From a virus, in IMG/VR virus record IMGVR_UViG_3300025150_000003, positions 96,001-160,000 of that record: a DNA stretch of 64,000 nt, one strand, 5' to 3'. Positions 1 to 64,000 of the stretch are shown here, in pieces. The translations under genes were made by a program, and so were the position numbers. How positions within the stretch are numbered: the stretch's first letter is position 1; the number at the start of each line of letters is the position of its first letter. The notes beneath the pieces are model-generated. The model was given only the letters and a program-made list of their open reading frames with translations, did not search any database and was not told the origin of the DNA.

Positions 1-621
1 GTCGCCCGGCACGATGTCGCCGACGGAAATGACCTGCACCTGTGCGGTTGCAGGTAGGGATGGGGCAACGAGGGCTCGCCAGACTTCGAGGAACACGAAG
101 TCCGTCCGTTTCACGGTGGCGTTGGTGCCATCATAGATCTTCGCTGGGGACAGGCCGATCAGGTTGAACCCTGCCACCTGGGTGTTGGTGAACTCCACCA
201 CCACGGGGTAGCCGGCCACCACCGCTTCCAGCCGTGGAAGCACCAGCGAGCTGGTCAGTGTGTTGTCTGCATGGATGAGAGGAATGCCCAGGGGAATGTC
301 CACCAAGGCGGAGTCATCCGTGATGCCTACAGGAGCTGTTTCGGTGCCCCAGTCGCAGTAGGCATCCTGGTGTGTCCGACCTCGGAGCCAACCAGAACCA
401 GTATCCCAACGACGAAGGAGATAGTTCTCCATCCATTGGGCGGCCTGGTGAAGGTTCAGCTCGCAGTCGAGCACTGGCTTCCCAGACTCGGAGATCACGG
501 CGAGGAACGACCGCTCCCCTGTCCCGGCCGACCTGGATACCGTGTTCGGTACTCGCAGGCCAACCGGCGTCGGGGCGATCTGAATCCCGTCGAAATATTC
601 GGAATGGTCCTTGACCGCCAC
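1..621 (-). CDS. Virion structural protein (baseplate/tail fibre-associated), 5' part; runs off the left edge
   Basis: Not in the ORF track. GTG at 621 with GGAGG at 628-632; open to position 1, reading MAVKDHSEYFDG...SESGKPVLDCELNLHQ...RTDFVFLEVWRALV. The GKPVLDxELN segment resembles N-termini of phage/CIS baseplate-fibre proteins (recall, not searched). Confidence 0.7.
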   Translation of the reverse strand, partial: MAVKDHSEYFDGIQIAPTPVGLRVPNTVSRSAGTGERSFLAVISESGKPVLDCELNLHQAAQWMENYLLRRWDTGSGWLRGRTHQDAYCDWGTETAPVGITDDSALVDIPLGIPLIHADNTLTSSLVLPRLEAVVAGYPVVVEFTNTQVAGFNLIGLSPAKIYDGTNATVKRTDFVFLEVWRALVAPSLPATAQVQVISVGDIVPGD

Positions 622-631
622 AGGGCGCCTC

Positions 632-1267
632 CTAGAAGCTCAAGCGCCAGGTGATGGCAAGAATCGCTGTCGCGGGCTTCGAGACGACGGAAAATGTTAG
701 GTAATTCGCCATCAGGTCGAACCCGTCCACGTCGATGGAGGGGTCGTAGTCCGAGGGGCCATTGACGATGGGGTTCGTGATAGCCGGGTTGAGCGAGGCG
801 GGCACCAGCAGGCCCATCTCGTTGAGAGCACCCACGGCCTCTGACTCACCGTAGCTCGTCGTGAAGTCCACGATGTTGGTTCGGTACGCAACAGCGACGC
901 CTGCCGCTGTGCGGTAGGTCGTAGACGAGAAGGCCTTGCGGGCGATCTCCGTGTTGAGCCTCCGCTGAGTGTTCTGCGGAGCATCCGGTGAAAGCACTGC
1001 TCCCGTTGCCCCCGTCCCCACGGCAAGCATCTTCAGCCCACCCGTCAGGTCGCCCTTGAAATGGGCCGCCGCTGCGATGCCTGCATCGAGGGTGATGATG
1101 TTGTCCCTCTCCCAATAAACGAGCTGCTCACCCGTCTTGGCGTCCTTCATGTCGAAGATGAAGGTGCCCTTGGGGCCGGGACCTTGCTCTGGATACAACA
1201 TTCCCAGCCCCATCTTGAACTGCTGGTAGGCCGCTTGCAGCCGCATTCTGTCTTGTAGGAGCGCCAT
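632..1267 (-). CDS. Tail-collar fibre / baseplate-fibre adaptor-like protein
   Basis: 211 aa with AVGTG...LNTEIARKA...GALNEMGL and a terminal ITWRLSF strand, resembling tail-collar fibre (DUF3751-like) N-terminal domains; lies downstream of baseplate genes. Confidence 0.6.
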   Translation of the reverse strand: MALLQDRMRLQAAYQQFKMGLGMLYPEQGPGPKGTFIFDMKDAKTGEQLVYWERDNIITLDAGIAAAAHFKGDLTGGLKMLAVGTGATGAVLSPDAPQNTQRRLNTEIARKAFSSTTYRTAAGVAVAYRTNIVDFTTSYGESEAVGALNEMGLLVPASLNPAITNPIVNGPSDYDPSIDVDGFDLMANYLTFSVVSKPATAILAITWRLSF

Positions 1268-1392
1268 CAGTTCACCTCAAGGGAGCGTTCGGAACAGGCT
1301 TGGGGGCACAGGTCCATCCTACCCCTCTCAACCGCATAGCCGAGATAACGTGATGAGAAATCAAGTTGATTTTCCAAAGAGCCAGCCCGTGC

Positions 1393-1740
1393 TCAGATGG
1401 TTTCCCACAACGTGAAGTGTGTTGCCGTGAACCCACCGACATCCACGTTGCCATTCGTGTCACCATTCACCACCAGCTCGATGCCGCTGTAAGCGACCGA
1501 GATGGCGATCCTGGATCCTGCTTGCTCATTGGCCCCTGTCTTTCCGGGGTCCGCAGTGCAGAACGCAAGGTGTGTTGCCCTCCCGTACCAGTGCGTGATC
1601 ATGTCCAGCAACCCAGCATCAGGGGTGCCCGCATCAACGGGGGAGACCAACACTTCGCCATCTGCAAGAAAGGGAAGGTCCCCTGCTGGGATGACTTTCG
1701 GTGCAGAGAGGGCATGGCCTCCCAGGTATGTATCAGCCAT
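1393..1740 (-). CDS. Small tail fibre-associated protein, possibly truncated by a frameshift
   Basis: 115 aa with HLAFCTADPGKTGANE...THFTLW, a pattern I recognise from small phage tail fibre proteins; stops three residues after the conserved W. Confidence 0.5.
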   Translation of the reverse strand: MADTYLGGHALSAPKVIPAGDLPFLADGEVLVSPVDAGTPDAGLLDMITHWYGRATHLAFCTADPGKTGANEQAGSRIAISVAYSGIELVVNGDTNGNVDVGGFTATHFTLWETI

Positions 1741-1750
1741 GTTCTCAATC

Positions 1751-4700
1751 CTATGGAGAAAGAACGGCGAAGTTCGTCCCGCCGCTCAATTTGTTGTTGG
1801 TGACGGCAGAGAAGGTTCCACCGATGACCACCCGACCGCTCCCCGGACGAACCACAAAACACTCGACCTTCTGAGCATAGGTGGAGGTGTAACCACAGTC
1901 CGGGTCCCAGGCGTCTGGGGCACCCGTGATGGGGTCCAATCGAGCAATACGGTTACGAGTAGTCACCCCCCCAAAGGTATGGCAATACCCACTAATGTAG
2001 ACCCCTGCGGCATCCGGCACCAAGTGTAACGGTGTAGCATCTGCATCCGGATCCCAGGAGTCCGCCAATCCTGTAACGGCATCGATCCGAGCCACCCGGT
2101 TCCTGAATACTGCGCCAATCGCGGCGAAGTCCCCGATGACGTAGATCCCAGCGGGGTCCACTATGATCCGGCGAGTTGAATAACTCGAATTGGGGTTCCA
2201 CCCATCGGCCAACCCTGTAGTGGGACTCAGCCGAGCAATGCGACTACGGGATGCTCCTCCGATGGTCGTGAACGATCCAACCGTATAGATGCCAGCGGCA
2301 TCGACAACAATGTGCGAGACGGTCTGACTTGCATTGGGATTCCAAGCGTCGGCGAGTCCTGTTACGGGGTCAATCCGGGCGATGTAGTTGCGAGCGGCTC
2401 CACCCGCATTCGCAAAGAAACCTCCCAGATAGATGCCGTTCCCATCCTCTGCAACGGAATTGACCCCAAAGCTGTCGGTGCCTGGGTCCCAGCTATCAGC
2501 GAGTCCCGTAACAGGGTCTAGCCGAGCGATGTTCGACCGTGCGGCTCCACCAATAGTGGTGTATCGACCACCGACATAGACCCCATCCACACCGACATAG
2601 ACACAATAGACGTTTTGATCACAATTGGGGTCCCAGGCGGTCACCAATCCGTTGCTGTCCAGGTGACACACCCGGTTGCGGGCGTAGGTTCCGACGGAAT
2701 CGGTGACGGAGGTGAAAGCTCCCCCCACGTAGTAGCCACCCGATCCATCGGGAGCCATAGCGGAGCTGCTACCGTTGAACGACGGGGCCACGAAGAAGTC
2801 AGGATACACAGCATCCACAGTGGGGGATGCCAACCCGAAGTCCGGGCTGATGGGACCCGGTATGATCGCCACCGGGATGTGGACCTCAACAGGAGCCAGG
2901 CCAAAGTCTGGGCTGATGGGGTCCGGTATGACCGGATAGGCCAAGTAGAAATCTGAGAGCTTGTCCGACATCGCCCCGGAGTTGTCCTCGACCAGCGGGA
3001 CCTCGATCCCACCCGAGGTCACTCCAGAGAGCTTCAGGTTGATGTTGGCCTGCTGCTCCACTCCCTGCCCAGGAATCAACCGACGCTTGCTGGGGTAGAG
3101 GTGGGCCGATCCCGGTCCCAGAGTCCCCCCACCGAGCCCGTAGGAGCCACCAGAGGCAAACAGTAGACCGCCCGAGGGGTCATAGGACGCATCCTTGGGA
3201 GTCACCACCTTCTGCCAGAACTGCGTGCCCTCAAAGGCAAAGACCTCGGCCCCGACTGCTCGGCCGACTTTGTCCCCCGTGGCGAAGTGGTTCGCCATGA
3301 ACCCTGCCCCACCAAGAGGATCCCCAGTCCCAGTCAGGGAGTAGATGTCCTCGCCTTCATCAGTGGCCAGGCCCGAGAACCCCAGACCAGGACCACCTTC
3401 ACAGATCGCTGCAAGAAGCCCCGGAGACCCACCATTAGTGACCTCGATGAACTCCAAGTCCTCGTAGTGGGTCCCGGCCACATCACTGTAGGTGAGCACC
3501 CCGTCCACCACGGTGGCTACGGCATTGCCAACCTGACTCTTCGGAATCGGTGGTGTCCCCTCGTTGAGGAGGGTGACGCCATCGAGCAAAGGTTGAAGGG
3601 CCAGGTAGGTGTTCGTCACCGGCTTACCCGGCAAGAACATCACCGTGACGTTGGCGTGCTCAGCCGAGAACTCCCGAACCGCCCCGGTCAGAGGATCCGG
3701 CTGAAGGGTGAGGAGCTGGGCGAGGGGGTCGAACTTCCAGTAGTCGCTCGTCCAGATCGTGGACCCGTCGATGACCTTGTACACGCTCTTGGCGTAGAGG
3801 TGCGTGGGCATCAAACTCAGACGTGTTGTGTCCATCGTCTGGATGATGACCGTTTCCAACGCACGGTCCTGTCCCAGCTCGCCACTCGCGATGACGTTGA
3901 ACTGGTTGAGGACCATATGCTCCGGGGCAATGCGGTCTTCGGTCGGGTGCTTGAAGAGCTGGTAACGGACCCAGTCCCAGCGGGACTGAGAGAGGTTCTG
4001 AGAGTTGATAGACCCCCAAGTGATCAACCCCAGATTGTTGCCAGGGCTGCGTGGGAGGTCTCGGTACTCGACGTTGATCCAGCCGGCAGAAGGCCCTATG
4101 TCAGAATCACCCGCCGAATACCAAGGCGGATCCACCCCGGGGACCAGAGGGATGTCCGGCCGGAGGATGGTAACACCCCACGTCGGGTCACGATAGGCTT
4201 GCAACTCAATGTCTGACCGCCAGTCCCACCACTCGATCGCTGGCCCTGTAGCCCACGAGTTGGGGGCTGTCGTGACGTCCGTGCGGGGCAACTCGTAGTT
4301 GTTGATGTCAGTGAGATCCAAGGGCTCACTGATGCCCCGCACGACGCCAAGGGTCCGTACCAGGTCAGCAGGGGCCTGAGCGTGAACGTGGACGTAATGC
4401 CACTCTACGCTCGCCGTGAGGTTGGGGTCATACAGGTTGGCGAGGTCACGCCCAGAGCAGCCGAAGAAGGCCTGAGTGTTGTTGACGCCTCCTGTGAAAA
4501 GAGTGAATGCCACCGCAGGGGCCTGAACCACATCGTCGATGACCAGGGTCACCGTATCCAGCACACGATCGGCCAGCACACGGTAGGTGTGTACCTCTCC
4601 CGTCCAGTCGAAAGGGTACGCCTGAACCACGGCCCCAGAAGCAGTACGAAGACGTACCTCCTCGTTGCCCGAGGTCCCACCAATCTCCACCTGCACCACG

Positions 4701-7700
4701 GCATAGGGGCTAGTAGTCCCTACCATCTGGCAACCGAACACGATGCCCGTGTCCCCAGCAACATTGGGTGTCACGGCCACTACTTCGAGCTTGGCTTCCA
4801 GTATCCGGCCTTCATCTTCCTGGATGATGGTCTCCCCACCAGCTCCCCAGGTCAGGAAAGCCTCCCAACGCCCTCGGTTGTCCTCGTCCTGCTGCGTGAC
4901 GAACTGAGCCCCTTCGTGCAACCCAGTCAGGGTGGAGCCCGTCTCGGCAGCCCAGTCCATCTGCTCCGGCGGCACGAGCCCGGCCATGCTCACCTGTGGC
5001 AGGGTCACCAGGCTCCGGTAGAGAGTCGGATCCGCCGAGAAGTTCTCCCGCACGAGCAGGGCACGAACCCGGACCACACGGTTAGTGTCGTCGAGGTCGA
5101 TCCCGACACACCCTGAACCATCCGTGGCCGTGTCGATATGGAACGTGGCCTGCAAGTCCAGAATGGAGTCCGGGGCAAAGAAGGGCTCCACCCGGGTGTA
5201 ACCCAACCCCATCAGCACGGCGTCATCCGTGGAGGTCGCCTTGAGGAGCAAGGAGCCCGCGTCCACAGTGGTGTCCCCGAACATCGTCGATGGCCACCAG
5301 GCCCCACCATCCGCTGTGGAGTTGTCATCCGGCAGAACAGCCATCTCGGTGTTCACAGAGACGGAATGTCCCTTCAAGAACACCTGGTCCGGGATGAGGC
5401 CGTAGCGCAGGAACGACCAGGTTGCACGGCTTGTCGCCTGACGACTCAGGGAACCCCAGAAGACCTGACCCACGATCTCCCGTGGAAGGAGCAGAGTCGT
5501 CTGCGAAGCCGGGGGCAGGGCAGGGACGTTGCCGTCGATGGTCGCGACCACCCCGGCCGTCTCACCAGAGATCCGCAACTCCGCAAGCTGCTGGCTGTTG
5601 TCCAGGTCGATGCGATAGGTAAATGGCTTGGTGCTCGCCCGCGTCTCGAACACCATCTCGGTGTACTTGTTCCCGAAGGTGTCCCAGGGAGAGGGCAGCG
5701 CCGGGGTGAACTCGACCGTCGTCGTCCCATTGCTCTGAGCAGTGACGGACGTTGCGGTGTACACCCCGATCTGGGTTCCTTCCATCCTCTGGAACCGGGA
5801 ACCCACGATGAATCCAGTGGGCACCTGCACGGTGGGAAAAGCACCCATCGTCTGAGAGGAGGCCGTCAGGATGGCTCTGGGGCCAATGTCCCAGGCAGAC
5901 CACTCATGAAGCCGCTTCGGGTTGAGCAAAAGCCCAACGTGCTCAACCCCATTCACCCGCAGAATGCCACAGAAGTAAAGGTATCGGTTGTCATGCAGAC
6001 CAAAGCCAACCCCGGTGAACACCCCTTCCGTCGTAGGGGTGTCAGGCAGACCGCCTGGATTGGGATGACCCGAATCGAATAGGACAGAGTCAACCTGGAA
6101 TCGAGCCACCAGGTTGATGCTCGATGGGTAGGTGAGGTCGAGCCCTCGATGATAGGTCGTCGCCGACGTGCTGGGAACCTCACCCAGGAGGGGATCGATG
6201 ATGGTGTAGGTCCCAAGGTCCAGGCCCGTGTCGGAATCGTGGTCCACCCCACCGTAGTCTGTGCCGTCCAGAGCCCAAGCGGGCACTGCAACTACAGGCT
6301 TGACCAGTCCTTCGTAAGCGGCATTGACGCCCCCTACAAAGCGCTCGAACCCAGGCACGGAGACACGGCCTGGAGCCTGGTTGAGCAACAGAGTCGTGGG
6401 GCTGTTGATCAGGGCCGAGTAGGCCCGCTCAAAACCCAGGTAGCGGTGGCCAATGTAGAGAGGCTTCACCCGCTCGATTGGCCCCAGCACGATGTTCATC
6501 GGGAACCGACTAGTGTCCACCGCCCCCTTCGGGAAAGCAGGCAGAGTCTGGACGGTATCACCGTGTGCTGCGGGGTCGTGGTGACCGTGGCGGCAGTCGA
6601 ACTTGTTCAACACCAAGCCTGGTGTGTTCAGCCCAGCCATCTCCATAATGGGGGACTTGAACCAGACGTAGTCCACCAGCACTTCCACCGTGCCCGGTGG
6701 GGTCAGAGCCAGTGGGACTGCCAGAACGATCTCACCGATGTATGGGTTGACCGAGGCTACTGTGACCTCAAGGCCGTCCACCCACACCGTGACATCCTGC
6801 TTAGTAGCAGGAGTCGCATCTCCCCAGTTCTTGACCAGAGGGCCTCGCTGGGTGAGGAGACGGTCCCTGGTCAGCACACCGCCGCCGTCCTCCACGAAGA
6901 ACAGACTGGCATCCTCTCCCGTGACCTGATGAGGTTCTTGCACCCCGAGTCGATCCACAGAGACGGTGAACTGCTGCCCTGTCGTGGCGACCTTCATTCG
7001 ACGATCAAGGCGGAGCAAGCAGAGAGCGACCCGCACTCGGGTTCCAGGTCCGGCGGCTTCACCAACTGGCCCACCGTCATTGCCCTGAACCCACTTGAGC
7101 CGGTAGGTCCCAGCATTAGGGCCAGTGGTGAACGTCAGAGCCTCACCCTCAACGGCCAAGCTCCAGTCTTGGTCCGCATCCTCGATCACATCTCCGGTGA
7201 CCGTAGCAAATCCCGATAGGTTGCCCGGAACCGTCGTGTATGCCCTCGCGGTGGCATCTGTACCCACAGGAAACGCAAGTACATCTTCGACCCGGTAACG
7301 GCCCACCTGCCGCCAATCTGTAGAGGCACCTGTACCTTCCAGACCACCAATGTGGATTGAGTTGGGTCCTGATAGGACCACCAAATCGGCACCAACGGAG
7401 ATCTGGTCGAACTCCACGGTGGTGTCACTGAACAGAGTCCGGTCGGTCCAGGTGATCCCCGCCGCTCCCGAGACTTGTTTGGTCCCGCAGCAGAACTTGC
7501 GGAAGTCCTCGTAGTAGTAACTCGACAGATCCCAAGAGGAGGATGCGGAAAAGAACTGCCCGAAGACTTCTGTGAACAGGTGCCGGTACTCATACAAGGT
7601 GTGGGCGGGCTTCAAAGCCCGCATCACGATACGGACGTTCTCCTGAAGGACATAGGGGTCCTCAGGAAACCGCTCCAGCCCCGTGTCGGGATCCGTGTGC

Positions 7701-8296
7701 GAGACATTGATCTCGAACTCGAATTGGTCATCCAGCCCCCATGCCGAACCAGGCTGGATCTCCCATCGCCCCGTTGTGACGTTCCAGACCTTCTTCGTAG
7801 TGCTCCGAGCTGCAAGGGCCTTTTCGATGACCGTGAACGTGGCTGCCGACAGAAGCTCAAGCCCACCCTCGATGGTGGACTTCGTTGCCCCCTGGAGCAG
7901 AAGCTGAACCATCCGCTTGAGGAACTCTCGATAGGTCAGGTCGCCTTTGAGAGTCGGGAAACCATCCGTGGTGGCATCCGGGAAGACCAGGCTACCAAGG
8001 AGCTGGAACAGGAACTCGCCGCGAACGTAGTCGTAGTCGGAGTCCGCGAAGGCTTCCTGTGCGGTGATCTGGAAGTCCGCGATGGCCTCCGCCGCCGCTT
8101 GGAACTGGATAGTGTAGAAGGGACCCTGAACCTGCGAGACGTAGTTCGAGGGTAGGAGCTGGAGGAAGACAGACATGATGCTGTCCACCTGCTCCCGCCG
8201 GGTCTTGATACGGCCCTGCCCGCTTCCCCCCACTGGGGAAGGGTTCTGCACCAGCAAGCTCGGAAGCAGATTCTTGTCAGCGGGCTTGTCGGCCAT
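1751..8296 (-). CDS. Large baseplate wedge/tail fibre protein with C-terminal beta-propeller repeats
   Basis: 2181 aa. The N-terminus (FLQLLPSNY...YREFLKRMVQLLLQGATK...ALKPAHTLY) has the tail-protein-I/wedge pattern and follows baseplate J. The C-terminal ~330 aa has about six YVGGxFTTIGGxxRxxIARLDPxTGLADxWxP repeats. Confidence 0.75.
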   Translation of the reverse strand: MADKPADKNLLPSLLVQNPSPVGGSGQGRIKTRREQVDSIMSVFLQLLPSNYVSQVQGPFYTIQFQAAAEAIADFQITAQEAFADSDYDYVRGEFLFQLLGSLVFPDATTDGFPTLKGDLTYREFLKRMVQLLLQGATKSTIEGGLELLSAATFTVIEKALAARSTTKKVWNVTTGRWEIQPGSAWGLDDQFEFEINVSHTDPDTGLERFPEDPYVLQENVRIVMRALKPAHTLYEYRHLFTEVFGQFFSASSSWDLSSYYYEDFRKFCCGTKQVSGAAGITWTDRTLFSDTTVEFDQISVGADLVVLSGPNSIHIGGLEGTGASTDWRQVGRYRVEDVLAFPVGTDATARAYTTVPGNLSGFATVTGDVIEDADQDWSLAVEGEALTFTTGPNAGTYRLKWVQGNDGGPVGEAAGPGTRVRVALCLLRLDRRMKVATTGQQFTVSVDRLGVQEPHQVTGEDASLFFVEDGGGVLTRDRLLTQRGPLVKNWGDATPATKQDVTVWVDGLEVTVASVNPYIGEIVLAVPLALTPPGTVEVLVDYVWFKSPIMEMAGLNTPGLVLNKFDCRHGHHDPAAHGDTVQTLPAFPKGAVDTSRFPMNIVLGPIERVKPLYIGHRYLGFERAYSALINSPTTLLLNQAPGRVSVPGFERFVGGVNAAYEGLVKPVVAVPAWALDGTDYGGVDHDSDTGLDLGTYTIIDPLLGEVPSTSATTYHRGLDLTYPSSINLVARFQVDSVLFDSGHPNPGGLPDTPTTEGVFTGVGFGLHDNRYLYFCGILRVNGVEHVGLLLNPKRLHEWSAWDIGPRAILTASSQTMGAFPTVQVPTGFIVGSRFQRMEGTQIGVYTATSVTAQSNGTTTVEFTPALPSPWDTFGNKYTEMVFETRASTKPFTYRIDLDNSQQLAELRISGETAGVVATIDGNVPALPPASQTTLLLPREIVGQVFWGSLSRQATSRATWSFLRYGLIPDQVFLKGHSVSVNTEMAVLPDDNSTADGGAWWPSTMFGDTTVDAGSLLLKATSTDDAVLMGLGYTRVEPFFAPDSILDLQATFHIDTATDGSGCVGIDLDDTNRVVRVRALLVRENFSADPTLYRSLVTLPQVSMAGLVPPEQMDWAAETGSTLTGLHEGAQFVTQQDEDNRGRWEAFLTWGAGGETIIQEDEGRILEAKLEVVAVTPNVAGDTGIVFGCQMVGTTSPYAVVQVEIGGTSGNEEVRLRTASGAVVQAYPFDWTGEVHTYRVLADRVLDTVTLVIDDVVQAPAVAFTLFTGGVNNTQAFFGCSGRDLANLYDPNLTASVEWHYVHVHAQAPADLVRTLGVVRGISEPLDLTDINNYELPRTDVTTAPNSWATGPAIEWWDWRSDIELQAYRDPTWGVTILRPDIPLVPGVDPPWYSAGDSDIGPSAGWINVEYRDLPRSPGNNLGLITWGSINSQNLSQSRWDWVRYQLFKHPTEDRIAPEHMVLNQFNVIASGELGQDRALETVIIQTMDTTRLSLMPTHLYAKSVYKVIDGSTIWTSDYWKFDPLAQLLTLQPDPLTGAVREFSAEHANVTVMFLPGKPVTNTYLALQPLLDGVTLLNEGTPPIPKSQVGNAVATVVDGVLTYSDVAGTHYEDLEFIEVTNGGSPGLLAAICEGGPGLGFSGLATDEGEDIYSLTGTGDPLGGAGFMANHFATGDKVGRAVGAEVFAFEGTQFWQKVVTPKDASYDPSGGLLFASGGSYGLGGGTLGPGSAHLYPSKRRLIPGQGVEQQANINLKLSGVTSGGIEVPLVEDNSGAMSDKLSDFYLAYPVIPDPISPDFGLAPVEVHIPVAIIPGPISPDFGLASPTVDAVYPDFFVAPSFNGSSSAMAPDGSGGYYVGGAFTSVTDSVGTYARNRVCHLDSNGLVTAWDPNCDQNVYCVYVGVDGVYVGGRYTTIGGAARSNIARLDPVTGLADSWDPGTDSFGVNSVAEDGNGIYLGGFFANAGGAARNYIARIDPVTGLADAWNPNASQTVSHIVVDAAGIYTVGSFTTIGGASRSRIARLSPTTGLADGWNPNSSYSTRRIIVDPAGIYVIGDFAAIGAVFRNRVARIDAVTGLADSWDPDADATPLHLVPDAAGVYISGYCHTFGGVTTRNRIARLDPITGAPDAWDPDCGYTSTYAQKVECFVVRPGSGRVVIGGTFSAVTNNKLSGGTNFAVLSP
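1760..2780 (-). repeat. Coding tandem repeats of ~48 aa (beta-propeller blades)
   Basis: Repeated IARLDPVTGLADSWDP / IARIDPVTGLADAWNP / IARLSPTTGLADGWNP / VARIDAVTGLADSWDP / IARLDPITGAPDAWDP in the translation. Confidence 0.85.
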
Positions 8297-8547
8297 CAGC
8301 CCTTCTCCATCCGAGTGTAGGTGGACTCAACCGTCCCCCACTCGTCCTGCCAGGAACGTACCCTGGAAAGGAAATCCTCCTGGGTGTAGTCCAACTCGGT
8401 ACAGCGGCTTGGACAACCCCGTAGGAGAGGATGGGACCATACCCTCTTGTGCACGTCGTCGATGAGGAGAGGACGTTCGATCTGTCGGCCTTCGGCATCA
8501 AAGACCCGGATCTTCTCGTTCTTGATGGCTTCACGGTCGTAGATCAT
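8296..8547 (-). CDS. Hypothetical protein (83 aa)
   Basis: Exactly fills the gap between two large genes, with 1-nt stop/start overlaps at both ends. Confidence 0.6.
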   Translation of the reverse strand: MIYDREAIKNEKIRVFDAEGRQIERPLLIDDVHKRVWSHPLLRGCPSRCTELDYTQEDFLSRVRSWQDEWGTVESTYTRMEKG

Positions 8548-11500
8548 CAGCTCACCTGGTCGTACACGAAGTTCAGGTTCCCGAGCACCAAGTGCTCGAT
8601 AGGGCCTGGTTCGATGTTCTTGACCCCTGTATCCCCCATCACGACGTAGGTGACGGCATAGTCATGCAGTGTCGGGGTGTCCAGTGGAACCCCACCCGGC
8701 ACGAAACTCACCAAGACACGATTGCTGGTGAGCATCTTGCGAATCCGCAGGATCTCGGCAGCCCGCTTGTCCACGTCACTGGGAAGAACGTAGCTCGCTT
8801 CGATGGTCGTGTTGTCCGAGTAGCCTGGGATGTTCAGGCCATCCCCGCCGATGATGAAGCAACCACCAGCGGAAGCCCTCAACGGGAATCCGTTGATGTT
8901 CGGGGGGATCTCGTGATGAACGAGAGATGCCTCATCCTGGAACACCCCTCGGAACTCCTTGCGCTCACCACCGGCATCAGAGGTTGCGGAATCCAAGGCG
9001 TTCTTGATGAGGTACACGTTGGTCGTGGCCGAAGACCAACCGTCCACACGGAAAGAATCCCCGTCAGTGTCCGTGGTGATGACCTCACGGACAACCTGAG
9101 CGGAGTCACCCCGGACCATCTTGACCAGCGGGGTCACCACGTAATCCACCCCAGTCACCGCATCGAGTGCACGAATCACATCCGACTGACGAACTGGGGT
9201 GCCCAGCCCGAAGTTCCCGAACAGCCGAGCCAGTGCCGTGCGAACATTGCTGTCCACAGTCCGTTCACTGGTGTTGGGCTGGAGGACGATCGTGGCCGAA
9301 AGGTCCACCGGGACCTCTACAGCCCACTTCGCGATGACATCCGCTGTGATGTGGGAATCGTTGTCAACCGTATCCTGAACGGCTGAGACAACTGCGTTGA
9401 CCAGATACTCCACGATGAAGTTCTCATCATGGGAGTAGTCCACAAGAACGGTCTGCCCCTCTACGATGCGACTGGCATCCGTGAGCTGGATGCCCAAGGG
9501 AGTGGTCTCATCCCCGTAGATGATGGTGAAATCCCGCTGGGGGTCCGTCGAGAGAGGCCCGTTGTACTCAATGGTTCGGTCGAAGTTCCAGACCCTCACT
9601 GTCAGGTGGTTGGCCCCAAGGTTGTCGAGGTACTCGATGCCAGTGAGCATCGAGTGGCTCTCCCCTGTCACCGTCAGAGGTGTTGATGACGGGATGGTGG
9701 CCCCACTGGTCAGTGGTTCCGTCACCTGTACATAGTCCCCAGCCATCGTGGAGCGCCCCAGTACCAAGGGATCCGAAGCCCGGTAGAGGTCGTAGATGCC
9801 CTCTGCAAGAAGACCTGTCTGCTCCCCCTCGAACCGAGACACTGAGATGACGGGCTGTCGGGTGAGCACGAACTTGTTGCTGGTCCGGTAGCGGTAACTG
9901 CCCCGGAACTCATCGGTCAGGGCATGGACGGTGGGGTCGTTGTAGTCCGTCGAGAGCTGGATCTCGTTGTAGGCGACGTACTCCACGTCGGTCAGGTCAA
10001 ACAGAGCACTCTTGGTGACGTTCTCGAACACCAGGTCAAGCGTGGGAAGGTCAAGCATCTCGATGAGCGGGTTGTCTGCACTCAGCGCTGGGTCGATGGC
10101 CCGGAACCGCAACGTAGCCAGATCCCCGACCGGCTCGAACTGCTGATGATCCCGTGTCTCGAAGGCGAAAGCGAAGACGTCGGTCACCCGGGCCTGTGAC
10201 TCCCCCCGCAAGTAGATGTCCACTTTACCACCCACGTGCCGCCCGGTCTCATTCCGGTCGCGCATCATTAGGCGATGGCCTGCATGGATGACGCTCACCT
10301 GAGCGACACCAGGGGTGTTTGTGGCATTGTTGACGTAGCCCTGAAGGGTCCCCGAGTCCACAGCGGCCAGGACTCGCAAAGCCCGCAAGGCGAGGTCACG
10401 ATTGGACTCACGGTCTGTACCCCCGAACGTCGGGGACTCATTCGTGACCCGAACGTTGAGGTCGTTGTTGCGGATGACGGTGATCTGCCCACCCGCCAGG
10501 TTCCCAGCAGAACCTGCGAAGTCCGCCTGGATGAAGGCTCGGCCGATGTACCGGCCCGTCTTCGGGTTGTAGTTCCGACCGACCCCCGTGGGGGAGATCA
10601 GTGCTGTGGACGTTGTGCGGAACGTGGCCTGCCCTGCCGAGAGGAGAGTACCGATGCTCTTGGTGATGGAAGCCGTGGGCTTGTCCACGACGTAGAAGGT
10701 CACCTCACCACGGGCTCGCTTCCCGCCCTCTCGGATAACCCCGTGGTTGCTAGCGAGTTTATCGAAAGCGTTGTCGATGATCGTCTGTACTTGGTCATCG
10801 CTCGTTAGGTGGAAAGCCTCCCGCAGAGCCGTCTTGTAGCTTGACTGACTCACCGCTACAGGGAATCCCGACAACGTGGGGTCGTCGATGAGCAGCAAAG
10901 TGGCGAAGCTCTGAGCGTTATGCAGGAAATCGACGATGAACCGAATCCGGTCGGCCTCGGTGGCGAAGGGGTCGATGAACGTATCCCGCAAGGCCGAACC
11001 GGGGTCCACACGGACTTGAGGCTGGCTCCTGTAGATGGATAGTACAGCCTTGCGGACCATCTGCTGCCGGGTCACCTGGGGGAAAGAACCCACCGTCGGC
11101 ATGATCCGCAACGGTGCCCCCACCACCTCAGGAGAGAAGAAGCTCTCGTACTCCACACCGTCAATGAGATGAACGGCGGTGGCAACATAGTACAAGGGTG
11201 TATTCTCGGGCACCGTTGACAACTCAGAGTGGGGCAGAGCCGGGTAGGTGCTACTCAGAGTGGCCTGACGGTCATGCTCGAAAGTGTACCTACGGGTCTC
11301 CCGTACACTCTTGATGGTGGTCTCCACCCGGAGCCGGTCGGTCGTCTCAGGGATGTTCAGCAGCTCGTCGAAGCTGACCCCCAACTCGACGTCGTTCTGG
11401 TCTTCCTGTGACCCCCGCATACGAAAGTACATCGGGTCAGCCACATGAAACCCCTCGGAATCGAGAACGACATTGCTGTCCACGACCAGGGATGCCAGAT

Positions 11501-12041
11501 CTGTCTCCGCTTCCACCACCTCACCAGAGATGACCATCGAGGGGTTGAGCCGGAAGTACCCTACATCCCCGCCACCTGGCTGGGAGCTAGCATAGAAGTG
11601 GTAGCCGACGACGTTCTCGTTGTCCTCAATACCCTCAGCCGTGATCTTGACGGTTGCGTTGAACCGCTCCAGATAGATGCCGGTCGGAGAAGCAACCAAG
11701 GCCCCAATGTCTGCCTCAGTGGAGAGGTGAGCATCCAGTACCGCCAACTGCGTGGCGGAGCCATTCGTGAGGATGGCTTTCACCCGAATGTTGTTCCCAC
11801 CAGCAAGAAGCTGGAGTCCATCTGGGTACGCGGAGGGGTTGGGGACCGTGAACGTTGTCCCCTCGAAAGTGATCAGGTTGGGGTCGCTGGTGAAAGCGGC
11901 CCCTCGGATCGACACCTGCATGTCCACTGTGTCCGCTGGCGTCGTTCCTGTGAAGAACTGCTGTGAGACCGTGGTGGACAGAAAGTAGTTCTGCCGCAGA
12001 ACGTTGTCGGGACCATTGAACTGAGGGTAACTCGCCATCAC
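8547..12041 (-). CDS. Baseplate J / T4 gp6-like wedge protein with N-terminal extension
   Basis: 1164 aa; VDPGSALRDTFIDPFA, RARGEVTF, AGSAGNL, GGTDRESNRDL and GLGTPVRQSDVIRALDAVTGVDYV are Baseplate_J-type motifs. Confidence 0.85.
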   Translation of the reverse strand: MMASYPQFNGPDNVLRQNYFLSTTVSQQFFTGTTPADTVDMQVSIRGAAFTSDPNLITFEGTTFTVPNPSAYPDGLQLLAGGNNIRVKAILTNGSATQLAVLDAHLSTEADIGALVASPTGIYLERFNATVKITAEGIEDNENVVGYHFYASSQPGGGDVGYFRLNPSMVISGEVVEAETDLASLVVDSNVVLDSEGFHVADPMYFRMRGSQEDQNDVELGVSFDELLNIPETTDRLRVETTIKSVRETRRYTFEHDRQATLSSTYPALPHSELSTVPENTPLYYVATAVHLIDGVEYESFFSPEVVGAPLRIMPTVGSFPQVTRQQMVRKAVLSIYRSQPQVRVDPGSALRDTFIDPFATEADRIRFIVDFLHNAQSFATLLLIDDPTLSGFPVAVSQSSYKTALREAFHLTSDDQVQTIIDNAFDKLASNHGVIREGGKRARGEVTFYVVDKPTASITKSIGTLLSAGQATFRTTSTALISPTGVGRNYNPKTGRYIGRAFIQADFAGSAGNLAGGQITVIRNNDLNVRVTNESPTFGGTDRESNRDLALRALRVLAAVDSGTLQGYVNNATNTPGVAQVSVIHAGHRLMMRDRNETGRHVGGKVDIYLRGESQARVTDVFAFAFETRDHQQFEPVGDLATLRFRAIDPALSADNPLIEMLDLPTLDLVFENVTKSALFDLTDVEYVAYNEIQLSTDYNDPTVHALTDEFRGSYRYRTSNKFVLTRQPVISVSRFEGEQTGLLAEGIYDLYRASDPLVLGRSTMAGDYVQVTEPLTSGATIPSSTPLTVTGESHSMLTGIEYLDNLGANHLTVRVWNFDRTIEYNGPLSTDPQRDFTIIYGDETTPLGIQLTDASRIVEGQTVLVDYSHDENFIVEYLVNAVVSAVQDTVDNDSHITADVIAKWAVEVPVDLSATIVLQPNTSERTVDSNVRTALARLFGNFGLGTPVRQSDVIRALDAVTGVDYVVTPLVKMVRGDSAQVVREVITTDTDGDSFRVDGWSSATTNVYLIKNALDSATSDAGGERKEFRGVFQDEASLVHHEIPPNINGFPLRASAGGCFIIGGDGLNIPGYSDNTTIEASYVLPSDVDKRAAEILRIRKMLTSNRVLVSFVPGGVPLDTPTLHDYAVTYVVMGDTGVKNIEPGPIEHLVLGNLNFVYDQVS

Positions 12042-13213
12042 TGGCCTCCAGTCAGGCGGTTGCGGTCATTCACCGCAAGGCCCCACAGTTGCTCTGTCCC
12101 CAGCCCCGCAGCTTCCGTGCCGAGCATCAGACCATTTCGCCCCATCAGGGCTACAACTTCAGGAACCGAGAATACGATGTTCAACTCGATGGGTTGCCCC
12201 GAGGAGTTCTGGACCGTCACCTCAATGAGGTAGGTCGTCGGGTCTTGAGCGTGTCGTTTCACGTTGACGGCGAGCACAGCGTAGAGCCGTTCCTTGAACG
12301 ACATCTGCTGGTACTTGGCCTGGTCAGCCTGAAGGGACTGCAACTGACCCAGTGCTTTCCGCACATCCTCGCTCAGCACTGAGGCCACGCCCGAGAGAGC
12401 CTTGGTTCCGATGCGCTGCCGCAGCGTGGTGCCGTACCACGGATAGAACGGGTTGGATCCACGATCTGTCAGCAGAATCTTGAGGGCCGCCTGGTAGAGC
12501 AGATCCTCATTCTGGATGATGATCATGTTGCCGCTCTCATCGAACCTGTAGTCGTTCTCGATGAAGCTGGCTTGGCACCGCAGGCACCGCTGCACTGGGA
12601 CCGAGTAGGTCACCTTGAGCATCGGGTTGGACCGGAGGGGCTTGCGGAATCGGACAAACTGATTGGTGATAGTATCCGGGCGGAGGTACAGGTCCCATCC
12701 GGGGTAGACCTCACGCCCGTAGGCCGCCCACGGTCGGTCAGAAACACCCGGTTGACCGAAACCCAAGCCCCCGGCCACCGACCCTGTCACCTTCACGAAG
12801 GCCGAGGGACCAACGGTGTTGGGGTCCACCAACACCAGGTATCCATTGTCGTTGCGGACTTCCACGTGGGTCCAGCCTGCGATCTGTACTCGGCGAATCA
12901 CCTGGTCTGTCGTCAACCGGATGAGAACTCGGTTCCCGAAGTCCAGTGTCTCAGAACCCCCGGTCGTCTCGACCGTGAAAATGCTCTCGTTCGGGATGAT
13001 GTCAAAAGGTCCTGACACCGAGCTAGAGAGCACCGCTGCCGAGTAGACGCCCTGACGAGGGATGAGGAAATCATCGTTGGCCAGCACACGTACCTGACCA
13101 AGGGCGGCAATAGGCTGCCGAGGGTCAAGAGACCTCCGGTCCTCCCCCAAGGGCACCACTTCCTCCACCGTCAGGTGTGGACATGGCCAGGCAAGTTGGA
13201 ACTCGATGGACAT
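12038..13213 (-). CDS. GPW/gp25-like sheath-initiator wedge protein with N-terminal extra domain
   Basis: C-terminal QAALKILLTDRGSNPFYPWYGTTL matches the gp25 ILxTxxGxxxxxPxYG signature; directly upstream of baseplate J. Confidence 0.8.
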   Translation of the reverse strand: MSIEFQLAWPCPHLTVEEVVPLGEDRRSLDPRQPIAALGQVRVLANDDFLIPRQGVYSAAVLSSSVSGPFDIIPNESIFTVETTGGSETLDFGNRVLIRLTTDQVIRRVQIAGWTHVEVRNDNGYLVLVDPNTVGPSAFVKVTGSVAGGLGFGQPGVSDRPWAAYGREVYPGWDLYLRPDTITNQFVRFRKPLRSNPMLKVTYSVPVQRCLRCQASFIENDYRFDESGNMIIIQNEDLLYQAALKILLTDRGSNPFYPWYGTTLRQRIGTKALSGVASVLSEDVRKALGQLQSLQADQAKYQQMSFKERLYAVLAVNVKRHAQDPTTYLIEVTVQNSSGQPIELNIVFSVPEVVALMGRNGLMLGTEAAGLGTEQLWGLAVNDRNRLTGGQ

Positions 13214-13259
13214 CGCTCTCCTCGGTCCTCCTCTTCTGCGGGGTATAGGCCCGAAACCG

Positions 13260-14162
13260 TCAGCCCATCAGCCCCATACCATCACCGGGCTCATCCTCCA
13301 GCGCGAACCGCAAGAATCCCAGGGTGGGACTGGGCTGGAATCCTGTAGGGAGGCCCGAATCACTCACATCATAGAGCAGGCTGTACATCTCGGCGATCAC
13401 GACCTGAACAAGCCGGTTGGGGTCGAACTTGGCCTCGTCCAGGGTGGGCATGTCCACCAGCAACCCTCCGAAGGCCTCCATCAACGTCTCTTGCCGTTCG
13501 AGACGAAGTTGCTCCCAGCAGTCCGAGAGCTTGATGATCTGCCACTCCTTGTCCTGCAACCTGGACTTGATCTCCTTGTTCGCCCACTTCCGGGTGTCGT
13601 GCAGCACCCGAGTTACCGTGCTGTTGTCCCAGGCACCACGGTCCAGACGCCCACCCATTCGGCCGGGGATGTAGCCTGGATGGTCAATCATCCCACCTCG
13701 ATAGCCCTCATAGCCGGTCATCTTCGGGTAGTTGCTACCTTCCTCAGCCGACTCTGGCAGAGGGTCGTTGTACTGCACCGACTTCGCACCAGGAGCACCA
13801 CCACCAGGATAGGCCTGCTGCACGGCGAGGGAGCCACCCTCCTCGGGTGACATCCCCGTGGTGTCCGGATGCAAGAACCCACAGATGTTGAGCGGGTTTC
13901 CCCCAGTCGCGATGTAGGCCTGCACCAGCCGGCAAAGGCTAGAACCCGCCGTCACCTTGAACCCTGTCCGGCGATAGGTCGCCTTGGTGCTAGACCCCTC
14001 ATCGACCTGAGCGTAGTCAATGGTCACGAACCCAATACGAGTCATCTCCGCTGTCAACGTTGCAATCCGAGCGACCACGTCACGGCGCTCCCGAAGGAGC
14101 CACTGTGTGATGGCCCGGAAGTAACCCACTGAGAACACACTGCTTTTGCTGAACGACGGCAT
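13260..14162 (-). CDS. Hypothetical protein, probably virion-associated (300 aa)
   Basis: In the baseplate operon with GGAGG upstream; no recognised motif. Confidence 0.7.
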   Translation of the reverse strand: MPSFSKSSVFSVGYFRAITQWLLRERRDVVARIATLTAEMTRIGFVTIDYAQVDEGSSTKATYRRTGFKVTAGSSLCRLVQAYIATGGNPLNICGFLHPDTTGMSPEEGGSLAVQQAYPGGGAPGAKSVQYNDPLPESAEEGSNYPKMTGYEGYRGGMIDHPGYIPGRMGGRLDRGAWDNSTVTRVLHDTRKWANKEIKSRLQDKEWQIIKLSDCWEQLRLERQETLMEAFGGLLVDMPTLDEAKFDPNRLVQVVIAEMYSLLYDVSDSGLPTGFQPSPTLGFLRFALEDEPGDGMGLMG

Positions 14163-14172
14163 AACCTACCTC

Positions 14173-17100
14173 CTACAGCACATCCGGCTCGTTTGTTGGG
14201 GCTGCACCAGCGGCAGGTTGAACCTGCTCGATGCCAATGGCATCAGGAGCCCGAACCAACGTGGTCATTGCCCCAGGATCCGGCTCCTGCCCACCAGCCA
14301 AATCGATGAGGTCGAAAATGAACGAAGGCCCCACAGGAAAAACCAAAGCGATTCCTCCCCCATAGGCCCTGGGCACGTCCGAGGGCTTGTTCTGCGCAGA
14401 CACCAGGTCAGACACCAGACCATCCGTCCCATCGGAGAGCACCACCAACCCACTGAACTCAGGCAGGGCAAAGCTGAAACTCAGGAGCGACTGGATGAGG
14501 GAGTTGATGCGCCGGATGAGCTGCTGAAGGTCCGTGATGATGCCCTGCAAGAACCCGATGTACTTGACGATGACATCCGCCATTGACCGGGTGGCTTCGG
14601 ACAACGCCAGGACCCAATTCTCCAGGCCGTTGAGGAACCCCTCCAGCTCGGGGAAACTGTCAAACAACCGCAACGCGACCCACTCACCATCCTGTGGGGA
14701 CCTCGTGAACGCCGCCGAAGCAATGTTCAGAGCAATGGCAGCTTGCTGATACAACACCCCCTCTTGGTACTCACGGAAGAGGCCCCTCAAGTAGATGGCG
14801 GCTCCCAGTGAAGAACCCCCCTTCTTGTAGTCAATCAGATCCGTAGCCCCGGAGTAGAACACAGGAGTCATGTCCCCCGAGGTTGAGACTCGACCCTTGG
14901 CCCGCTCGCTCATTTCCTTCAGGTATACCTGCCACGCAGGTGGTATCAGCAGCTTGCCATCCTTGTCCGTGAACTTGTCGTAGATGATCTCCAGAGACCG
15001 AGGAGCAAGTCGCTTTTTCAGTTTCACTACGAGGGGGTTTTCCTGGGAGTAGGTGATCTCCAACCCACCACCGGACCACTCGACATACTCCCCTTCCCGC
15101 AGGCGAAGGACTTGCAACTCTGACAGCCCGGCTGCGGTCAGAGACGGATTGGGGAAAAACAGCTCCTCTGCGGCCTCAGCACTGATTCCCATCGACAGAA
15201 CGTTCGGAGCCAGCCCGAACTCAGCCATCCCGGTGATCTGCTTGTCCGGGTCCAATGCCTGGAACAATGGCAGTCGTGGATTCTGGCCGATGGCCATCAC
15301 AGCCTTCTCATAGTCCCGCTGAATCAACGAATCCTGCACCCCCAGCAGCGTGTGCCAGTCCACCGTCCGCAGAGCCTCGGTGGCCGCGACTACAGCCTTC
15401 TCCGCCCCGGGCATCGGACCGGTCCTCTCGTAGATGTCGAGAGCCATTTGCTGGATTTGGCTGTACAGGTCAGCTCGCCACTTCTGAGGCGACTGGCTGG
15501 GTCTCTCCAGTACGGTCAGATCGGGGAACATCGTGCGGAGCAATGCTCGGGAGTCTTCCAGACCCGTAGCCTGGAGAGCAAATTGGCTCCCAGCCCACTT
15601 ACCGTCCTTGTACCCCTGGGCCACCAACTCGGATTTTTGGCCCAACTCATCCAGCAGCGGCAAGTCCGACCGACTCAGGACCAGAAGAAGCAGTGCCGTC
15701 TGCAAAGCTACCAGATAGTCCTGGGTGTTGGCATTGGCGAACGTGATCTTCCGAGGGGCCGAGGGCATTCCTACAGCGGCCTCCCCCGACTTCATGCCGA
15801 CGACAAAGGGCTCACCCGAGGTAGCTGCCTGATTCTTCACGGCGGTAGCCGTGAACTCCCACTGAGGCAGCTTCTTGCCCGTGGCGATCTCTTTGCCTAC
15901 AGCCCAGACCCGGACGTAGTAGTTCACCGCTGGACTCTCGACCAGCCCGGCTACAGGAAGGATCTCCCCATTTACCCGCTCGAACCGAGAGTCATAGGGC
16001 ATGTCCTCCAGAGCCAGCACTGCGCCATATTCCCCGGCGAACCACTGGGCCAGAGCTACGTCGGACTCGATCAGGAACGTCCGCTGGAAACGGAAGAAAT
16101 GCCCCTTGCCATCACCAGGCACCCCTAGCGCCGAAGGAACTGCGGCCCCATCTCGGAGCAGCAGCTCCAAAGGAACCACCTCATTCGAGGCAGGATCCAG
16201 CATTCCGTAAACCTGGCAGGCACTATCTTTCGCGACCTGGGTCTCCGGGTCGATGTTCTTGTTGTACTCCAGACCGGAGCCGTTGAAAGAAAGCATCTCC
16301 GCGCCGCCATGCAGCACGATGGACTGGTGATCCATCCCCAGGACGGAACCGTACTCCCGGGGCTGAACCTTCTTGTTGGCGTCACCATCCGCCGGCTTCT
16401 TGTCCGTGTTCTGCTTGGGTCGGCCGTACTTCAGTGCAAGGCCCTGCTCCAAAGTTGAAACGGTCACAAGGTAGCCAGACGGGCCGAGGATGGGCAACGG
16501 GTTGAAAGGGCTCTTCTGCGAGGCCGGTTGAGTCGTCCAGGTGACTCGGCACTGACTCGGGGGTGTACCTCCTCCTGCCTTCAAGGAAGCACTGAGACCC
16601 TGGAACTGAAACGCTGCAGGCACTGCCGCTATGGCCTGGGTCCCATACAAGGTGTCCTTGATGGTCGGGATAGGCATCCGGCTCGTGTCCGGGAAGAAGC
16701 TCACCCCGAGCATCTTGAGGAAAGTGATGATGAAGTTGATCAACCTCTCGAAGTCCGAAGGGTCCACCGACAGGTAGCAGAAGAATCCCGCAACCTTCGT
16801 CTGTCCGGACACGTCTGGCCTGGTCGGATCCGTGCGGTCCGTGAGACGAGCGATCATCCTCCGCTCGTAGGCAAGATAGCCGCCCCGAAGATCCTCTGGA
16901 GGCCATCCCAACAGTGCCCAATCCCCCGTGAGATAGAGCCCCACTTGTCTCAGGTCCCTGAGGATGGCACTGACTTCCGCGACGATGACCTCGATGAGGC
17001 TGGATAGCGGGTCGATGTACCCCTTGATGAACGCCTTGGCGAACTCCAAGGCGAGGTTGGCCACCTCCAACAGGGCGACCAGCACCTCGGCGAAGTTGTT

Positions 17101-17181
17101 GACGGCATCCCGAATCCCCTCAAGGTAGTCAGGGATTGCGAAGGTGGCGGTGCCCCACTGGCCTCGGACCTTGTCGGGCAT
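14173..17181 (-). CDS. Hypothetical virion protein (1002 aa) with amphipathic helical N- and C-termini
   Basis: Long ORF in the operon, translationally coupled to the upstream gene. Confidence 0.75.
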   Translation of the reverse strand: MPDKVRGQWGTATFAIPDYLEGIRDAVNNFAEVLVALLEVANLALEFAKAFIKGYIDPLSSLIEVIVAEVSAILRDLRQVGLYLTGDWALLGWPPEDLRGGYLAYERRMIARLTDRTDPTRPDVSGQTKVAGFFCYLSVDPSDFERLINFIITFLKMLGVSFFPDTSRMPIPTIKDTLYGTQAIAAVPAAFQFQGLSASLKAGGGTPPSQCRVTWTTQPASQKSPFNPLPILGPSGYLVTVSTLEQGLALKYGRPKQNTDKKPADGDANKKVQPREYGSVLGMDHQSIVLHGGAEMLSFNGSGLEYNKNIDPETQVAKDSACQVYGMLDPASNEVVPLELLLRDGAAVPSALGVPGDGKGHFFRFQRTFLIESDVALAQWFAGEYGAVLALEDMPYDSRFERVNGEILPVAGLVESPAVNYYVRVWAVGKEIATGKKLPQWEFTATAVKNQAATSGEPFVVGMKSGEAAVGMPSAPRKITFANANTQDYLVALQTALLLLVLSRSDLPLLDELGQKSELVAQGYKDGKWAGSQFALQATGLEDSRALLRTMFPDLTVLERPSQSPQKWRADLYSQIQQMALDIYERTGPMPGAEKAVVAATEALRTVDWHTLLGVQDSLIQRDYEKAVMAIGQNPRLPLFQALDPDKQITGMAEFGLAPNVLSMGISAEAAEELFFPNPSLTAAGLSELQVLRLREGEYVEWSGGGLEITYSQENPLVVKLKKRLAPRSLEIIYDKFTDKDGKLLIPPAWQVYLKEMSERAKGRVSTSGDMTPVFYSGATDLIDYKKGGSSLGAAIYLRGLFREYQEGVLYQQAAIALNIASAAFTRSPQDGEWVALRLFDSFPELEGFLNGLENWVLALSEATRSMADVIVKYIGFLQGIITDLQQLIRRINSLIQSLLSFSFALPEFSGLVVLSDGTDGLVSDLVSAQNKPSDVPRAYGGGIALVFPVGPSFIFDLIDLAGGQEPDPGAMTTLVRAPDAIGIEQVQPAAGAAPTNEPDVL

Positions 17182-17423
17182 CAGCTACCCCCACCGAACC
17201 GAAGCCGGATGATCTTCTCCTCCAGCACCCGGACCTCCGCCTCCTTTTCCTGCACCGCCACCTCAAGCAAGGCGTTGAGCTTCCCAAGGTTGCCTGCCAG
17301 CCGCAGCGCAAACCCAGGAGTCTTCGGGCCGTGGCCCCCCAGCTCTCCCCACTGCCCGAGATCAATGCCCGCAGCCTTCAGCCGCTCCTGCACATCCGCC
17401 AGCTCGTCAGCTTGGTTGCTCAC
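17181..17423 (-). CDS. Small coiled-coil protein (80 aa)
   Basis: Overlaps both neighbours by 1-4 nt; heptad-like LNALLEVAVQEKEAEVRVLEEKIIRL. Confidence 0.65.
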   Translation of the reverse strand: MSNQADELADVQERLKAAGIDLGQWGELGGHGPKTPGFALRLAGNLGKLNALLEVAVQEKEAEVRVLEEKIIRLRFGGGS

Positions 17424-20400
17424 CCTGTCACCCCTTCGGCGGTCTGCTCCAGAAGCAGTGTTCTCTGGCGGTCTTCCAGCCTGGCCGGGAGAGCCTCATC
17501 AAAGGCCTGCACACGGGCCAGGGTTCCAATGTACCGGTGTGTCCGGTAAGCCAACCAGGTGTACCGGATAGCCCGAAGGCGATCACGGACATCGAGGATG
17601 AGCCCCAGCTCATCAGGAAGAACGGGGCGAACCTCTGAACCTCCTGTTACCTGGTCCGTATAGGCCGTGTAGGGACCACCCACATCAGGGAACGACGGAT
17701 CCAAAGCCGTGAACTCCGTCATCCCAAAGGGATTGGTGGCATCCGGCTTCAACGTGTCCAACCGTCGGTCAAGAATCCAGAACCGTCGGTCCAGCAACGA
17801 AAGACAGTCGCTGGTGTTGATGAAGGGCGAGTAGTCGGCCTCTCCCACCAACGTCGTGACCAACCGGTTGGGGAACAACCCACTGCCCGAGTCAGGGTCA
17901 AAAGGAGCCCCCAGGTCCAGAACGTGCTCTTGGTCCTGCCAGTCCCAGTAGTAGCCGCCCTTGGTCCCCTTCATCACCGACCGGAACATCTCGATGAGCG
18001 AGAGCATCCGCTCCCGCATCATCAGCACGGCGTCCACGATCTCTGCACTGAACATCGCGTTCGGACGGATGATGCGGTAGCTGAACGGCCGCAGCGAGTG
18101 CTTGTCGAGAACCGTATCCAGAGAATCGGTGTACGACCAAACGCCTGGGCTGATCTCGGTGGCCTTGCGTGTAGGCCGCAAGTCGTTCTGACCCTCCCCA
18201 GTGTTCGGGGCAGGGTCAGACAGCTCTGAGAGACCCACCGTCGGATAGATGGCGTACATCAGGTCCGTCTGTGTGGTGGCCATCAGCACGTCAGCACCCA
18301 AGGTGCCTGCAAAACTGTGCACGGGGTCCAGTGTGAGGTTCGTAGCCTCCACAGACTGCACCCGATAGAAGCCCCGGTTGTCGTCCAGGCTCGACACCTG
18401 ACCCACGACATGGGGGCTCGGGTTGACCCCTGCTGTACGACCTGGAACGCTGGTATCCCCGAACGGACGGCTGCCCCGCTCGTCCACCACAGGAATCAGG
18501 CCCATCGGGTCAATGATAACGATGTCCCCCGCACGGACCCCCAAAGCTACGAAGTCCGGGGGTGATGCTGAGTCATCGTAGAGCAGGTTGGCGATGCTCG
18601 TCCAATCCCCAGGTGCTGCCACCTCGGGCACGTAGCCGCCTACCCAGTTGCTTGGATCAACGTCGCTCTGGTCTGCTACCGTCTCGTGAATGACCTGGTC
18701 GGTGATGAGATCCAGGAGCTGCTCATTGCTCTGCTCGTGAGGAACAGGGGCCTGACGCAACCAGACCTCGAAGCGACGACCAATCACACTGGCCTGAGTC
18801 AGCGTGGCGAACCCCGGAGCCCGGAGTTTCAGCACAGCATCAGAGACGACCTCGGAAACGACAGCTTCTTCCAGCACCACTCCAGCATCATCGAGCAGGC
18901 GGAGGATGTCTCCCGGGTGGATGTTCACGTCCTCGGAAGTGAAAGGTCCCAGGTTCGTACCCTGGTACAGCACCCCATCGTTGTCGCTCCACACGTCAGG
19001 AACACGGGGGAAAGGTGTCCCGACGTTCCAGTTCATCTCGAAGTTCAGAGCCGTCAGGGTCCCCACCTGTTGTTCGTTCCGACTGAAATCGGTGACGACA
19101 CCTCGACGAATCTCGTAGGCGTACTGCAAAGGATGAAACGCATCGTTGACGCCGTTCTGCTGGCCGTGCCACCGCCGGCACCGCCGAACCTCGAAATGCA
19201 CATCCTCGGCTGCTGTGGGGTTACGCATCCCAATCGTCCCTGCCGTCAGGGACCGGGAAGCATCCACCACCTTGGGGTCGCTCGCTGGATCCAGGTTGAG
19301 TGTGACCCTCGGCGTCGAGGGCTCTACGAACACCCCGCCTTTGGCCCAGAAGTCCGTGACAGCCAAAGAACCTGGCAGCAGACACGCCACCCCGGCACCA
19401 CCACTGAGGGTGTTGGGGTCGTTGAGCGTTGTGGCCTGGATATTGTCCAGATTGAGGCTGAGCAGGTAGGGCACATCCTCGTAGACAATCTCCTCCCCCG
19501 TCGGGTCAAAGACCTCACTGCCATACACCGGGCTTTTAGCCACCGCTGCCTCACCAGCAGCGGGAGCCAACCCTCTCACGATCTCCAAGGCACCAAACGT
19601 GAGGGCCACGGAACCATAGCGGCTGAACGTGAGGGTATTGACCCCATAGGCAGCCCCCGCGTTGTAGCCCACCACCGAGGAGTCATCAGGGAGACTGTTC
19701 CCACGGATCTGGATGGGGATCTGCTGGATTCCAGTCCCACCGCCCGAGTTGTCGTGCCACCCAATTTGAAGGCCAACCAGATCGGCCACCAAATCAACAA
19801 CTGGATCTACCACAGCAGAATCGTCGGCCCACTTGAAAGAGCCTCCCACCAAGCTCAGGCCAGAGACATCCTTCGCGGTGTACTCCACGCTGAACAAGGC
19901 AGCCTTGTATTCGGCTGCAACTGTGGTGTTGAGGTCCCCCAACTGGACATAGACCTTACCTGATGCGGGCAAGATCGTGGTGCTATCAAGTTCCAGGCGC
20001 AAGACAAATGGATCAAAATCGAAAGAAACCACCCGAGGGAACAGAGACGTGATGAACCCCCCACCACTCTTCAATGTAGCCCCAGCCACAGGCTTGTAGA
20101 GGTTGGGTCCTACAGTGGGCTCCACGGCATACCGGACGATGTACGTCCCTGCCTTCTCCGTTGCGGAGGACGGCAGGGCACTACCTGAACGGTCAATGTA
20201 GACCAGGTCCCCCTTCACCACCCGACCGACATCACCGCTCAAAGCAACGGGCACGACCGTGTGGATCTGGTTTCCCTCCGCGATGCCATTCCCCACCAGG
20301 ATGGGTACACCATCCGTGTCCAGTGACTGAGACGCCACCAGAGCTGCCGTGATGTTGGAACCCGTGATGGGTGTGTTCAGGAACTCGAAGGCCATCACAC

Positions 20401-23400
20401 GAAGGGAGCCTTCCTCAGCCGGGGACGGGGCAGGATTCCAGGTGCCCTCCAGGTTGGTGAGAGAACCCTCCCGACTCACGAACTCCAAGGGACCGGCTGC
20501 CACATCGTTGGCTGTGGAGTACGCCCCGAGCCCCAACCAGACCTGCTTGACCCGGAGCTGCGTCTGGTAGACGTGGGTTGCTCCCACTCCATTGTCGTGC
20601 TCGAACCCACGAGGACGTGCCCCCGTGAAGTCGATGACCTCGTGGAACGTGAGACGATCCGAGTCGATGTAGGCCGAGTCGCTGAACCCTGGCGTGCTGG
20701 TATCCACATCCAGAGAAAACTCCCAACCGTACCTGCTGATCTTCCGGTCATTCGGGCCAGCGGGATCCAGGTGGTCGTGAGGCAGGAACCATTGAACCTC
20801 CGTCCCCACAGTGGGCGTGAACGGAATCTGGCCCGACCAACCAGTCAGAATGATGTGGCGGTTCTCGGCTACAGTTGCAGGAGCGGGCTCCCCACCCACC
20901 GCGTCGAACCCACCAAAGGTCACACCCGCATGAACAACCCAACCGGTGTCATTGCCCTGATAATCCGTGACCCGTGCGAATCCAGACCGAATCCAGATGG
21001 TGAGGAAAACCCGGCCGTCCTTCATGTCCGCGACGGAAACCGCTCCGGCGGGACCGTTCAACACGGTGTCGTCGGGACGGGAGATCAAGTTGACCTTGAC
21101 GATGTTGTCGGCCGAGGCCGCTAGGATGGTGTTGAGGTTGCCCGTGTTGATGGCATTCCCGTCGTTCAGACCAAGACCAAGACCGATAGCCATATCTTGG
21201 AACGAGATGACCGTGGTGGCCCCCGCGATGTCGTCGAACAACCGCACCCCCAGAGGATTGGTAACCTGGGGGTTCACCGGGTAGTTACCCGGCGTCGTAT
21301 GGACGTAATAGTTGTCGAGAACGTACTGCACCGGTGAGCCCTGACTCACCTGAGTCGCGAACCGTGGAGGCTCGATCCAGGACCAGTCGTCTCCGCCCAC
21401 GTTCGCATTGGTCAACCGACCCACCGAAAGGATCCCCTGCCATCCCAGAGGAGCACCCGGGTCTACCTGCACCAGCAGTAGATCCCCTTCCTGCCCCGGA
21501 GCAACGCCATAGGTCGCCGCCGGATCCGTCTTGGTCTGGGTCATCAGGGTCGCAGGCTCCTGATAGAATCCCCCGAGTGCAACAGCCGCAGCCAGAACCT
21601 CACCATCAGTGAATAGGATCTCGTCCGGGTAATAGCCGCCAGCAACAGGATCCGCTGCCATCAGTGGACCCAGGACGTTGGTGATTTCGTCAAACCGGTC
21701 CAACTCAGTGTTCGTCCCGTCCATGTACGGGATCTGAAGGTCCCCAGCATCATCGAAAGGCTGCCCGAGCAACGCCGGGGTATTGAGCGGGAGCTGGTCG
21801 ATGTTGGCGAAGTCCACCGAGCCTTCCAGATGGCTCATCGGAATAGGAGACTTCTGGCCCGTGATCTCCTTGATGGGGAACAGGAAAGGATCCGCCCAGG
21901 AAGGCAAAGATAGGTCGATGACCCGACCGCTCGTGTCCACGGTGATGTCCACCCCCTGCCGGAGTGTGGGCATCATCAAGGCTGCCTGCTGCATCACCTC
22001 CATCGTCGGGGACTGTGTTGTCGGATCCGAGATGGGGTTCGCGGCGTCAGGAGGCAGGACGTAGATGGTGTCGGCCCGCTCGATGGGGAACAGATGTGCT
22101 GGTGTACCAGTGTTCGCCGTAGTCCCTACCAACAGGTCGTTGGGGTTGGTGATGGCAACACCGAGCCGATTCTTGAACGTCAGTACACACCCGTGCAGCA
22201 CCTCATCCACGAGCACACTGGTGTAGAGTTTGAGCCCGAAAAGGCTGTACTCCTCAGGGAACAACGCCGCGAGGAACTGACCATCCGGCTTGCCCCAGCC
22301 GATCTTCTGACCGGACTCGAATCCGGGCAGGGCCATCTGAGGGTCACCAGCCTCAGCATCCGGGATGTCCCCAGCAACGTCCTGGGACATGAAACGACTC
22401 ACATCCGGGTATCCCGTTGCGGGGTCCGCCGGAAGCTCCGACAGGGGCACCATCGAAACGACACAGCAGGGTTGTGTGACCGCCGGGGAACCTGAGAACA
22501 GGGCATCAGCAAGAAGTCCGTCCGGGTAGTAGCCGAAGACCCGAGTGCGGGGAAGACGTAGCCGGATGAGACTCTCGGAGACGTTCGTGATGTCGCCGAG
22601 GACCGGGTTAGCCACCTGGCCGATCTGAGTCCCGTATGTGCTCTCCTTCTCTCCAGTCTCAGGGTTGATGGTGCCCCACGAGTAAACACCCACGTCCCCA
22701 ACCGTCAGGTCAGCCCCGATGCCCGGCAACAGGGTGAACAGCACCCGAGCGGACGTGGGGAACAACCTGGAGTACCTGTGAGCCCCACCCATCCGGTCAA
22801 ACACCCCCTTCGACTCCAAGGTGAAGTAGGGAGTGGAGTTGGTTGGGATGAGCTTCGGCTTGGAAGCTCCCAACAGCAGGATGTCATCCACGTCGTTACG
22901 GACCAACAACTTCTGGTGGTCCATCATCTTGCGGAGACGTGACACCCCGAGAGGAGCCCCAGCCAATCGGAAATCGGAGATGGTGGCCACCTCTGGTTTC
23001 ACCAAGGGGTCCGCCTCAAGGAACGTGATGTCCCGCGTGGGATCACCCTCGTTGAAGACCAGGTCCCAGACGTTCGAGGGGTTCAGCAGGCCCGTGATGG
23101 CATCTTCATAGCCTGGTGGGGTGTAGTCCTGCCCCCGACCAATCCAGAACCTGAACTTCCCATCCCGGTCACCGATGAACTTGCCGTCGATGCACTCCAG
23201 CACCTGCTCGAACGCCACTACGGAGTCGTTGTAGAACCCCAACAGTGCCCTGGCTGCCCGGTCCTTGTCGAGGAGGTCCCGACGTTCCGAGGGGATACCG
23301 AGGTTGCCCTTGTCCCAGTTGTCGTCACCCGCAGGGACCGTCAACCGGGGACCTCCCGAGGACTGGCCCTGCTTCATCTCTCGGACAGCCTGTGTAACGG

Positions 23401-26400
23401 CCTCGCCGAGGTAACTGCGCAGGGGAAGAGCCCGGTAGTAAAGGGAATCGGGACTACTGAACGTGTAGGTCGCGGTGAGAGTCCCACCCAGGTAGCCATT
23501 GCTAGCACTCGGGAGGACATTGTGCTTGTACTTGGCGAACCATCGGGGGAACTGCACCGAACCACCCGAGAAGAAGGGCTCCATCACCCGGATCTTCGTG
23601 TGGGAGAGCAGGAGCTTCTGACCCGATCCGAGCGGAGCCTGCAAAGGCTCTGTCAGGAGCACCACTCCAGTCTCAGGGTCGATCTGGAACTCAGTCCCCT
23701 CGGCCAACGTCCGGCCGGGTTGCTCCACCCCACGGGACACCTCACCGAAGAGAACCAATTCGACACCCTCGGCAGCCACATAGGGACCGATGCCTACAAT
23801 CTGTCGGGTGTCCGGCGGGTACACCGGCCGATAGGAGAGCCGCACCGTCGTGCCCTGAGAGGTCACAGCCACACGGAAAGGGGACGTAAACGTGATCTTC
23901 GTCCTGGTGCCATCCTCGCTCAGCGTCGCCTCGGCGATGGTGAATGGCATCCCGCCAATCTCCATGATGTGGCCAGGCACCGCGAAAGTCGAGAGGTCTC
24001 CGAGGAACGTGATGCTGCTCTGCTTGGCGTTGACGGGCTCGAACGGGAAGGCCGTTGTGGGCACCTCCTGCATGAACCCAGCAGGGGCCGTTGTAGCAAT
24101 GGGGGCAAGACCATCAGGGTCAAGCACCGGCGTGATCGGACTCGATGTCACCAGGGTAAGCACGTCGTTACCAGGCGACCGGGAGCCCACCTCGCTGGAG
24201 GTGGGGGGATAGATGTCCACCCGAGTGGTGTCAGGGTCTGGGAAGTAGGTCAAGGCTGTGAGGTAGAAGCACTCAGCCCCAATGCGGAGCATCTGGCCAA
24301 CCTCGAAGTCCGCGAGGCGGTTCCCTCGAAGCCCGAAGTTGTCCCGGCCCGCTGGGATGTAGAACGGTGGCCGGTAGACCGGGCTCTGAGAAGTCGTGTA
24401 CGCCCTCTCCCCACCCAGAGCATCGAACACCGAGTAGGTCGCCACCGGAGTAGCCCAAGCGGGAAGATCTCGGTTGAAAGTCAGCCGCATCCCCAGCAGG
24501 TTCCCAGGCTGATCCGTGGTGAAGTCCTCCACACCAAAGTTCTGCTGCTTCGGACCAACGAAAACCAAGGGCTCCACACGGGTGTCGATGACGTGCTCAC
24601 CAAGGGGGTCAATCTGGAACTCGTGGTCGGTCAGCCGGGTTGTGGTCTCACGCCGAGCGAACACCGGGAGGAACTCGATGATGGTGTCATCCACCCCACC
24701 GACTCGCCGACCTTCCACTGTGGCCAGCCAGTATTCCATCTCGACCAGGCAGCCCTTGGTCAAGGGCTTGCGGAAGCTCACCGCCCCCACCATCGGGGAC
24801 ACCGACACATCGGATCCAGGCACCATCTGCTCGACGAAGTAAAGCTGCTTCCCCGCATGTGTAACGGCATCCGCTGCCGAAATGCGGACATGGCCCGTCT
24901 TCGGATCATACTCGGCATCCCCTGCCAGCAGATTCGCTGCATCACGCAGCTCTTCCACATAGAGAACATCGCTCGAAGCCAGATCCGTGAGCAGGGTGGA
25001 GTTGAACTTCAGCTCCCCCTTGGGATGTAGGAATCCATCCCCATCCATCCAGTCAGCCGTCAGGTACTCCACCCCCACAGGGTCAACCGTGAACGCCGCC
25101 ACTGCCAGTGGCGAGAACATCTCCGTGCCCACCCAGAGGGAAAAAACTCCCTCGCTCACATGCACTGTGTAAGGCAGAAACAGGGTGTCGTTGGCTACGT
25201 CCCCCATGGATCTGAGCCCGATCGGGTAGAGCGCCGCTGTGACCCCCGTCCCCGAATGCACGGCACCAAACCGCAAACTCACCGAGCGACCACTCGCGTT
25301 GGCGTCCTCGACACCAGCCGTGTAGTCCTGGCCCGCGACTACCCCAATCGGGGACAGGACACGGATCTGGAAAGGCTCATCAGGAAGGTGGTTGAACGGC
25401 TTGTAAACCTGGTCGGCTACGACGGCTGGGTCATAAACACTGTCTGGATAACCCGAGAATGCCTCCCACGGAGTGGCCCGGTCAGGATCCGCGATGAACG
25501 GGGGTGTGACCTCACAGTGGGTGTTGTCCGTCACCGACGTGATGACATAGGAACCCTGTGCAGGACCCGAGGAGAGCTTAATACGGTCCCCGGCCTTGAG
25601 GGTGATGAGGAACAGCCCCTGAGCGTCCGTGAAAGTCGTGCCACCGTTCTGGTAGGACCCCTGCCCGCCAGAAGCTACGGAGGCCCCGTAGCGGGTGGTG
25701 AGCTGAATCGTGCCCGAGAGGCCTTGATCCGGGAGGAGGTAGTCCACCCCCTGCTGCTGGACCACGAACCGTCCCCCATCCTCTGCCGCCAAGAACGCCC
25801 CATTGATGCCTGGAGCGTTCAACAGCGTTGCAGGGACCACACTGGGATTCCCAAGGTTGATGGTCGTGGTGCGCTGTGTCACAGCGTTGGACGACAGAGA
25901 CTCCCCCAACCAGGCGAACTTGCCCTCAGGGAACCGGTGCTCGATCTCCTCGTAGTGACCCAACCGCTTGTCGATGATGCGCAGTTCATCGCCCTGGGAA
26001 GCCACGGTCTGAAGGTTGAAAAACACTCCCTCATCGTAGCCCGCGATGTCCTCCACCGGGGCGAAGTCGAGGAAGGTGAAAGGTGACTGCTGAACGGATT
26101 CCGCGAGGACCACGTCCTCCAAACGGTACTGCGCGATGTAGTCTGCGTCCGGCTTGCTGCGGTCCAGGTTCAACAGGCTGCGAGAGAGCCCCACCGAGAT
26201 GCCAGCATCGGACAACCAGTTGGGCTTGCCAGCCTCCGCCACCCAACCCGGCAAGAATCCCAGAGCTGCGGTGCCCGTCAGGTCCTTGGGGTCACCCCAA
26301 CCGATCTCCACCAGGCCACTGTCGGGGTCCACCGCTTCCAGTACCACCCGGTCCCCGGAGGCCCGGCAAATGCCCGTACCAGCCTGGGCCACGATACGAG

Positions 26401-28564
26401 CCTGGATGGAGGTGGCCACCTCCCCAGCGTCGAAGAACTCATTGTCGGGGAGAACTGCCAGCAACAGGCTCGAAGGCCAGTCATGAGCAACCCCGTCGAT
26501 GGAGAAGTAGAGCACCTCGGTGCCATCGAACCTGAATACGAGACGGCTCTTGGAGGCGATGGACGCTTTCTCGGTGTACGTCGAAGGATTCAAGGATGCC
26601 TGGAGGAAGTAGACCACCTCACCGGCAAACCGCTTCCGTGAGTCCGAGCCGAGCTGCACAACCGAGTGTAGAACCCCACCCTTGAGCCCGATAGGGACAG
26701 GCTCACGCGAGATGTACCCTGTCCCCCCTGGGACTGAATGTGGATAGGTGGGCAGGTCACTGATGCGATCCACCACCACGACCTCGGTGACAGACCCACC
26801 CTTTGCGAACAGGATGAGGTCACCCACCCCGTCGGAAATCTGACGGATGAGGCCGAGAGACTGAGGAGCGATGCCACCCCCAATGGGAGGAAGGCTATCC
26901 CCACCAGGTCGAATGGGGTCATCTACCAAAGCGGGGTTCACACCTTCGGGATCCGGGATGGCTCCCGTCCCATCGGGCATGTGCAACACACCAGAAAGCC
27001 CCAGACCCCGGAACACCTCGTCGGAACCGGCCAGGTCTTCCGGCCACGGAAGAGCATCCGGCAGGTACATGGGCTCGACCGGATGCAACGTCATCGTGAT
27101 GCCATCCGATTGCACAAGGGGACGGGGTCCCTTGAGGGGTTGCGGAATAGCGTTGAGGGCGACCCCATCGTAGTAGATCCGTGCCCCGAGGAAGTGCTTG
27201 TTGAAAGCCCCCAAGTTCCCCGAGTCGGCCTTGGCCACATCGGCTGATGAGAGCTTCACCCGCCCCGTGGTCAGGGCAACAGCACAAGAACCCTCGGCCG
27301 GAGCCCGCAGAGCCAACTCGGCCTCGTCAATGACCAGCTCCACATCCAAGGGAGTCCGGTTATTGATGCGGATGAAAGGGTGATCCGTGGGGCCAGGCAC
27401 CGGGGAGATGAACAGGTCATCCTGAATGTCCCCCACGTAGCCATCGGCGTCAGCAGAGAACCCTCGGTAGACGTACCAGAGGTTCTTGCCCGCGTTCTTC
27501 TCGACGAAAGCAGGGTTGAACTGAAGAATCCCATTCGTCTGCCCCACGATCCCTGAGCGGCGGCTTGCTTCAAAAGGATAGGCGCTCTCCGCATCCACAT
27601 CGGAAACCACCACCACACCAGTGAACCCATCCGGGTCAGATGTGCCCACAGGGCTACTCAGGGCACCTGCTGAGGAGCCCAGACGGAGCATAGCGTAGCC
27701 GTCCAGCACCAAAGCACTGCCAGGCAGCACAGAGCCTACAGGGAGGTTGCTGAAGGGTGGGGAGAGCTTGTAGGTGGTGTCGAACAGAAGTGCACCCAGG
27801 TTCACTGGGCCTGACCCCTTGTAGGGCATCCACCGCTGGAAGGTGTTGTTCCAGCCGAACCGCGTCTCGTAGCGGTCATTCCTCGTCCACCAGAATTTCT
27901 GGGCGGCCAACGTGTACCGAACGGCCACGACTCGGTCACCACGGTCAGATGACAGGCTGCCATCGAACAACGTCGCCAGGTCGCTGGCTACCAATCCGGT
28001 ACTGGGTGCCTCGTAGACGTTGTAGTTGTTGAGGGTGACAACTCCGCCCGCCTGGCCAGCCACATCGGGCTTGACGACGTAATAGGGGTTGGAGCCTTGG
28101 CGTCCCAGGTCAGGATCCTGTGTGTCCACCCAACCGCCATCACTGTGAGCCACGTCCCCCCGAGCAATCACCAGGTGGGTGATGAGCCCCACCCGGCGAC
28201 CACCATCGTCCGTCACAATGACCTTGAGTGTACCGTCGCTGAACGTCCCCACCGCCAGACTGCCCACAGGCAGGCGGCCTGTGCCTTCCTCGGACCACCA
28301 AGATGAGTCATCGATCAGGGCGAGATGAGAGGAGAACGCCGCCCACACCAGGTACTCATGTGGAGAGGTGCCAGGTGCTTGAAGCACCGCAGCCCGATAC
28401 TGGTCCCCCGCGTAGTCCGCAATGACCGGCTGAGCCGCAGTGCGAGTCCCAGGGGGGATACGCACATCCCGCACGACACCGTTGGTGGGGTCACCGGATG
28501 TGGCAGAGTTCCCAGGGGCGACCCGAGGAGCACGAAGAACATGGCCTGTGAAGTCAAAACCCAT
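17420..28564 (-). CDS. Giant virion structural protein (3714 aa), probable baseplate/fibre scaffold
   Basis: Uninterrupted 11.1-kb ORF, rich in beta-strand-like sequence, lying between the spike and wedge genes; shares a module with the sheath. Confidence 0.8.
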   Translation of the reverse strand: MGFDFTGHVLRAPRVAPGNSATSGDPTNGVVRDVRIPPGTRTAAQPVIADYAGDQYRAAVLQAPGTSPHEYLVWAAFSSHLALIDDSSWWSEEGTGRLPVGSLAVGTFSDGTLKVIVTDDGGRRVGLITHLVIARGDVAHSDGGWVDTQDPDLGRQGSNPYYVVKPDVAGQAGGVVTLNNYNVYEAPSTGLVASDLATLFDGSLSSDRGDRVVAVRYTLAAQKFWWTRNDRYETRFGWNNTFQRWMPYKGSGPVNLGALLFDTTYKLSPPFSNLPVGSVLPGSALVLDGYAMLRLGSSAGALSSPVGTSDPDGFTGVVVVSDVDAESAYPFEASRRSGIVGQTNGILQFNPAFVEKNAGKNLWYVYRGFSADADGYVGDIQDDLFISPVPGPTDHPFIRINNRTPLDVELVIDEAELALRAPAEGSCAVALTTGRVKLSSADVAKADSGNLGAFNKHFLGARIYYDGVALNAIPQPLKGPRPLVQSDGITMTLHPVEPMYLPDALPWPEDLAGSDEVFRGLGLSGVLHMPDGTGAIPDPEGVNPALVDDPIRPGGDSLPPIGGGIAPQSLGLIRQISDGVGDLILFAKGGSVTEVVVVDRISDLPTYPHSVPGGTGYISREPVPIGLKGGVLHSVVQLGSDSRKRFAGEVVYFLQASLNPSTYTEKASIASKSRLVFRFDGTEVLYFSIDGVAHDWPSSLLLAVLPDNEFFDAGEVATSIQARIVAQAGTGICRASGDRVVLEAVDPDSGLVEIGWGDPKDLTGTAALGFLPGWVAEAGKPNWLSDAGISVGLSRSLLNLDRSKPDADYIAQYRLEDVVLAESVQQSPFTFLDFAPVEDIAGYDEGVFFNLQTVASQGDELRIIDKRLGHYEEIEHRFPEGKFAWLGESLSSNAVTQRTTTINLGNPSVVPATLLNAPGINGAFLAAEDGGRFVVQQQGVDYLLPDQGLSGTIQLTTRYGASVASGGQGSYQNGGTTFTDAQGLFLITLKAGDRIKLSSGPAQGSYVITSVTDNTHCEVTPPFIADPDRATPWEAFSGYPDSVYDPAVVADQVYKPFNHLPDEPFQIRVLSPIGVVAGQDYTAGVEDANASGRSVSLRFGAVHSGTGVTAALYPIGLRSMGDVANDTLFLPYTVHVSEGVFSLWVGTEMFSPLAVAAFTVDPVGVEYLTADWMDGDGFLHPKGELKFNSTLLTDLASSDVLYVEELRDAANLLAGDAEYDPKTGHVRISAADAVTHAGKQLYFVEQMVPGSDVSVSPMVGAVSFRKPLTKGCLVEMEYWLATVEGRRVGGVDDTIIEFLPVFARRETTTRLTDHEFQIDPLGEHVIDTRVEPLVFVGPKQQNFGVEDFTTDQPGNLLGMRLTFNRDLPAWATPVATYSVFDALGGERAYTTSQSPVYRPPFYIPAGRDNFGLRGNRLADFEVGQMLRIGAECFYLTALTYFPDPDTTRVDIYPPTSSEVGSRSPGNDVLTLVTSSPITPVLDPDGLAPIATTAPAGFMQEVPTTAFPFEPVNAKQSSITFLGDLSTFAVPGHIMEIGGMPFTIAEATLSEDGTRTKITFTSPFRVAVTSQGTTVRLSYRPVYPPDTRQIVGIGPYVAAEGVELVLFGEVSRGVEQPGRTLAEGTEFQIDPETGVVLLTEPLQAPLGSGQKLLLSHTKIRVMEPFFSGGSVQFPRWFAKYKHNVLPSASNGYLGGTLTATYTFSSPDSLYYRALPLRSYLGEAVTQAVREMKQGQSSGGPRLTVPAGDDNWDKGNLGIPSERRDLLDKDRAARALLGFYNDSVVAFEQVLECIDGKFIGDRDGKFRFWIGRGQDYTPPGYEDAITGLLNPSNVWDLVFNEGDPTRDITFLEADPLVKPEVATISDFRLAGAPLGVSRLRKMMDHQKLLVRNDVDDILLLGASKPKLIPTNSTPYFTLESKGVFDRMGGAHRYSRLFPTSARVLFTLLPGIGADLTVGDVGVYSWGTINPETGEKESTYGTQIGQVANPVLGDITNVSESLIRLRLPRTRVFGYYPDGLLADALFSGSPAVTQPCCVVSMVPLSELPADPATGYPDVSRFMSQDVAGDIPDAEAGDPQMALPGFESGQKIGWGKPDGQFLAALFPEEYSLFGLKLYTSVLVDEVLHGCVLTFKNRLGVAITNPNDLLVGTTANTGTPAHLFPIERADTIYVLPPDAANPISDPTTQSPTMEVMQQAALMMPTLRQGVDITVDTSGRVIDLSLPSWADPFLFPIKEITGQKSPIPMSHLEGSVDFANIDQLPLNTPALLGQPFDDAGDLQIPYMDGTNTELDRFDEITNVLGPLMAADPVAGGYYPDEILFTDGEVLAAAVALGGFYQEPATLMTQTKTDPAATYGVAPGQEGDLLLVQVDPGAPLGWQGILSVGRLTNANVGGDDWSWIEPPRFATQVSQGSPVQYVLDNYYVHTTPGNYPVNPQVTNPLGVRLFDDIAGATTVISFQDMAIGLGLGLNDGNAINTGNLNTILAASADNIVKVNLISRPDDTVLNGPAGAVSVADMKDGRVFLTIWIRSGFARVTDYQGNDTGWVVHAGVTFGGFDAVGGEPAPATVAENRHIILTGWSGQIPFTPTVGTEVQWFLPHDHLDPAGPNDRKISRYGWEFSLDVDTSTPGFSDSAYIDSDRLTFHEVIDFTGARPRGFEHDNGVGATHVYQTQLRVKQVWLGLGAYSTANDVAAGPLEFVSREGSLTNLEGTWNPAPSPAEEGSLRVMAFEFLNTPITGSNITAALVASQSLDTDGVPILVGNGIAEGNQIHTVVPVALSGDVGRVVKGDLVYIDRSGSALPSSATEKAGTYIVRYAVEPTVGPNLYKPVAGATLKSGGGFITSLFPRVVSFDFDPFVLRLELDSTTILPASGKVYVQLGDLNTTVAAEYKAALFSVEYTAKDVSGLSLVGGSFKWADDSAVVDPVVDLVADLVGLQIGWHDNSGGGTGIQQIPIQIRGNSLPDDSSVVGYNAGAAYGVNTLTFSRYGSVALTFGALEIVRGLAPAAGEAAVAKSPVYGSEVFDPTGEEIVYEDVPYLLSLNLDNIQATTLNDPNTLSGGAGVACLLPGSLAVTDFWAKGGVFVEPSTPRVTLNLDPASDPKVVDASRSLTAGTIGMRNPTAAEDVHFEVRRCRRWHGQQNGVNDAFHPLQYAYEIRRGVVTDFSRNEQQVGTLTALNFEMNWNVGTPFPRVPDVWSDNDGVLYQGTNLGPFTSEDVNIHPGDILRLLDDAGVVLEEAVVSEVVSDAVLKLRAPGFATLTQASVIGRRFEVWLRQAPVPHEQSNEQLLDLITDQVIHETVADQSDVDPSNWVGGYVPEVAAPGDWTSIANLLYDDSASPPDFVALGVRAGDIVIIDPMGLIPVVDERGSRPFGDTSVPGRTAGVNPSPHVVGQVSSLDDNRGFYRVQSVEATNLTLDPVHSFAGTLGADVLMATTQTDLMYAIYPTVGLSELSDPAPNTGEGQNDLRPTRKATEISPGVWSYTDSLDTVLDKHSLRPFSYRIIRPNAMFSAEIVDAVLMMRERMLSLIEMFRSVMKGTKGGYYWDWQDQEHVLDLGAPFDPDSGSGLFPNRLVTTLVGEADYSPFINTSDCLSLLDRRFWILDRRLDTLKPDATNPFGMTEFTALDPSFPDVGGPYTAYTDQVTGGSEVRPVLPDELGLILDVRDRLRAIRYTWLAYRTHRYIGTLARVQAFDEALPARLEDRQRTLLLEQTAEGVTG

Positions 28565-28565
28565 A

Positions 28566-29156
28566 CTAGACCATCACCGACGTGGACGCCCCGGAGGCGG
28601 GAGCAATACTTGGAGAACCTACCACAGTACCCGTCCCAGTCGCCGTCAGCAGCAAGCTGGCGATGCCGGTAGACAGACCCTTGGCAAGCTGCGGGGAGGC
28701 AGCCCCTGACCCCAGGAGACCCTGAAGCGTGGGGAGAAGAAGGAGCAGGAGTCCCGTGGCATCAGCTCGTGTCACCTTGGACACGTCCTGTCCCACTCCG
28801 ACCCCGGTCACCCCCCCAGCATAGTTGGCCCAGCTTGAGATGGTCTTGGGGACTGCCAACCCGATGACCGTCCCCAGAGCCACCCCCAAAGGACCCACCA
28901 TCCCTGCCGAGGAGAGCCCCGCAATAACCAGAGGTGGGTTGGGCAGCAAGAACATCCGTGTGCTTGGTACGGCCAGGGCTCCTGCTCCAGCCGTACCCAC
29001 GGCGAGCCCTTGGAGCATCACCGAAGGACCCCAAGTTGCCAGAGCCGACGCCACCGCCCATGCCAACTGGTCAAACGAGAAGCCCCCAAACGGGAAAGAG
29101 GTGGCTGCTCGAAAAGAAGCCAGGTCGTTGTAGTAGATCTGGGGCGTCAGGGCCAT
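28566..29156 (-). CDS. Gly/Ala-rich hypothetical protein downstream of the spike (196 aa)
   Basis: Start moved from the track's 29195 to ATG at 29156 (MALTPQ), which overlaps the spike stop codon (TGATG). Confidence 0.7.
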   Translation of the reverse strand: MALTPQIYYNDLASFRAATSFPFGGFSFDQLAWAVASALATWGPSVMLQGLAVGTAGAGALAVPSTRMFLLPNPPLVIAGLSSAGMVGPLGVALGTVIGLAVPKTISSWANYAGGVTGVGVGQDVSKVTRADATGLLLLLLPTLQGLLGSGAASPQLAKGLSTGIASLLLTATGTGTVVGSPSIAPASGASTSVMV

Positions 29157-31579
29157 CAGGGTGTCACCACGACCGTTTTGGCTCCCAAACCCCATGTTGC
29201 AAAGGGGAGGTTGGTGAACGGCTCACGGGAACCTGCGCAGATGACGGGGCCGATGTCCAGGCCGTTGCCTGGGGAAGCCAACGTGATGACCGTCCCTGAC
29301 CGGATGGAGACCGGGCCATTGGACTCAATCTGCACCGCCACCAAACCTTTCATGACAGCGGCCCCCGCCGTCGCGTTGAGCTTGACGTTGCCCACCAGAG
29401 CATCAGCGGTGATACCCCCAGCTCCGATCTCGACGGAGTTCTGAAACGCCCGTGCTTTCCAGGTCCCGACCTCTGTCTCATAGGTCATGTTGCCAATGAG
29501 GATGCTGGTCTTGTGGTTGCCGAGCTTGAACGTCTCCTCACGGTCACCCATCTCATAGGTGACCTCCTCACAGACCACACCAGGGAAGTTCGGGGTGTAG
29601 CTCCGCTCGTGCAGAGCACCGTTGGTTGGGAGGAGATTCTTGGGGCCGGTGAAGTTGTCCACCCGCTTCCCGGTCACCGTGGACTTGTAGTCCTCCGTCG
29701 AGGAATGGATCTGCTTGGCCGATGTGATCTCCACCAGGTCATGGCCAATGGCCCGGACCACCTTGGCGTTCTCCTCGATCTCCTGCCCCTTGACGAGAAT
29801 CTTCTTCTCTGCCCGGAGACGAAGATTGGTCCGAGCATGGATGTCCACACTGGGGGTGGAACCACCCTCCCCACCCTGCGTACCTTGCAGCCGCTCCATC
29901 ACGGCTTCTTCATCCCGAGTGGGGCCACCACCATAGATGACCACAGGACCCAACTCACTACGGAGCCGGAGGCTGTCCTTGCTCAGGGTGCCCAGACGGA
30001 TGCCACCCTTGAGTTGCAGATCCAGCCCGCCGCCCATGGCCAAGCGCATCCCACCTGCAATGGCAGCATTCACCCCGTAGCCCGAGGTGTGGCCTGAGAT
30101 GCTGATGTTGACTTCCCCACGCTTGTTGACCGACCACCAGGTGGGAGGCATGTCCCCTTTCACAGGGGTCAACTTGAACAAGGTAGCAGCGTGCTGTCCC
30201 AGAGGTGTGCCACCACTCTGACCTGGAGCTGCAATCCGAGCAGGGAACATGCGGGGGCTCAGGCCCCCCATGCCATCGAACACCTGGGTGACCATCGGGA
30301 GGCCATACTGAGGGCGGCCTAGTTGCGTGAAAGGGTCATTCCCCACAACCGAGCCGAGCACCCACTCGATGAAGGGTTGGTTGCCACTGACCCCCGGTGT
30401 GCTCTGATCACTGTCTGGCAACCGCTCAGCGTCGAAACCATCCGTTTGCTCCGTCACGGGCAAACGACCATCCGAAGTGTGGGACACCTCAATTCGATGC
30501 TCGGTCAGGATAGAGGCACCAGGCAGCAACGTGGCGTTGTCTTGAGACCCCGGACCGATACGATAGAGGTTCTTGCCACCGTAGACCGCGTCGTTGAGGT
30601 GCCTGGAGTCGTAGGCAACGCCTTCCTCGTCGATGTATCCACCCGTGTGCAGGAACACGTAGGGATCCAGGTGCTTCGGGTAGGAGTAGACCGCTCCCGA
30701 AAGGTCCCCCTCTGGCCCGAAATTGCGAGCCAGCATCGGGTCAGGGGTCAGGTGGTTGTTGGGGTAGTTCTCGCTCAGAGGCAGGTCATTCTCGTGCAGC
30801 GGAGCCCCTGCGTAGGCCTGAATAGCCCCATCCCACGTGTGCCCATCGCTGAACATCGTCGTCGGCAGGCGAAGGGCATCCCGCTGCACCATTCCGGCAT
30901 AGGTTCGACTACCGGCAAGGGCAGTGAACTGCTGAAGTGCTCGGGTGACCACTGCCTGATCGGCATCCCGGAGTAGGATCTGGTTGCCACGACGGTTGGT
31001 CAGGAGCACATCCTCGTCGAGGACCAGGTCTGACCCCTGCGAACTGGAGGCCACGATGTTGCCCGGCTGGATGTGACGGAGCTTGTGGCGGATACGGTCG
31101 AAAATCCCGTGGATCTCCTCCTTGCTCCGACTCGTCCCGCCATCGTGCTCATCCTCGGTGAAGTTCGAGAGAGTCAGCCAATCCCGACCTGGCCACACAC
31201 CAGGCAGAACCCAAGTCAAGATGACCGGCGTGGCGGACCCACCCCACTTCTCCGAGGATTCCTGAGGCAACCAGCCAATGACGCAGTAGTCTCCGACCTC
31301 AGGCATCGCACCCAGGAAATGCCGTGTCCCTGCCCCGGGGTAGGTCAGAGGAACAGGCACCCGCTCGAACTCCTGCTCGGTGCCAATCACCGTGCGGAGG
31401 GTGACGTAGTGCTCCTCGTAGTCGATGGCGACCACGCGAGCCACACCCAGCCCCATGTTGCCACCCCGATCGGGGTTCATCTCATCAAGCTGCTTCTTCT
31501 TCGCGAAAGGTTGATTCTTGAGGTCTCCGCGATGCACACGCCCCAGGGTGTTCCAAGCTCGACCGAGTTCATCAGGCAT
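29156..31579 (-). CDS. Baseplate central spike, gp5/gpV/VgrG-like
   Basis: N-terminal ARVVAIDYEE...VPLTYPGAG...GAMPEVGDYCVIGW is an OB-fold pattern; C-terminus has short beta-strand repeats; follows the hub. Confidence 0.8.
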   Translation of the reverse strand: MPDELGRAWNTLGRVHRGDLKNQPFAKKKQLDEMNPDRGGNMGLGVARVVAIDYEEHYVTLRTVIGTEQEFERVPVPLTYPGAGTRHFLGAMPEVGDYCVIGWLPQESSEKWGGSATPVILTWVLPGVWPGRDWLTLSNFTEDEHDGGTSRSKEEIHGIFDRIRHKLRHIQPGNIVASSSQGSDLVLDEDVLLTNRRGNQILLRDADQAVVTRALQQFTALAGSRTYAGMVQRDALRLPTTMFSDGHTWDGAIQAYAGAPLHENDLPLSENYPNNHLTPDPMLARNFGPEGDLSGAVYSYPKHLDPYVFLHTGGYIDEEGVAYDSRHLNDAVYGGKNLYRIGPGSQDNATLLPGASILTEHRIEVSHTSDGRLPVTEQTDGFDAERLPDSDQSTPGVSGNQPFIEWVLGSVVGNDPFTQLGRPQYGLPMVTQVFDGMGGLSPRMFPARIAAPGQSGGTPLGQHAATLFKLTPVKGDMPPTWWSVNKRGEVNISISGHTSGYGVNAAIAGGMRLAMGGGLDLQLKGGIRLGTLSKDSLRLRSELGPVVIYGGGPTRDEEAVMERLQGTQGGEGGSTPSVDIHARTNLRLRAEKKILVKGQEIEENAKVVRAIGHDLVEITSAKQIHSSTEDYKSTVTGKRVDNFTGPKNLLPTNGALHERSYTPNFPGVVCEEVTYEMGDREETFKLGNHKTSILIGNMTYETEVGTWKARAFQNSVEIGAGGITADALVGNVKLNATAGAAVMKGLVAVQIESNGPVSIRSGTVITLASPGNGLDIGPVICAGSREPFTNLPFATWGLGAKTVVVTP

Positions 31580-34500
31580 TAGTTATCCTCCCCAGTGAGT
31601 TCCCCAACCCGTCGCTCGAACTCGGCACTAGCCGCCGAAAGAGCACTATCACTAGGCCCCGTGGAGTCGGTGAACGCATCGGCCAACTGCTTGACGATGA
31701 AGCTCCCTCCCCGGTCCATCACCTGCCCTCGAAGAGCCTGCTGCTGTTGCTGCCACCCGGAAGCGGCCTGTGCAGCCGTGTGAGCCACCCATCTGGACCC
31801 CTCATCCGCAGGGTCCTCACCCAGCCCCTCGTGCTGCGGAGAGCCTCCCTGTGAGAACTGGAGGAAGTCCTCTTGCCCGAAGGCCACCAGGTGGATGTCG
31901 GCCTCCGCTGCCTTGCAATCGCAAACGTGGCCAGCCTGCTGAAGATTCATGTCGGCGAGAGAGTAGGCCGCGTTGATGACTGGGATCTTCTGGATCCCAT
32001 CCAAGGTCTTGTCCGCGAAGATATTTGCCAACGAGAACTGAAGTTGGCTCGCGTCACCGTCACCCTTGAGCAAGAACCCATAGTCGAGGATCTGCTTGTC
32101 GGTGAGACCTCGGCCTCGAAGTTGAGAAATCAACTCATCGTTCAAATACTTGGCTGCTGCTGGACCCTCTAGTGTCACGGTCTCCGATACGGGTCCGGTC
32201 TTCTTCACCCCGGCCACCGTCTGAGTCTTGTAGCCTGGGACCTTGATCACTCCGTTGCCCTTGTTCTGCACGAAGAACTGGAGGATCATCTCCACCAGGG
32301 TCTTGTCGAGCATACTGAAGATGTCCAGCTTGTGGATCTGGTCGAAGACCCCGTCAGGTTCGATGCTCACCCCACGCCCGTAGCGGTAGTTGCCGATAAC
32401 CTCGTAGCCCGCTGCATCCGACACCGGGAACACCGGACTGAAACTCGTGTCCCGTGCTGTGTGCCGGACGATCTTCTTGACGGTGTTGCTGGCTGCCACC
32501 GCTACACCAAAAAGGCTACTGATCTGTCCATCGACTACAGCCTGCACAGGACCCCAATCCTCTTTCTTTCCCCCTGCTGCTTCGAAGGTTTTTAGGGATG
32601 ACCGTCGAAGCGACTCCATCCCATTGACGAAACTCTGAGCAAGTACCTCTGAGATCGTGGCGGACACCCCAACGAGGGTTGCCGTGGAACCCCCAGCCCC
32701 CAAAGTGATCCCACCGGTTTTCCCACCATAGTTCAGCGAACCGAAAGTTGCGTCCTTCGGGACCTGAGCTTTGTAGATCGTCACAGAGCTAGGGAAAGAC
32801 GGCATCGAACCAAAGGTGATAGGCTTGCCATTCAGTTGGTTGGAAGCCTGAAGTGCCATCACCTTTACGGCATCATTGATCTCCCCCGCCCAAGATGTCC
32901 AAAGAGGCCCAAAAATGCTTTCGATTGTGTCAGAGGGGGATGGGCTAGCCTGGATGAACAAACTGCTCACCTTGGAACGCACTGCCTTACCCAGGGTCCC
33001 GATGTTCGTGGTGGGGGCGTTGTTCACGCTCTGCTTGACGATGGTCACCGGCTGGACACTGAACATCAGCTCCAAGATGTCGCTGGTCGCCATCGACTGG
33101 CCCATCGGGAACTCCGAGTTGCTGTTGAGCACTCGAATGCCCTTCGTGGGCTTGCCCTTGACCAACTTTGCCTCCACCTTCACCGCCGAAGGATCATCCG
33201 AGTAGGGATCCTTGGCATACATCAGGATCTCGGGTGCTGTGCCATCCAAGTCCGCAGGGGGTCCATCCACCACCAGGGTCTTGCTACTCGTGTCATACTC
33301 CACCACCTTCGGACCCTGATGCTCCTCCTTGGGGTGCGAAGCGGAGTAGTAGCGGTAACTACCGGGTTGGCTGCCGTCCGAGAAGGTCGCTTTCTTGTCA
33401 GAGAGCATGTCCAGCAGATTGATGGTGCTGCTCAGGTCACCCCGTCCTGAAAAACTGGCGCTGGTCCGGTACTTGGCACCCACCTGGTTGAGCATGTCGA
33501 GCAAGAAGGCAACACCCTGCTGCTTGCCATCAGCGGGGTCCTTCCATCCCTCCTCCAGAGCCAGCCGTTTGCCGTTGATCTCGGCTGCCAGGTCGTCTAG
33601 GGCTGCTTCCTGAACCGCAATCTGCGCCGTCAGCTTTTCGATCTGTGTGATGGTCCCGGCCTTCTCCCTGTTTTGCCCGGAGGCCAACTCGGACCGGTGC
33701 GACTGCAACTGAAGAATCTGCCCCTGCAAATCCTGCAACGTTCGCTCAGAAGCCTTCCGAGCGTCCGCGCTCTGGCTGAGGAGAGTCCCGTAGTTACGGG
33801 CCTCCGCGACGATATTGAATGCTCGATCCAGGGGGATGTCGTTCGCCTTCAAGAACGGGTCAATCAGGTCCTTGGGTTTAGTCGCCTGACCCTCGAAATC
33901 ATCCATCTGGAAGAAGAACAGCACCTTGATCTGCTGAGAGCTATCCCCTCCCGTGCTGAACTTCGTGTTGAACACATAGACCGAGGTGCCACCCTCCCCG
34001 GTGTCCTGCTTCTGCACCAGCCCCATGGACTCCCCGATCTTGAGGATGTAGCGGATGACACGGAGGTCACTCAGGTCTTCCAGGTCACTGCCCACCACGA
34101 AGAACAAAGGGTTGATCTCCGTGGGGTCCAGAGCCATCACCACGTTCGGGAACCCGCTCAGCCGAGGATGATTCTCTTGGTCAAGGACCCGCAACGGGCG
34201 CTCGGGCAGGATGGTGTTGCCCAGGTCAATGTCCTCAATCCCGTTGGAGACACCATTGCCCACCCGACTCGCAGGATGCCCAGGGGCATAGAACTTCGCA
34301 CGCTTCCCCACGAGCTGGAGACTCGTCGTGCACTGGCCACCAACAGCGTGTGAATGTGCGAAGCTGTTGCAATAGTAGAAGCAGTCCAGATAGGGGATGT
34401 AGACGGGGAACCCTGGCCGCAGTTCAGGCCGGACAGGGATGGTCAGGGATGCCGTCTTGACGGCGATGTTCATCACGTCCATGCGGTTCACAGCCGCAAA

Positions 34501-36789
34501 GAACATCGACTTCGAGTCGTTGAAGTAGGCCGTCTCCAGAGAGCCAGGTCGCCAGCCGTACTGGGCCACCAGCTTGTAGTCGATGAACTGACCCCGCACC
34601 CCCCACTCGTTTTCTAGCCCGGTCCCACCAATGTTCTTGATCTGGCTCCCCTTGCAGGTCATGTAGGTGACCTGTGGTTCCTTCTCGATGAAGGAGATGT
34701 TGATGATGTCAATGTCCTCGATGCGGTAGACCCGAGACTTACTGGTGTCCAGGTTCCACATCGGCGGCTTGAACACGAAGTCCCCATCGACGTCCTGATA
34801 GAACTCGAACCCAGTGATACCCATCACCTTCTCGGCGACCTCCATCTTGGTCTCGTAGGAGGACTCGAAAAGGTTGACCTGACCCCAGTTGCCGATGTTC
34901 GAGACGAATGCCTGCATCTCGACGATGTTGATCTCGAACTTCGGGGTGTTGGTCTGTCCATCACCCTTGCTACGATCTCCAAAGGACGTGGCATCCCCGG
35001 CCTGCTTCTGGTCAGCCGAGAGCCTCTTGTATGTCAGATCGTCCTTAGCCTTCTTCGCCGCCTCCTTCGCCTTGCGGATAGACGCCGAGAAGAACCCCAC
35101 GGACTCAGCCTCGTTGGTGATCGGCAGGGTCGCCGACTCCTTGGGGTCATTGTAGCGACCGCGCATCAACCTCAGAATGTTCGCCGAAGATGTTCTGCTC
35201 AGCCAAGCCGCCGTCATCGTCGAGAACAAGTCCCCCGTGGCCCCGTGCATCCGCAACCGCGTGTGGTTGTTCGCGAACCTCCGCTCCCAGTACCGGATGT
35301 TCAGCGAGAACAGGGACTCACCCCCGACCTCGGTCACGGCCGCCTGATTGCTCTTGCCCGCCAGTGCCCAACCCACACCACCAGCCGCCCCCACCATGTC
35401 GTGGAACAGGGTGTACATGATGGCATAGGGGTGCATCCCCGTGAAGTTGTGGCCCACCAGGCTCATCTTGAGCTTCGAGTTGGTCGGCCGAGCACCGAAC
35501 ACCGAGGCGTTCGTGCTCATGTTATGGTACGCCCAGAAATGCAGCATCGACGAACAGTTGACCGAGACGGTGTTCACACCACCGGAGTAGCTGTGAGTCA
35601 CCTCCGTCACGACCCCATGAAACACGTGGTAGTACGGATAGGCCAGGGTGTTCTCGATACCAAGCCCTGCGAGTCCCATCTCACCCAGTAGGGAGGGGCC
35701 TGTCTGTGCAACATCGGCCGCGTTGACGTTGGCCGGAATGAAGCCAGGAGTGGCTTCCACCTGGACCTCCGCCACCTGAGACTTCACCTCCTGGGCCACC
35801 TGGGCGCTGAACCTCTTGTTCGCCCAACTGTCTCCGAACTGCTGCCCGCCCACGGCAGTGCGGTACTCCAGGTGTCTCCCTTTTGCATTACCAAGGGCTG
35901 ACAAGTAGAACCGAGAGTACATCTCCTTGGGGGAAATCCGGGTATCGCGGAACTTGCTCCCGTATCTTGCAGCCGCACTAGCAATCCGCGCAGAACAGAT
36001 GACGGGGTCCTGCCCATCGTAGTATCTGTCAGGGAACTTCGTGGCTATTTCATGGGAACCTGCAGCCCGGCCATCCATGAAATAGTCCACAGGGCAACCC
36101 AGGCCATTCGGGCAAGACAACTGGAACAGACCCGTTGCCCCACCTATAGACCCAGTCTCGTCTGAAGGCTTAGATTCGGCCGTCGCCGTCCAGTTACTCT
36201 CGAACTGAGCTTGGTTTACGGCCGCCAACCCGAAGGACGCCGGGAATCCGGCATCCGTCATGGTCTTGTAGATGATCTCGACGTTCTCCCGCTGCGAAGC
36301 GGACAAGGGCTTACCCTCAAACGTCAACCCATCAAAAAGGCGCTCAATCGTAGGGGGGATCGGCTTAACCAGAAGTGGATCCGTCCCAAAGCTAGCCTGA
36401 CTAGGGGACAGCGTAGAGCCGACGATCTCGTTGACCACCTTGGGCTCAGCCAGATGCTTGTAGAGCCCGGCCACGGGGAAGTAGCCCCGCATGTAGACGT
36501 GGACCTCCAGCCCCGGCCGGAGCAGGAACTTGGCATCACGAGCGAAAGAATCCGTGTGGTGCAGAGGGATGGACAGGGAGAAAGTTGCTGAGGCTCCGCC
36601 TGGTTCCGTCCCAGCATCCACCGAGACCTCGGTCAAGAACTGCTGGATGTCGATCTTGCCACTGCACTTCGAGCAACCGGGCAGCGCCGTGTCCCCGTTG
36701 AGATAGACCAAGGCATCGGGCGTGTGCTGAACCAGCTCACGACCATTGAGCTGCCAGGTGCCCACATAGGGACGGGATTCGATGCCCAC
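31579..36789 (-). CDS. Baseplate hub protein (gp27/gpD-like) with inserted lysozyme-like domain
   Basis: 1736 aa; VFHGVVTEVTHSYS, GFEFYQDVDGDFVFKPP and SLTIPVRPELRPGFPVYI are hub-type motifs; insert contains AAVNQAQFESNW...GATGLFQL. Confidence 0.75.
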   Translation of the reverse strand: MGIESRPYVGTWQLNGRELVQHTPDALVYLNGDTALPGCSKCSGKIDIQQFLTEVSVDAGTEPGGASATFSLSIPLHHTDSFARDAKFLLRPGLEVHVYMRGYFPVAGLYKHLAEPKVVNEIVGSTLSPSQASFGTDPLLVKPIPPTIERLFDGLTFEGKPLSASQRENVEIIYKTMTDAGFPASFGLAAVNQAQFESNWTATAESKPSDETGSIGGATGLFQLSCPNGLGCPVDYFMDGRAAGSHEIATKFPDRYYDGQDPVICSARIASAAARYGSKFRDTRISPKEMYSRFYLSALGNAKGRHLEYRTAVGGQQFGDSWANKRFSAQVAQEVKSQVAEVQVEATPGFIPANVNAADVAQTGPSLLGEMGLAGLGIENTLAYPYYHVFHGVVTEVTHSYSGGVNTVSVNCSSMLHFWAYHNMSTNASVFGARPTNSKLKMSLVGHNFTGMHPYAIMYTLFHDMVGAAGGVGWALAGKSNQAAVTEVGGESLFSLNIRYWERRFANNHTRLRMHGATGDLFSTMTAAWLSRTSSANILRLMRGRYNDPKESATLPITNEAESVGFFSASIRKAKEAAKKAKDDLTYKRLSADQKQAGDATSFGDRSKGDGQTNTPKFEINIVEMQAFVSNIGNWGQVNLFESSYETKMEVAEKVMGITGFEFYQDVDGDFVFKPPMWNLDTSKSRVYRIEDIDIINISFIEKEPQVTYMTCKGSQIKNIGGTGLENEWGVRGQFIDYKLVAQYGWRPGSLETAYFNDSKSMFFAAVNRMDVMNIAVKTASLTIPVRPELRPGFPVYIPYLDCFYYCNSFAHSHAVGGQCTTSLQLVGKRAKFYAPGHPASRVGNGVSNGIEDIDLGNTILPERPLRVLDQENHPRLSGFPNVVMALDPTEINPLFFVVGSDLEDLSDLRVIRYILKIGESMGLVQKQDTGEGGTSVYVFNTKFSTGGDSSQQIKVLFFFQMDDFEGQATKPKDLIDPFLKANDIPLDRAFNIVAEARNYGTLLSQSADARKASERTLQDLQGQILQLQSHRSELASGQNREKAGTITQIEKLTAQIAVQEAALDDLAAEINGKRLALEEGWKDPADGKQQGVAFLLDMLNQVGAKYRTSASFSGRGDLSSTINLLDMLSDKKATFSDGSQPGSYRYYSASHPKEEHQGPKVVEYDTSSKTLVVDGPPADLDGTAPEILMYAKDPYSDDPSAVKVEAKLVKGKPTKGIRVLNSNSEFPMGQSMATSDILELMFSVQPVTIVKQSVNNAPTTNIGTLGKAVRSKVSSLFIQASPSPSDTIESIFGPLWTSWAGEINDAVKVMALQASNQLNGKPITFGSMPSFPSSVTIYKAQVPKDATFGSLNYGGKTGGITLGAGGSTATLVGVSATISEVLAQSFVNGMESLRRSSLKTFEAAGGKKEDWGPVQAVVDGQISSLFGVAVAASNTVKKIVRHTARDTSFSPVFPVSDAAGYEVIGNYRYGRGVSIEPDGVFDQIHKLDIFSMLDKTLVEMILQFFVQNKGNGVIKVPGYKTQTVAGVKKTGPVSETVTLEGPAAAKYLNDELISQLRGRGLTDKQILDYGFLLKGDGDASQLQFSLANIFADKTLDGIQKIPVINAAYSLADMNLQQAGHVCDCKAAEADIHLVAFGQEDFLQFSQGGSPQHEGLGEDPADEGSRWVAHTAAQAASGWQQQQQALRGQVMDRGGSFIVKQLADAFTDSTGPSDSALSAASAEFERRVGELTGEDN

Positions 36790-36792
36790 GGA

Positions 36793-38058
36793 CTACCTCC
36801 CAAACCGGAACGGGGACAAGGTGCGTTCGGCCTGGTCCACTACCGCAGCCGCTGCAGTTGCCCCCACGAAGCCTCCTGTGGACTTCGGGGGCACTAGACC
36901 CGCTACGCCATCTGGCCCTCCAACCGAATTGTCCCCAGTGCTCGGAAGGGCTCGGTTCTCCCTCCCGTGATAGCGGGGGTCTGATGCCGATGGGATGGGG
37001 GAACGCATCGGGGTGACGACCATGGACTGCTTGCTGGTGTCCACCATCGCATTGACCGTGAACTCCAGGTCGAAGGTCACACCACCATTCTGAGTCCCCT
37101 CCTCCAGGGTGTAGGTGAAGGACTCCATGTTACCGTAGTAGACCCAGCCATCGTAGTGAATGCTCAACGCTCCCACCATGTGCATCGCGTTCGACTTGCC
37201 CACGGTGTCGTAGATGTAGCCGTTGTGTCGATAGAACTGATACGCCGTCTGGAAGTTCTGCCAGGCGGCGGAATCCCTCCGGCTCGCAAACTGAACGCCA
37301 CGCCCCCCCGACATGAACGCCCCGCACTTGGCCGATACCGTCAGCCGAGGCTGCTCCTCTCCCCATGCCTGGAACACGAAACCATAGCGTGTCCGGTCAC
37401 TGAACTGCTGGATCTTCGTGTAGCTCATTGCGAGGGACTGCGGGTTGATCAGCAGGATGAGAGGTGGGGTGTTCACGAGCGCCCGAAGCTGCATCGTGAT
37501 GTCCACTGCCGTCTGGAGATCCGCCAGAGCCGGGGTGCCAATCCTCGTTGGCCCCAGGTCCCCTCGGTCTACAGAGACCGTGCCTACCTGCCCCCCACCT
37601 GGTGCCCTGTGCATGAACCCATTGCTAATGTAGCTGTCCACGGAGCCCGCATTCGAGAGCTGTGACCCTGCGGGGATGTCCATCTTGATGCGGTTGCGTG
37701 CTGCGTTGAAGGCCTTGGGGGCACCGCTGTGCCCCCCATCGAACATCCCCGCGTAGTCCTTCTTGCCCCCATAGACCTCGGGGGACCCCTCCATGATGAG
37801 CGGAGGCTCCACCTGAATCATGAAGGGGCTCAGCGTCCGCAGCAGATCCTTGCTACCGTCGATGGCTGGCGTCTGGTTGGCCTCATACTCCAACCCGAAG
37901 TCTGGCCCCTGTCGCAACCCGTTGTAAGCCCCTGGTGATGGCGGGGACTCCAACTGAGACGTGGTCACGTCTGGTTGGTAGCCCGAGCCCTCAGGAGGGT
38001 TGCCCTTGGATGAGAACCGGGAAGCGGAGCCCCTCTGAACTTTGCCCCAGACAGCCAT
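36793..38058 (-). CDS. Tube-like baseplate initiator protein (T4 gp48/gp54-like)
   Basis: LLINPQSLAMSYTK...QAWGEE...YRHNGYIYD...YYGNMESFTYT...FDLEFTV; paralogous to the neighbouring gene; lies between tape measure and hub. Confidence 0.7.
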   Translation of the reverse strand: MAVWGKVQRGSASRFSSKGNPPEGSGYQPDVTTSQLESPPSPGAYNGLRQGPDFGLEYEANQTPAIDGSKDLLRTLSPFMIQVEPPLIMEGSPEVYGGKKDYAGMFDGGHSGAPKAFNAARNRIKMDIPAGSQLSNAGSVDSYISNGFMHRAPGGGQVGTVSVDRGDLGPTRIGTPALADLQTAVDITMQLRALVNTPPLILLINPQSLAMSYTKIQQFSDRTRYGFVFQAWGEEQPRLTVSAKCGAFMSGGRGVQFASRRDSAAWQNFQTAYQFYRHNGYIYDTVGKSNAMHMVGALSIHYDGWVYYGNMESFTYTLEEGTQNGGVTFDLEFTVNAMVDTSKQSMVVTPMRSPIPSASDPRYHGRENRALPSTGDNSVGGPDGVAGLVPPKSTGGFVGATAAAAVVDQAERTLSPFRFGR

Positions 38059-38786
38059 CAGGTTCCTCCCCCGCCAACGTCATTGTTGGCCTTGGACTTG
38101 CCAAGATCACCCCAAGCCTGGCCGATCAGACCGATCCCGTCCGCGACGTTGGCCGAGGGCTGGGTGAAGTTCCCGATGGAACCCGAGGGAGCACTATTCG
38201 TGCGGATGCGGAGAACCTCATGGGCCACGGTGAACTCCGCTGTCAGGTCGAACTGGTAGGGCTTCTCGGCGGCCTCCCCGACTGTGAAAGTCTGGAACCA
38301 GCCGAGATAGACCCCTCCGTCGAACGTGATCTTGATGATCCCCTGGAAGACGATCTGGCCCGTGGAGTCGTAGATGCTCCCGTTGTTGTGAAACAGGGCC
38401 AGCATGTCGAGGAACTTGTCGTAGGCGATAGTCTCTCGCCGGGTGCCCTCGGTGTCAAAACCACCACCTGTGACGTTTGAAAGCCCCGTGTAGAGCCTCT
38501 TGAACCCGCCTGTGGCCATGTTGAACGAGATGGCCCGTGCAGCCTCGCCCCAGTGCTGCTCGACGAACCCGCCCTTCGTCTGGATACGCTCCGTTTGCTT
38601 GGAGTAGTTCATCCCCATCGACGACGGGTTGACATGCAGGACCATCCTCACGTCCGCAGGCAGGATGCTGGTCGAGAGGTCCGGGCCAAGGATGTCGAAC
38701 ACCACCGGTCGCACGCCCTGGCCGTTGAACTCGTCATCAGCCGAGACAAACGCGCTCTTGAAGACTGGGGTGCGGTCCTTGGGCAT
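38058..38786 (-). CDS. Tube-like baseplate initiator protein (T4 gp48/gp54-like)
   Basis: LHVNPSSMGMNYSK...QHWGE...FHNNGSIYD...YLGWFQTFTV...LTAEFTV. Confidence 0.7.
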   Translation of the reverse strand: MPKDRTPVFKSAFVSADDEFNGQGVRPVVFDILGPDLSTSILPADVRMVLHVNPSSMGMNYSKQTERIQTKGGFVEQHWGEAARAISFNMATGGFKRLYTGLSNVTGGGFDTEGTRRETIAYDKFLDMLALFHNNGSIYDSTGQIVFQGIIKITFDGGVYLGWFQTFTVGEAAEKPYQFDLTAEFTVAHEVLRIRTNSAPSGSIGNFTQPSANVADGIGLIGQAWGDLGKSKANNDVGGGGT

Positions 38787-38789
38787 GGC

Positions 38790-41700
38790 TTACAGTGCTC
38801 CTGCCGCGATAGCAGCCTGGATGCCACGGATGACCTCAGCCGCATTCCCGAAGCTGTTGATGACCACAGAGGAGCCGCCGCCACCACTCCGGGACCCAGC
38901 ACTCTGAACAGCTCCGGTCCCCTTGGAGGCCAGTGCCGTCACGGTGTCGGCCTTGTCGATGCGCTGGGCGAACTTGACCCGCCCACCGGAACCGATCTGC
39001 ATGAGGAAGTCCTGGGCTGCCGGCTTACCAGCTTGGACAGCACCGATTTTGTTCTGGATGGCTACAGCACCACGAAGGCCAGCCTTTTTCCTGAGCAGAT
39101 CCCCTCGACGTACCTTGAGACCCGTTTCTGGATCCGTGACCATCTCAGTGAGATTGACCCCAGTGATGTCCCCACCCATCAGGCGTTTCGACATGGTAAG
39201 GATCTCATCAGAGCCACCGCCTACACCTGAGTTGGCCAAGGCCAACCCCAACGTCTTTTCTTCCTCAGTAGCGACGACGTCTTTCCACGCATCAATGAGT
39301 CGCTTGTCGGACTCTTTCTTCTGCTCTTTCTCAACCTCCACACCCTTCTTCGCACGCTCATCATCAATCCTCTTCTGCTCCCGAACCGACACCTCAGTTT
39401 CTTTGGAGAAATCTTTTGCACTCAAGCCCTCCTGGGTCAGGGTCGGACTAAACCTATCCATCGTAGGTTGCAAACCCGTATTAGCTGATCCCATGGACAA
39501 CCCGCTACTGGTTCGACCCTTGAACCACCCCCCGCCATAGGATGAACCCAGACCCAGGACATTTGACATAGCACTGGCCAGCTCGCTTTGTGTGGAAATC
39601 ACATCCTCCGCATGTTGGCCTGGGGTGGTCTTCCCGGTCCAATATTGCATGTTGGATTCCGCTATTTTAGATGCGGCTGGCCCAGCCAGGTCTTCACCCG
39701 TGAGCTTCTCAATCTCTTTAGCTGCTGTCAGCAGAGTACCTGCACTCCCCATGCCCTCGTTTTTATAGGTCTTCGGGTCCAGAGACTGCTCCTTTGTATT
39801 CCCCTCAGCGACTTCTCGGATGTTTGAGATTTCCCGAAGACCCTTGCGCTGTACGACTTCCCGACTTTGCAATGCGGCAAGTACGCCCTGCTTGGCAGCC
39901 AAACTTGTCTCTGCATCTTTTTTCTCTGCCCCGGAGAGCTTAGGGATCGATCTCTCCAACTCCTTCATTTCCCCAAATACCTTGGTCTTCTGCTCCCGTG
40001 TGGCTCGGATCTCCTCCGCCATCTCAGCTTGGGCCTTCACTTTTGCCTTCCGCTGATCTGCATCAAGCCCCACCCCAAAGAATGCCTTAATGTCCAGGAT
40101 GACATCATAGATGTCTTGCAGCCAAGATTGAATGGTACGTTCCAAGATATTGCTGATGTCATCCGTGTTTGAGGCAATCTCCTGAGCCAGCAGAATGTCC
40201 TGAGCGATTTGGGTCTCATCCGGCTTGAATTGGGAGCCCAACCCAATGAAGACATCCTGCAACTGGTCCCCAATCTCCTTCCCGAGAACGGGGAGACCCG
40301 AATCGTCAAAGGTAGCACGGAAGGCCCTACCATTTTCCATGGCAACCCCGAACTCCTTCAAGAAGACGTTAGCATCTTTCTCCGTGACCTTCCCCGATTT
40401 CACATCCTGAATCATCAGGAAGGCGGCCCGCATAGCCCCCCCCATCTCTCGGAGCTTGTCTACGGACTGCCCTGTCTCACCAGCCAGGGACTCGAAAGCC
40501 ATGTTCAATTCTTCTGCATCAATAGGGATCTGTTCAAGGCTCTTGCCCGTATTACGGAGAGCTGCATTCAGACGTAGGAACAAGGTGGCACCCGCCCCAA
40601 CACCACCCAAGGCGGCAGCCGCCCCACCCCGTGTGCCCTTGAATCCCATTGACCCCTTGTACATGCTTGGGATCATGCGGCTGAGCCCTGGATTGCCACT
40701 AGCCTGCATCTTGAACTGAAGATTAGCGACCTCCGTGGTGGTCATCTTGCTCAGAGCTTTCGCAAAACCCTCAGGCCCCTGGTCCAGTCCGGCATCTTTC
40801 AACACTTTCCGAAGCAGGCTCACCTGTGCCGGCGAGCTGTCCTTACTGGCTGCCCATGTGGCCATCTTGTTTTGGAATTCCTCGGCGGCAAAGATGGTGT
40901 CCTTCTGAGCGACACTGTTCACAACAGAGGGACCAATCTTCATCGCCTTGAGGATCCGGTCTTGTGTACCCAGGTCACGGAACCCCTTCACCAGATCCTG
41001 GAGCATCTCCCCGCCCATCTTCTGCCCTAGAACCTTGCCCAACTGAATCAGAAGACCGGCGGCTTCCTCGATTCGAACGTTGTACATGCTCATCCCACTC
41101 GTGGCCTGGTACAGCATACTCAGGAATCGTTTCGTAGCAAATCCAGATTCTTTGGCAGCCATGGTGATGCCGGAATACCTTTGCTGGATGCCTTCCAGAC
41201 TGAACCCCAACTCCTCCATGTAAGATGCCATCTGTGTGCTGATGTCCTGAGTGGAGGCTCCCAGAATCTTGGAGTAGGTCAGCACCGTCATTGAGTAGTC
41301 ACGGAGACGCATCATCTCGTTGCCGGCTTCTCGCACTCCGTCAGCCATCTTCTTGAACGACACCCCCGCATCAGAGAAAGACCCAAGAATCTGTAAATTG
41401 TCCTTGGCCGTAGTTCCCCAGAGGTTGTTGAAATCAAAATCGGTAAAAGTCTTACGAACTTGGTTGAGGCGGTCCCCCATCATCCCAAACTCGTCCACGA
41501 GGTCCATCCCAGAGATGCCTGCATCCATGAGCGTCCTGTTCAAATCTTTCATAGCACTATCAGCCGAGACCAAGATCGCTACTACAGCCGCAAACCCCGC
41601 AGCAATAGCCCCGATGGCAGCAATGCCTGGGCCAAGCATAGTAAGCATTCCTCCAATAGCTGTGAGCGCCCCGCCGCCGCCACTCTCCTTGCCCTTCTTG

Positions 41701-42317
41701 GCCATCCCCTTGCCGGCCTTGCCCATCCCTCCGCCAAGGCCCTGAAGGAGACCACCCAAGTCCCCGCTTCGAACCTTCCCAAACGCCGAACTGATGGAGT
41801 CACCAAAGGCATTGCCGGCCTTGATGGTCTTCGCCATATGCTCTTTGTCGAGGATTCTCTGAGCCGCCTCCATCGCTTTCTTGCGACGGGCCATCAACCG
41901 GTCAGTATTCTTAACCTCCTGCTTGAACTGTTCATCGAGACCCTTGAGCCGGATCTGCTCCTGCTTGAGCAGTCCTTCTTGTTGTTTCTTTTCAGCTTCT
42001 GAGAGGCCCTTGCGGCGAGATGCCACCTGAAGGTCAAAGACCCTCTTCATCGAAGACTCAACCTGCTCAGTCAGCGGACGGAGCTTGTCTACAAAGCCTT
42101 TCAGGTTGGTCTTCCCGAAACCCTGAGTAGCTGCTGCTGCGATGGTGTCCGAGAACTGCTTCTGGATCTTGCCCTGTGCCCGCCCGAACCCCCTGATCAG
42201 GTCCGTCATGTCCCCATTGATACGGAACTTGCCAGCGGCCTTCTGCAAGTCCTTGACAAACTTCGAGGTCTCCGCCTCAAGCTCAACGGTCAGCCCCAGG
42301 ACATCTTTCATCGCCAT
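38790..42317 (-). CDS. Tape measure protein
   Basis: 1175 aa, helical, rich in A/G/K/M, with a hydrophobic segment (LGPGIAAIGAIAAGFAAVVAILV); canonical position after tube and chaperones. Confidence 0.8.
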   Translation of the reverse strand: MAMKDVLGLTVELEAETSKFVKDLQKAAGKFRINGDMTDLIRGFGRAQGKIQKQFSDTIAAAATQGFGKTNLKGFVDKLRPLTEQVESSMKRVFDLQVASRRKGLSEAEKKQQEGLLKQEQIRLKGLDEQFKQEVKNTDRLMARRKKAMEAAQRILDKEHMAKTIKAGNAFGDSISSAFGKVRSGDLGGLLQGLGGGMGKAGKGMAKKGKESGGGGALTAIGGMLTMLGPGIAAIGAIAAGFAAVVAILVSADSAMKDLNRTLMDAGISGMDLVDEFGMMGDRLNQVRKTFTDFDFNNLWGTTAKDNLQILGSFSDAGVSFKKMADGVREAGNEMMRLRDYSMTVLTYSKILGASTQDISTQMASYMEELGFSLEGIQQRYSGITMAAKESGFATKRFLSMLYQATSGMSMYNVRIEEAAGLLIQLGKVLGQKMGGEMLQDLVKGFRDLGTQDRILKAMKIGPSVVNSVAQKDTIFAAEEFQNKMATWAASKDSSPAQVSLLRKVLKDAGLDQGPEGFAKALSKMTTTEVANLQFKMQASGNPGLSRMIPSMYKGSMGFKGTRGGAAAALGGVGAGATLFLRLNAALRNTGKSLEQIPIDAEELNMAFESLAGETGQSVDKLREMGGAMRAAFLMIQDVKSGKVTEKDANVFLKEFGVAMENGRAFRATFDDSGLPVLGKEIGDQLQDVFIGLGSQFKPDETQIAQDILLAQEIASNTDDISNILERTIQSWLQDIYDVILDIKAFFGVGLDADQRKAKVKAQAEMAEEIRATREQKTKVFGEMKELERSIPKLSGAEKKDAETSLAAKQGVLAALQSREVVQRKGLREISNIREVAEGNTKEQSLDPKTYKNEGMGSAGTLLTAAKEIEKLTGEDLAGPAASKIAESNMQYWTGKTTPGQHAEDVISTQSELASAMSNVLGLGSSYGGGWFKGRTSSGLSMGSANTGLQPTMDRFSPTLTQEGLSAKDFSKETEVSVREQKRIDDERAKKGVEVEKEQKKESDKRLIDAWKDVVATEEEKTLGLALANSGVGGGSDEILTMSKRLMGGDITGVNLTEMVTDPETGLKVRRGDLLRKKAGLRGAVAIQNKIGAVQAGKPAAQDFLMQIGSGGRVKFAQRIDKADTVTALASKGTGAVQSAGSRSGGGGSSVVINSFGNAAEVIRGIQAAIAAGAL

Positions 42318-42321
42318 AGCG

Positions 42322-43524
42322 CTACTCCCCTGTCCCGAAGGCCGGGTTCCGGTCCTTGATCAACTGATGAAGAGTCCGAGTGTCCGTATCAGGGTTGAAG
42401 CTCGGATCCACCACCTTGCCGCCAACCACGGCTAGGTTCCCAGCATCAGGCCGCTCCCCGATGTACTTGTTGAACAGCTTTTCCGTGGTCTGGGACTTCG
42501 GGATGAACGAGACACCCGGACGACCCATCTGCCGCTGTGAGAGCATCGCCTGGAGCTGCTCTGCGGACATCGCCATGAGAGGCTGAGGCCTGAACTTGCC
42601 ATCCTCCCAGCCCAGTTCCTCCCGCTTGCGCTGAAGGGCCTGACGGCGGGCCTCACGCTCCTGTGCTTCCGTCTCGTGCTGGACCCGGATCCGCTCCTTG
42701 TAGTCCGCCACGACCTGGTCATGGAGGTCATGGTCTTCGGTGACCCACCGCTTCATCTCATTTTCGAGGTCCTCAACGGTCTTGACCCCTTGGATGCGGT
42801 GCATGGACCCATCCGTGCCCTGCACGATGCCGTTCCCATCCACGACACCGAGCTTGCTGTAGTAGTGCAGGTCCAGACGCCTCTGCCGGGATTCCTGGTC
42901 ATCAGCCCTTCGCTGATGGTCCCGCTCATCCATCTTCTTGATAGCCTTGGGAGCATTCGAGCTGGCGACGAGCTTGAAGCCTTCCCAAGCGGTCTCCTCA
43001 GAACGCTTGGTGTCCTCCATCTCGTTGAACGCCACCCAGATCCGCTGAACCACATTCAACCCAAGATTTTCCGCACCGGGGACACCCGACCGGCGCAACC
43101 CTTCCATCCCCATGGTCTTCCACTGGTAACGGGAACTCATCTCAAAACAGAAGACCTCGATGGAGTTCGCAGCCTCGTTCATCCGGCTCCACATCCCAAG
43201 CAACAATGAGAACAGGATGTCGAGTGCTGTGTGAGGGAGCAACCGCAACCGATCGGCCAGGAAAGGAATCACATCATCGTGCCCCAGGACGGTTCGCCCC
43301 TCAATCATCCAGATTGAGGTGGCGATCGCCCACAGCCGCCAGTCATCATTGTTGCCACCCTCTGTCCGTGCTCGAAGCATGAACAGGTCCCCCGTGCTCA
43401 AAGACCGCATGTGCATACGCACGCCCCCAACAGACACCGGGTGTGTCAGGAAGCCAGGTGCCAACAGGGCCTCTACGTCCTCGTAGAAACGACTGCGCTG
43501 GTCAGGGGTGGTGGTAGGGAGCAC
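42322..43524 (-). CDS. Tail assembly chaperone-like protein 2
   Basis: 400 aa between tube and tape measure; own RBS; call rests on synteny. Confidence 0.55.
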   Translation of the reverse strand: MLPTTTPDQRSRFYEDVEALLAPGFLTHPVSVGGVRMHMRSLSTGDLFMLRARTEGGNNDDWRLWAIATSIWMIEGRTVLGHDDVIPFLADRLRLLPHTALDILFSLLLGMWSRMNEAANSIEVFCFEMSSRYQWKTMGMEGLRRSGVPGAENLGLNVVQRIWVAFNEMEDTKRSEETAWEGFKLVASSNAPKAIKKMDERDHQRRADDQESRQRRLDLHYYSKLGVVDGNGIVQGTDGSMHRIQGVKTVEDLENEMKRWVTEDHDLHDQVVADYKERIRVQHETEAQEREARRQALQRKREELGWEDGKFRPQPLMAMSAEQLQAMLSQRQMGRPGVSFIPKSQTTEKLFNKYIGERPDAGNLAVVGGKVVDPSFNPDTDTRTLHQLIKDRNPAFGTGE

Positions 43525-43532
43525 GCTCTACC

Positions 43533-44702
43533 TCACGGCTTGGTCGGGCGGGTGAACCGTGGGTTGCTCGACCCACCGGCCTCGGGCTGGGCGTTCAGAG
43601 CCTGCCGTGGATCCCCCTGTGGCCGATGCTCCGGGGTGCCCAGGTCTTGGACCGGCATCTGATACACCGGGACACCAGGATGACCCGGCATGTCCCCGAG
43701 GAGACGGGCCTGCTCGGCTGAGGCTTGCAGCACCCCGATCTCATCCTCAGCTTCTCGGGCCGCCAGGTGCGGAGGCCGACGGAGCTGCGGGTGGATGGTC
43801 TGCAACGCCGAGCCCTCATTCACAGGAGCCTTCCCCTGAGCGGCACGCTGCCTCATCATCGCGATGCGACGATGCTCGGCATCCAGTGCTGCATCCAACC
43901 CCTCGTCATCATCCATGTTGATGAACGAGGAGTCCGGGGCCTGGGACGGGGACACCGGTGGCGTCCGCTGTGGGGTGCGGTCCGGCGGGGGCGGGGCGGA
44001 TGAAGGACTGATGGGGCCTGCCCGGCGAGCGGAGACGGGGAGCACCTGCTCAGGGTTCACCTGGTACTCGTCGTCATCCACAGGGTTGACTGGAGCCGGC
44101 GCAGGGGTGTCCGTGAGGTCCGCTGTTGCCGCGAGGGTGGCTACCTTGTCCGAGAACTTGGTCTTTTCGATGGACTCCGCACGTTCCATCTGTTCCTTCA
44201 GCTCGGTGACCCGCTTCTGAAGCCGATCGATCTCAGCGGGGATGCTGGAAGGCTCATATTTGATCTGCTTCTCTGCATCAGCCTCGGTCTTCTGAACCAG
44301 ATCACTGAACCTGGTGAACACCGCTGTCAGCGACGGACGGGTCCACCGAGCCAGCAACTGTCGCATCGCCTTGTGCTTGGCGATCTTGATCGGGGTGCCG
44401 TTGCCGAGCTTCTCCCCGGTCTCGACAAAGTCCACCTCACGGAAGTCGTAATCCCCGACGGCTACAACTGCGTGAGAGAGGATCCCCATGCGGAACCGGT
44501 CGAGGTAGTCCACCGCCGAGTGCTCACCCTCGTCAGCCTCATTGAGGGCGAGGGCCGCGTACTTCTGTGCCTCGACCTCCTCGGCAGGGAGAAGGACACG
44601 GATGGTGATGGTCGTCGGGCCGGCGTCGAACGTCAGCTCGCCCTGGCCAATCTCCGCAATCGGAGCAAGTGCCTGCTCCAGGGCCTGAAAATTGATCTGC
44701 AT
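43533..44702 (-). CDS. Tail assembly chaperone-like protein 1 with Pro-rich, likely disordered C-terminus
   Basis: 389 aa; ITIRVLLPAEEVE chaperone-like start; first gene after the tube. Confidence 0.55.
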   Translation of the reverse strand: MQINFQALEQALAPIAEIGQGELTFDAGPTTITIRVLLPAEEVEAQKYAALALNEADEGEHSAVDYLDRFRMGILSHAVVAVGDYDFREVDFVETGEKLGNGTPIKIAKHKAMRQLLARWTRPSLTAVFTRFSDLVQKTEADAEKQIKYEPSSIPAEIDRLQKRVTELKEQMERAESIEKTKFSDKVATLAATADLTDTPAPAPVNPVDDDEYQVNPEQVLPVSARRAGPISPSSAPPPPDRTPQRTPPVSPSQAPDSSFINMDDDEGLDAALDAEHRRIAMMRQRAAQGKAPVNEGSALQTIHPQLRRPPHLAAREAEDEIGVLQASAEQARLLGDMPGHPGVPVYQMPVQDLGTPEHRPQGDPRQALNAQPEAGGSSNPRFTRPTKP

Positions 44703-44790
44703 CTGCTCGTTCCCCTTATGGTCAGGAAACAGCAGCGGCGGCTCTGGACAGCACGAGAAGTCATGATCTGGCCGAATCCGTCCTCAGCAC

Positions 44791-44912
44791 ATCGAACCAT
44801 CTCCCTGGTGGGAGAGGAGTACAGAGCAAGCGGGGGTCATCACATTCGTCGAGTAGTCCGTCGTCGGAGCCACCGGCTGTTACCGATTGAACCATCCCCC
44901 ACCCGGGGGAGG
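44791..44912 (-). promoter_or_regulatory. Two copies of a 27-nt leader RNA hairpin motif
   Basis: Minus strand cc-tccccc-gggt-ggggga-tggttcaat (44912-44886) and cc-tctccc-acca-gggaga-tggttcgat (44817-44791); one compensatory C-G/T-A pair and different loops. Confidence 0.65.
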
Positions 44913-44951
44913 TGCCGTCTACATCCTACCCAGTCCGACTGCTACGGACGG

Positions 44952-45824
44952 TTAGCCCTGAATGAATGGCGACTGTGGGCTCCCGCCCGTGATGTCACCA
45001 CCCGACTGGTTCATGTTGAAGTTCGGGTTGCTCTCGCCGAACCGGATGGAACCGAGCTGCCCGATGGTCGGGTCGTTACCCGTGGCGAGGAACTCACCGT
45101 ACATCGAGGCGAAGTCGTGGACGTCGGTGACGGTCACGTCGCCCGTCTCCATGATCATGCCGCTGTCCTTCGCGAACGTGGCGGACCACGACGTGAACCA
45201 GCAGGCCTCGTAGATGGTGATGATGGCCGAGTGGCCGCGAGCCGAGCCCGGAGCCTTGCCCACGTTGCCACCGGAGCTGTTGCCCGTCGCCGGGTTGCCC
45301 GAGGGACCGAAGTCCGGCGTGACGTTGGGGTAGGTCACCTGCTTGACACCACCATCGAACGACCCGGTGCCACCCTGGTGCCCTTCGTTGGGCTTGCCCA
45401 TGTCGATGTCCGCCAGGGTCGAGAACACGAGCTGCTGCTCGATGTCGAACGGCCAGCGGTGATGGGCCAGCGAACGCACGGGGCCATCGACTCCCGAGGA
45501 ATAGCCCGTGGCCTGCCAGAGGTTGCACAAGTAGAGCAGGGCTCGCTCGAAAGAACCCGTGGTGGGCTCTGTCACGCTGGGCACCAGCTCGGCCACCTGG
45601 TCACCGAAACCGATACCACGCACCGGCTCAACCGTGCGGCTCTGGCTCGGGTTGAAGCTCGACACGACGCCCATCTGGTGCATCGCCTGGTTCGACCCGT
45701 AATGCGGAGTCAGCAGGCGGACCTTCTGACTCACTGCCGTGCGGGTGTTGGGCGACGTGCCCATGTTGTAGAGGTAGGAACTACCCCCCAAACCATTCGA
45801 TGGGCCGTTGTCCATGTTCGCCAT
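44952..45824 (-). CDS. Tail tube protein
   Basis: 290 aa; GVVSSFNPSQSRTVEPVRGIG...ELVP...PFDIEQ...TIYEACWFTSWS resembles myophage tube proteins; AGGAG RBS. Confidence 0.8.
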   Translation of the reverse strand: MANMDNGPSNGLGGSSYLYNMGTSPNTRTAVSQKVRLLTPHYGSNQAMHQMGVVSSFNPSQSRTVEPVRGIGFGDQVAELVPSVTEPTTGSFERALLYLCNLWQATGYSSGVDGPVRSLAHHRWPFDIEQQLVFSTLADIDMGKPNEGHQGGTGSFDGGVKQVTYPNVTPDFGPSGNPATGNSSGGNVGKAPGSARGHSAIITIYEACWFTSWSATFAKDSGMIMETGDVTVTDVHDFASMYGEFLATGNDPTIGQLGSIRFGESNPNFNMNQSGGDITGGSPQSPFIQG

Positions 45825-45891
45825 GAGGGTTCTCCTGGGCAGTCGTAGAAGCGACGTTCACACTAGAGGAGAAGGTATAACGTAAAAAACG

Positions 45892-45920
45892 TGGACACAG
45901 GACCTGCGCTTTCGTAATGT
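45892..45920 (+). promoter_or_regulatory. Sigma70-like promoter, probably giving a leaderless mRNA
   Basis: TGGACA (45892-45897), 17-nt spacer, TAATGT (45915-45920), then ATG at 45927 with no SD between. Confidence 0.5.
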
Positions 45921-45926
45921 TCCGGC

Positions 45927-46727
45927 ATGACTTTTACAAAACTGGTGGCCCTCAAAAGATGCACCCGATGCGGGGTTGAACAACCTGTCGGCGACTTCTT
46001 CTACCAGAGAAGACAGCACCGAAACATCTGTAAAGGATGCCAAGAAAAAGAGAACCTCTCCACTGAGACTTTCAAGTGCACCCGCTGTGAACTCTCGAAA
46101 CTAGCCCGAGAGTTCTATGTCTCTAGTGGGAAACGCCACTCCCAGTGTAAGAGCTGCGCCAAAACCTACCGAAAGCGATACAACAGGCGGACACCCAAAA
46201 CTTCGCCTGAAAAGAAATGCTCTCGGTGTCTTCAGGTTTTGGATTCATCGGCGTTCTACTCCAAGCGGGACGCCTCGGATGGACTCCAAACTCAGTGTAA
46301 AGAGTGTATGCTCAACGCCATGAAACGCTCCCGTGAGCGACCAGCCATCAAAACTGCTTGGGGATCTGTCTCTGTTGCCCGTGCCCAGAAACTGATGATC
46401 ACCCACCATCTCAGTTTCCCTGAAGTGGTAGACCTTCTGAGTGGGACCCACTGCCCCATATGTACACGCCCCTTCGGGGAAGGTTTTGGTGGTCAAGTTG
46501 ACCACAACCACATCACCGGCGAACTGCGAGGGCTTCTTTGCCTTCAATGTAACCTCCTGCTGGGAAATGCTAGAGACCAACCCGACATCCTGTTGGCCGC
46601 CCTCAACTATCTGGGGCACACCTCCGAATCCCCGCAGGTCCCTGAGACCGTCATACCAGCAACACCCCTGAAAAGGGTGTCCTCTCGACAAGAACCTTCC
46701 CGACGAAAAGTCTGGGAGGAGGTCTGA
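45927..46727 (+). CDS. Endonuclease VII-family (His-Me finger) protein with three N-terminal zinc-finger repeats; putative free-standing homing endonuclease
   Basis: CPIC...VDHNHITGELRGLLCLQCNLLLG...LLAALNYL is the Endonuclease_7 signature; three KxCxRC...FY...CKxC repeats precede it. Confidence 0.85.
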   Translation: MTFTKLVALKRCTRCGVEQPVGDFFYQRRQHRNICKGCQEKENLSTETFKCTRCELSKLAREFYVSSGKRHSQCKSCAKTYRKRYNRRTPKTSPEKKCSRCLQVLDSSAFYSKRDASDGLQTQCKECMLNAMKRSRERPAIKTAWGSVSVARAQKLMITHHLSFPEVVDLLSGTHCPICTRPFGEGFGGQVDHNHITGELRGLLCLQCNLLLGNARDQPDILLAALNYLGHTSESPQVPETVIPATPLKRVSSRQEPSRRKVWEEV

Positions 46728-46783
46728 TCAGGGGGTTCCTCTGACACCCTATCGAGTAGAAGGGGAGCCACCAGGAGAATAAC

Positions 46784-47833
46784 ATGGCTGTCAACGCACG
46801 CACGTTCCAAGTTCTGAGCATCATCCGCGAGCGAGCACTTGCGGACCTGACCACGACCCAAGAGGACATTAGCGAGTTCATCGCTAACCACCGAAAGATC
46901 AGCCCCGTGAACTACAACAGGGCGTACATCTCCCCTTCCGCCCTGGCCAGCATCCTGGACCGGATGGCTGGACCTGACGACCTGCTTTCTCAGGGCACGA
47001 AAAATGAATTCTGGATGTCCCCCATGGGATCCCAGATGGCCGACCTCCTGGTGGACATCGACGGGTGCTCCAACCTGTTCATCGACAACTACAAGAAGAT
47101 GGTGTGCTACGCCGCCCTCCAGCAGCGCAGCCGTCTCGGGCAGGGGGCTGCCACCCCCAATGACATCGCGGACGCCACGGGGCTCTCCGGGGACTCCGTG
47201 CGACGGGGACTCTCGGACCTCGTGGTGGACCACCTGGTGGAGGAGGATCGGTCAGGACGCCCCAACCTCTACACCCTCCCCTCAGGAGCAGATGACGGCT
47301 CGACCCCGGAAAAGGCCCAGGTGTCCGAAGAGGACATCGAGGACGCCGCCAGGAAGGGCTACAACCTCGGGAAGAAGGTCGATGATGACCCCACCACCAA
47401 CATCATCGCGGAGACTCTCGCGGAAATCGCTGCTGGCGAAGACGAGTGCTGGGTCCCCACCAAGGATGCCCCTCTCCTGGCTCATGATCCACTGGACCAC
47501 CTGCCGAGGACTCTGAGCCAACTCCTCGAAAGCAACCCTCCGACAAACGCCTACGAGAGCTTCTGGGACCCGAAGCCCTTCGCCACGGTGGAGCAGCCCG
47601 CTGAGGAAACCGAGTTCGAGAAGCACCTTGACATTGCTGAGGAAACCGAGTTCGATACTTTCCCCACCCGTATCGGGGAAGCCTGGTTCGAGGTGCCCTT
47701 CGAGACGCGGGAAAGCCTGTACGCCCAGGCCACCGCCAGTGGCATGACTCTGCCGGATTTCCTCGACACTCTGGTGCACAGCCACGAGACGAAGATCCGT
47801 GAGGTCCTGTTCGGCGACTCGTTCTATTCCTGA
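46784..47833 (+). CDS. Winged helix-turn-helix DNA-binding protein with acidic C-terminus
   Basis: ATPNDIADATGLSGDSVRRGLSDLVVDHLVEEDRSGRPNLY (TrmB/MarR-like wHTH); AGGAG RBS. Confidence 0.7.
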   Translation: MAVNARTFQVLSIIRERALADLTTTQEDISEFIANHRKISPVNYNRAYISPSALASILDRMAGPDDLLSQGTKNEFWMSPMGSQMADLLVDIDGCSNLFIDNYKKMVCYAALQQRSRLGQGAATPNDIADATGLSGDSVRRGLSDLVVDHLVEEDRSGRPNLYTLPSGADDGSTPEKAQVSEEDIEDAARKGYNLGKKVDDDPTTNIIAETLAEIAAGEDECWVPTKDAPLLAHDPLDHLPRTLSQLLESNPPTNAYESFWDPKPFATVEQPAEETEFEKHLDIAEETEFDTFPTRIGEAWFEVPFETRESLYAQATASGMTLPDFLDTLVHSHETKIREVLFGDSFYS

Positions 47834-48021
47834 GAAATGGCATCAGCCTGGGGGACCAGCTCAAGGTCCTCCGGGCTGAGCGCCCAAGCTGTACCCAGAA
47901 CTGACACTTGCTCATCAGGCAACTCTTCCTCAGATGAGTCGGCCGAGGCAAGAGTCACTTCCTCGTAGTCGTTCATGATCCAGGTTCCTTGTCCGTAGAG
48001 GGACTGGTCCATTGTGATCAT
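47824..48021 (-). CDS. Small acidic hypothetical protein
   Basis: Follows the 48035 gene on the same strand; start uncertain (48021 or 48012). Confidence 0.4.
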   Translation of the reverse strand: MITMDQSLYGQGTWIMNDYEEVTLASADSSEEELPDEQVSVLGTAWALSPEDLELVPQADAISQE

Positions 48022-48034
48022 ACCCACCAGACGT

Positions 48035-48784
48035 CTAGCGCCCGTAGGCGCCACCCGTCTGCTGTTGCGGCTTACCATCCCACTTGTGAGCCGAAGAGAA
48101 ACTGTTCAGTCGCACATAGGCTCGACCCTGGTAATCCTGAACCTTCTTCCTCAGCGGGACCCCGATGAACTTGTTGACCATCGGCATCACATATTCGGTG
48201 GGCTCCCCACGACCGCGCACCAACTGCTTCTCGATCTCCCTGATGATGATCATCGAAGGCAAGGTTTTCACAACCTGATAGAAATCGACGTTGGTCTGGT
48301 CGTATCCCCACGACGAGACGAAAATGTCACCCACGATGACCGCCGAGGCCATCTTCACCACCCGTGGTCCCTTGGAACCTCCGAAGTGCTGGAACTCATA
48401 GGTCTCCACGAGACAGTCGCCATAGCGACCGAACCGGATGATCAACTTGGGTGTGTCGTAGGCCCCAACTCCCATCTGGTCGATCAGGGACGCACTCGGC
48501 ATCTCCATCTCTTCCTTGCCGACGACAACACCTGGTGTGTTGGCAGGCACCCGCACCGTCCGACCCTTCACCGTGTCGAGTGGGGTGTCCATCATCAGCA
48601 TGACCTTGTCACCCTTGCGGGGTGTCGTGCTGGCGAGGAACTTCGAGGCGAGATGATCGATCTTCCGAGCGATGCGATCGGGCACGAACTTGGTTGAGTT
48701 CAGCACAGCCAACAGAGGCTTCCGCAGCTCGGGCACCTGGGCAGCCAACTTCAAAAGTTCCTGACGCAGTGGGGTCGTGCTCAT
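48035..48784 (-). CDS. Modular hypothetical protein with N-terminal LRxxLxxLAxxxPELRxxLL helix
   Basis: ATG at 48784 with GGAG upstream; C-terminal VGDIFVSSWGYDQTNVDFYQVVK domain; preceded by the minus-strand motif. Confidence 0.75.
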   Translation of the reverse strand: MSTTPLRQELLKLAAQVPELRKPLLAVLNSTKFVPDRIARKIDHLASKFLASTTPRKGDKVMLMMDTPLDTVKGRTVRVPANTPGVVVGKEEMEMPSASLIDQMGVGAYDTPKLIIRFGRYGDCLVETYEFQHFGGSKGPRVVKMASAVIVGDIFVSSWGYDQTNVDFYQVVKTLPSMIIIREIEKQLVRGRGEPTEYVMPMVNKFIGVPLRKKVQDYQGRAYVRLNSFSSAHKWDGKPQQQTGGAYGR

Positions 48785-48847
48785 GTTGACTGTCTCCATC
48801 CGTAGCCACGGAACTCTACCTTTCCGGGATATTGGATAGAAAACGAG

Positions 48848-48877
48848 GGCTCAACTCTGTGAGACCACCCGTAGTAG
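48848..48877 (+). promoter_or_regulatory. Promoter-like motif GGCTCAACT-N13-CGTAGTAG, copy 1
   Basis: Exact match to the other three copies; ATG follows 5 nt downstream at 48883. Confidence 0.85.
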
Positions 48878-48882
48878 GTTTC

Positions 48883-49113
48883 ATGGAGAAGGATCACTAC
48901 ATCTCGGATCTTGCCCACATCATCACCGGGCTAGGAGCCCGTGAGGAGCGTGCGCTGGAAACCATCCGCACGATGGACCGGCAGCCCACCCTCATCGAGG
49001 ATGCTACACATGTAGCCCGACTGTATGCCCTGCGCAGTGTTCGATTTGAACTCGAAGAGATGAAAGCTGCCTGGGTCAACGACCACCCGAAGTTCAAGGT
49101 TCAGAATCTATGA
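48883..49113 (+). CDS. Hypothetical protein (76 aa), probably leaderless
   Basis: Start moved to ATG 48883 (MEKDHY), just after the promoter motif; ATGA overlap with the next gene. Confidence 0.65.
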   Translation: MEKDHYISDLAHIITGLGAREERALETIRTMDRQPTLIEDATHVARLYALRSVRFELEEMKAAWVNDHPKFKVQNL

Positions 49114-50201
49114 ATCACCTACCGGACTGCCCTTGTGGGGCAAACGACTGGCAGGGAGCCGGAGGGCACTACAGCCCCAACGGCCAATACTACGGTCGCA
49201 CCTGTGGCCGATGTGGGAAGGACCTCCACAACATCGGCCGTGATGGTTGGTGGCTCTTGTTCATCCACCCCACGACCCAGCGAGAGGTGCTAGAAGACTA
49301 CGCCAACACCTCCCTGGCCATCCAGGCCCGAGCCTATGCGGCCAAATGGAAGGCTGTGAACAAGGCGCATCAGAAGGTCCTGTTCGATGCCCTCTGCCGG
49401 GAATGGGGGCTGGCCCCCGAGAAGGGTGTGGAGTGGCATCCGCTGGAGACCAAGTACGACACGGGTCTCGGCTACGAGACCTGGGACTTCGACTACCTGG
49501 ACAACGAGGGCAACCGCCTCGATCTCGATGCTCATGCGTTCCGTGAGGCGTGCCACACCCTATGGGATGCCAACCCGGAGCACCCAAGCATGGTCCGGGC
49601 TCCTGACCCCATCAACGTGCCCGATGGCATCACCGCCTATGTGAGCCGTAACAAGATCTGGGATCTCGTCCCCCTACAGGCTGGCCTCCAGCCCATCCCC
49701 CTGGACCCCCTACGCCAAGGGTGGATCACCTACTGGGGGAGGGTCTGGAGTCTCCTGAAGGAAGCCACAGGCATCACTGTGGCCCCCGAGGAAGTACCCA
49801 ACGAGTACAGCAAGGATCCCACCAACGCGGAGCCTTGGTGGAAATTCACCATCGGTCGTGGTGAGTTTCTCGTTGGTCCCCGGCATCGTGTTGTCAACAT
49901 CGAAGTCTCGTCCGAGACTCCGTTCCCCACGGCCACCCTCCGTGCCCTGGCGGGCGCAGACAAGGTCACCTTCACGGCTCAGCGCCCCTGGGAGCAAGAG
50001 CTGGAGGAGCGACTCACGAAGCTCCCGCCCGCTCGTGGTGATGGGTTCAAGGCCTGGGAAGAGACGATCACTCGTCTTGCTGCCGAGGCTGCCGAGGCCA
50101 ACCAGGATGCTGCCGATGAGTCCACCAAGATGGTGATCCACGCCTACAGCCAGGCTAAGGTCGTGGAGTACCTCACCCTCGCCATTCAAAGCGTGAGCTG
50201 A
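49110..50201 (+). CDS. Hypothetical protein with N-terminal zinc ribbon (363 aa)
   Basis: CPCG...TCGRCG; coupled to both neighbours. Confidence 0.75.
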   Translation: MNHLPDCPCGANDWQGAGGHYSPNGQYYGRTCGRCGKDLHNIGRDGWWLLFIHPTTQREVLEDYANTSLAIQARAYAAKWKAVNKAHQKVLFDALCREWGLAPEKGVEWHPLETKYDTGLGYETWDFDYLDNEGNRLDLDAHAFREACHTLWDANPEHPSMVRAPDPINVPDGITAYVSRNKIWDLVPLQAGLQPIPLDPLRQGWITYWGRVWSLLKEATGITVAPEEVPNEYSKDPTNAEPWWKFTIGRGEFLVGPRHRVVNIEVSSETPFPTATLRALAGADKVTFTAQRPWEQELEERLTKLPPARGDGFKAWEETITRLAAEAAEANQDAADESTKMVIHAYSQAKVVEYLTLAIQSVS

Positions 50202-51235
50202 TGCCCCCGAGGAAGACCAAGGAGCAGGCTGAGACCAAGCCCACCATCGCCTGGATGACCGGGGCATACGCAGGCTCCGGCGGGTTCCTCCAGCAATGCA
50301 CGGACAAGGTTGTGACCAGGATCAACCATCACGGTGACTACCCCGATCAAGATGGCACGTTCATCGTCACAGACCGGCTCAACGTGTTCCAAGCCTATCC
50401 CATGCTCAACGTCATCTCTGGCGAGAACATGGAGATGTGGCTCACCAAGCAGGAGGTCGAGCAGTACCGGGGCACCCGAGCAGACGACTGGACAGAACCT
50501 CACCCTCGGACTTTTGACCTGGCCACCATTGGCCTTGTCACCCCAACCAAGACAAGGCCAGCACTTCAAGGCTGGGCTGGGTCCTCCATGTATCGGATCG
50601 TTCAAGACAAAGGGGGCCACTGGTGGTACGGGGATGTCACGATACCCCACAAGTTGGCCTACTGGCACCGCTTCAAAGGCAAGAGGGGGACGGATCTTAG
50701 ACTTCCCGAACTACGTTTCCTGTACCCGCACCTGACCTACATGGGGCCGGATTCGGATCATGTCACCGTCTCCCCGTGGGGGGAGAAGAGTCGATCAGAT
50801 CGACTCCTCATCGCGACGTATGAGGTACAGCGCCTTGTGGAGTCACTCAGGATGACGGGGGTCTATTACCCACAAGGGAACGCCCGTTGGAATGTGGAAA
50901 TCGCCGAGAAGGAGTGCAGAACCCTCCGCGACAGTTTGATGGTCAACCTCATTGACAAAGAGGACTCAGCCTCAAAGCTCCTTGAGCACGCTCAGAAGGA
51001 AGCTGAGACTGCCCAAAACGCAGCCCATGAAGCCAAAATGAGGGCAACTCGTCTCGAAGGTGAGTTGAAAGAGCTGCGAGCGATCCCACCTACCGAACGG
51101 GATGCTATCCTCTCCCGCCTTTCCAAGGAAAGGGACGATGCCCTCGAACGTGCCTTGTGGGCAGAAAAAGCCCTAGAGACGGCTCGGGAATGCAACACGG
51201 GCTGGGATTGGAGTCGGGTGCTCGACGAGGACTAG
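50201..51235 (+). CDS. Hypothetical protein with C-terminal coiled coil (344 aa)
   Basis: TGATG overlap with the upstream gene; heptad-rich C-terminus. Confidence 0.75.
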   Translation: MPPRKTKEQAETKPTIAWMTGAYAGSGGFLQQCTDKVVTRINHHGDYPDQDGTFIVTDRLNVFQAYPMLNVISGENMEMWLTKQEVEQYRGTRADDWTEPHPRTFDLATIGLVTPTKTRPALQGWAGSSMYRIVQDKGGHWWYGDVTIPHKLAYWHRFKGKRGTDLRLPELRFLYPHLTYMGPDSDHVTVSPWGEKSRSDRLLIATYEVQRLVESLRMTGVYYPQGNARWNVEIAEKECRTLRDSLMVNLIDKEDSASKLLEHAQKEAETAQNAAHEAKMRATRLEGELKELRAIPPTERDAILSRLSKERDDALERALWAEKALETARECNTGWDWSRVLDED

Positions 51236-51807
51236 AACTTCAAGTCTATCCCAAGCCTGTTACCATTGCGAGCATGAGGCACCGCACAGCACTTCCCGAC
51301 AATCATCGGGGTGGTGATGCCAACCAGGGCCAGCCGAACGTCTGGGTCGTTGCACAGGAACCCATTCTCGCTGACCACGAGGTCCTCGTTGAGGTTGTAG
51401 GTGATGAACCCACCCGTACCATCCCTCAACCCACCAGGGCCAATGGCCACCGTCTCGAAGATACGGAACAAGAATCGACCACCACCAGCCGTGATGGTGA
51501 CGGTAGAGGCCCCTGCACGAGAGCCCTGCTCTGTTCGGAGCTGAACCCCAGTGTAGTTGTTCACCGGACCCGAGAAGGAGCCAGGGTCATAGTCTTCAGA
51601 AGGGAAGGCCAAGAACCCCGTGGCGCTGTTTCCATCGGAGGCTTCCACAACGTACTCATCCACCATGTTCGGTGGTGGGATGTACTTGACCCAGATCCCT
51701 CCCTGCCAGCCTTGGGCACGGAGATTGGGGCCGGCGGTCGCGGGGAACTTATCCCCGTTGATGACCAGAACCACGTCGTCGGTCAGGTTGGTTGTTTGCT
51801 CAGCCAC
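51232..51807 (-). CDS. Hypothetical protein, possibly virion/head-associated (191 aa)
   Basis: GAGGTG RBS; Gly-rich with beta-strand-like sequence; preceded by the same motif as the structural genes. Confidence 0.65.
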   Translation of the reverse strand: MAEQTTNLTDDVVLVINGDKFPATAGPNLRAQGWQGGIWVKYIPPPNMVDEYVVEASDGNSATGFLAFPSEDYDPGSFSGPVNNYTGVQLRTEQGSRAGASTVTITAGGGRFLFRIFETVAIGPGGLRDGTGGFITYNLNEDLVVSENGFLCNDPDVRLALVGITTPMIVGKCCAVPHARNGNRLGIDLKF

Positions 51808-51856
51808 ATCTCACCTCTACCCGAGTAGGGCCAAAGGCAGAAAACCGAACTGAGGG

Positions 51857-51886
51857 GGCTCAACTTGGCGTAGCCATCCGTAGTAG
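51857..51886 (+). promoter_or_regulatory. Promoter-like motif GGCTCAACT-N13-CGTAGTAG, copy 2
   Basis: Exact match; GGAG at 51905-51908 and ATG at 51912. Confidence 0.85.
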
Positions 51887-51911
51887 GTGTGTACAAGGCA
51901 CCACGGAGAAC

Positions 51912-52166
51912 ATGATGTTGAAGGACATGATCGAGTTCAAACGAGAGCAGAACGTCCGCATCGACACTGGGGACGTGGTGTTCGATGGCAAGATCCGAGC
52001 CGTCATCTCGATGAACCGGAAGAACACCAGTGACGAGGATCGCCTCTGTCACAACTACATCGTCGTGAACTACAACGACGGTGAGGTGGACACCGTTGCA
52101 CGTTTCTACCAGCGCCGGTCTGGACACATCTTCAACTCACGAGGCTGGACGCTGGAAGCCGAGTAG
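51912..52166 (+). CDS. Small SH3/KOW-like hypothetical protein
   Basis: Start moved to 51912 (GGAG RBS); FKREQNVRID...GKIRAV...YIVV pattern. Confidence 0.65.
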   Translation: MMLKDMIEFKREQNVRIDTGDVVFDGKIRAVISMNRKNTSDEDRLCHNYIVVNYNDGEVDTVARFYQRRSGHIFNSRGWTLEAE

Positions 52167-52169
52167 TAG

Positions 52170-52199
52170 GGCTCAACTCTGACCAGCCAAGCGTAGTAG
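52170..52199 (+). promoter_or_regulatory. Promoter-like motif GGCTCAACT-N13-CGTAGTAG, copy 3
   Basis: Exact match; ATG follows 4 nt downstream at 52204. Confidence 0.85.
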
Positions 52200-52203
52200 G
52201 TAC

Positions 52204-52458
52204 ATGAAGATCCGACTCACATTCAAGACCCCGGACATCCTGCTCGACACCGCCGAGCAGTACCTCGACAACCCCGAATTCCAGCGCTGGCTCCTTCATG
52301 AGGAGTGGGCCAACCCGGGAGACAAGGATCGCCAGATGCGAGACGCCGCCGAAGATGCTCTGACGGAGAAACTTCAGGGCATCGTCCGTTCAGGTGAGTA
52401 CCTCACCATCGAAGTCGATCTGGACACCAAGACCGCCACCGTCGTGAAGGGAGAGTAA
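52204..52458 (+). CDS. Hypothetical protein (84 aa), probably leaderless
   Basis: MKIRLTFKTPD...GEYLTIEVDLDTKTATV; immediately after the promoter motif. Confidence 0.75.
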   Translation: MKIRLTFKTPDILLDTAEQYLDNPEFQRWLLHEEWANPGDKDRQMRDAAEDALTEKLQGIVRSGEYLTIEVDLDTKTATVVKGE

Positions 52459-52460
52459 CC

Positions 52461-53165
52461 GTGACTGTTCTGACCGCCATCATCGCCATCATCGCCATCC
52501 TGGGGATGGTGATGACCGTACAACTGTCCCGCAAGTACCGGGTCAATGCCGCTGCGTTCACGGCCCAGATCCAGAAGCTCGTGATGGCCAACAGCATCGA
52601 CAGGGCCATCAGGCTCTGCAACGCCGTACAGGAGGCCCCCCTGCCTTCTGCGGTGAAAAGCCTCCTCGTCCGGTCCAACCGCCCCCACGAGCTTCCGCTC
52701 TACTACGAGCAGGAATACGAGGGGCTGACCCAGAAGGCATCCGAGATCAACAACTACAAGGGATGGCATGGCATGGCCGCCTTGGTGGGGAACCTACTTC
52801 TCGTGGGCATCCTCTACTTCGCGACACCTGAGGCTGACAAGGGGGGCACCACGACCTGGCTGGTGGTCTACCTCTCGGCTTCCATCCTCCTCTCAGGCCT
52901 ACTGACCAGCCTCCACCACCACCTGAAGGGGTCGCGGGTGTACCTCCACAAGGTGTACATCATGCTGCTGAACCGCCAGAGCTACACCCCCAAGAGCCAC
53001 GAAGTCCGCCACCTCACTCGACAGGAGATCGAGGCCTGGCAGGCCTCCATGGATGCCTTCAACGCGGACTACAGCACCCGCAAAGCGTCTGGAGCGCCCG
53101 TGGAGAAGGTGGAAGACGAGTACAAGGCCAACGCTGATGACCGTGGCGTCCTCCCGCCCCTCTGA
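52461..53165 (+). CDS. Degenerate MotA/TolQ/ExbB-like three-TM membrane protein
   Basis: TM1, then KYRVNAAAFTAQIQKLVMANSIDRAIRLCNAVQEAPLPSAVKSLLVRSNR, then two more hydrophobic segments. The loop resembles myxobacterial TolQ/ExbB homologues as I recall them. Confidence 0.65.
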   Translation: MTVLTAIIAIIAILGMVMTVQLSRKYRVNAAAFTAQIQKLVMANSIDRAIRLCNAVQEAPLPSAVKSLLVRSNRPHELPLYYEQEYEGLTQKASEINNYKGWHGMAALVGNLLLVGILYFATPEADKGGTTTWLVVYLSASILLSGLLTSLHHHLKGSRVYLHKVYIMLLNRQSYTPKSHEVRHLTRQEIEAWQASMDAFNADYSTRKASGAPVEKVEDEYKANADDRGVLPPL

Positions 53166-53176
53166 ACCAGAAAGAA

Positions 53177-53554
53177 ATGCAGACAAAACTTGAAACAGTA
53201 GAACAGATGCGTACCAGAGCACGGGCAAGCAACCAATCCTGGATGGATTTCGCCGCTTCAATCCATGATGTGGGCTATGCTCTATATCCTCTGGGCAAAG
53301 ACACACTGACCTGGCTGGAACAAGCACGTCCCATCAGGGACGAAACCTGCCCACTCGAACTACGAAAGGCCGTACTACATACCGGGCGGCAAACCTCTCT
53401 CTTCGGAGAAGACATCTACATCGTGGATGGACGGGCCGACCACGTCATCTGGATGAGACACCAAACCTGCAACACCAGTGCCCTACTTCACCGTGGTGAT
53501 GGGCTATATTGTGCCACCTGCCACGCAAGTGTTTCCCAGCAAGAGACCATATAA
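53177..53554 (+). CDS. Hypothetical protein with C-terminal Cys/His cluster (125 aa)
   Basis: HQTC...YCATCH; co-oriented within the cluster. Confidence 0.6.
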   Translation: MQTKLETVEQMRTRARASNQSWMDFAASIHDVGYALYPLGKDTLTWLEQARPIRDETCPLELRKAVLHTGRQTSLFGEDIYIVDGRADHVIWMRHQTCNTSALLHRGDGLYCATCHASVSQQETI

Positions 53555-53585
53555 TCATCTGATTCTCAATCACAGGAGACCACGG

Positions 53586-53900
53586 ATGCCTGTCACACTC
53601 CATTCACCCGAGCAGAAGCCTCCGGTTTACGAGATTGAGGTCGTGGGGGCAGCGGAACTGCTTTCCAGAGCCCAGATCGAAGACCTGAGTCGGAGACTCG
53701 GAGAGTTCCTGGGGATTCCCGATGCCACCCTGCTCTCCCCACAAGCCCGAGCCTATCTTGATGCCCTTATGGATGTCGTCCACCAAGAAGCCGAAGAAGT
53801 CGCCTGGCTCGGCAAACGACGATTCGACTCTGATGCCGTCGCCTACCACGCCAGGAGACTCATCAAACACCTGGACGCTGAAACCAAGAAAAGAGAGTAG
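53586..53900 (+). CDS. Hypothetical protein (104 aa)
   Basis: Start moved to ATG 53586, which has AGGAG upstream. Confidence 0.6.
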   Translation: MPVTLHSPEQKPPVYEIEVVGAAELLSRAQIEDLSRRLGEFLGIPDATLLSPQARAYLDALMDVVHQEAEEVAWLGKRRFDSDAVAYHARRLIKHLDAETKKRE

Positions 53901-53912
53901 TCAATCGGTGTA

Positions 53913-54067
53913 CCACATCATACGTGGATTCATCAGAATCCGTTCAGTGCTACCTGCCTGTTCAGTGTTTTGTGACCCCCGCCATTTCATTGGTCAGAGG
54001 CAGGTTTTGACCCTAGTGCGGAGAGAGCCCACCATCTGGCCCGACTACTGAACAACTTTGGTAGCGC
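53913..54067. ncRNA. Candidate structured RNA with two alternative folds
   Basis: Intergenic; three 8-bp helices (53947-54/54060-67, 53959-66/54047-54, 53952-59/53998-54005) plus smaller hairpins. Confidence 0.45.
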
Positions 54068-54071
54068 CAAA

Positions 54072-54101
54072 GGCTCAACTTCCTGAGCCCACCCGTAGTA
54101 G
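54072..54101 (+). promoter_or_regulatory. Promoter-like motif GGCTCAACT-N13-CGTAGTAG, copy 4
   Basis: Exact match; upstream of the gene starting at 54179. Confidence 0.85.
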
Positions 54102-54178
54102 AGTCAGGTGAGTCCTGGTGAACTGGTAGCCAGGGGCAAGGTTCCGCCAACAACGTGATGAACAAGCAGGAGAGTAAG

Positions 54179-54442
54179 ATGGACAAACTAGCCCAAATCA
54201 TTGCAGAGCACCCCACCAAGCGATGGAGGGCTCATACAGGGTTCGTCACCCCGGTGATGTTGCGTGCGGTCTTTGAAGAAGCCAAGACGCGGGACATCAT
54301 CACGGTGGCAGAGGTGCAGGAGATGCCCGACTTCATTGGCACCCTGTTCCTCGCACGCACCACCTGCAAATGGCTGGAGCGGATGGGATTGCTCCGTGAG
54401 AAGAGCGCTTGTAGTGGCAGGTTCAGCCTCGTGAAAGACTAG
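54179..54442 (+). CDS. Small hypothetical protein, possibly winged helix
   Basis: AGGAG RBS before ATG 54179; WLERMGLLREK...GRFSL resembles a wHTH wing. Confidence 0.6.
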   Translation: MDKLAQIIAEHPTKRWRAHTGFVTPVMLRAVFEEAKTRDIITVAEVQEMPDFIGTLFLARTTCKWLERMGLLREKSACSGRFSLVKD

Positions 54443-54458
54443 CCATCAGCACCAAAGC

Positions 54459-54499
54459 AAAGAGGCCCCCGAACGTCTGCTCGGGGGCCTCTTTCTTTT
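54459..54499. terminator. Bidirectional intrinsic terminator
   Basis: aaagaggcccccga (54459-72) / tcgggggcctcttt (54481-94) perfect inverted repeat with T-rich tail, between convergent genes. Confidence 0.85.
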
Positions 54500-54713
54500 C
54501 TAGGACTTCGGGGTCACCCGGCTGATCAAGGTCAGGCCCTCCTCTGGCAACCAGTGCAGGTGGTCCACCTGCACGTAACGGGGGTGCTGCCACAAGTAGT
54601 TCTCACACAGGTACTCAAACCCACCATCCGTCCTGAAACGGGATTCAAGCACTCGATAGTGGAGGGTGCTCTGCCTGCTGAACAGTGTCATTACGCTGAA
54701 ACTTCGGTTTCAT
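54500..54713 (-). pseudogene. Small SH3-like protein gene split by a frameshift
   Basis: ATG 54713 gives MKPKFQRNDTVQQAEH.. and stops at 54645; the +1 frame continues LHYRVLESRFRTDGGFEYLCE...WLPEEGLTL to 54500. Confidence 0.45.
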
Positions 54714-54846
54714 CTTTCAATCCTGGTTACGGTGTCTTCACCATGAGAGTTTCCGGCTCTCGTCGGAGAGTCGTGCGAGGCCGACTCTCCTGGCTCAATA
54801 GTCCCGCAACAAGGTGTCGTTGACACCACTTTGACAAAAAACGTCA

Positions 54847-56259
54847 CTAGGCAGAAACCCGTACCAGCGTGTCCCCCAACCACAACCCACCCGGCTTGAC
54901 TGCCAACACGCCCAGCTCGACCAGACAGCCCTGCAAGTAGGACACGTCCGTGTAGGGCTCGTCCTCCCGCACTTCAAGGTAGATGAGGTCCGGTGCAGAC
55001 TGGATCATCTCCCGCTTGATGCGGTCCCGTTCGATGAGCTTGTCCCACTCAGCACGGTAAGACTCGTCCACCATCCAGGGGTTGGGGAAGGTGTAGTGGA
55101 ACATCCCCTGAAACTCGACGACCAACCCAACGTCAGGGAAGTAGCCGTCAAACCGGAAGCGATGCCCCGTTGGTGGGTTGGTGAACCGCCAGCTCTTCCA
55201 TTCCTCCTCAAAATGCCGCCCGTCTAAAGCCTCCGAAACGGCATCCAAGCAACGCCTCTGAGAGACGTTCCCATGTGCCCAGATCAACCCTAGACGACGA
55301 CATTCCTTCTTGATGGTGATGTTGCTGTACCCCAACCCAGACATCGCCGCCGCAATGCTCACCTTCCCATTCTTCAGCTTGAACTTTTCCAGTTCCTCCA
55401 CCGTGAGGACTACCCGTCGGTCATCGGCCGCCTGCTCGATGTACTTGGGCGTTGCTCTCAGCCCCCACAACTCCAAGTAGGTCTTGAGCGTAGGCCACGC
55501 AACACCCAAACCTGGCATTGCCCTCCGGTGATCTACCGTCCCATCAGGCTCCAAGAAAGGCGTGAAATCCTCTTGGGTCAAACCAAGGGTCTTGGCTTCT
55601 CGGATTTTCTCTCCGAAATCGGGCGGACGAATCAGCCCCTGCAAAGCACTCTTGTCCCTCACAGGACAGTCCAAGGCGACCACCAACGCCTCAGGGTGAC
55701 GCTCCCGATACCCTGAGTGCTCATGCTGTAGGTGACTGGTCAGGTTCTCCGCACGGTAGCCACACTCCAGGCAACGGATGAAGTCCTTCGACTCCTTCTT
55801 GCCCTTCCACCGTGCAACCTCCAGGAGGTTCGCCGTGGAAGCCTTGCATTCCGGGCAAGGAACGACCGAGGAGAGCTTGTGCACCTCGTGCTCCCTCCCA
55901 CAAGAGGGGCACACGATGCTCTTGGTGCCATCGTAAGCATCGGAGGCCACCCGACCCTGTTGGATGGCCTCCCGTCGCTTCTCCGTGACCTTAGAGGGGC
56001 GAATGAGGGCATCCTGGTGCTTGACCCGATAGGCGTCCGCTGTGATGCCGTGGGATGCCTTCAGGTGACGAGCAAGAGTTGCCGCTCGATGCCCGCACTC
56101 AAGGCAACAGACGTAATCCTCACCCTCAACTTTCCCATTCCAACGCTGGTCCTCTTGCCACTCCAAATACTCCGGGTGGGAAGCTGCCTGGTGGCGGAAG
56201 TGAGATGCCAACCCCCGAAGGTTGGCTACCTTGATAGAACAGATGGGGCACAAAACCAC
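54847..56259 (-). CDS. Multi-zinc-finger protein with C-terminal PD-(D/E)XK (Vsr/DUF559-like) nuclease; putative free-standing homing endonuclease
   Basis: One C2H2 finger, two Ros/MucR-like DYVxCLECG..LxxHL fingers, a C4 ribbon, two helical repeats, then RFDGYFPDVGLVVEFQGMFHY...DRIKRE. Confidence 0.8.
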   Translation of the reverse strand: MVLCPICSIKVANLRGLASHFRHQAASHPEYLEWQEDQRWNGKVEGEDYVCCLECGHRAATLARHLKASHGITADAYRVKHQDALIRPSKVTEKRREAIQQGRVASDAYDGTKSIVCPSCGREHEVHKLSSVVPCPECKASTANLLEVARWKGKKESKDFIRCLECGYRAENLTSHLQHEHSGYRERHPEALVVALDCPVRDKSALQGLIRPPDFGEKIREAKTLGLTQEDFTPFLEPDGTVDHRRAMPGLGVAWPTLKTYLELWGLRATPKYIEQAADDRRVVLTVEELEKFKLKNGKVSIAAAMSGLGYSNITIKKECRRLGLIWAHGNVSQRRCLDAVSEALDGRHFEEEWKSWRFTNPPTGHRFRFDGYFPDVGLVVEFQGMFHYTFPNPWMVDESYRAEWDKLIERDRIKREMIQSAPDLIYLEVREDEPYTDVSYLQGCLVELGVLAVKPGGLWLGDTLVRVSA

Positions 56260-56260
56260 G

Positions 56261-56314
56261 AAAACCTCTCAGCGTGGGCCGGTGTTGAGCACCATACCCA
56301 CGCTGAGAGGTTTT
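56261..56314 (-). promoter_or_regulatory. 18-bp hairpin: sheath terminator and/or RBS-sequestering stem
   Basis: aaaacctctcagcgtggg (56261-78) / cccacgctgagaggtttt (56297-314); the 3' arm on the minus strand holds GAGAGG 5 nt before GTG 56259. Confidence 0.8.
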
Positions 56315-56361
56315 ATCTAGTGATGATTCCTATGTGGGTCTAAACCCTAGAAATCATTGGA

Positions 56362-59300
56362 TTACAACTGGGACCGAAGGTGGAAGGTTAGCACAATATA
56401 CAAGAGGGGAAAAACCGGCTGGTAGTACGCTTCCACGTTCGCTGTCGTCGGGTCCTCCGGGTCCACCTGGGCCTTGAGGCCGGTGTAGATCGCGATGATC
56501 TGCTGCTTGACCAGCGTCTGCATCATCTTCGCGAGCCGACCCTCAATCTGGCTGAGGATGCCCGGCAGGAACTTCATCCCGATGAACTGGTCCAACGTCG
56601 CCCGGCTCTGCTGCTGAACGTGGTCCGCGATGAGCCGAACAGTCGGGGTCTTCGTCAGCACGTTGGTCATGTCGGTCGTGAGACCGTGACGAACCTGGAT
56701 GAAGGGCGGCTTGTCGGTCAGCACGGTGACACCCGCCACCGCAATCTGGTTCTGCTGCACAGCATCCAGCGAACGAGCAAGCTGCGTCGGCCCGACCAAC
56801 CGACGCCTCGTCCAGGGGGAGGCCACGTCGTAGTTCGGCGAGACCACGGAACCGGTGAGCATGGCCGCCAGGTACGGACCGTCGATGAGATGCTCCTTGG
56901 TGGTCCCGTTCGAGTCCTCGATGCCGATCAGAGCCATGTCCGGGTAGACCACCCGCATCCGGTCGCTGTGCAGGGTCTGAGCCAGCGTCTTCACCCCGGC
57001 TTCTGTCGTCCCCGAGGCCACCCCGATGATGCTCGTCCGCTCCTGACGGTAGCGGATGGACGACTGGATGTCGTTGCTCCGAGCAAGAATCTGGAAGAGC
57101 GGCGTCGAGTCACCCTTGAGCGGGGTGATGAGATCGGGGGTGATGTGACCCGGAAGCACACCCTCCAGCTCGGTGATGGCCGAGAGGTAGGTGTTCACGT
57201 CCGCGAAGTTGCTGTCCGTGGCACGTGGCACCTGCTTGATACCCACCAGCACGGCCCCGTTGATGATGGCCAGGAAGGCCGCCAACGAGACGGGGTTGTC
57301 CGGGTGGATGGCACCGTAGGCACCGATGATGCTCTGCATCCGGGTGAAGAACGCCGTCGTGAAGTTCTGCTTCTGGTAGACGTAGCTCGCGTAGTAGAGA
57401 TCGCCGATGGCCGGCTCCTCACCACCACGCGGGTAGGTCGTCACCAGAGCCGTGTCCCCAGCACCGACACCCGAGGTGTTGGCCACCAGCAGCTCGATAC
57501 CCGGGATGGACCGGATCGGGATGTTGGCGTTCGCCGTGACCGTCTGAGCCACACGGAACTGGAGGGTCGCCGCCGCCGGGTAGGAGATCCACGGACCCAC
57601 CGAGTTGTCGTGCCAGCCACGCGGCAGGATGGTGAAGGTCAGGCCCGTCACCTCATCCCGGTAGGTCTGACCGATGACCCCATCCTGACCCGTGCCCGCG
57701 TTGAGCACCGAGGTGTTGATGGAACCCGAACCATCCGCCCCGTTCGAGGAGGTGACGAAGTACCCGTTCATCGCGGGGTCACCAGCCGAACCAGCGTTGT
57801 TCAACTCGTCGATGCCCGAGCCGACGTACAGCCAGGAACGGGTCGTAGCATCCAGCAGGGTGATGGTCGAGCCCGTACCGTAGTCCGCCCCCGCCTTGTC
57901 CGCCGAGATGATGTGCAGGTAGGTCCGGTTGGACGAATCCTGCACGACCTTGGCCAGAGCCTGGTCCGCGAAGTCCGTGTTGGTCTGGGTGGAGCTGAAG
58001 TCCCAGTAGAAGTTCGAAAGGCTACCACCCGACCACTCGCGGTTGCCGTTGAGAGCCGAGGCCAGAACCTCTGCACTGACCAGCGTGCGGACCGCCACGG
58101 TGCCCTGGGCGAACCCGAGGACCGAGTTGGCCGAGCCAGCACCGATCTCCACCCGACCCGTGTCGTAGTAGCTCTGACTCGTGAGCCGGATGCCGGCACC
58201 CTCAGGCCGGCAGATGAGAGCGGTCTGCACCGCTCCAATAGCACCCCAGGTGCCATTGGCTGCCAGCTCGGTCTGGATCTGCCGGATGACGGTGCCCGCC
58301 GCGCTCTCGATGCCGAGCAGTGTGGTTGTACCCGCCCCGGAGGCCGCGAACGTCACCTTGATGGGCTGGCTGTCGAGGGTGAACTCGAACACGTTGTTGG
58401 CCGGCTGCGACCCAGAACCATCGTAGAACACGACCTGAGGCTCACCCGCCGTGTTAGTGCCACCACCAAACCCGACGCGACCAAGAATCGTACCCCGCTG
58501 GACCGTGGCCCCCGGGGCCGCCGAGGCGAAGTCCCCGTTGGAGAGCCCGGCCTTGGTGTTGCCGGAGCCCGCCCCAACCAGGAGCTGGCACTGCCCGACC
58601 ACATCCAGAGCCGACATCGAGTTGCCGCCGGGGTGGATACGGTTGCGGAGCAGGAGCCGGTCGAAGCTGTTGACGGAACCGACCGTGACCCGGTAGGGGG
58701 TCGCGATACCGGCGTCGATGACCGGACCCGTGTCGTTGTTGCTGCTGATCAGCATCTTGGCCTGGACACCCGCTGCGGCATCCACATCGAACCCAACGAG
58801 CTGAGCCAGGTCGTCCACCGAGGCACCTTGCTCGACGAACTCCAGGTAGCACGCACGGTCGGTCGGGCAGCACTGGAGCGTGAGCTGGAGTCGGCCGTCG
58901 CCATCCACCGAGAAGATGAAATCGAGACCCTCCAGACCCGCACCAATGACACCCTGGGCCAGAAGGCCAGGAGCCGCCGGGGGAGTGTCGAAGGTGTGCC
59001 CACCGACCGGGGTGGCACCACGGTAGATGACGTTCAGGGCCGTGGCCAGGGCCGCCACCGAGGCGTGGAGGACGTTCACCGTGGCGCTGCCTGAGAAGGC
59101 CGCGTTCACGTCACCGAGGACACGCACGGTCAGGGTGTCAAACCCTGCACCACCGGAGAGGTCGATGGGGCCGTTGAACCGGGTGGCACCCTTGATGACC
59201 GGCATCGTGTCCGGGTTGTACATCCGATAGTCGTCACCGACCGTGAAGACGTTGGCACCGTCGATGGGGCCTTCCAGCGTGACGAGACCCGAGGTCCCGT

Positions 59301-61719
59301 TGTAACTGAGCACCGTGCCGACCGAACCAGGGGTGATGGCGAAAGCATTCGCCCCCACCACGACCCGCCAACCCTTGTAGAAGTCGGTGATGGGCACTCG
59401 GACGTTGGGGCCAGCCGTGAAGGCCGTGGTCGTGGGACCGACGGCACCCACCGTGCCAACGTGACCATCGGCCGCCTCGATGATGGCCTGAGCGAAGTCC
59501 GCCACCGTGGCGCTGACCGCTGGCACCGGGAGGGTCGCCGTGATCTCCACACCATCGACGGTGAGAAGAATCTGCTCTGCACCACCCGTGAACTCCGCCG
59601 CGAGGAACGTGGTCCCGTTCGGGTAGGCGATGGCGTCACCGACGAAGTGGGGCATGATGCCCTTACCCGTCGAGCCCGTACCACCGGAGATGAGGTCGAG
59701 ACTCACTCCAGCGACCGGAAGTACCGTCTGAGCGTTGACCGTCATCGCGATGAGGTCGGACTCAGCGGGGATGAAGGCGTAGGGGGCCGACCCCTTGACC
59801 GTGAACAGTGCCGGAGTGTCCGGGGTGTCCGCGAAGGTGACCGTGACCACCTCCTCGACAGGACCGGTGAAGTCGATGCCCGACCCACCCTCGAAGTGGA
59901 GATCAGGGCTCAGCTCCGACCCACTGGGGAAGACCACCTCGACACCCGTGAGACCCGCCGACTTCGTCGTGTTGTCGAAGGTCGGGGTGTAGATCGGGTT
60001 GCCGCTGGAGTCCACGATAGTGAAGGAACCCACGCCGCTGACGCCCGGAAGGACGACGGCCAGCATGTACTCCATGTCCGTGATCATGTTGTGGTAGAAG
60101 GTCGCGTAGACCGTCGCCCCCACAGGGACCGCCGACTGGAGGGTCACCACCGACCCCTCGACCTGGATGGTCGTGACCTTGCCACGGGCAAAAGCATCAT
60201 CCAAACCGAAGCCCCAGTACACGTCCACCACGTCGGGACGGTTGACCGGGACACCGATCTTGTTGTTCGAGATGCTCTGGAACAGGCTCTGGCCGAGGCT
60301 CGTGTCGCGCCCGTTGCCCAGCGTCGGGTTCATGGGGAGCTGGAAGCTCGTCCCGCTCACCACCCCCTGAGCCGATACCACCGGGGTGCAGACCGACATG
60401 AAGGTCTTGTTGTCGATGAGGGTCGGCGTGATCTGCGTCTCGTCGAACCGCTCCGTACCCGTGGTCGTGGTGCCCGAGGCGACCGCAGCCGCCGTGCCCC
60501 ACATCACCCGGTCGTTCTGAAGGATGAAGTCCGTACCCTGGGTGTACTGGCTGCCACTCGGCACATCACCAACACGGGTCAGGCTCGTCACGTTGACGTG
60601 AGCCAGGTAGTCGAACGTGTCCTGCCAGGTGTTGAACCAGTAGGTCACTGTCACCTGAGCACCGGCCAGAGGAGCCTGGGCCAGCGTGACTGCTCGGGAA
60701 GCACCATCCACGCTCACCGGGATGACCTGCACCCCGTTGACCCTCACGACAACGTGGCTCGGGTCGGTCGTGGTGACACCACCGTTGCTCCCATCCACGA
60801 TGGGGCCGTTGAACGTGTAGAAGGTCTTGCGCCGGACACTGGTCTGACCGGCCGCCAGACCAAGAAGGGCATTCGCCGAGCCTTCCAGGACCGTAAGGTC
60901 ATGCTGCGAGTTGAGCGCCAGAGCGTTCTCCCCGTAGTTGTTGACGAAAGTGCTGCCCGTCAGCGTCCCCAGACCAGCGGCAGAGATCACGTTGGCGATC
61001 TGCTGCATCGTGTAGGTGGTCTTCGGCGTCAGCGTGAGGGCCACCGTGGTCCCATCCACGACCAGGTTCAGAACGTTGTTCGCCGGGACGATGATGGCCC
61101 CCGTCGGCCCGAGCACGTCAGCGTGCAGGTCGATGACAGCCGTTCCCGGCGTCGGGGCGTTCACGTCCTTGAGACCCACAGCCGCTCGGATGATGGCGTT
61201 CTCCGCCGTCACCTGGTCCGACAGGTTGTCCGTGACCAGCGTGTCCTCACGGTTGAAGTAGTAGCTGATGCGAACCAGGTCACCGAGCCTTGGGGCCTGG
61301 CTCAGAGTGATGATGCCGGCAGCACCATCAACGGCCAGCACGACGGTCGGGAGACCGTTGATGGTCACCGTCACATCCCTGCGGCTGTTGGTGGTCGTCC
61401 CTCGACCGGAGCCATCCACGATGGGCAGATTCCGCACCTGCACACGGGTCAGGACACCATCGAAAGCACCCCGGGTCACGACGCCCGTGGCCGAGATGTT
61501 GGTGACCGCACGGCCGGTTAGGTCCTCGCCAACGATGCGCTGGTCCACCGTGGAGGAAGAGCCTCGCACGACTTCCAGGTCCACCTGGCTGAGGTACTCG
61601 TTGCCCTCACCGATGAAGACCGGAATCTTCAGCGACTCGATCGCACCCTGGAGCGGGTTGTCGTAGTCGGTCTGGGTGACAACGCTGGGGGGGGCGTAGA
61701 ACTGTCCGGGGAAAGCCAT
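56362..61719 (-). CDS. Contractile tail sheath protein, greatly enlarged (1785 aa)
   Basis: N-terminal YAPPSVVTQT...IPVFIGEG and C-terminal YLAAMLTG...AGVTVL...VRHGLTT...VRLIADHV...YYQPVFPLLYIVLTF are sheath motifs; GAGGTG RBS. Confidence 0.9.
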   Translation of the reverse strand: MAFPGQFYAPPSVVTQTDYDNPLQGAIESLKIPVFIGEGNEYLSQVDLEVVRGSSSTVDQRIVGEDLTGRAVTNISATGVVTRGAFDGVLTRVQVRNLPIVDGSGRGTTTNSRRDVTVTINGLPTVVLAVDGAAGIITLSQAPRLGDLVRISYYFNREDTLVTDNLSDQVTAENAIIRAAVGLKDVNAPTPGTAVIDLHADVLGPTGAIIVPANNVLNLVVDGTTVALTLTPKTTYTMQQIANVISAAGLGTLTGSTFVNNYGENALALNSQHDLTVLEGSANALLGLAAGQTSVRRKTFYTFNGPIVDGSNGGVTTTDPSHVVVRVNGVQVIPVSVDGASRAVTLAQAPLAGAQVTVTYWFNTWQDTFDYLAHVNVTSLTRVGDVPSGSQYTQGTDFILQNDRVMWGTAAAVASGTTTTGTERFDETQITPTLIDNKTFMSVCTPVVSAQGVVSGTSFQLPMNPTLGNGRDTSLGQSLFQSISNNKIGVPVNRPDVVDVYWGFGLDDAFARGKVTTIQVEGSVVTLQSAVPVGATVYATFYHNMITDMEYMLAVVLPGVSGVGSFTIVDSSGNPIYTPTFDNTTKSAGLTGVEVVFPSGSELSPDLHFEGGSGIDFTGPVEEVVTVTFADTPDTPALFTVKGSAPYAFIPAESDLIAMTVNAQTVLPVAGVSLDLISGGTGSTGKGIMPHFVGDAIAYPNGTTFLAAEFTGGAEQILLTVDGVEITATLPVPAVSATVADFAQAIIEAADGHVGTVGAVGPTTTAFTAGPNVRVPITDFYKGWRVVVGANAFAITPGSVGTVLSYNGTSGLVTLEGPIDGANVFTVGDDYRMYNPDTMPVIKGATRFNGPIDLSGGAGFDTLTVRVLGDVNAAFSGSATVNVLHASVAALATALNVIYRGATPVGGHTFDTPPAAPGLLAQGVIGAGLEGLDFIFSVDGDGRLQLTLQCCPTDRACYLEFVEQGASVDDLAQLVGFDVDAAAGVQAKMLISSNNDTGPVIDAGIATPYRVTVGSVNSFDRLLLRNRIHPGGNSMSALDVVGQCQLLVGAGSGNTKAGLSNGDFASAAPGATVQRGTILGRVGFGGGTNTAGEPQVVFYDGSGSQPANNVFEFTLDSQPIKVTFAASGAGTTTLLGIESAAGTVIRQIQTELAANGTWGAIGAVQTALICRPEGAGIRLTSQSYYDTGRVEIGAGSANSVLGFAQGTVAVRTLVSAEVLASALNGNREWSGGSLSNFYWDFSSTQTNTDFADQALAKVVQDSSNRTYLHIISADKAGADYGTGSTITLLDATTRSWLYVGSGIDELNNAGSAGDPAMNGYFVTSSNGADGSGSINTSVLNAGTGQDGVIGQTYRDEVTGLTFTILPRGWHDNSVGPWISYPAAATLQFRVAQTVTANANIPIRSIPGIELLVANTSGVGAGDTALVTTYPRGGEEPAIGDLYYASYVYQKQNFTTAFFTRMQSIIGAYGAIHPDNPVSLAAFLAIINGAVLVGIKQVPRATDSNFADVNTYLSAITELEGVLPGHITPDLITPLKGDSTPLFQILARSNDIQSSIRYRQERTSIIGVASGTTEAGVKTLAQTLHSDRMRVVYPDMALIGIEDSNGTTKEHLIDGPYLAAMLTGSVVSPNYDVASPWTRRRLVGPTQLARSLDAVQQNQIAVAGVTVLTDKPPFIQVRHGLTTDMTNVLTKTPTVRLIADHVQQQSRATLDQFIGMKFLPGILSQIEGRLAKMMQTLVKQQIIAIYTGLKAQVDPEDPTTANVEAYYQPVFPLLYIVLTFHLRSQL

Positions 61720-61783
61720 CTGGGCACCTCACTGCGGGTCGTTTTGACGTTCTCTGCGCTAGGGCAGAGGGAAACCGCTCTAC

Positions 61784-61893
61784 ATGGATCCATCCCCTGC
61801 CGGAGCAGGAAGAGGCAGGTTCCCTTGTGGGGAAGCACCAGTGCAGGTCATCGGTCTGTCTATCGTGCCCATCCTAGCCCCGAAGCCAGGAGG
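61784..61893 (-). promoter_or_regulatory. Two further copies of the leader RNA hairpin motif, in the sheath leader
   Basis: Minus strand cc-tcctggc-ttcggg-gctagga-tgggcacgat (61893-61862) and cc-tcttcctgc-tccg-gcagggga-tggatccat (61815-61784); G-U pairs form only in the mRNA sense. Confidence 0.55.
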
Positions 61894-61945
61894 TGGTGCC
61901 CGGGTGTTTTCACCCTTTGCTGTTTACAGGGGCCGCATAGTCAAA

Positions 61946-62383
61946 CTAACGGCCTGCCGTCTCCTTACGCTTCCACTCCCCGGCTTTCTGATGAATCTTC
62001 TGGGCTCGCTCATGCACGGCGCGCTCCTCTGGACGAAGGACCCCATAACTGCCATCAGGTTGCCGACTAAGTTGATGGCCGTCCACCCCTGCTGAAGCCA
62101 TCACCTCTTCCTTCTGGCGCTTCCGGGCCTCTGCCACATCCCAGCCCTGAGCAGAGGACTGGCCGATCACCCGGTCGATGTGGGTGTCGAGGTCGTGGAT
62201 GCCAGTGTTCTGGGGCATCGGACCCGTGACGGATTTCGTGAACTGCCCTGACACCGTCGCGGGAGGGATGGGAGGAGCTTCCTCACCACAGGAAGGACAG
62301 GACTTGGCCTTCCTGCGGTCTGCGATGGGGGCTCGCTGATCGAACTGCACGCCACAGGCGCATTGATAGGTGTAGGTTGGCAA
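61946..62383 (-). CDS. FmdB-family zinc-ribbon protein
   Basis: MPTYTYQCACG..F...CPSCG signature; TTG start with GAGGAGG upstream. Confidence 0.8.
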   Translation of the reverse strand: MPTYTYQCACGVQFDQRAPIADRRKAKSCPSCGEEAPPIPPATVSGQFTKSVTGPMPQNTGIHDLDTHIDRVIGQSSAQGWDVAEARKRQKEEVMASAGVDGHQLSRQPDGSYGVLRPEERAVHERAQKIHQKAGEWKRKETAGR

Positions 62384-62385
62384 AA

Positions 62386-62622
62386 TCAGCCCTCCTCGAT
62401 CAATTTCCTACGGGAATCCTGTGTAGCCATCTGGCTACTGCGCATCTCCAGAGTTGACGAGGAATGAAGGTCCTTGAGGTTGATGTAGTGGAAATCCTCA
62501 TCGTGGTGAAACCCAATGCGCCGATGAAGGGGGTCATCCACATAGAGAAGTTCCTGACTCTGCTCTCGCAGTGATTGTGCGTGGAGGAGCCATGACTGAG
62601 TGTCCTTGTACTGAATATCCAT
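62386..62622 (-). CDS. Hypothetical protein (78 aa)
   Basis: Fills the gap with 1-2 nt spacing on both sides. Confidence 0.55.
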   Translation of the reverse strand: MDIQYKDTQSWLLHAQSLREQSQELLYVDDPLHRRIGFHHDEDFHYINLKDLHSSSTLEMRSSQMATQDSRRKLIEEG

Positions 62623-62623
62623 G

Positions 62624-63871
62624 TTATTTCACCATCTCGAAGGTGCCCTGCCGTCCAGACCAGAAGGGGTCTTCAACAGCTTCCACACCCAGGGCCTCAA
62701 GTACCTTGATGTTACCATCCTGACCCTTGAGATCATCGTCGGTCATGCCAGCAATCTCTTGATGCTGGCTTGGGGTCAACGAGGCCGCCATCCGAAGGTA
62801 GCCGTCGATGGGGACATGGATGGACCAATCCGTCTGAACGGTCATCGAGAAGCTCGCGTTGTAGAAGTAGTCGTCCCCGTTCTCATCGTAGATCTCTTCG
62901 GACTCGCCACCCATCGTCACGTCAGTGATCTCGATGCCCTGATGCGACAGGTGGGACCGAAGCACACCCCACAAGTACACGACCGTTTGGTCCACGATCT
63001 CCTGCTGGGCGTAGACGTCTCGACTCATCACATCGCAGTCCAGGCTCAACTCCCACTTGCCACCGTATTCCATGTACGAGGGCCGCCGGATGTCATTGAC
63101 CATCACCGCAAGTTGGTCACCCGCTTGGCAACGACGACCGAACGCCAACACCACCCCGGGGATGGCTCTGTTGTTTGCGTGCATCTCACGGATCGGGAAC
63201 GGGCCGTAGGACTCCGCCTGGTAGCGATAGTCCGCCTGCAACCAGCGGCCCCCTGTGAGGGCCGTGGTCAAAGTCACCCCGCCCGTCGTGTTGCCCGCTC
63301 CGTCCAGGTCCAGGCTGTAGTTCGTCCCCTCGACCAAGCGGAAGCCTGAGGGCATCTCGAACAGTCTCAGCCAACGCGCAGGAGGATGAGCAAGCCGAGC
63401 GTGGATTTCATCAACCAGTGTGACGGCCTCTCGGGTGACCTCGACGAGAGGGTCCACATAGAACACCAGGTCCACACTGGCTGCTCTCCCACACGCGGAT
63501 GCCTCGGCGTTGGAGTCTGCTGCGACGATGTCGATGTAGTAGATGCCCGGAGCCGAGGGGAAGTAGCCGTTGTTCTCCTGAATGGCCCGGCCATCTTCCC
63601 GCACCCACTCAATCGAGAAACCTGGCTTGTTCTTGACCCGTGTGAGCAAGCAATAGGACTCGATGACCCCGATGTAGTTGTCGGCCGACAAGTCCACACG
63701 GTTGCCAGAGCCAGTCTTGATGATGATGCCGTGCTGGGGGCGCTCCTTGAAAGAGAACTTCCCCTGGATGTTCGGCACCAAATCGTCACGGTACTTCGGG
63801 TGGTGCGACCAGTACCGACGCAGCTCCTCGATGAATCGCCTCTTTACGGCTTCAGTGAGCTGGAAATACAT
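62624..63871 (-). CDS. Probable tail completion/terminator (neck-tail) protein
   Basis: 415 aa upstream of the sheath; WELSLDCDVMSRD...QQEIVD...YNASFSMTVQTDW fits a tail-terminator fold; GGAGG RBS; call rests largely on synteny. Confidence 0.6.
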   Translation of the reverse strand: MYFQLTEAVKRRFIEELRRYWSHHPKYRDDLVPNIQGKFSFKERPQHGIIIKTGSGNRVDLSADNYIGVIESYCLLTRVKNKPGFSIEWVREDGRAIQENNGYFPSAPGIYYIDIVAADSNAEASACGRAASVDLVFYVDPLVEVTREAVTLVDEIHARLAHPPARWLRLFEMPSGFRLVEGTNYSLDLDGAGNTTGGVTLTTALTGGRWLQADYRYQAESYGPFPIREMHANNRAIPGVVLAFGRRCQAGDQLAVMVNDIRRPSYMEYGGKWELSLDCDVMSRDVYAQQEIVDQTVVYLWGVLRSHLSHQGIEITDVTMGGESEEIYDENGDDYFYNASFSMTVQTDWSIHVPIDGYLRMAASLTPSQHQEIAGMTDDDLKGQDGNIKVLEALGVEAVEDPFWSGRQGTFEMVK

Positions 63872-63893
63872 CGAGTCGCCTCCGACAAGTACC

Positions 63894-64000
63894 CTACTCC
63901 TCGCCGGGGATAGGCGAATCAGTGAGCGATCTCAACAGGATCACGTCGCAGTCATTCTTGACCATGTGGACGAGTGAACCATCCGCCATCCGCAAGATGG
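63894..64000 (-). CDS. 3' end of an upstream gene entering from the right edge
   Basis: Open frame ILRMADGSLVHMVKNDCDVILLRSLTDSPIPGEE* ending at TAG 63894-63896. Confidence 0.45.
   Translation of the reverse strand, partial: ILRMADGSLVHMVKNDCDVILLRSLTDSPIPGEE

Follow-up and report, generated by a model that had tools for sequence, protein, structure and literature searches.

Comparison of a viral contig with its relatives suggests that two tail genes, those of the sheath and of the tail assembly chaperone, may be controlled at the level of translation through a shared RNA module in their leaders, which recurs in front of the gene of a small protein, DUF5659. For the reading that this constitutes a phage-encoded, protein-triggered translation regulon with DUF5659 as the most likely binder, the odds are about even (a probability of roughly 0.5). 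The stretch that was analysed, here called the window, comprises 64,000 nucleotides (positions 96,001 to 160,000 of IMG/VR record IMGVR_UViG_3300025150_000003) of a viral contig of 169,413 bases, estimated to be 32% complete. Its relatives, large phages that have not been cultured, reach 618 kb, and the closest cultured match, Tunturiibacter phage Tunturi_5, is distant (tube identity 37%).

Leader A lies between the genes of the tail tube and the chaperone, and leader B in front of that of the sheath (Table 1). The ESM Atlas features of the tube (0.94) point to clusters in which Phi812_tail_tube (28% of members) and DUF2001 occur. For the chaperone (model pLDDT 91.3), the top PDB match is the HK97 tail assembly chaperone (Z 7.7, rmsd 3.7, 100 aligned), and Foldseek returned a phage tail assembly chaperone (E 1.9e-5). 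Downstream of leader A, genes run on the same strand for more than 50 kb, and a 1175-aa gene further down is taken as the putative tape measure gene, by position and helical character alone. Sheath and tube are set apart by ~10.5 kb of mixed-strand genes (window 45927-56259), among them one for endonuclease VII (45927-46727) and one for a zinc-finger protein that weakly matches HNH (54847-56259); in G033 the two are nearly adjacent. A short N-terminal motif, LR-E-IKLA-PELR-L, is common to unrelated-looking proteins at window 48035-48799, L181:13145-13705 and L182:17622-19847.

Table 1. Features of the two tail leaders and their flanking genes (window positions)
Feature	Position	Strand	Remarks
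Tail assembly chaperone gene (389 aa)	43533..44702	-	first gene under leader A
SD-containing strand of terminal OFF hairpin	44705..44716	-	
P1 3' strand	44725..44744	-	final 9 nt (44725-44733) are the anti-SD
Box B2 (YUUGNGCUG type)	44747..44757	-	C and U invariant, UUG near-invariant
Purine tract R2	44760..44793	-	38% A, periodicity weaker
Hairpin copy 2	44791..44817	-	central, conserved: CC, stem-loop, bulged U, GG, tail
Box B1 (YUUGNGCU type)	44822..44830	-	columns invariant or near-invariant
Purine tract R1	44836..44865	-	41% A in relatives
P1 switching helix, 5' strand (anti-anti-SD)	44867..44884	-	co-varies with 44725-44744
Hairpin copy 1	44886..44912	-	near predicted 5' end; in some relatives only, mostly the close clade
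Promoter-like -10 box GGTAGGAT	44923..44930	-	just past tube stop; conserved in relatives; putative function
Tail tube gene (290 aa)	44952..45824	-	5' of leader A; between sheath and chaperone
Tail sheath gene (1785 aa)	56362..61719	-	first gene under leader B; phrog_2839 tail sheath, E 1.3e-21
Sheath SD region GAGGUGCCC	61722..61730	-	GAGGUG invariant
Hairpin copy 4	61784..61815	-	leader B
Purine tract and box B of sheath leader	61833..61864	-	
Hairpin copy 3	61862..61893	-	leader B
Long-range anti-SD GGGCACC	61895..61901	-	adjoins hairpin 3
Late-promoter-like box (RWTAG-N5-CTAT)	61937..61950	-	starts leader B; conserved in relatives; putative function
FmdB-like zinc-ribbon gene	61946..62383	-	PF09723 (Zn_ribbon_8) and phrog_1076; directly upstream of leader B

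The initial annotation had described a bulged hairpin in four copies, two in each leader, and all four are present on the minus (coding) strand. A strict descriptor matches exactly these four in the 169,413-base contig, all intergenic and none on the plus strand, compared to local shuffles, which average 0.225 matches with at most 2. The change from C-G to U-A in the first pair between copies 1 and 2, and the G-U pairs of copy 3, are likewise as had been described. The tail reported behind the hairpin (N2-3-C-N-AU) can be read in the four copies, but its C is not conserved, and the relatives are nearer to GG-U-Y-A-R-A-Y. The expectation of further copies was borne out by hairpins at the same places in about 30 related large phages, in which stems and loops vary while their positions are kept, as in the window. 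The tandem pair did not hold up as a unit, most relatives having one hairpin in the chaperone leader, between two purine-tract/box modules. The idea of a cis-acting element on tail genes agrees with position, strand and covariation, with the qualification that the hairpin is one piece of a larger translation-switch leader, of which the switching helices and the third site had been missed. Judged from sequence comparison, the element is probably a protein-binding operator.

Over 55 hairpin calls (a few of them nested duplicates), the bulged base is U in 39, C in 14 and A in 2, while G-U accounts for 45 of 296 stem pairs and the loops vary freely. For the central hairpin (the position of copy 2), 87.6% of cells are paired, with two-sided changes at 5 of the 7 pairs. 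Additional copies occur inside the loop of the SD hairpin (L092:7015-7045) and next to the central hairpin in leader A of L062 and L066, so that the module appears to move as a unit. Rfam returned 0 matches in the window at gathering score, and an E-value search of both leaders gave best values of 3.1 and 9.5, i.e. no family match.

A loose descriptor finds many matches scattered by chance, so that the hairpin alone carries information only when its flanks are considered with it. With a model of the core (model R1, which is sequence-only and misses diverged leaders such as those of G006 and G016), strong matches over 49 records were confined to leaders A and B. Weak extra matches were found in G018 and G021/G022 directly before DUF5659, and three others, which look like chance, in or opposite coding sequence. 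An unbiased pattern scan of IMG/VR gave 5 matches, 3 of them at the three predicted sites and 2 in coding sequence, the latter being chance matches (L301:2844-2868 and L303:4209-4233, one in an RNA-phage replicase-like frame). In a pattern scan of 21 genomes the well-paired matches were mostly at the three sites (e.g. one each in G024 and G022), next to a few chance matches in coding regions.

Leader A has one design, 200-290 nt long, that is kept in about 30 relatives, with a short spacer alone in its place in AT-rich distant relatives. From 5' to 3' it consists of a -10-like box, the 5' strand of a helix here called P1, purine tract R1, box B1, the bulged hairpin, purine tract R2, box B2, the 3' strand of P1 and the SD hairpin. 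Its -10-like box, which is TATAAT-like in AT-rich relatives, also stands before several other genes of this genome: a GGTARRRT box, apparently a -10 element, is found 20-50 nt 5' of several genes (window 44930, 48820 and 1323) and at about 20 further sites in G000. Tract R1 has a 4-nt periodicity in the relatives (lag 4, z=9.6; lag 8, z=4.8). An upstream mini-ORF, starting from the AUG 3' of the hairpin, was ruled out as neither the AUG nor the frame is conserved, and pairing of box B with the post-hairpin tail or the purine tracts was dismissed for want of consistent covariation, by eye or with RNAalifold.

The anti-SD of leader A can pair either with 44867-44884 (P1) or with 44705-44716 (the SD hairpin), and these pairings are mutually exclusive. 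In a test on 21 leaders (59% mean identity, all pairwise <72%), cognate strands of P1 formed a duplex of -30.1 kcal/mol versus -22.7 for non-cognate strands, and the SD hairpin gave -14.0 versus -11.0 kcal/mol. The permutation p is about 1e-5 in both cases, which is to be taken as a strong indication and not as an exact probability, because the shuffles ignore kinship. On a MAFFT alignment of leader A 84.5% of cells are paired (37-54% in slid controls), with two-sided changes at 14 of 23 pairs; the outer P1 helix is 91% paired, and one pair shows a two-sided change in 11 of 30 sequences. Leader A thus contains two exclusive helices that share one anti-SD and each co-vary, as would be expected of a translational switch. 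In the window the predicted OFF fold (-92.7 kcal/mol) is favoured by 5.6 over the ON fold (-87.1 kcal/mol), while the balance predicted for relatives ranges from OFF to mostly ON and is often near even. From this comparative evidence, the switch layout of leader A appears well supported.

In leader B, the hairpin, tract and box modules are present in many relatives. Its long-range anti-SD and the SD flank, ~170 nt apart, are paired in 94% of cells with two two-sided changes among 12 close relatives; the pairing energy is no better than that of shuffles in most leaders, and outside the close clade the pairing was looked for and not demonstrable. A second sheath anti-SD, considered for the L136-L140 clade, was rejected as it overlaps the CTA of the late promoter and fails in L137 and L140. 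The late-promoter-like box RWTAG-N5-CTAT occurs three times in G000 (157950, which is window 61950, 48107 and 27366), two of these being directly after FmdB-like genes, and also before several DUF5659 genes. In some relatives an endonuclease-like gene has been inserted behind a leader, namely between the leader and its usual sheath target (L013:7500-8250) and between the leader and DUF5659 (L181:17359-18048, G026). These inserted genes sit 3' of the leader and would therefore take over the regulated start site.

Over 49 phage records, the module is found in both tail leaders and in a single additional place, 5' of the SD of a small gene that Pfam identifies as DUF5659 (PF18903), a single-copy gene present in 26 of 36 records. 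Of 60 distinct leaders, 23 have a hairpin that ends 5-36 nt ahead of the DUF5659 start, versus 78 of 1800 random windows (4%); about 3 of the 23 look like chance. In the closest relatives, G032 and G034, the exact CCUC...GAUGG form of the window precedes DUF5659, and in G026 the hairpin has been kept in place despite the HNH gene inserted between it and DUF5659. Among genomes that have the tail module, 11 of 14 carry the hairpin at DUF5659, versus 2 of 10 among those without the module (Fisher p 0.011, uncorrected for kinship); kinship and GC content are confounders of this co-occurrence. DUF5659 has a wider distribution than the hairpin, many phages having the gene without it, and no DUF5659 matches were found in cultured phage records. 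In G032 the gene is located 27 kb upstream of the sheath; the corresponding place falls outside the present contig, hence the lack of DUF5659 there. The DUF5659 leaders of L291, L296, L297 and L300 have no hairpin and carry repeated AGAUG-like purine words, which, going by their sequence, may be the single-stranded part of the site. In G033, DUF5659 is followed by a second small gene (L193:791-1102) that resembles it by eye and has no score with PF18903 or PHROGs.

In the relatives, the putative operator thus ends 5-30 nt ahead of the AUG and adjoins the SD of the regulator candidate's own gene, as is seen for autoregulators. Since the site is on its own mRNA, autoregulation by DUF5659 is suggested, and DUF5659, rather than the FmdB-like neighbour, is therefore the best candidate binder. 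The protein has ~80 aa, with conserved K/R at about 10 positions and conserved aromatic residues at 9, and a predicted small alpha/beta fold (pLDDT 88.5). Prediction of a homodimer scored 0.54 (best control 0.00), a mark that 20 of 30 solved homodimers attain, as does 1 of 23 single chains, and the dimer runs agreed in at least 96% of contacts with pLDDT of at least 90. Among solved structures nothing matched with E <= 0.001 (best Z 3.8), and no clear RNA-binding relative was seen; weak matches were to split alpha/beta folds, C-terminal domains of the EF-G family and similar ones, from which novelty of the fold does not follow. The candidacy of DUF5659 derives from the site in front of its gene, as fold and dimer do not in themselves show RNA binding, although a dimer, as modelled, would fit the two modules of leader A. 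Overall, a protein trigger of the switch seems likely, and for DUF5659 as that trigger the odds are about even.

The structures, the two exclusive pairings and the three sites follow from comparison; protein binding, the identity of the binder, the directions of the switch and its role in timing are inferred. In the proposed mechanism, the bulged hairpin, the adjoining purine tract and the YUUGNGCU box would together be bound by a small RNA-binding protein of the phage. DUF5659 bound beside the SD of its own mRNA would damp its own synthesis. In leader A the chaperone SD would be concealed by default in the terminal hairpin, and with the two internal modules occupied by protein, P1 would be favoured, by which the anti-SD is taken away and translation of the operon of the chaperone (and probably the tape measure) is opened. 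In the sheath leader, binding at hairpin 3, which adjoins the anti-SD, would shift access to the SD as well. The net effect would be that the tail genes are translated only after build-up of the regulator. That DUF5659 is an unrecognised dimeric family of phage RNA-binding proteins, which represses its own mRNA, switches on the sheath and chaperone operons and so times tail assembly, is put forward tentatively, at somewhat less than even odds.

Several known systems share parts of this arrangement. The small Com protein of phage Mu binds a short hairpin near a start-hiding structure and thereby turns on mom translation (PMC6483171), which resembles the action proposed here. Com, however, is a zinc-finger protein with a single mRNA target, on which it recognises a loop motif, whereas here the loop is variable and the conserved parts are the 3' bulge, the purine tracts and the box; a long-range anti-anti-SD helix (~140 nt across), and tail operons plus the candidate regulator's gene as targets, are further differences. 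In T4, gp32 and gp43 autoregulate their translation and RegA, a small homodimer, has about 30 targets (PMC3014915). The proposed control is similarly phage-encoded and located at ribosome-binding sites, but RegA sites are unstructured, AU-rich and repressive, unlike these hairpin leaders, and no sequence or fold match was seen between DUF5659 and RegA. The T4-type early/late RBS hairpin, in which a late promoter lies within the hairpin that hides the SD, was discarded, since both promoter-like boxes precede every pairing strand. Like CsrA/RsmA, a dimeric protein could span two RNA sites close to the SD. A CsrA/RsmA operator was nevertheless rejected, given that PF02599 is absent from 5 phage records (3 of them at least 90% complete) and that GGA is found in just 1 of the 55 loops. 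Translational riboswitch platforms have exclusive anti-anti-SD and SD-sequestering helices around a conserved core, and the helices of leader A enclose a conserved core in the same way; unlike in riboswitches, this core looks like a protein site and not like a pocket for a metabolite. Because the defining sequence features fail and there is no Rfam match, the leaders were filed under none of Com, CsrA and nut. In the literature searched there was no mention of DUF5659 and no phage leader of this kind; the viral RNA catalogue of PMC10690425 may hold the motif among its unnamed candidates. The RNA regulon seems to be real and of a known general kind, apparently undescribed, with an unusual riboswitch-like layout.

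The switch layout by itself does not name a ligand, and the same translation switch could have another trigger (an RNA-binding protein of the host, a tail protein not yet assembled or a small molecule), with DUF5659 as merely the third target. The wider range of DUF5659 would agree with this, the 4-nt period of the tract would suit a ring-shaped or polymeric binder, and one further factor, in control of all three genes, could read the element they share. On the other hand, the smallest form of the site is on a small, conserved, non-structural-looking gene, as with the sites of autoregulators, the above findings on five phage records and on the loops speak against CsrA, and purine tracts that vary in length and fold poorly are unlike a metabolite pocket. 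Another trigger is considered unlikely. The FmdB-like zinc ribbon, named earlier as a possible binder, is encoded directly 5' of the sheath leader in all relatives and could be thought to act as Com does on mom mRNA, resembling Com in that a zinc-finger gene adjoins the target. It is disfavoured by its equal presence in relatives that lack the leaders (L017, L019, L022, L023, L026), by the lack of a hairpin before its own gene, and by the Com loop motif CC(N)2-3GAG, which is not conserved among the 55 hairpin calls, and is thus a highly improbable binder.

Antitermination and processing are minor rivals. The part of boxB that is read by lambda N is its loop, which is the variable part in these hairpins. 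A loading site for processive RNA polymerase over long structural operons, made up of hairpin and box in the manner of lambda N/nut, would nonetheless account for the three sites being shortly 3' of promoter-like boxes where operons begin, with one site preceding the regulator candidate's own gene, and for leader A being ahead of the long same-strand gene run. Its box-then-hairpin order recalls boxA-boxB. Lambda nutL, too, stands ahead of N and is the site through which N translation is repressed (PMC5725501). There is, however, no boxA/boxB consensus here, the box being YUUGNGCU, the conserved pairings converge on the SD and end there rather than on a terminator, and no clear intergenic intrinsic terminators were found downstream on the coding strand, where counts (of intrinsic terminators only) are near the shuffled level. 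All in all, this explanation is quite unlikely. It is also conceivable that no ligand is involved, in which case the hairpins would be 5'-end stabilisers or RNase processing signals, with cleavage or folding kinetics setting SD access. Copy 1 and the DUF5659 copy are indeed at most ~15 nt from the promoter-like box, where 5' hairpins stabilise mRNA, and a cut within leader A would take off the 5' strand of P1. Stability does not require a sequence-specific bulge and tail, duplicated boxes or periodic tracts, though, and the stems are just 4-9 bp, which is short for RNase III; such a role is very unlikely.

As a rule, control of tail-gene output in phages is explained by late promoters and by the frameshift within the gene of the tail chaperone. 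The regulon with DUF5659 as its candidate binder points to a level of control, at translation, over the chaperone and sheath genes of uncultured phages that reach 618 kb. If true, this would be the first function for DUF5659, and possibly a new RNA-binding fold. With a protein of 80 residues, a hairpin of 25 nt and an ON/OFF leader, the system lends itself directly to tests in E. coli and could find use as an orthogonal translation switch.

Follow-up and report, generated by a model that had tools for sequence, protein, structure and literature searches.

What is the role of a two-part sequence that recurs, letter for letter, in the intergenic DNA of a phage, and what reads it? The question is raised by the window, that is, the whole 64-kb stretch of DNA analysed here, which is part of a 169-kb fragment (169,413 bp; record IMGVR_UViG_3300025150_000003) covering about one third of the genome of a huge uncultured myophage from an aquifer (groundwater). 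Four perfect copies of GGCTCAACT-N13-CGTAGTAG are present in the window, all on the plus strand and with zero mismatches over the 17 specified bases, against 0.09 copies expected by chance, and none of 100 shuffled sequences reached four. Their positions (48848, 51857, 52170 and 54072) and bases had been given exactly in the initial annotation of this DNA. We propose, with a probability of roughly 0.78, that one transcription class of this phage, which we infer to consist of early or middle non-structural genes, has the motif as its promoter. Locally, the four copies would head four small transcription units that make up a hypervariable accessory island among conserved tail genes, as follows.

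48035..48784, minus strand: conserved 249-aa gene, not motif-driven; its conservation marks the left edge of the variable island.
48848..48877, plus strand: putative promoter copy 1 (GGCTCAACT-N13-CGTAGTAG), predicted start at 48878-48883; set back-to-back to the region upstream of the 249-aa gene on the minus strand.
48883..49113, plus strand: 76-aa ORF, first gene of unit 1; ATG 5 nt past copy 1, which would give a leader of 5 nt or none.
49110..51235, plus strand: unit 1 ORFs of 363 aa (49110-50201) and 344 aa (50201-51235), with overlapping stops and no assigned function.
51232..51807, minus strand: conserved 191-aa gene, between units 1 and 2.
51857..51886, plus strand: putative promoter copy 2; set back-to-back to the region upstream of the 191-aa gene on the minus strand; kept in the sister phage G014.
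51912..52166, plus strand: 84-aa ORF, beginning 25 nt past copy 2 and preceded by a GGAGA ribosome site; stop 3 nt before copy 3.
52170..52199, plus strand: putative promoter copy 3, a motif match.
52204..53165, plus strand: 84-aa ORF (52204-52458) and 234-aa ORF (52461-53165), first ATG 4 nt past copy 3; no assigned function.
54072..54101, plus strand: putative promoter copy 4, then a leader of about 73 nt.
54179..54442, plus strand: 87-aa ORF preceded by a GGAGAG ribosome site, the island's final gene.
54459..54494, plus strand: strong intrinsic-terminator-like hairpin, 14 pairs and then a T run, closing the plus-strand island before the convergent tail genes.

The contrast between two kinds of downstream gene, as drawn in the initial annotation, holds: copies 1 and 3 stand 5 and 4 nt before an ATG (at 48883 and 52204, respectively), and their messages would therefore have no or almost no leader, while copies 2 and 4 precede GGAG-led ATGs at 51912 and 54179. 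The 76-aa product of the first gene matched no Pfam or PHROG family and has a weak homologue, with 32% identity, in the sister phage G007.

The pattern scan that had been called for was extended to the whole record, where the motif is found not four but 37 times. First, pattern matching retrieved 16 perfect copies, together with 14, four and two copies bearing one, two and three mismatches, respectively, and the reversed pattern used as a control gave no match. Second, a weight-matrix scan returned 36 sites at 28.8-53.1 bits and one at 23.9 bits, with no further site of at least 12 bits in the record and none in Markov nulls; the class is thus tight and sharply set off from background. Third, the spacing is rigid, as had been claimed for the N13 spacer, with 31 occurrences of GGCTCA-N16-CGTAGTAG in the record and none in which these two boxes are separated by N12-N15 or N17-N20. 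The extended consensus reads R-G-GGCTCAA-y-T, a spacer of 12-13 nt, weakly C-rich at its 3' end, and then S-CGTAGTAG-G. Within the upstream box A6 is conserved in 36/36 sites, A7 in 35/36 and C8 in 24/36, positions 10-16 are unconserved, and the downstream box, which opens with CGTA, extends over 8-9 conserved bases. The distance from AAC to CGT is 14 nt at every site, the value reported before.

The placement of these sites, which upholds the intergenic and co-oriented character first noticed in the window, suits transcription signals. Thirty-three of the 37 lie outside confident genes, and the first confident downstream gene is co-oriented in 34 cases and starts within 50 nt in 25; moreover, five back-to-back pairs of sites each fall exactly at a divergent gene junction. 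No site falls within the structural (tail and baseplate) blocks, which span 82.8-141.8 kb and 150.8-163.3 kb of the record. Two sites precede strongly folding RNAs (z = -2.9 and -3.9) instead of ORFs, from which it follows that the signal is transcriptional rather than translational; one of these RNAs, which follows the site at 39702 of the record, is tRNA-like, with a perfect 7-bp terminal, acceptor-like stem that starts at motif position 31. Other sites precede operons in regions holding DNA-replication and nucleotide-metabolism genes (DNA polymerase A, DnaB-type helicase, primase zinc ribbon, ThyX, thymidine kinase and PhoH) and many small genes of unknown function. The suggestion that the motif drives early host-takeover cassettes proved too narrow: the class would embrace replication and nucleotide-metabolism-region operons, many small genes and at least two structured RNAs, with tail and baseplate modules excluded.

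Judging from sequence and placement, the 37 signals are almost certainly the phage's own promoters. Around the island (44-56.5 kb of the window) no sigma-70-like promoter was found, versus 3.5 expected, and the whole 169 kb contains one. Likewise, no host regulon with this motif is visible among 185,579 prokaryote species, whose scan produced 79 single, scattered matches (about 139 expected, an estimate) and no contig with two. The motif may serve as a transcription-unit map for an uncultured clade of huge phages, separating early or middle genes from virion genes, and as a mark by which small accessory genes and non-coding RNAs can be recognised as genuine units with expression of their own.

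Transcription would begin 1-5 nt past the last G of the motif, the start site being ambiguous between motif positions 31 and 35. A +1 at position 35 is favoured by a conserved Y34-R35 step and by six to seven start codons at positions 35/36, and position 31 by the acceptor-like stem of the tRNA-like RNA; G is preferred at positions 30-33. Neither register places an A at -11 in the downstream box, and we know of no -10 element of the sigma-70 family that, like this box, lacks it. A group 1 sigma-70 promoter, which would combine a TTGACA-like box with a TAnnnT box bearing A at -11 and T at -7, was rejected: the proximal box is CGTAGTAG, and no register supplies these two bases together.

The signal was also found in sister phages. 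It has the same form in G001, G004 and G014, occurs as a GGCTCAGAA/C variant in G006 and G013, and shows RGTRGTRG in G007-G009. The boxes thus drift by lineage around a core common to the clade, GGCTCA-N17-GTnGTnG, and among sister lineages AAC is replaced by GGCTCAGAA, GGCTCAGAC or GGCTCAGGT with GGCTCA kept. This lineage-specific drift offers a natural co-variation test for candidate readers.

As for the reader itself, it would be rigid, with two sites that recognise the boxes from one side of the helix, and the likeliest candidate would be a phage-made specificity factor acting on the host core RNA polymerase, be it a highly diverged sigma or a sigma-appropriating pair. Promoter classes private to a phage are a well-known, ordinary strategy. 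SPO1 gp28 middle promoters (AGGAGA-N17/18-TTTNTTT) and phiEco32 gp36 promoters are read by phage sigma factors, and the present motif resembles them as a private two-box consensus unlike that of the host, placed before one temporal gene class and absent from another. It differs from them in its unrelated consensus, in a downstream box that may abut the start, and in that the roughly 600 kb of clade fragments hold no recognisable sigma gene. T4 middle promoters combine a MotA box centred at -30 with a -10 element, and the sigma factor is appropriated by MotA/AsiA; if +1 is position 35, our motif would likewise have a 10-bp box centred at about -31, 13 bp upstream of the proximal box, and would drive delayed-early genes. 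A MotA-box promoter proper was nevertheless rejected, the proximal box being CGTAGT and not TAnnnT, and neither MotA (PF09158) nor AsiA (PF09010) having a match in seven clade records.

Profile searches of the record detected no sigma-70 region 2, 4 or 4_2 (PF04542, PF04545 and PF08281), no TIGR02937, no beta or beta' domains (PF00562, PF00623), and no T7-type RNA polymerase (PF00940, for which the control genomes could not give matches). The sister fragments and LR745208.1, a complete, distant relative of 485 kb that was covered for sigma region 2, beta' and T7-type enzymes only, contained no PF04542, PF00623 or T7-type polymerase, and no ORF of at least 150 aa in G000, G001 and G014 carried a DxDGD or HGxKG catalytic signature. 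A single DVDGD was discarded as a polymerase loop, since it sits in a 1736-aa protein whose homologues have amidase or lysozyme domains. In all, about 600 kb of clade sequence yielded no reader of a known type, whether sigma, MotA/AsiA or an RNA polymerase of the T7 or multisubunit kind, which is what sets this case apart from other private promoter classes; the reader could turn out to be a strongly diverged sigma or some new type of factor. Its gene may be located in the two-thirds of the genome outside the record or have diverged beyond the reach of profile searches. The initial annotation had ascribed the motif to a phage-encoded or unusual host sigma factor or RNA polymerase: a promoter-like phage regulon unlike sigma-70 was indeed recovered, but no phage gene for a sigma or a polymerase was identified. 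It is tempting, if speculative and on balance unlikely, to imagine a clade-wide non-structural programme read by a new class of specificity factor or polymerase, without detectable kinship to sigma-70, MotA/AsiA, T7-type or two-barrel enzymes, which would read GGCTCA-N17-GTnGTnG with the proximal box against the start, and whose repeats would be cassette exchange points inside the tail module.

Far less probable than the proposed reading is that the motif is the promoter of a phage-encoded RNA polymerase, packaged in the virion or made early, with the start at the G of position 30 or 31. The block cyCnTSCGTAGTA would then abut +1 and be followed by GGG, as in promoters of single-subunit polymerases, in keeping with the G favoured at positions 30-33 and with the stem of the tRNA-like RNA beginning at position 31. 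The near lack of host-type promoters in the record fits as well, as do the virion block, which encodes giant proteins without a known family (3714, 2181, 2075 and 1736 aa), and the fact that the record covers only about a third of the genome. To our knowledge, all phages whose earliest promoters are unlike those of the host (N4, phiKZ, crAss-like phages) bring their own polymerase, which also counts for this reading. Against it stand the searches above, both for domains and for catalytic signatures, and the architecture of the motif. T7-type promoters have some 17-23 contiguous conserved bases up to +1; a start at position 30/31 would give a similar 14-nt conserved block abutting G-rich initial bases, but the unconserved 7-nt gap (positions 10-16) and the extra distal box at -31 to -22 are foreign to such promoters, and no PF00940 gene was found. 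The N4 virion polymerase recognises a hairpin of fixed position, with a stem of 5-7 bp and a 3-nt loop, whereas the hairpin tendency here is weak (4 bp) and without fixed position: only 8/36 spacers contain, at varying places, four nucleotides (AGCC) complementary to the upstream box; mean DNA folding energy of the spacers was -3.6 kcal/mol, versus -3.0 kcal/mol in shuffles. A two-barrel multisubunit enzyme was set aside, as PF00623 and PF00562 are missing from the record, PF00623 from the relatives and LR745208.1, and DxDGD from ORFs of at least 150 aa, although such an enzyme may have diverged too far for detection or be encoded outside the record.

There is very little to be said for the motif not being a promoter at all, but an oriented protein-binding site, a recombination site or an RNA-level element in intergenic DNA. 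Stoperators of cluster A mycobacteriophages are many asymmetric intergenic sites, oriented with transcription, each a single 13-bp sequence bound by repressor. The motif shares their asymmetry, number, intergenic place and orientation; in addition, its start sites are predicted from sequence, and its copies flank variable cassettes. Unlike stoperators, however, it is bipartite, with two boxes at a strictly fixed distance, keeps a constant, short distance to start codons and to the 5' helices of RNAs, and is paired back-to-back exactly where divergent promoters are needed and where no other promoter-like signal occurs. Moreover, promoter-to-promoter junctions with two copies were not seen in contigs of four aquifer runs.

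The weakest explanation, barely credible, is a borrowed host alternative sigma of the extracytoplasmic function (ECF) type whose consensus the motif would be. In Bacillus subtilis sigma-W promoters (TGAAAC ... CGTA), CGTA is the selective -10 element and AAC the usual ECF -35 core (PMC5758882). An upstream AAC, a downstream box opening with CGTA and rigid spacing are all seen in the phage, where no phage sigma was found, but its AAC-CGT distance is 14 nt versus 16-17 in ECF promoters, its downstream box reaches 8-9 conserved bases, AAC is lost or shifted in sisters (GGCTCAGAA, GGCTCAGAC) that keep GGCTCA, the prokaryote scan gave no two-copy contig, and it would be unusual for a phage to place its replication genes under a stress sigma that is sequestered most of the time. 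The likeness to ECF promoters noted at the outset thus did not hold up, neither an ECF nor any other sigma gene having been found in the record, which covers about a third of the genome.

Returning to the phage's own promoter class and its local copies, conservation in G006, G007, G013 and G014 extends to the flanks of the island (48.85-54.8 kb) but not to the island itself, and unit 1 as a whole is absent from G014. This hypervariability would be compatible with cassette shuffling mediated by the promoters. The PeSL cassettes described in T4-type phages consist of a sigma-70-like promoter coupled to a stem-loop terminator (Arbiol et al., 2010, PMC2839356; Comeau et al., 2014, PMC4122927). The phage promoter differs in not being sigma-70-like and in lacking a regular stem-loop partner; instead of one terminator per promoter, the sole strong terminator of the island (54459-54494) adjoins no copy, and neither recombination at the repeats nor mini-circles were observed. 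The likeness lies in repeated promoter units, four here, that flank small ORFs of unknown function in a hyperplastic region between conserved core genes, and in whole promoter-plus-gene units that are gained or lost among relatives. At the junctions orthologous to that of copy 1 in G007 and G013, the boxes are kept, the spacers are unrelated and the downstream genes are different.

A pattern search of the window recovered the four perfect copies of the two-box signal GGCTCAACT-N13-CGTAGTAG that the initial annotation had described, all on the plus strand, where 0.09 copies are expected by chance and none of 100 shuffles reached four. The starts proposed for the genes behind them were also confirmed, namely two ATGs 4-5 nt past a copy and two led by GGAG-type ribosome sites. 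These copies, numbered 1 to 4, and the genes around them are listed here in window coordinates.

45927-46727 (+): HNH/endonuclease VII gene, 266 aa
46784-47833 (+): gene for a 349-aa protein
48035-48784 (-): conserved gene, 249 aa
48848 (+): copy 1, ATG 5 nt past it (48883)
51232-51807 (-): conserved gene, 191 aa
51857 (+): copy 2, ribosome site-led gene, ATG at 51912
52170 (+): copy 3, ATG 4 nt past it (52204)
54072 (+): copy 4, ribosome site-led gene, ATG at 54179
54102-54178: leader of about 73 nt after copy 4, with a CCTGG...CCAGG hairpin ahead of the ribosome site, which may be regulatory

The genome-wide scan that had been recommended, run on the whole record from which the window comes (G000), returned 16 perfect copies, together with 14 sites with one mismatch, four with two and two with three, and the reversed pattern gave none. 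A weight matrix built from the G000 sites scored 36 of them at 28.8-53.1 bits and one at 23.9 bits; nothing else in G000 reached 12 bits, and Markov nulls yielded no site. The spacing is absolute: GGCTCA-N16-CGTAGTAG occurs 31 times in G000, and none of the other spacings between N12 and N20 is found there. The extended consensus reads R-G-GGCTCAA-c-T-y, followed by seven positions without conservation, and then c-y-C-n-T-S and CGTAGTAG-G-g-g-Y-R, where position 34 is a pyrimidine and position 35 a purine in 35 of 36 sites each. AGCC, the complement of GGCT in the upstream box, is found in eight of the 36 spacers across the record (2.1 expected; equalled in one of 1000 shuffles), and as its place is not fixed it amounts to a weak hairpin tendency. 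An N4-like hairpin promoter was set aside, this weak signal being all that points to it.

The placement of these sites was evaluated against genes called in G000 with a codon-usage model. The intergenic and co-oriented arrangement claimed for the four copies holds for most sites of the record: 33 of 37 sites fall outside confident genes, and the first confident downstream gene is co-oriented at 34 and begins within 50 nt at 25. Five divergent gene junctions carry back-to-back pairs (record positions 6210/6260, 20632/20714, 59757/59799, 78825/78869 and 166771/166813), and the structural blocks at 82.8-141.8 kb and 150.8-163.3 kb of G000 have no sites. Downstream of two sites there are strongly folding RNAs instead of ORFs (z = -2.9 and -3.9), from which it follows that the signal acts on transcription and not on translation. 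Sigma-70-type promoters are missing near the island, the hypervariable 48.85-54.8 kb of the window (0 versus 3.5 expected), and a single sigma-70-type site with at least 10 of 12 matches was found in the whole 169 kb. Taken together, placement, orientation, RNA heads and sigma-70 scarcity make it very likely that the motif is a promoter. Searching the literature for the text of the two boxes brought up nothing but primers and sequences without relation to them.

Two registers for the predicted transcription start would fit the sequences. First, +1 may lie at motif position 35, a placement supported by six or seven ORFs that start precisely at position 35 or 36 as well as by the Y34-R35 step. 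CGTAGT would then extend from -12 to -7, with the distal box at -35 to -26, a geometry matching that of T4 MotA-box promoters; however, about ten sites have CAGAAC at positions 34-40, which could account for the Y-R step even if transcription began elsewhere. Second, +1 may lie at position 30 or 31, so that the proximal block would abut it. This register is supported by the tRNA-like RNA past record site 39702, whose perfect 7-bp terminal stem runs from position 31, and by the RNA past site 5319, whose helix runs from position 34.

The linear record, of which the window is bases 96001-160000, measures 169,413 bp, with 60% G+C; CheckV puts its completeness at 32%, so the record covers just part of a very large phage. 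This phage is a myovirus whose sheath protein (phrog_2839) is 1785 aa long and which also has a baseplate wedge protein (phrog_6). Its virion block encodes giant proteins, none of known family; outside it are genes for DNA polymerase A, a DnaB-type helicase, a primase zinc ribbon, ThyX, thymidine kinase, PhoH, RNA ligase and a hybrid sensor kinase. ARAGORN detects a single tRNA in the record (G000 14461-14550, plus strand); with its anticodon CTA it would read the UAG stop. The 22 public runs containing the stretch are all DNA, from aquifer, groundwater or hot-spring sources. By sheath, the closest GenBank records are LR745208.1, an unannotated 'uncultured phage' of 485 kb (42% identity), and Tunturi_5, of 309 kb (31%), a phage of Tunturiibacter (Acidobacteriota) (PMC11924767). 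The island had no megablast match among GenBank phages.

Sister-phage fragments were found by scanning IMG/VR with the motif pattern and with the sheath protein, with the following results. First, the motif form of G000 recurs in G001 (105 kb), G004 and G014. Second, G006, whose sheath is 71% identical, and G013 have the form GGCTCAGAA/C ... (C/A)GTAGTAG. Third, G007, G008 and G009 (sheath 73% identical) have GGCTCAR-N15-RGTRGTRG. The clade-wide core is GGCTCA-N17-GTnGTnG. Because the searches presupposed this core, the sole independent evidence is synteny-based: at the junction orthologous to the border of the 249-aa gene, both boxes persist in G007 and G013, and the spacer and downstream genes differ. 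The motif set is real, tight and clade-conserved, and very likely a phage promoter family. The motif is absent from LR745208.1 and Tunturi_5, where matches stay at control level. Among prokaryotes (185,579 species, each represented by a single genome) there were 79 scattered single matches, against an estimated expectation of about 139, and no contig with two or more copies; no host regulon is visible in this species collection.

G001 (IMGVR_UViG_3300025150_000006; loci L155 and L160-L164) shares promoter form and G+C with G000, and the two have no DNA in common. It encodes a terminase, ribonucleotide reductase, helicases and an SbcC-like protein, and is probably another part of the G000 genome or of a sister genome.

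As for what recognises the motif, our preferred candidate is a phage factor that would work together with the host's core polymerase, because no polymerase could be detected in the roughly 290 kb that G000 and G001 provide without overlap, motif-bearing regions carry functions typical of delayed-early genes, and box sequences drift among lineages. Profile searches of G000 (Pfam, NCBIfam) gave no Sigma70 r2, r4 or r4_2, TIGR02937, T7-type polymerase, beta or beta'; the single PF04542 match (E = 0.009) overlaps an RNA gene and contains a stop codon. The sister fragments and the complete LR745208.1 likewise gave no sigma r2, beta' or T7-type polymerase; one sigma is present in Tunturi_5. MotA and AsiA were not found in seven clade records, and regular expressions for the two-barrel polymerase catalytic signature matched no ORF of at least 150 aa in G000, G001 or G014. 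PDB sequence searches of three giant proteins, PHROG scans of 24 large proteins and Pfam scans of 88 mid-size ones revealed no such factor. It is quite possible that a polymerase or sigma gene sits in the missing part of the genome. CGTA and AAC are ECF hallmarks (PMC5758882), but the ECF likeness that the initial annotation had pointed out is not borne out: the AAC-CGT gap is 14 nt against the usual 16-17, AAC is not kept in sister lineages, no ECF sigma gene was found in the record, and the motif fell outside ECF promoters in every membership test.

Individual candidates were also rejected. The 1736-aa virion-block protein (window 31579-36789, minus strand) contains DVDGD, probably a chance match to a polymerase signature: more than 500 homologues are known on contigs of huge phages up to 536 kb (45-65% identity over 700 aa), and they include forms with amidase_2, phage lysozyme or SLT domains. 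The protein is probably conserved, associated with the tail and involved in cell-wall degradation. A 173-aa protein behind the sole sigma-70-like promoter gave a confident model (pLDDT 83.5), a long helical hairpin plus a small sheet, without sigma-like match. The 349-aa island neighbour is conserved across the clade. In its AlphaFold model two winged-helix domains in tandem (residues 1-80 and 100-165) are followed by some 130 aa of disordered linker and by C-terminal helices. The fold matches it best to MarR/BpsR, ScpB, TrmBL2 and winged-helix subunits of RNA polymerase III (E about 3e-3), and the atlas gave weak leads; it is possibly a DNA-binding regulator, with no link to the motif. No atlas match was obtained for the 249-aa protein.

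The island is mostly unrelated or absent in G006, G007, G013 and G014, which keep its flanks (44.1-48.8 kb, the 191-aa gene and the sheath gene); unit 1, the 2.4 kb comprising promoter 1 and three ORFs, is missing from G014. It resembles the hyperplastic regions of T4-type phages, rich in the mobile regulatory cassettes termed PeSL (PMC2839356, PMC4122927), but the G000 promoters lack a terminator partner, one terminator alone closing the island. The idea that the repeats serve as cassette-shuffling points agrees with hypervariability between kept flanks, but no promoter-to-promoter joint occurs in contigs of four aquifer runs aligned to 48000-55000; shuffling at the repeats is plausible. Contig loose ends on either side of copy 2 are other genomic motif copies. 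The only skip in the aligned contigs is one of 322 bp inside the 249-aa gene (window 48027-48350); it is carried by contigs at 90-95% identity from two aquifer runs, with six other letters at the joint, and is a strain-level deletion variant. The HNH/endonuclease VII gene (phrog_2633, E = 4e-33), among tail genes, is variable, and because it is missing at the corresponding place in G014 it probably encodes a free-standing homing endonuclease.

Other signals were noted. GTTTTCT-N17-GGTAGAG lies upstream of both island minus-strand genes (window 48815-48844 and 51816-51846, minus strand), and similar sequence occurs at orthologous places in G007 and G014; as a second, 'late' class it was rejected, two copies in the 169-kb record being chance level. 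GGGTAGA and GTAGGAT, which share the GTAG core with the main motif, are about 4-fold enriched in intergenic DNA of G000 (11 of 19 GGGTAGA), frequently 4-40 nt ahead of start codons, and may form a second, looser promoter class. Downstream of the sole strong sigma-70-like promoter of the record, TTGACA-N16-TATGGT (G000 1959-2108, in locus L026 with the tRNA), comes a mini-ORF of 11 codons (MMTRNARIHFF), with the conserved 173-aa helical-hairpin protein after it, an arrangement that looks like leader-peptide control.
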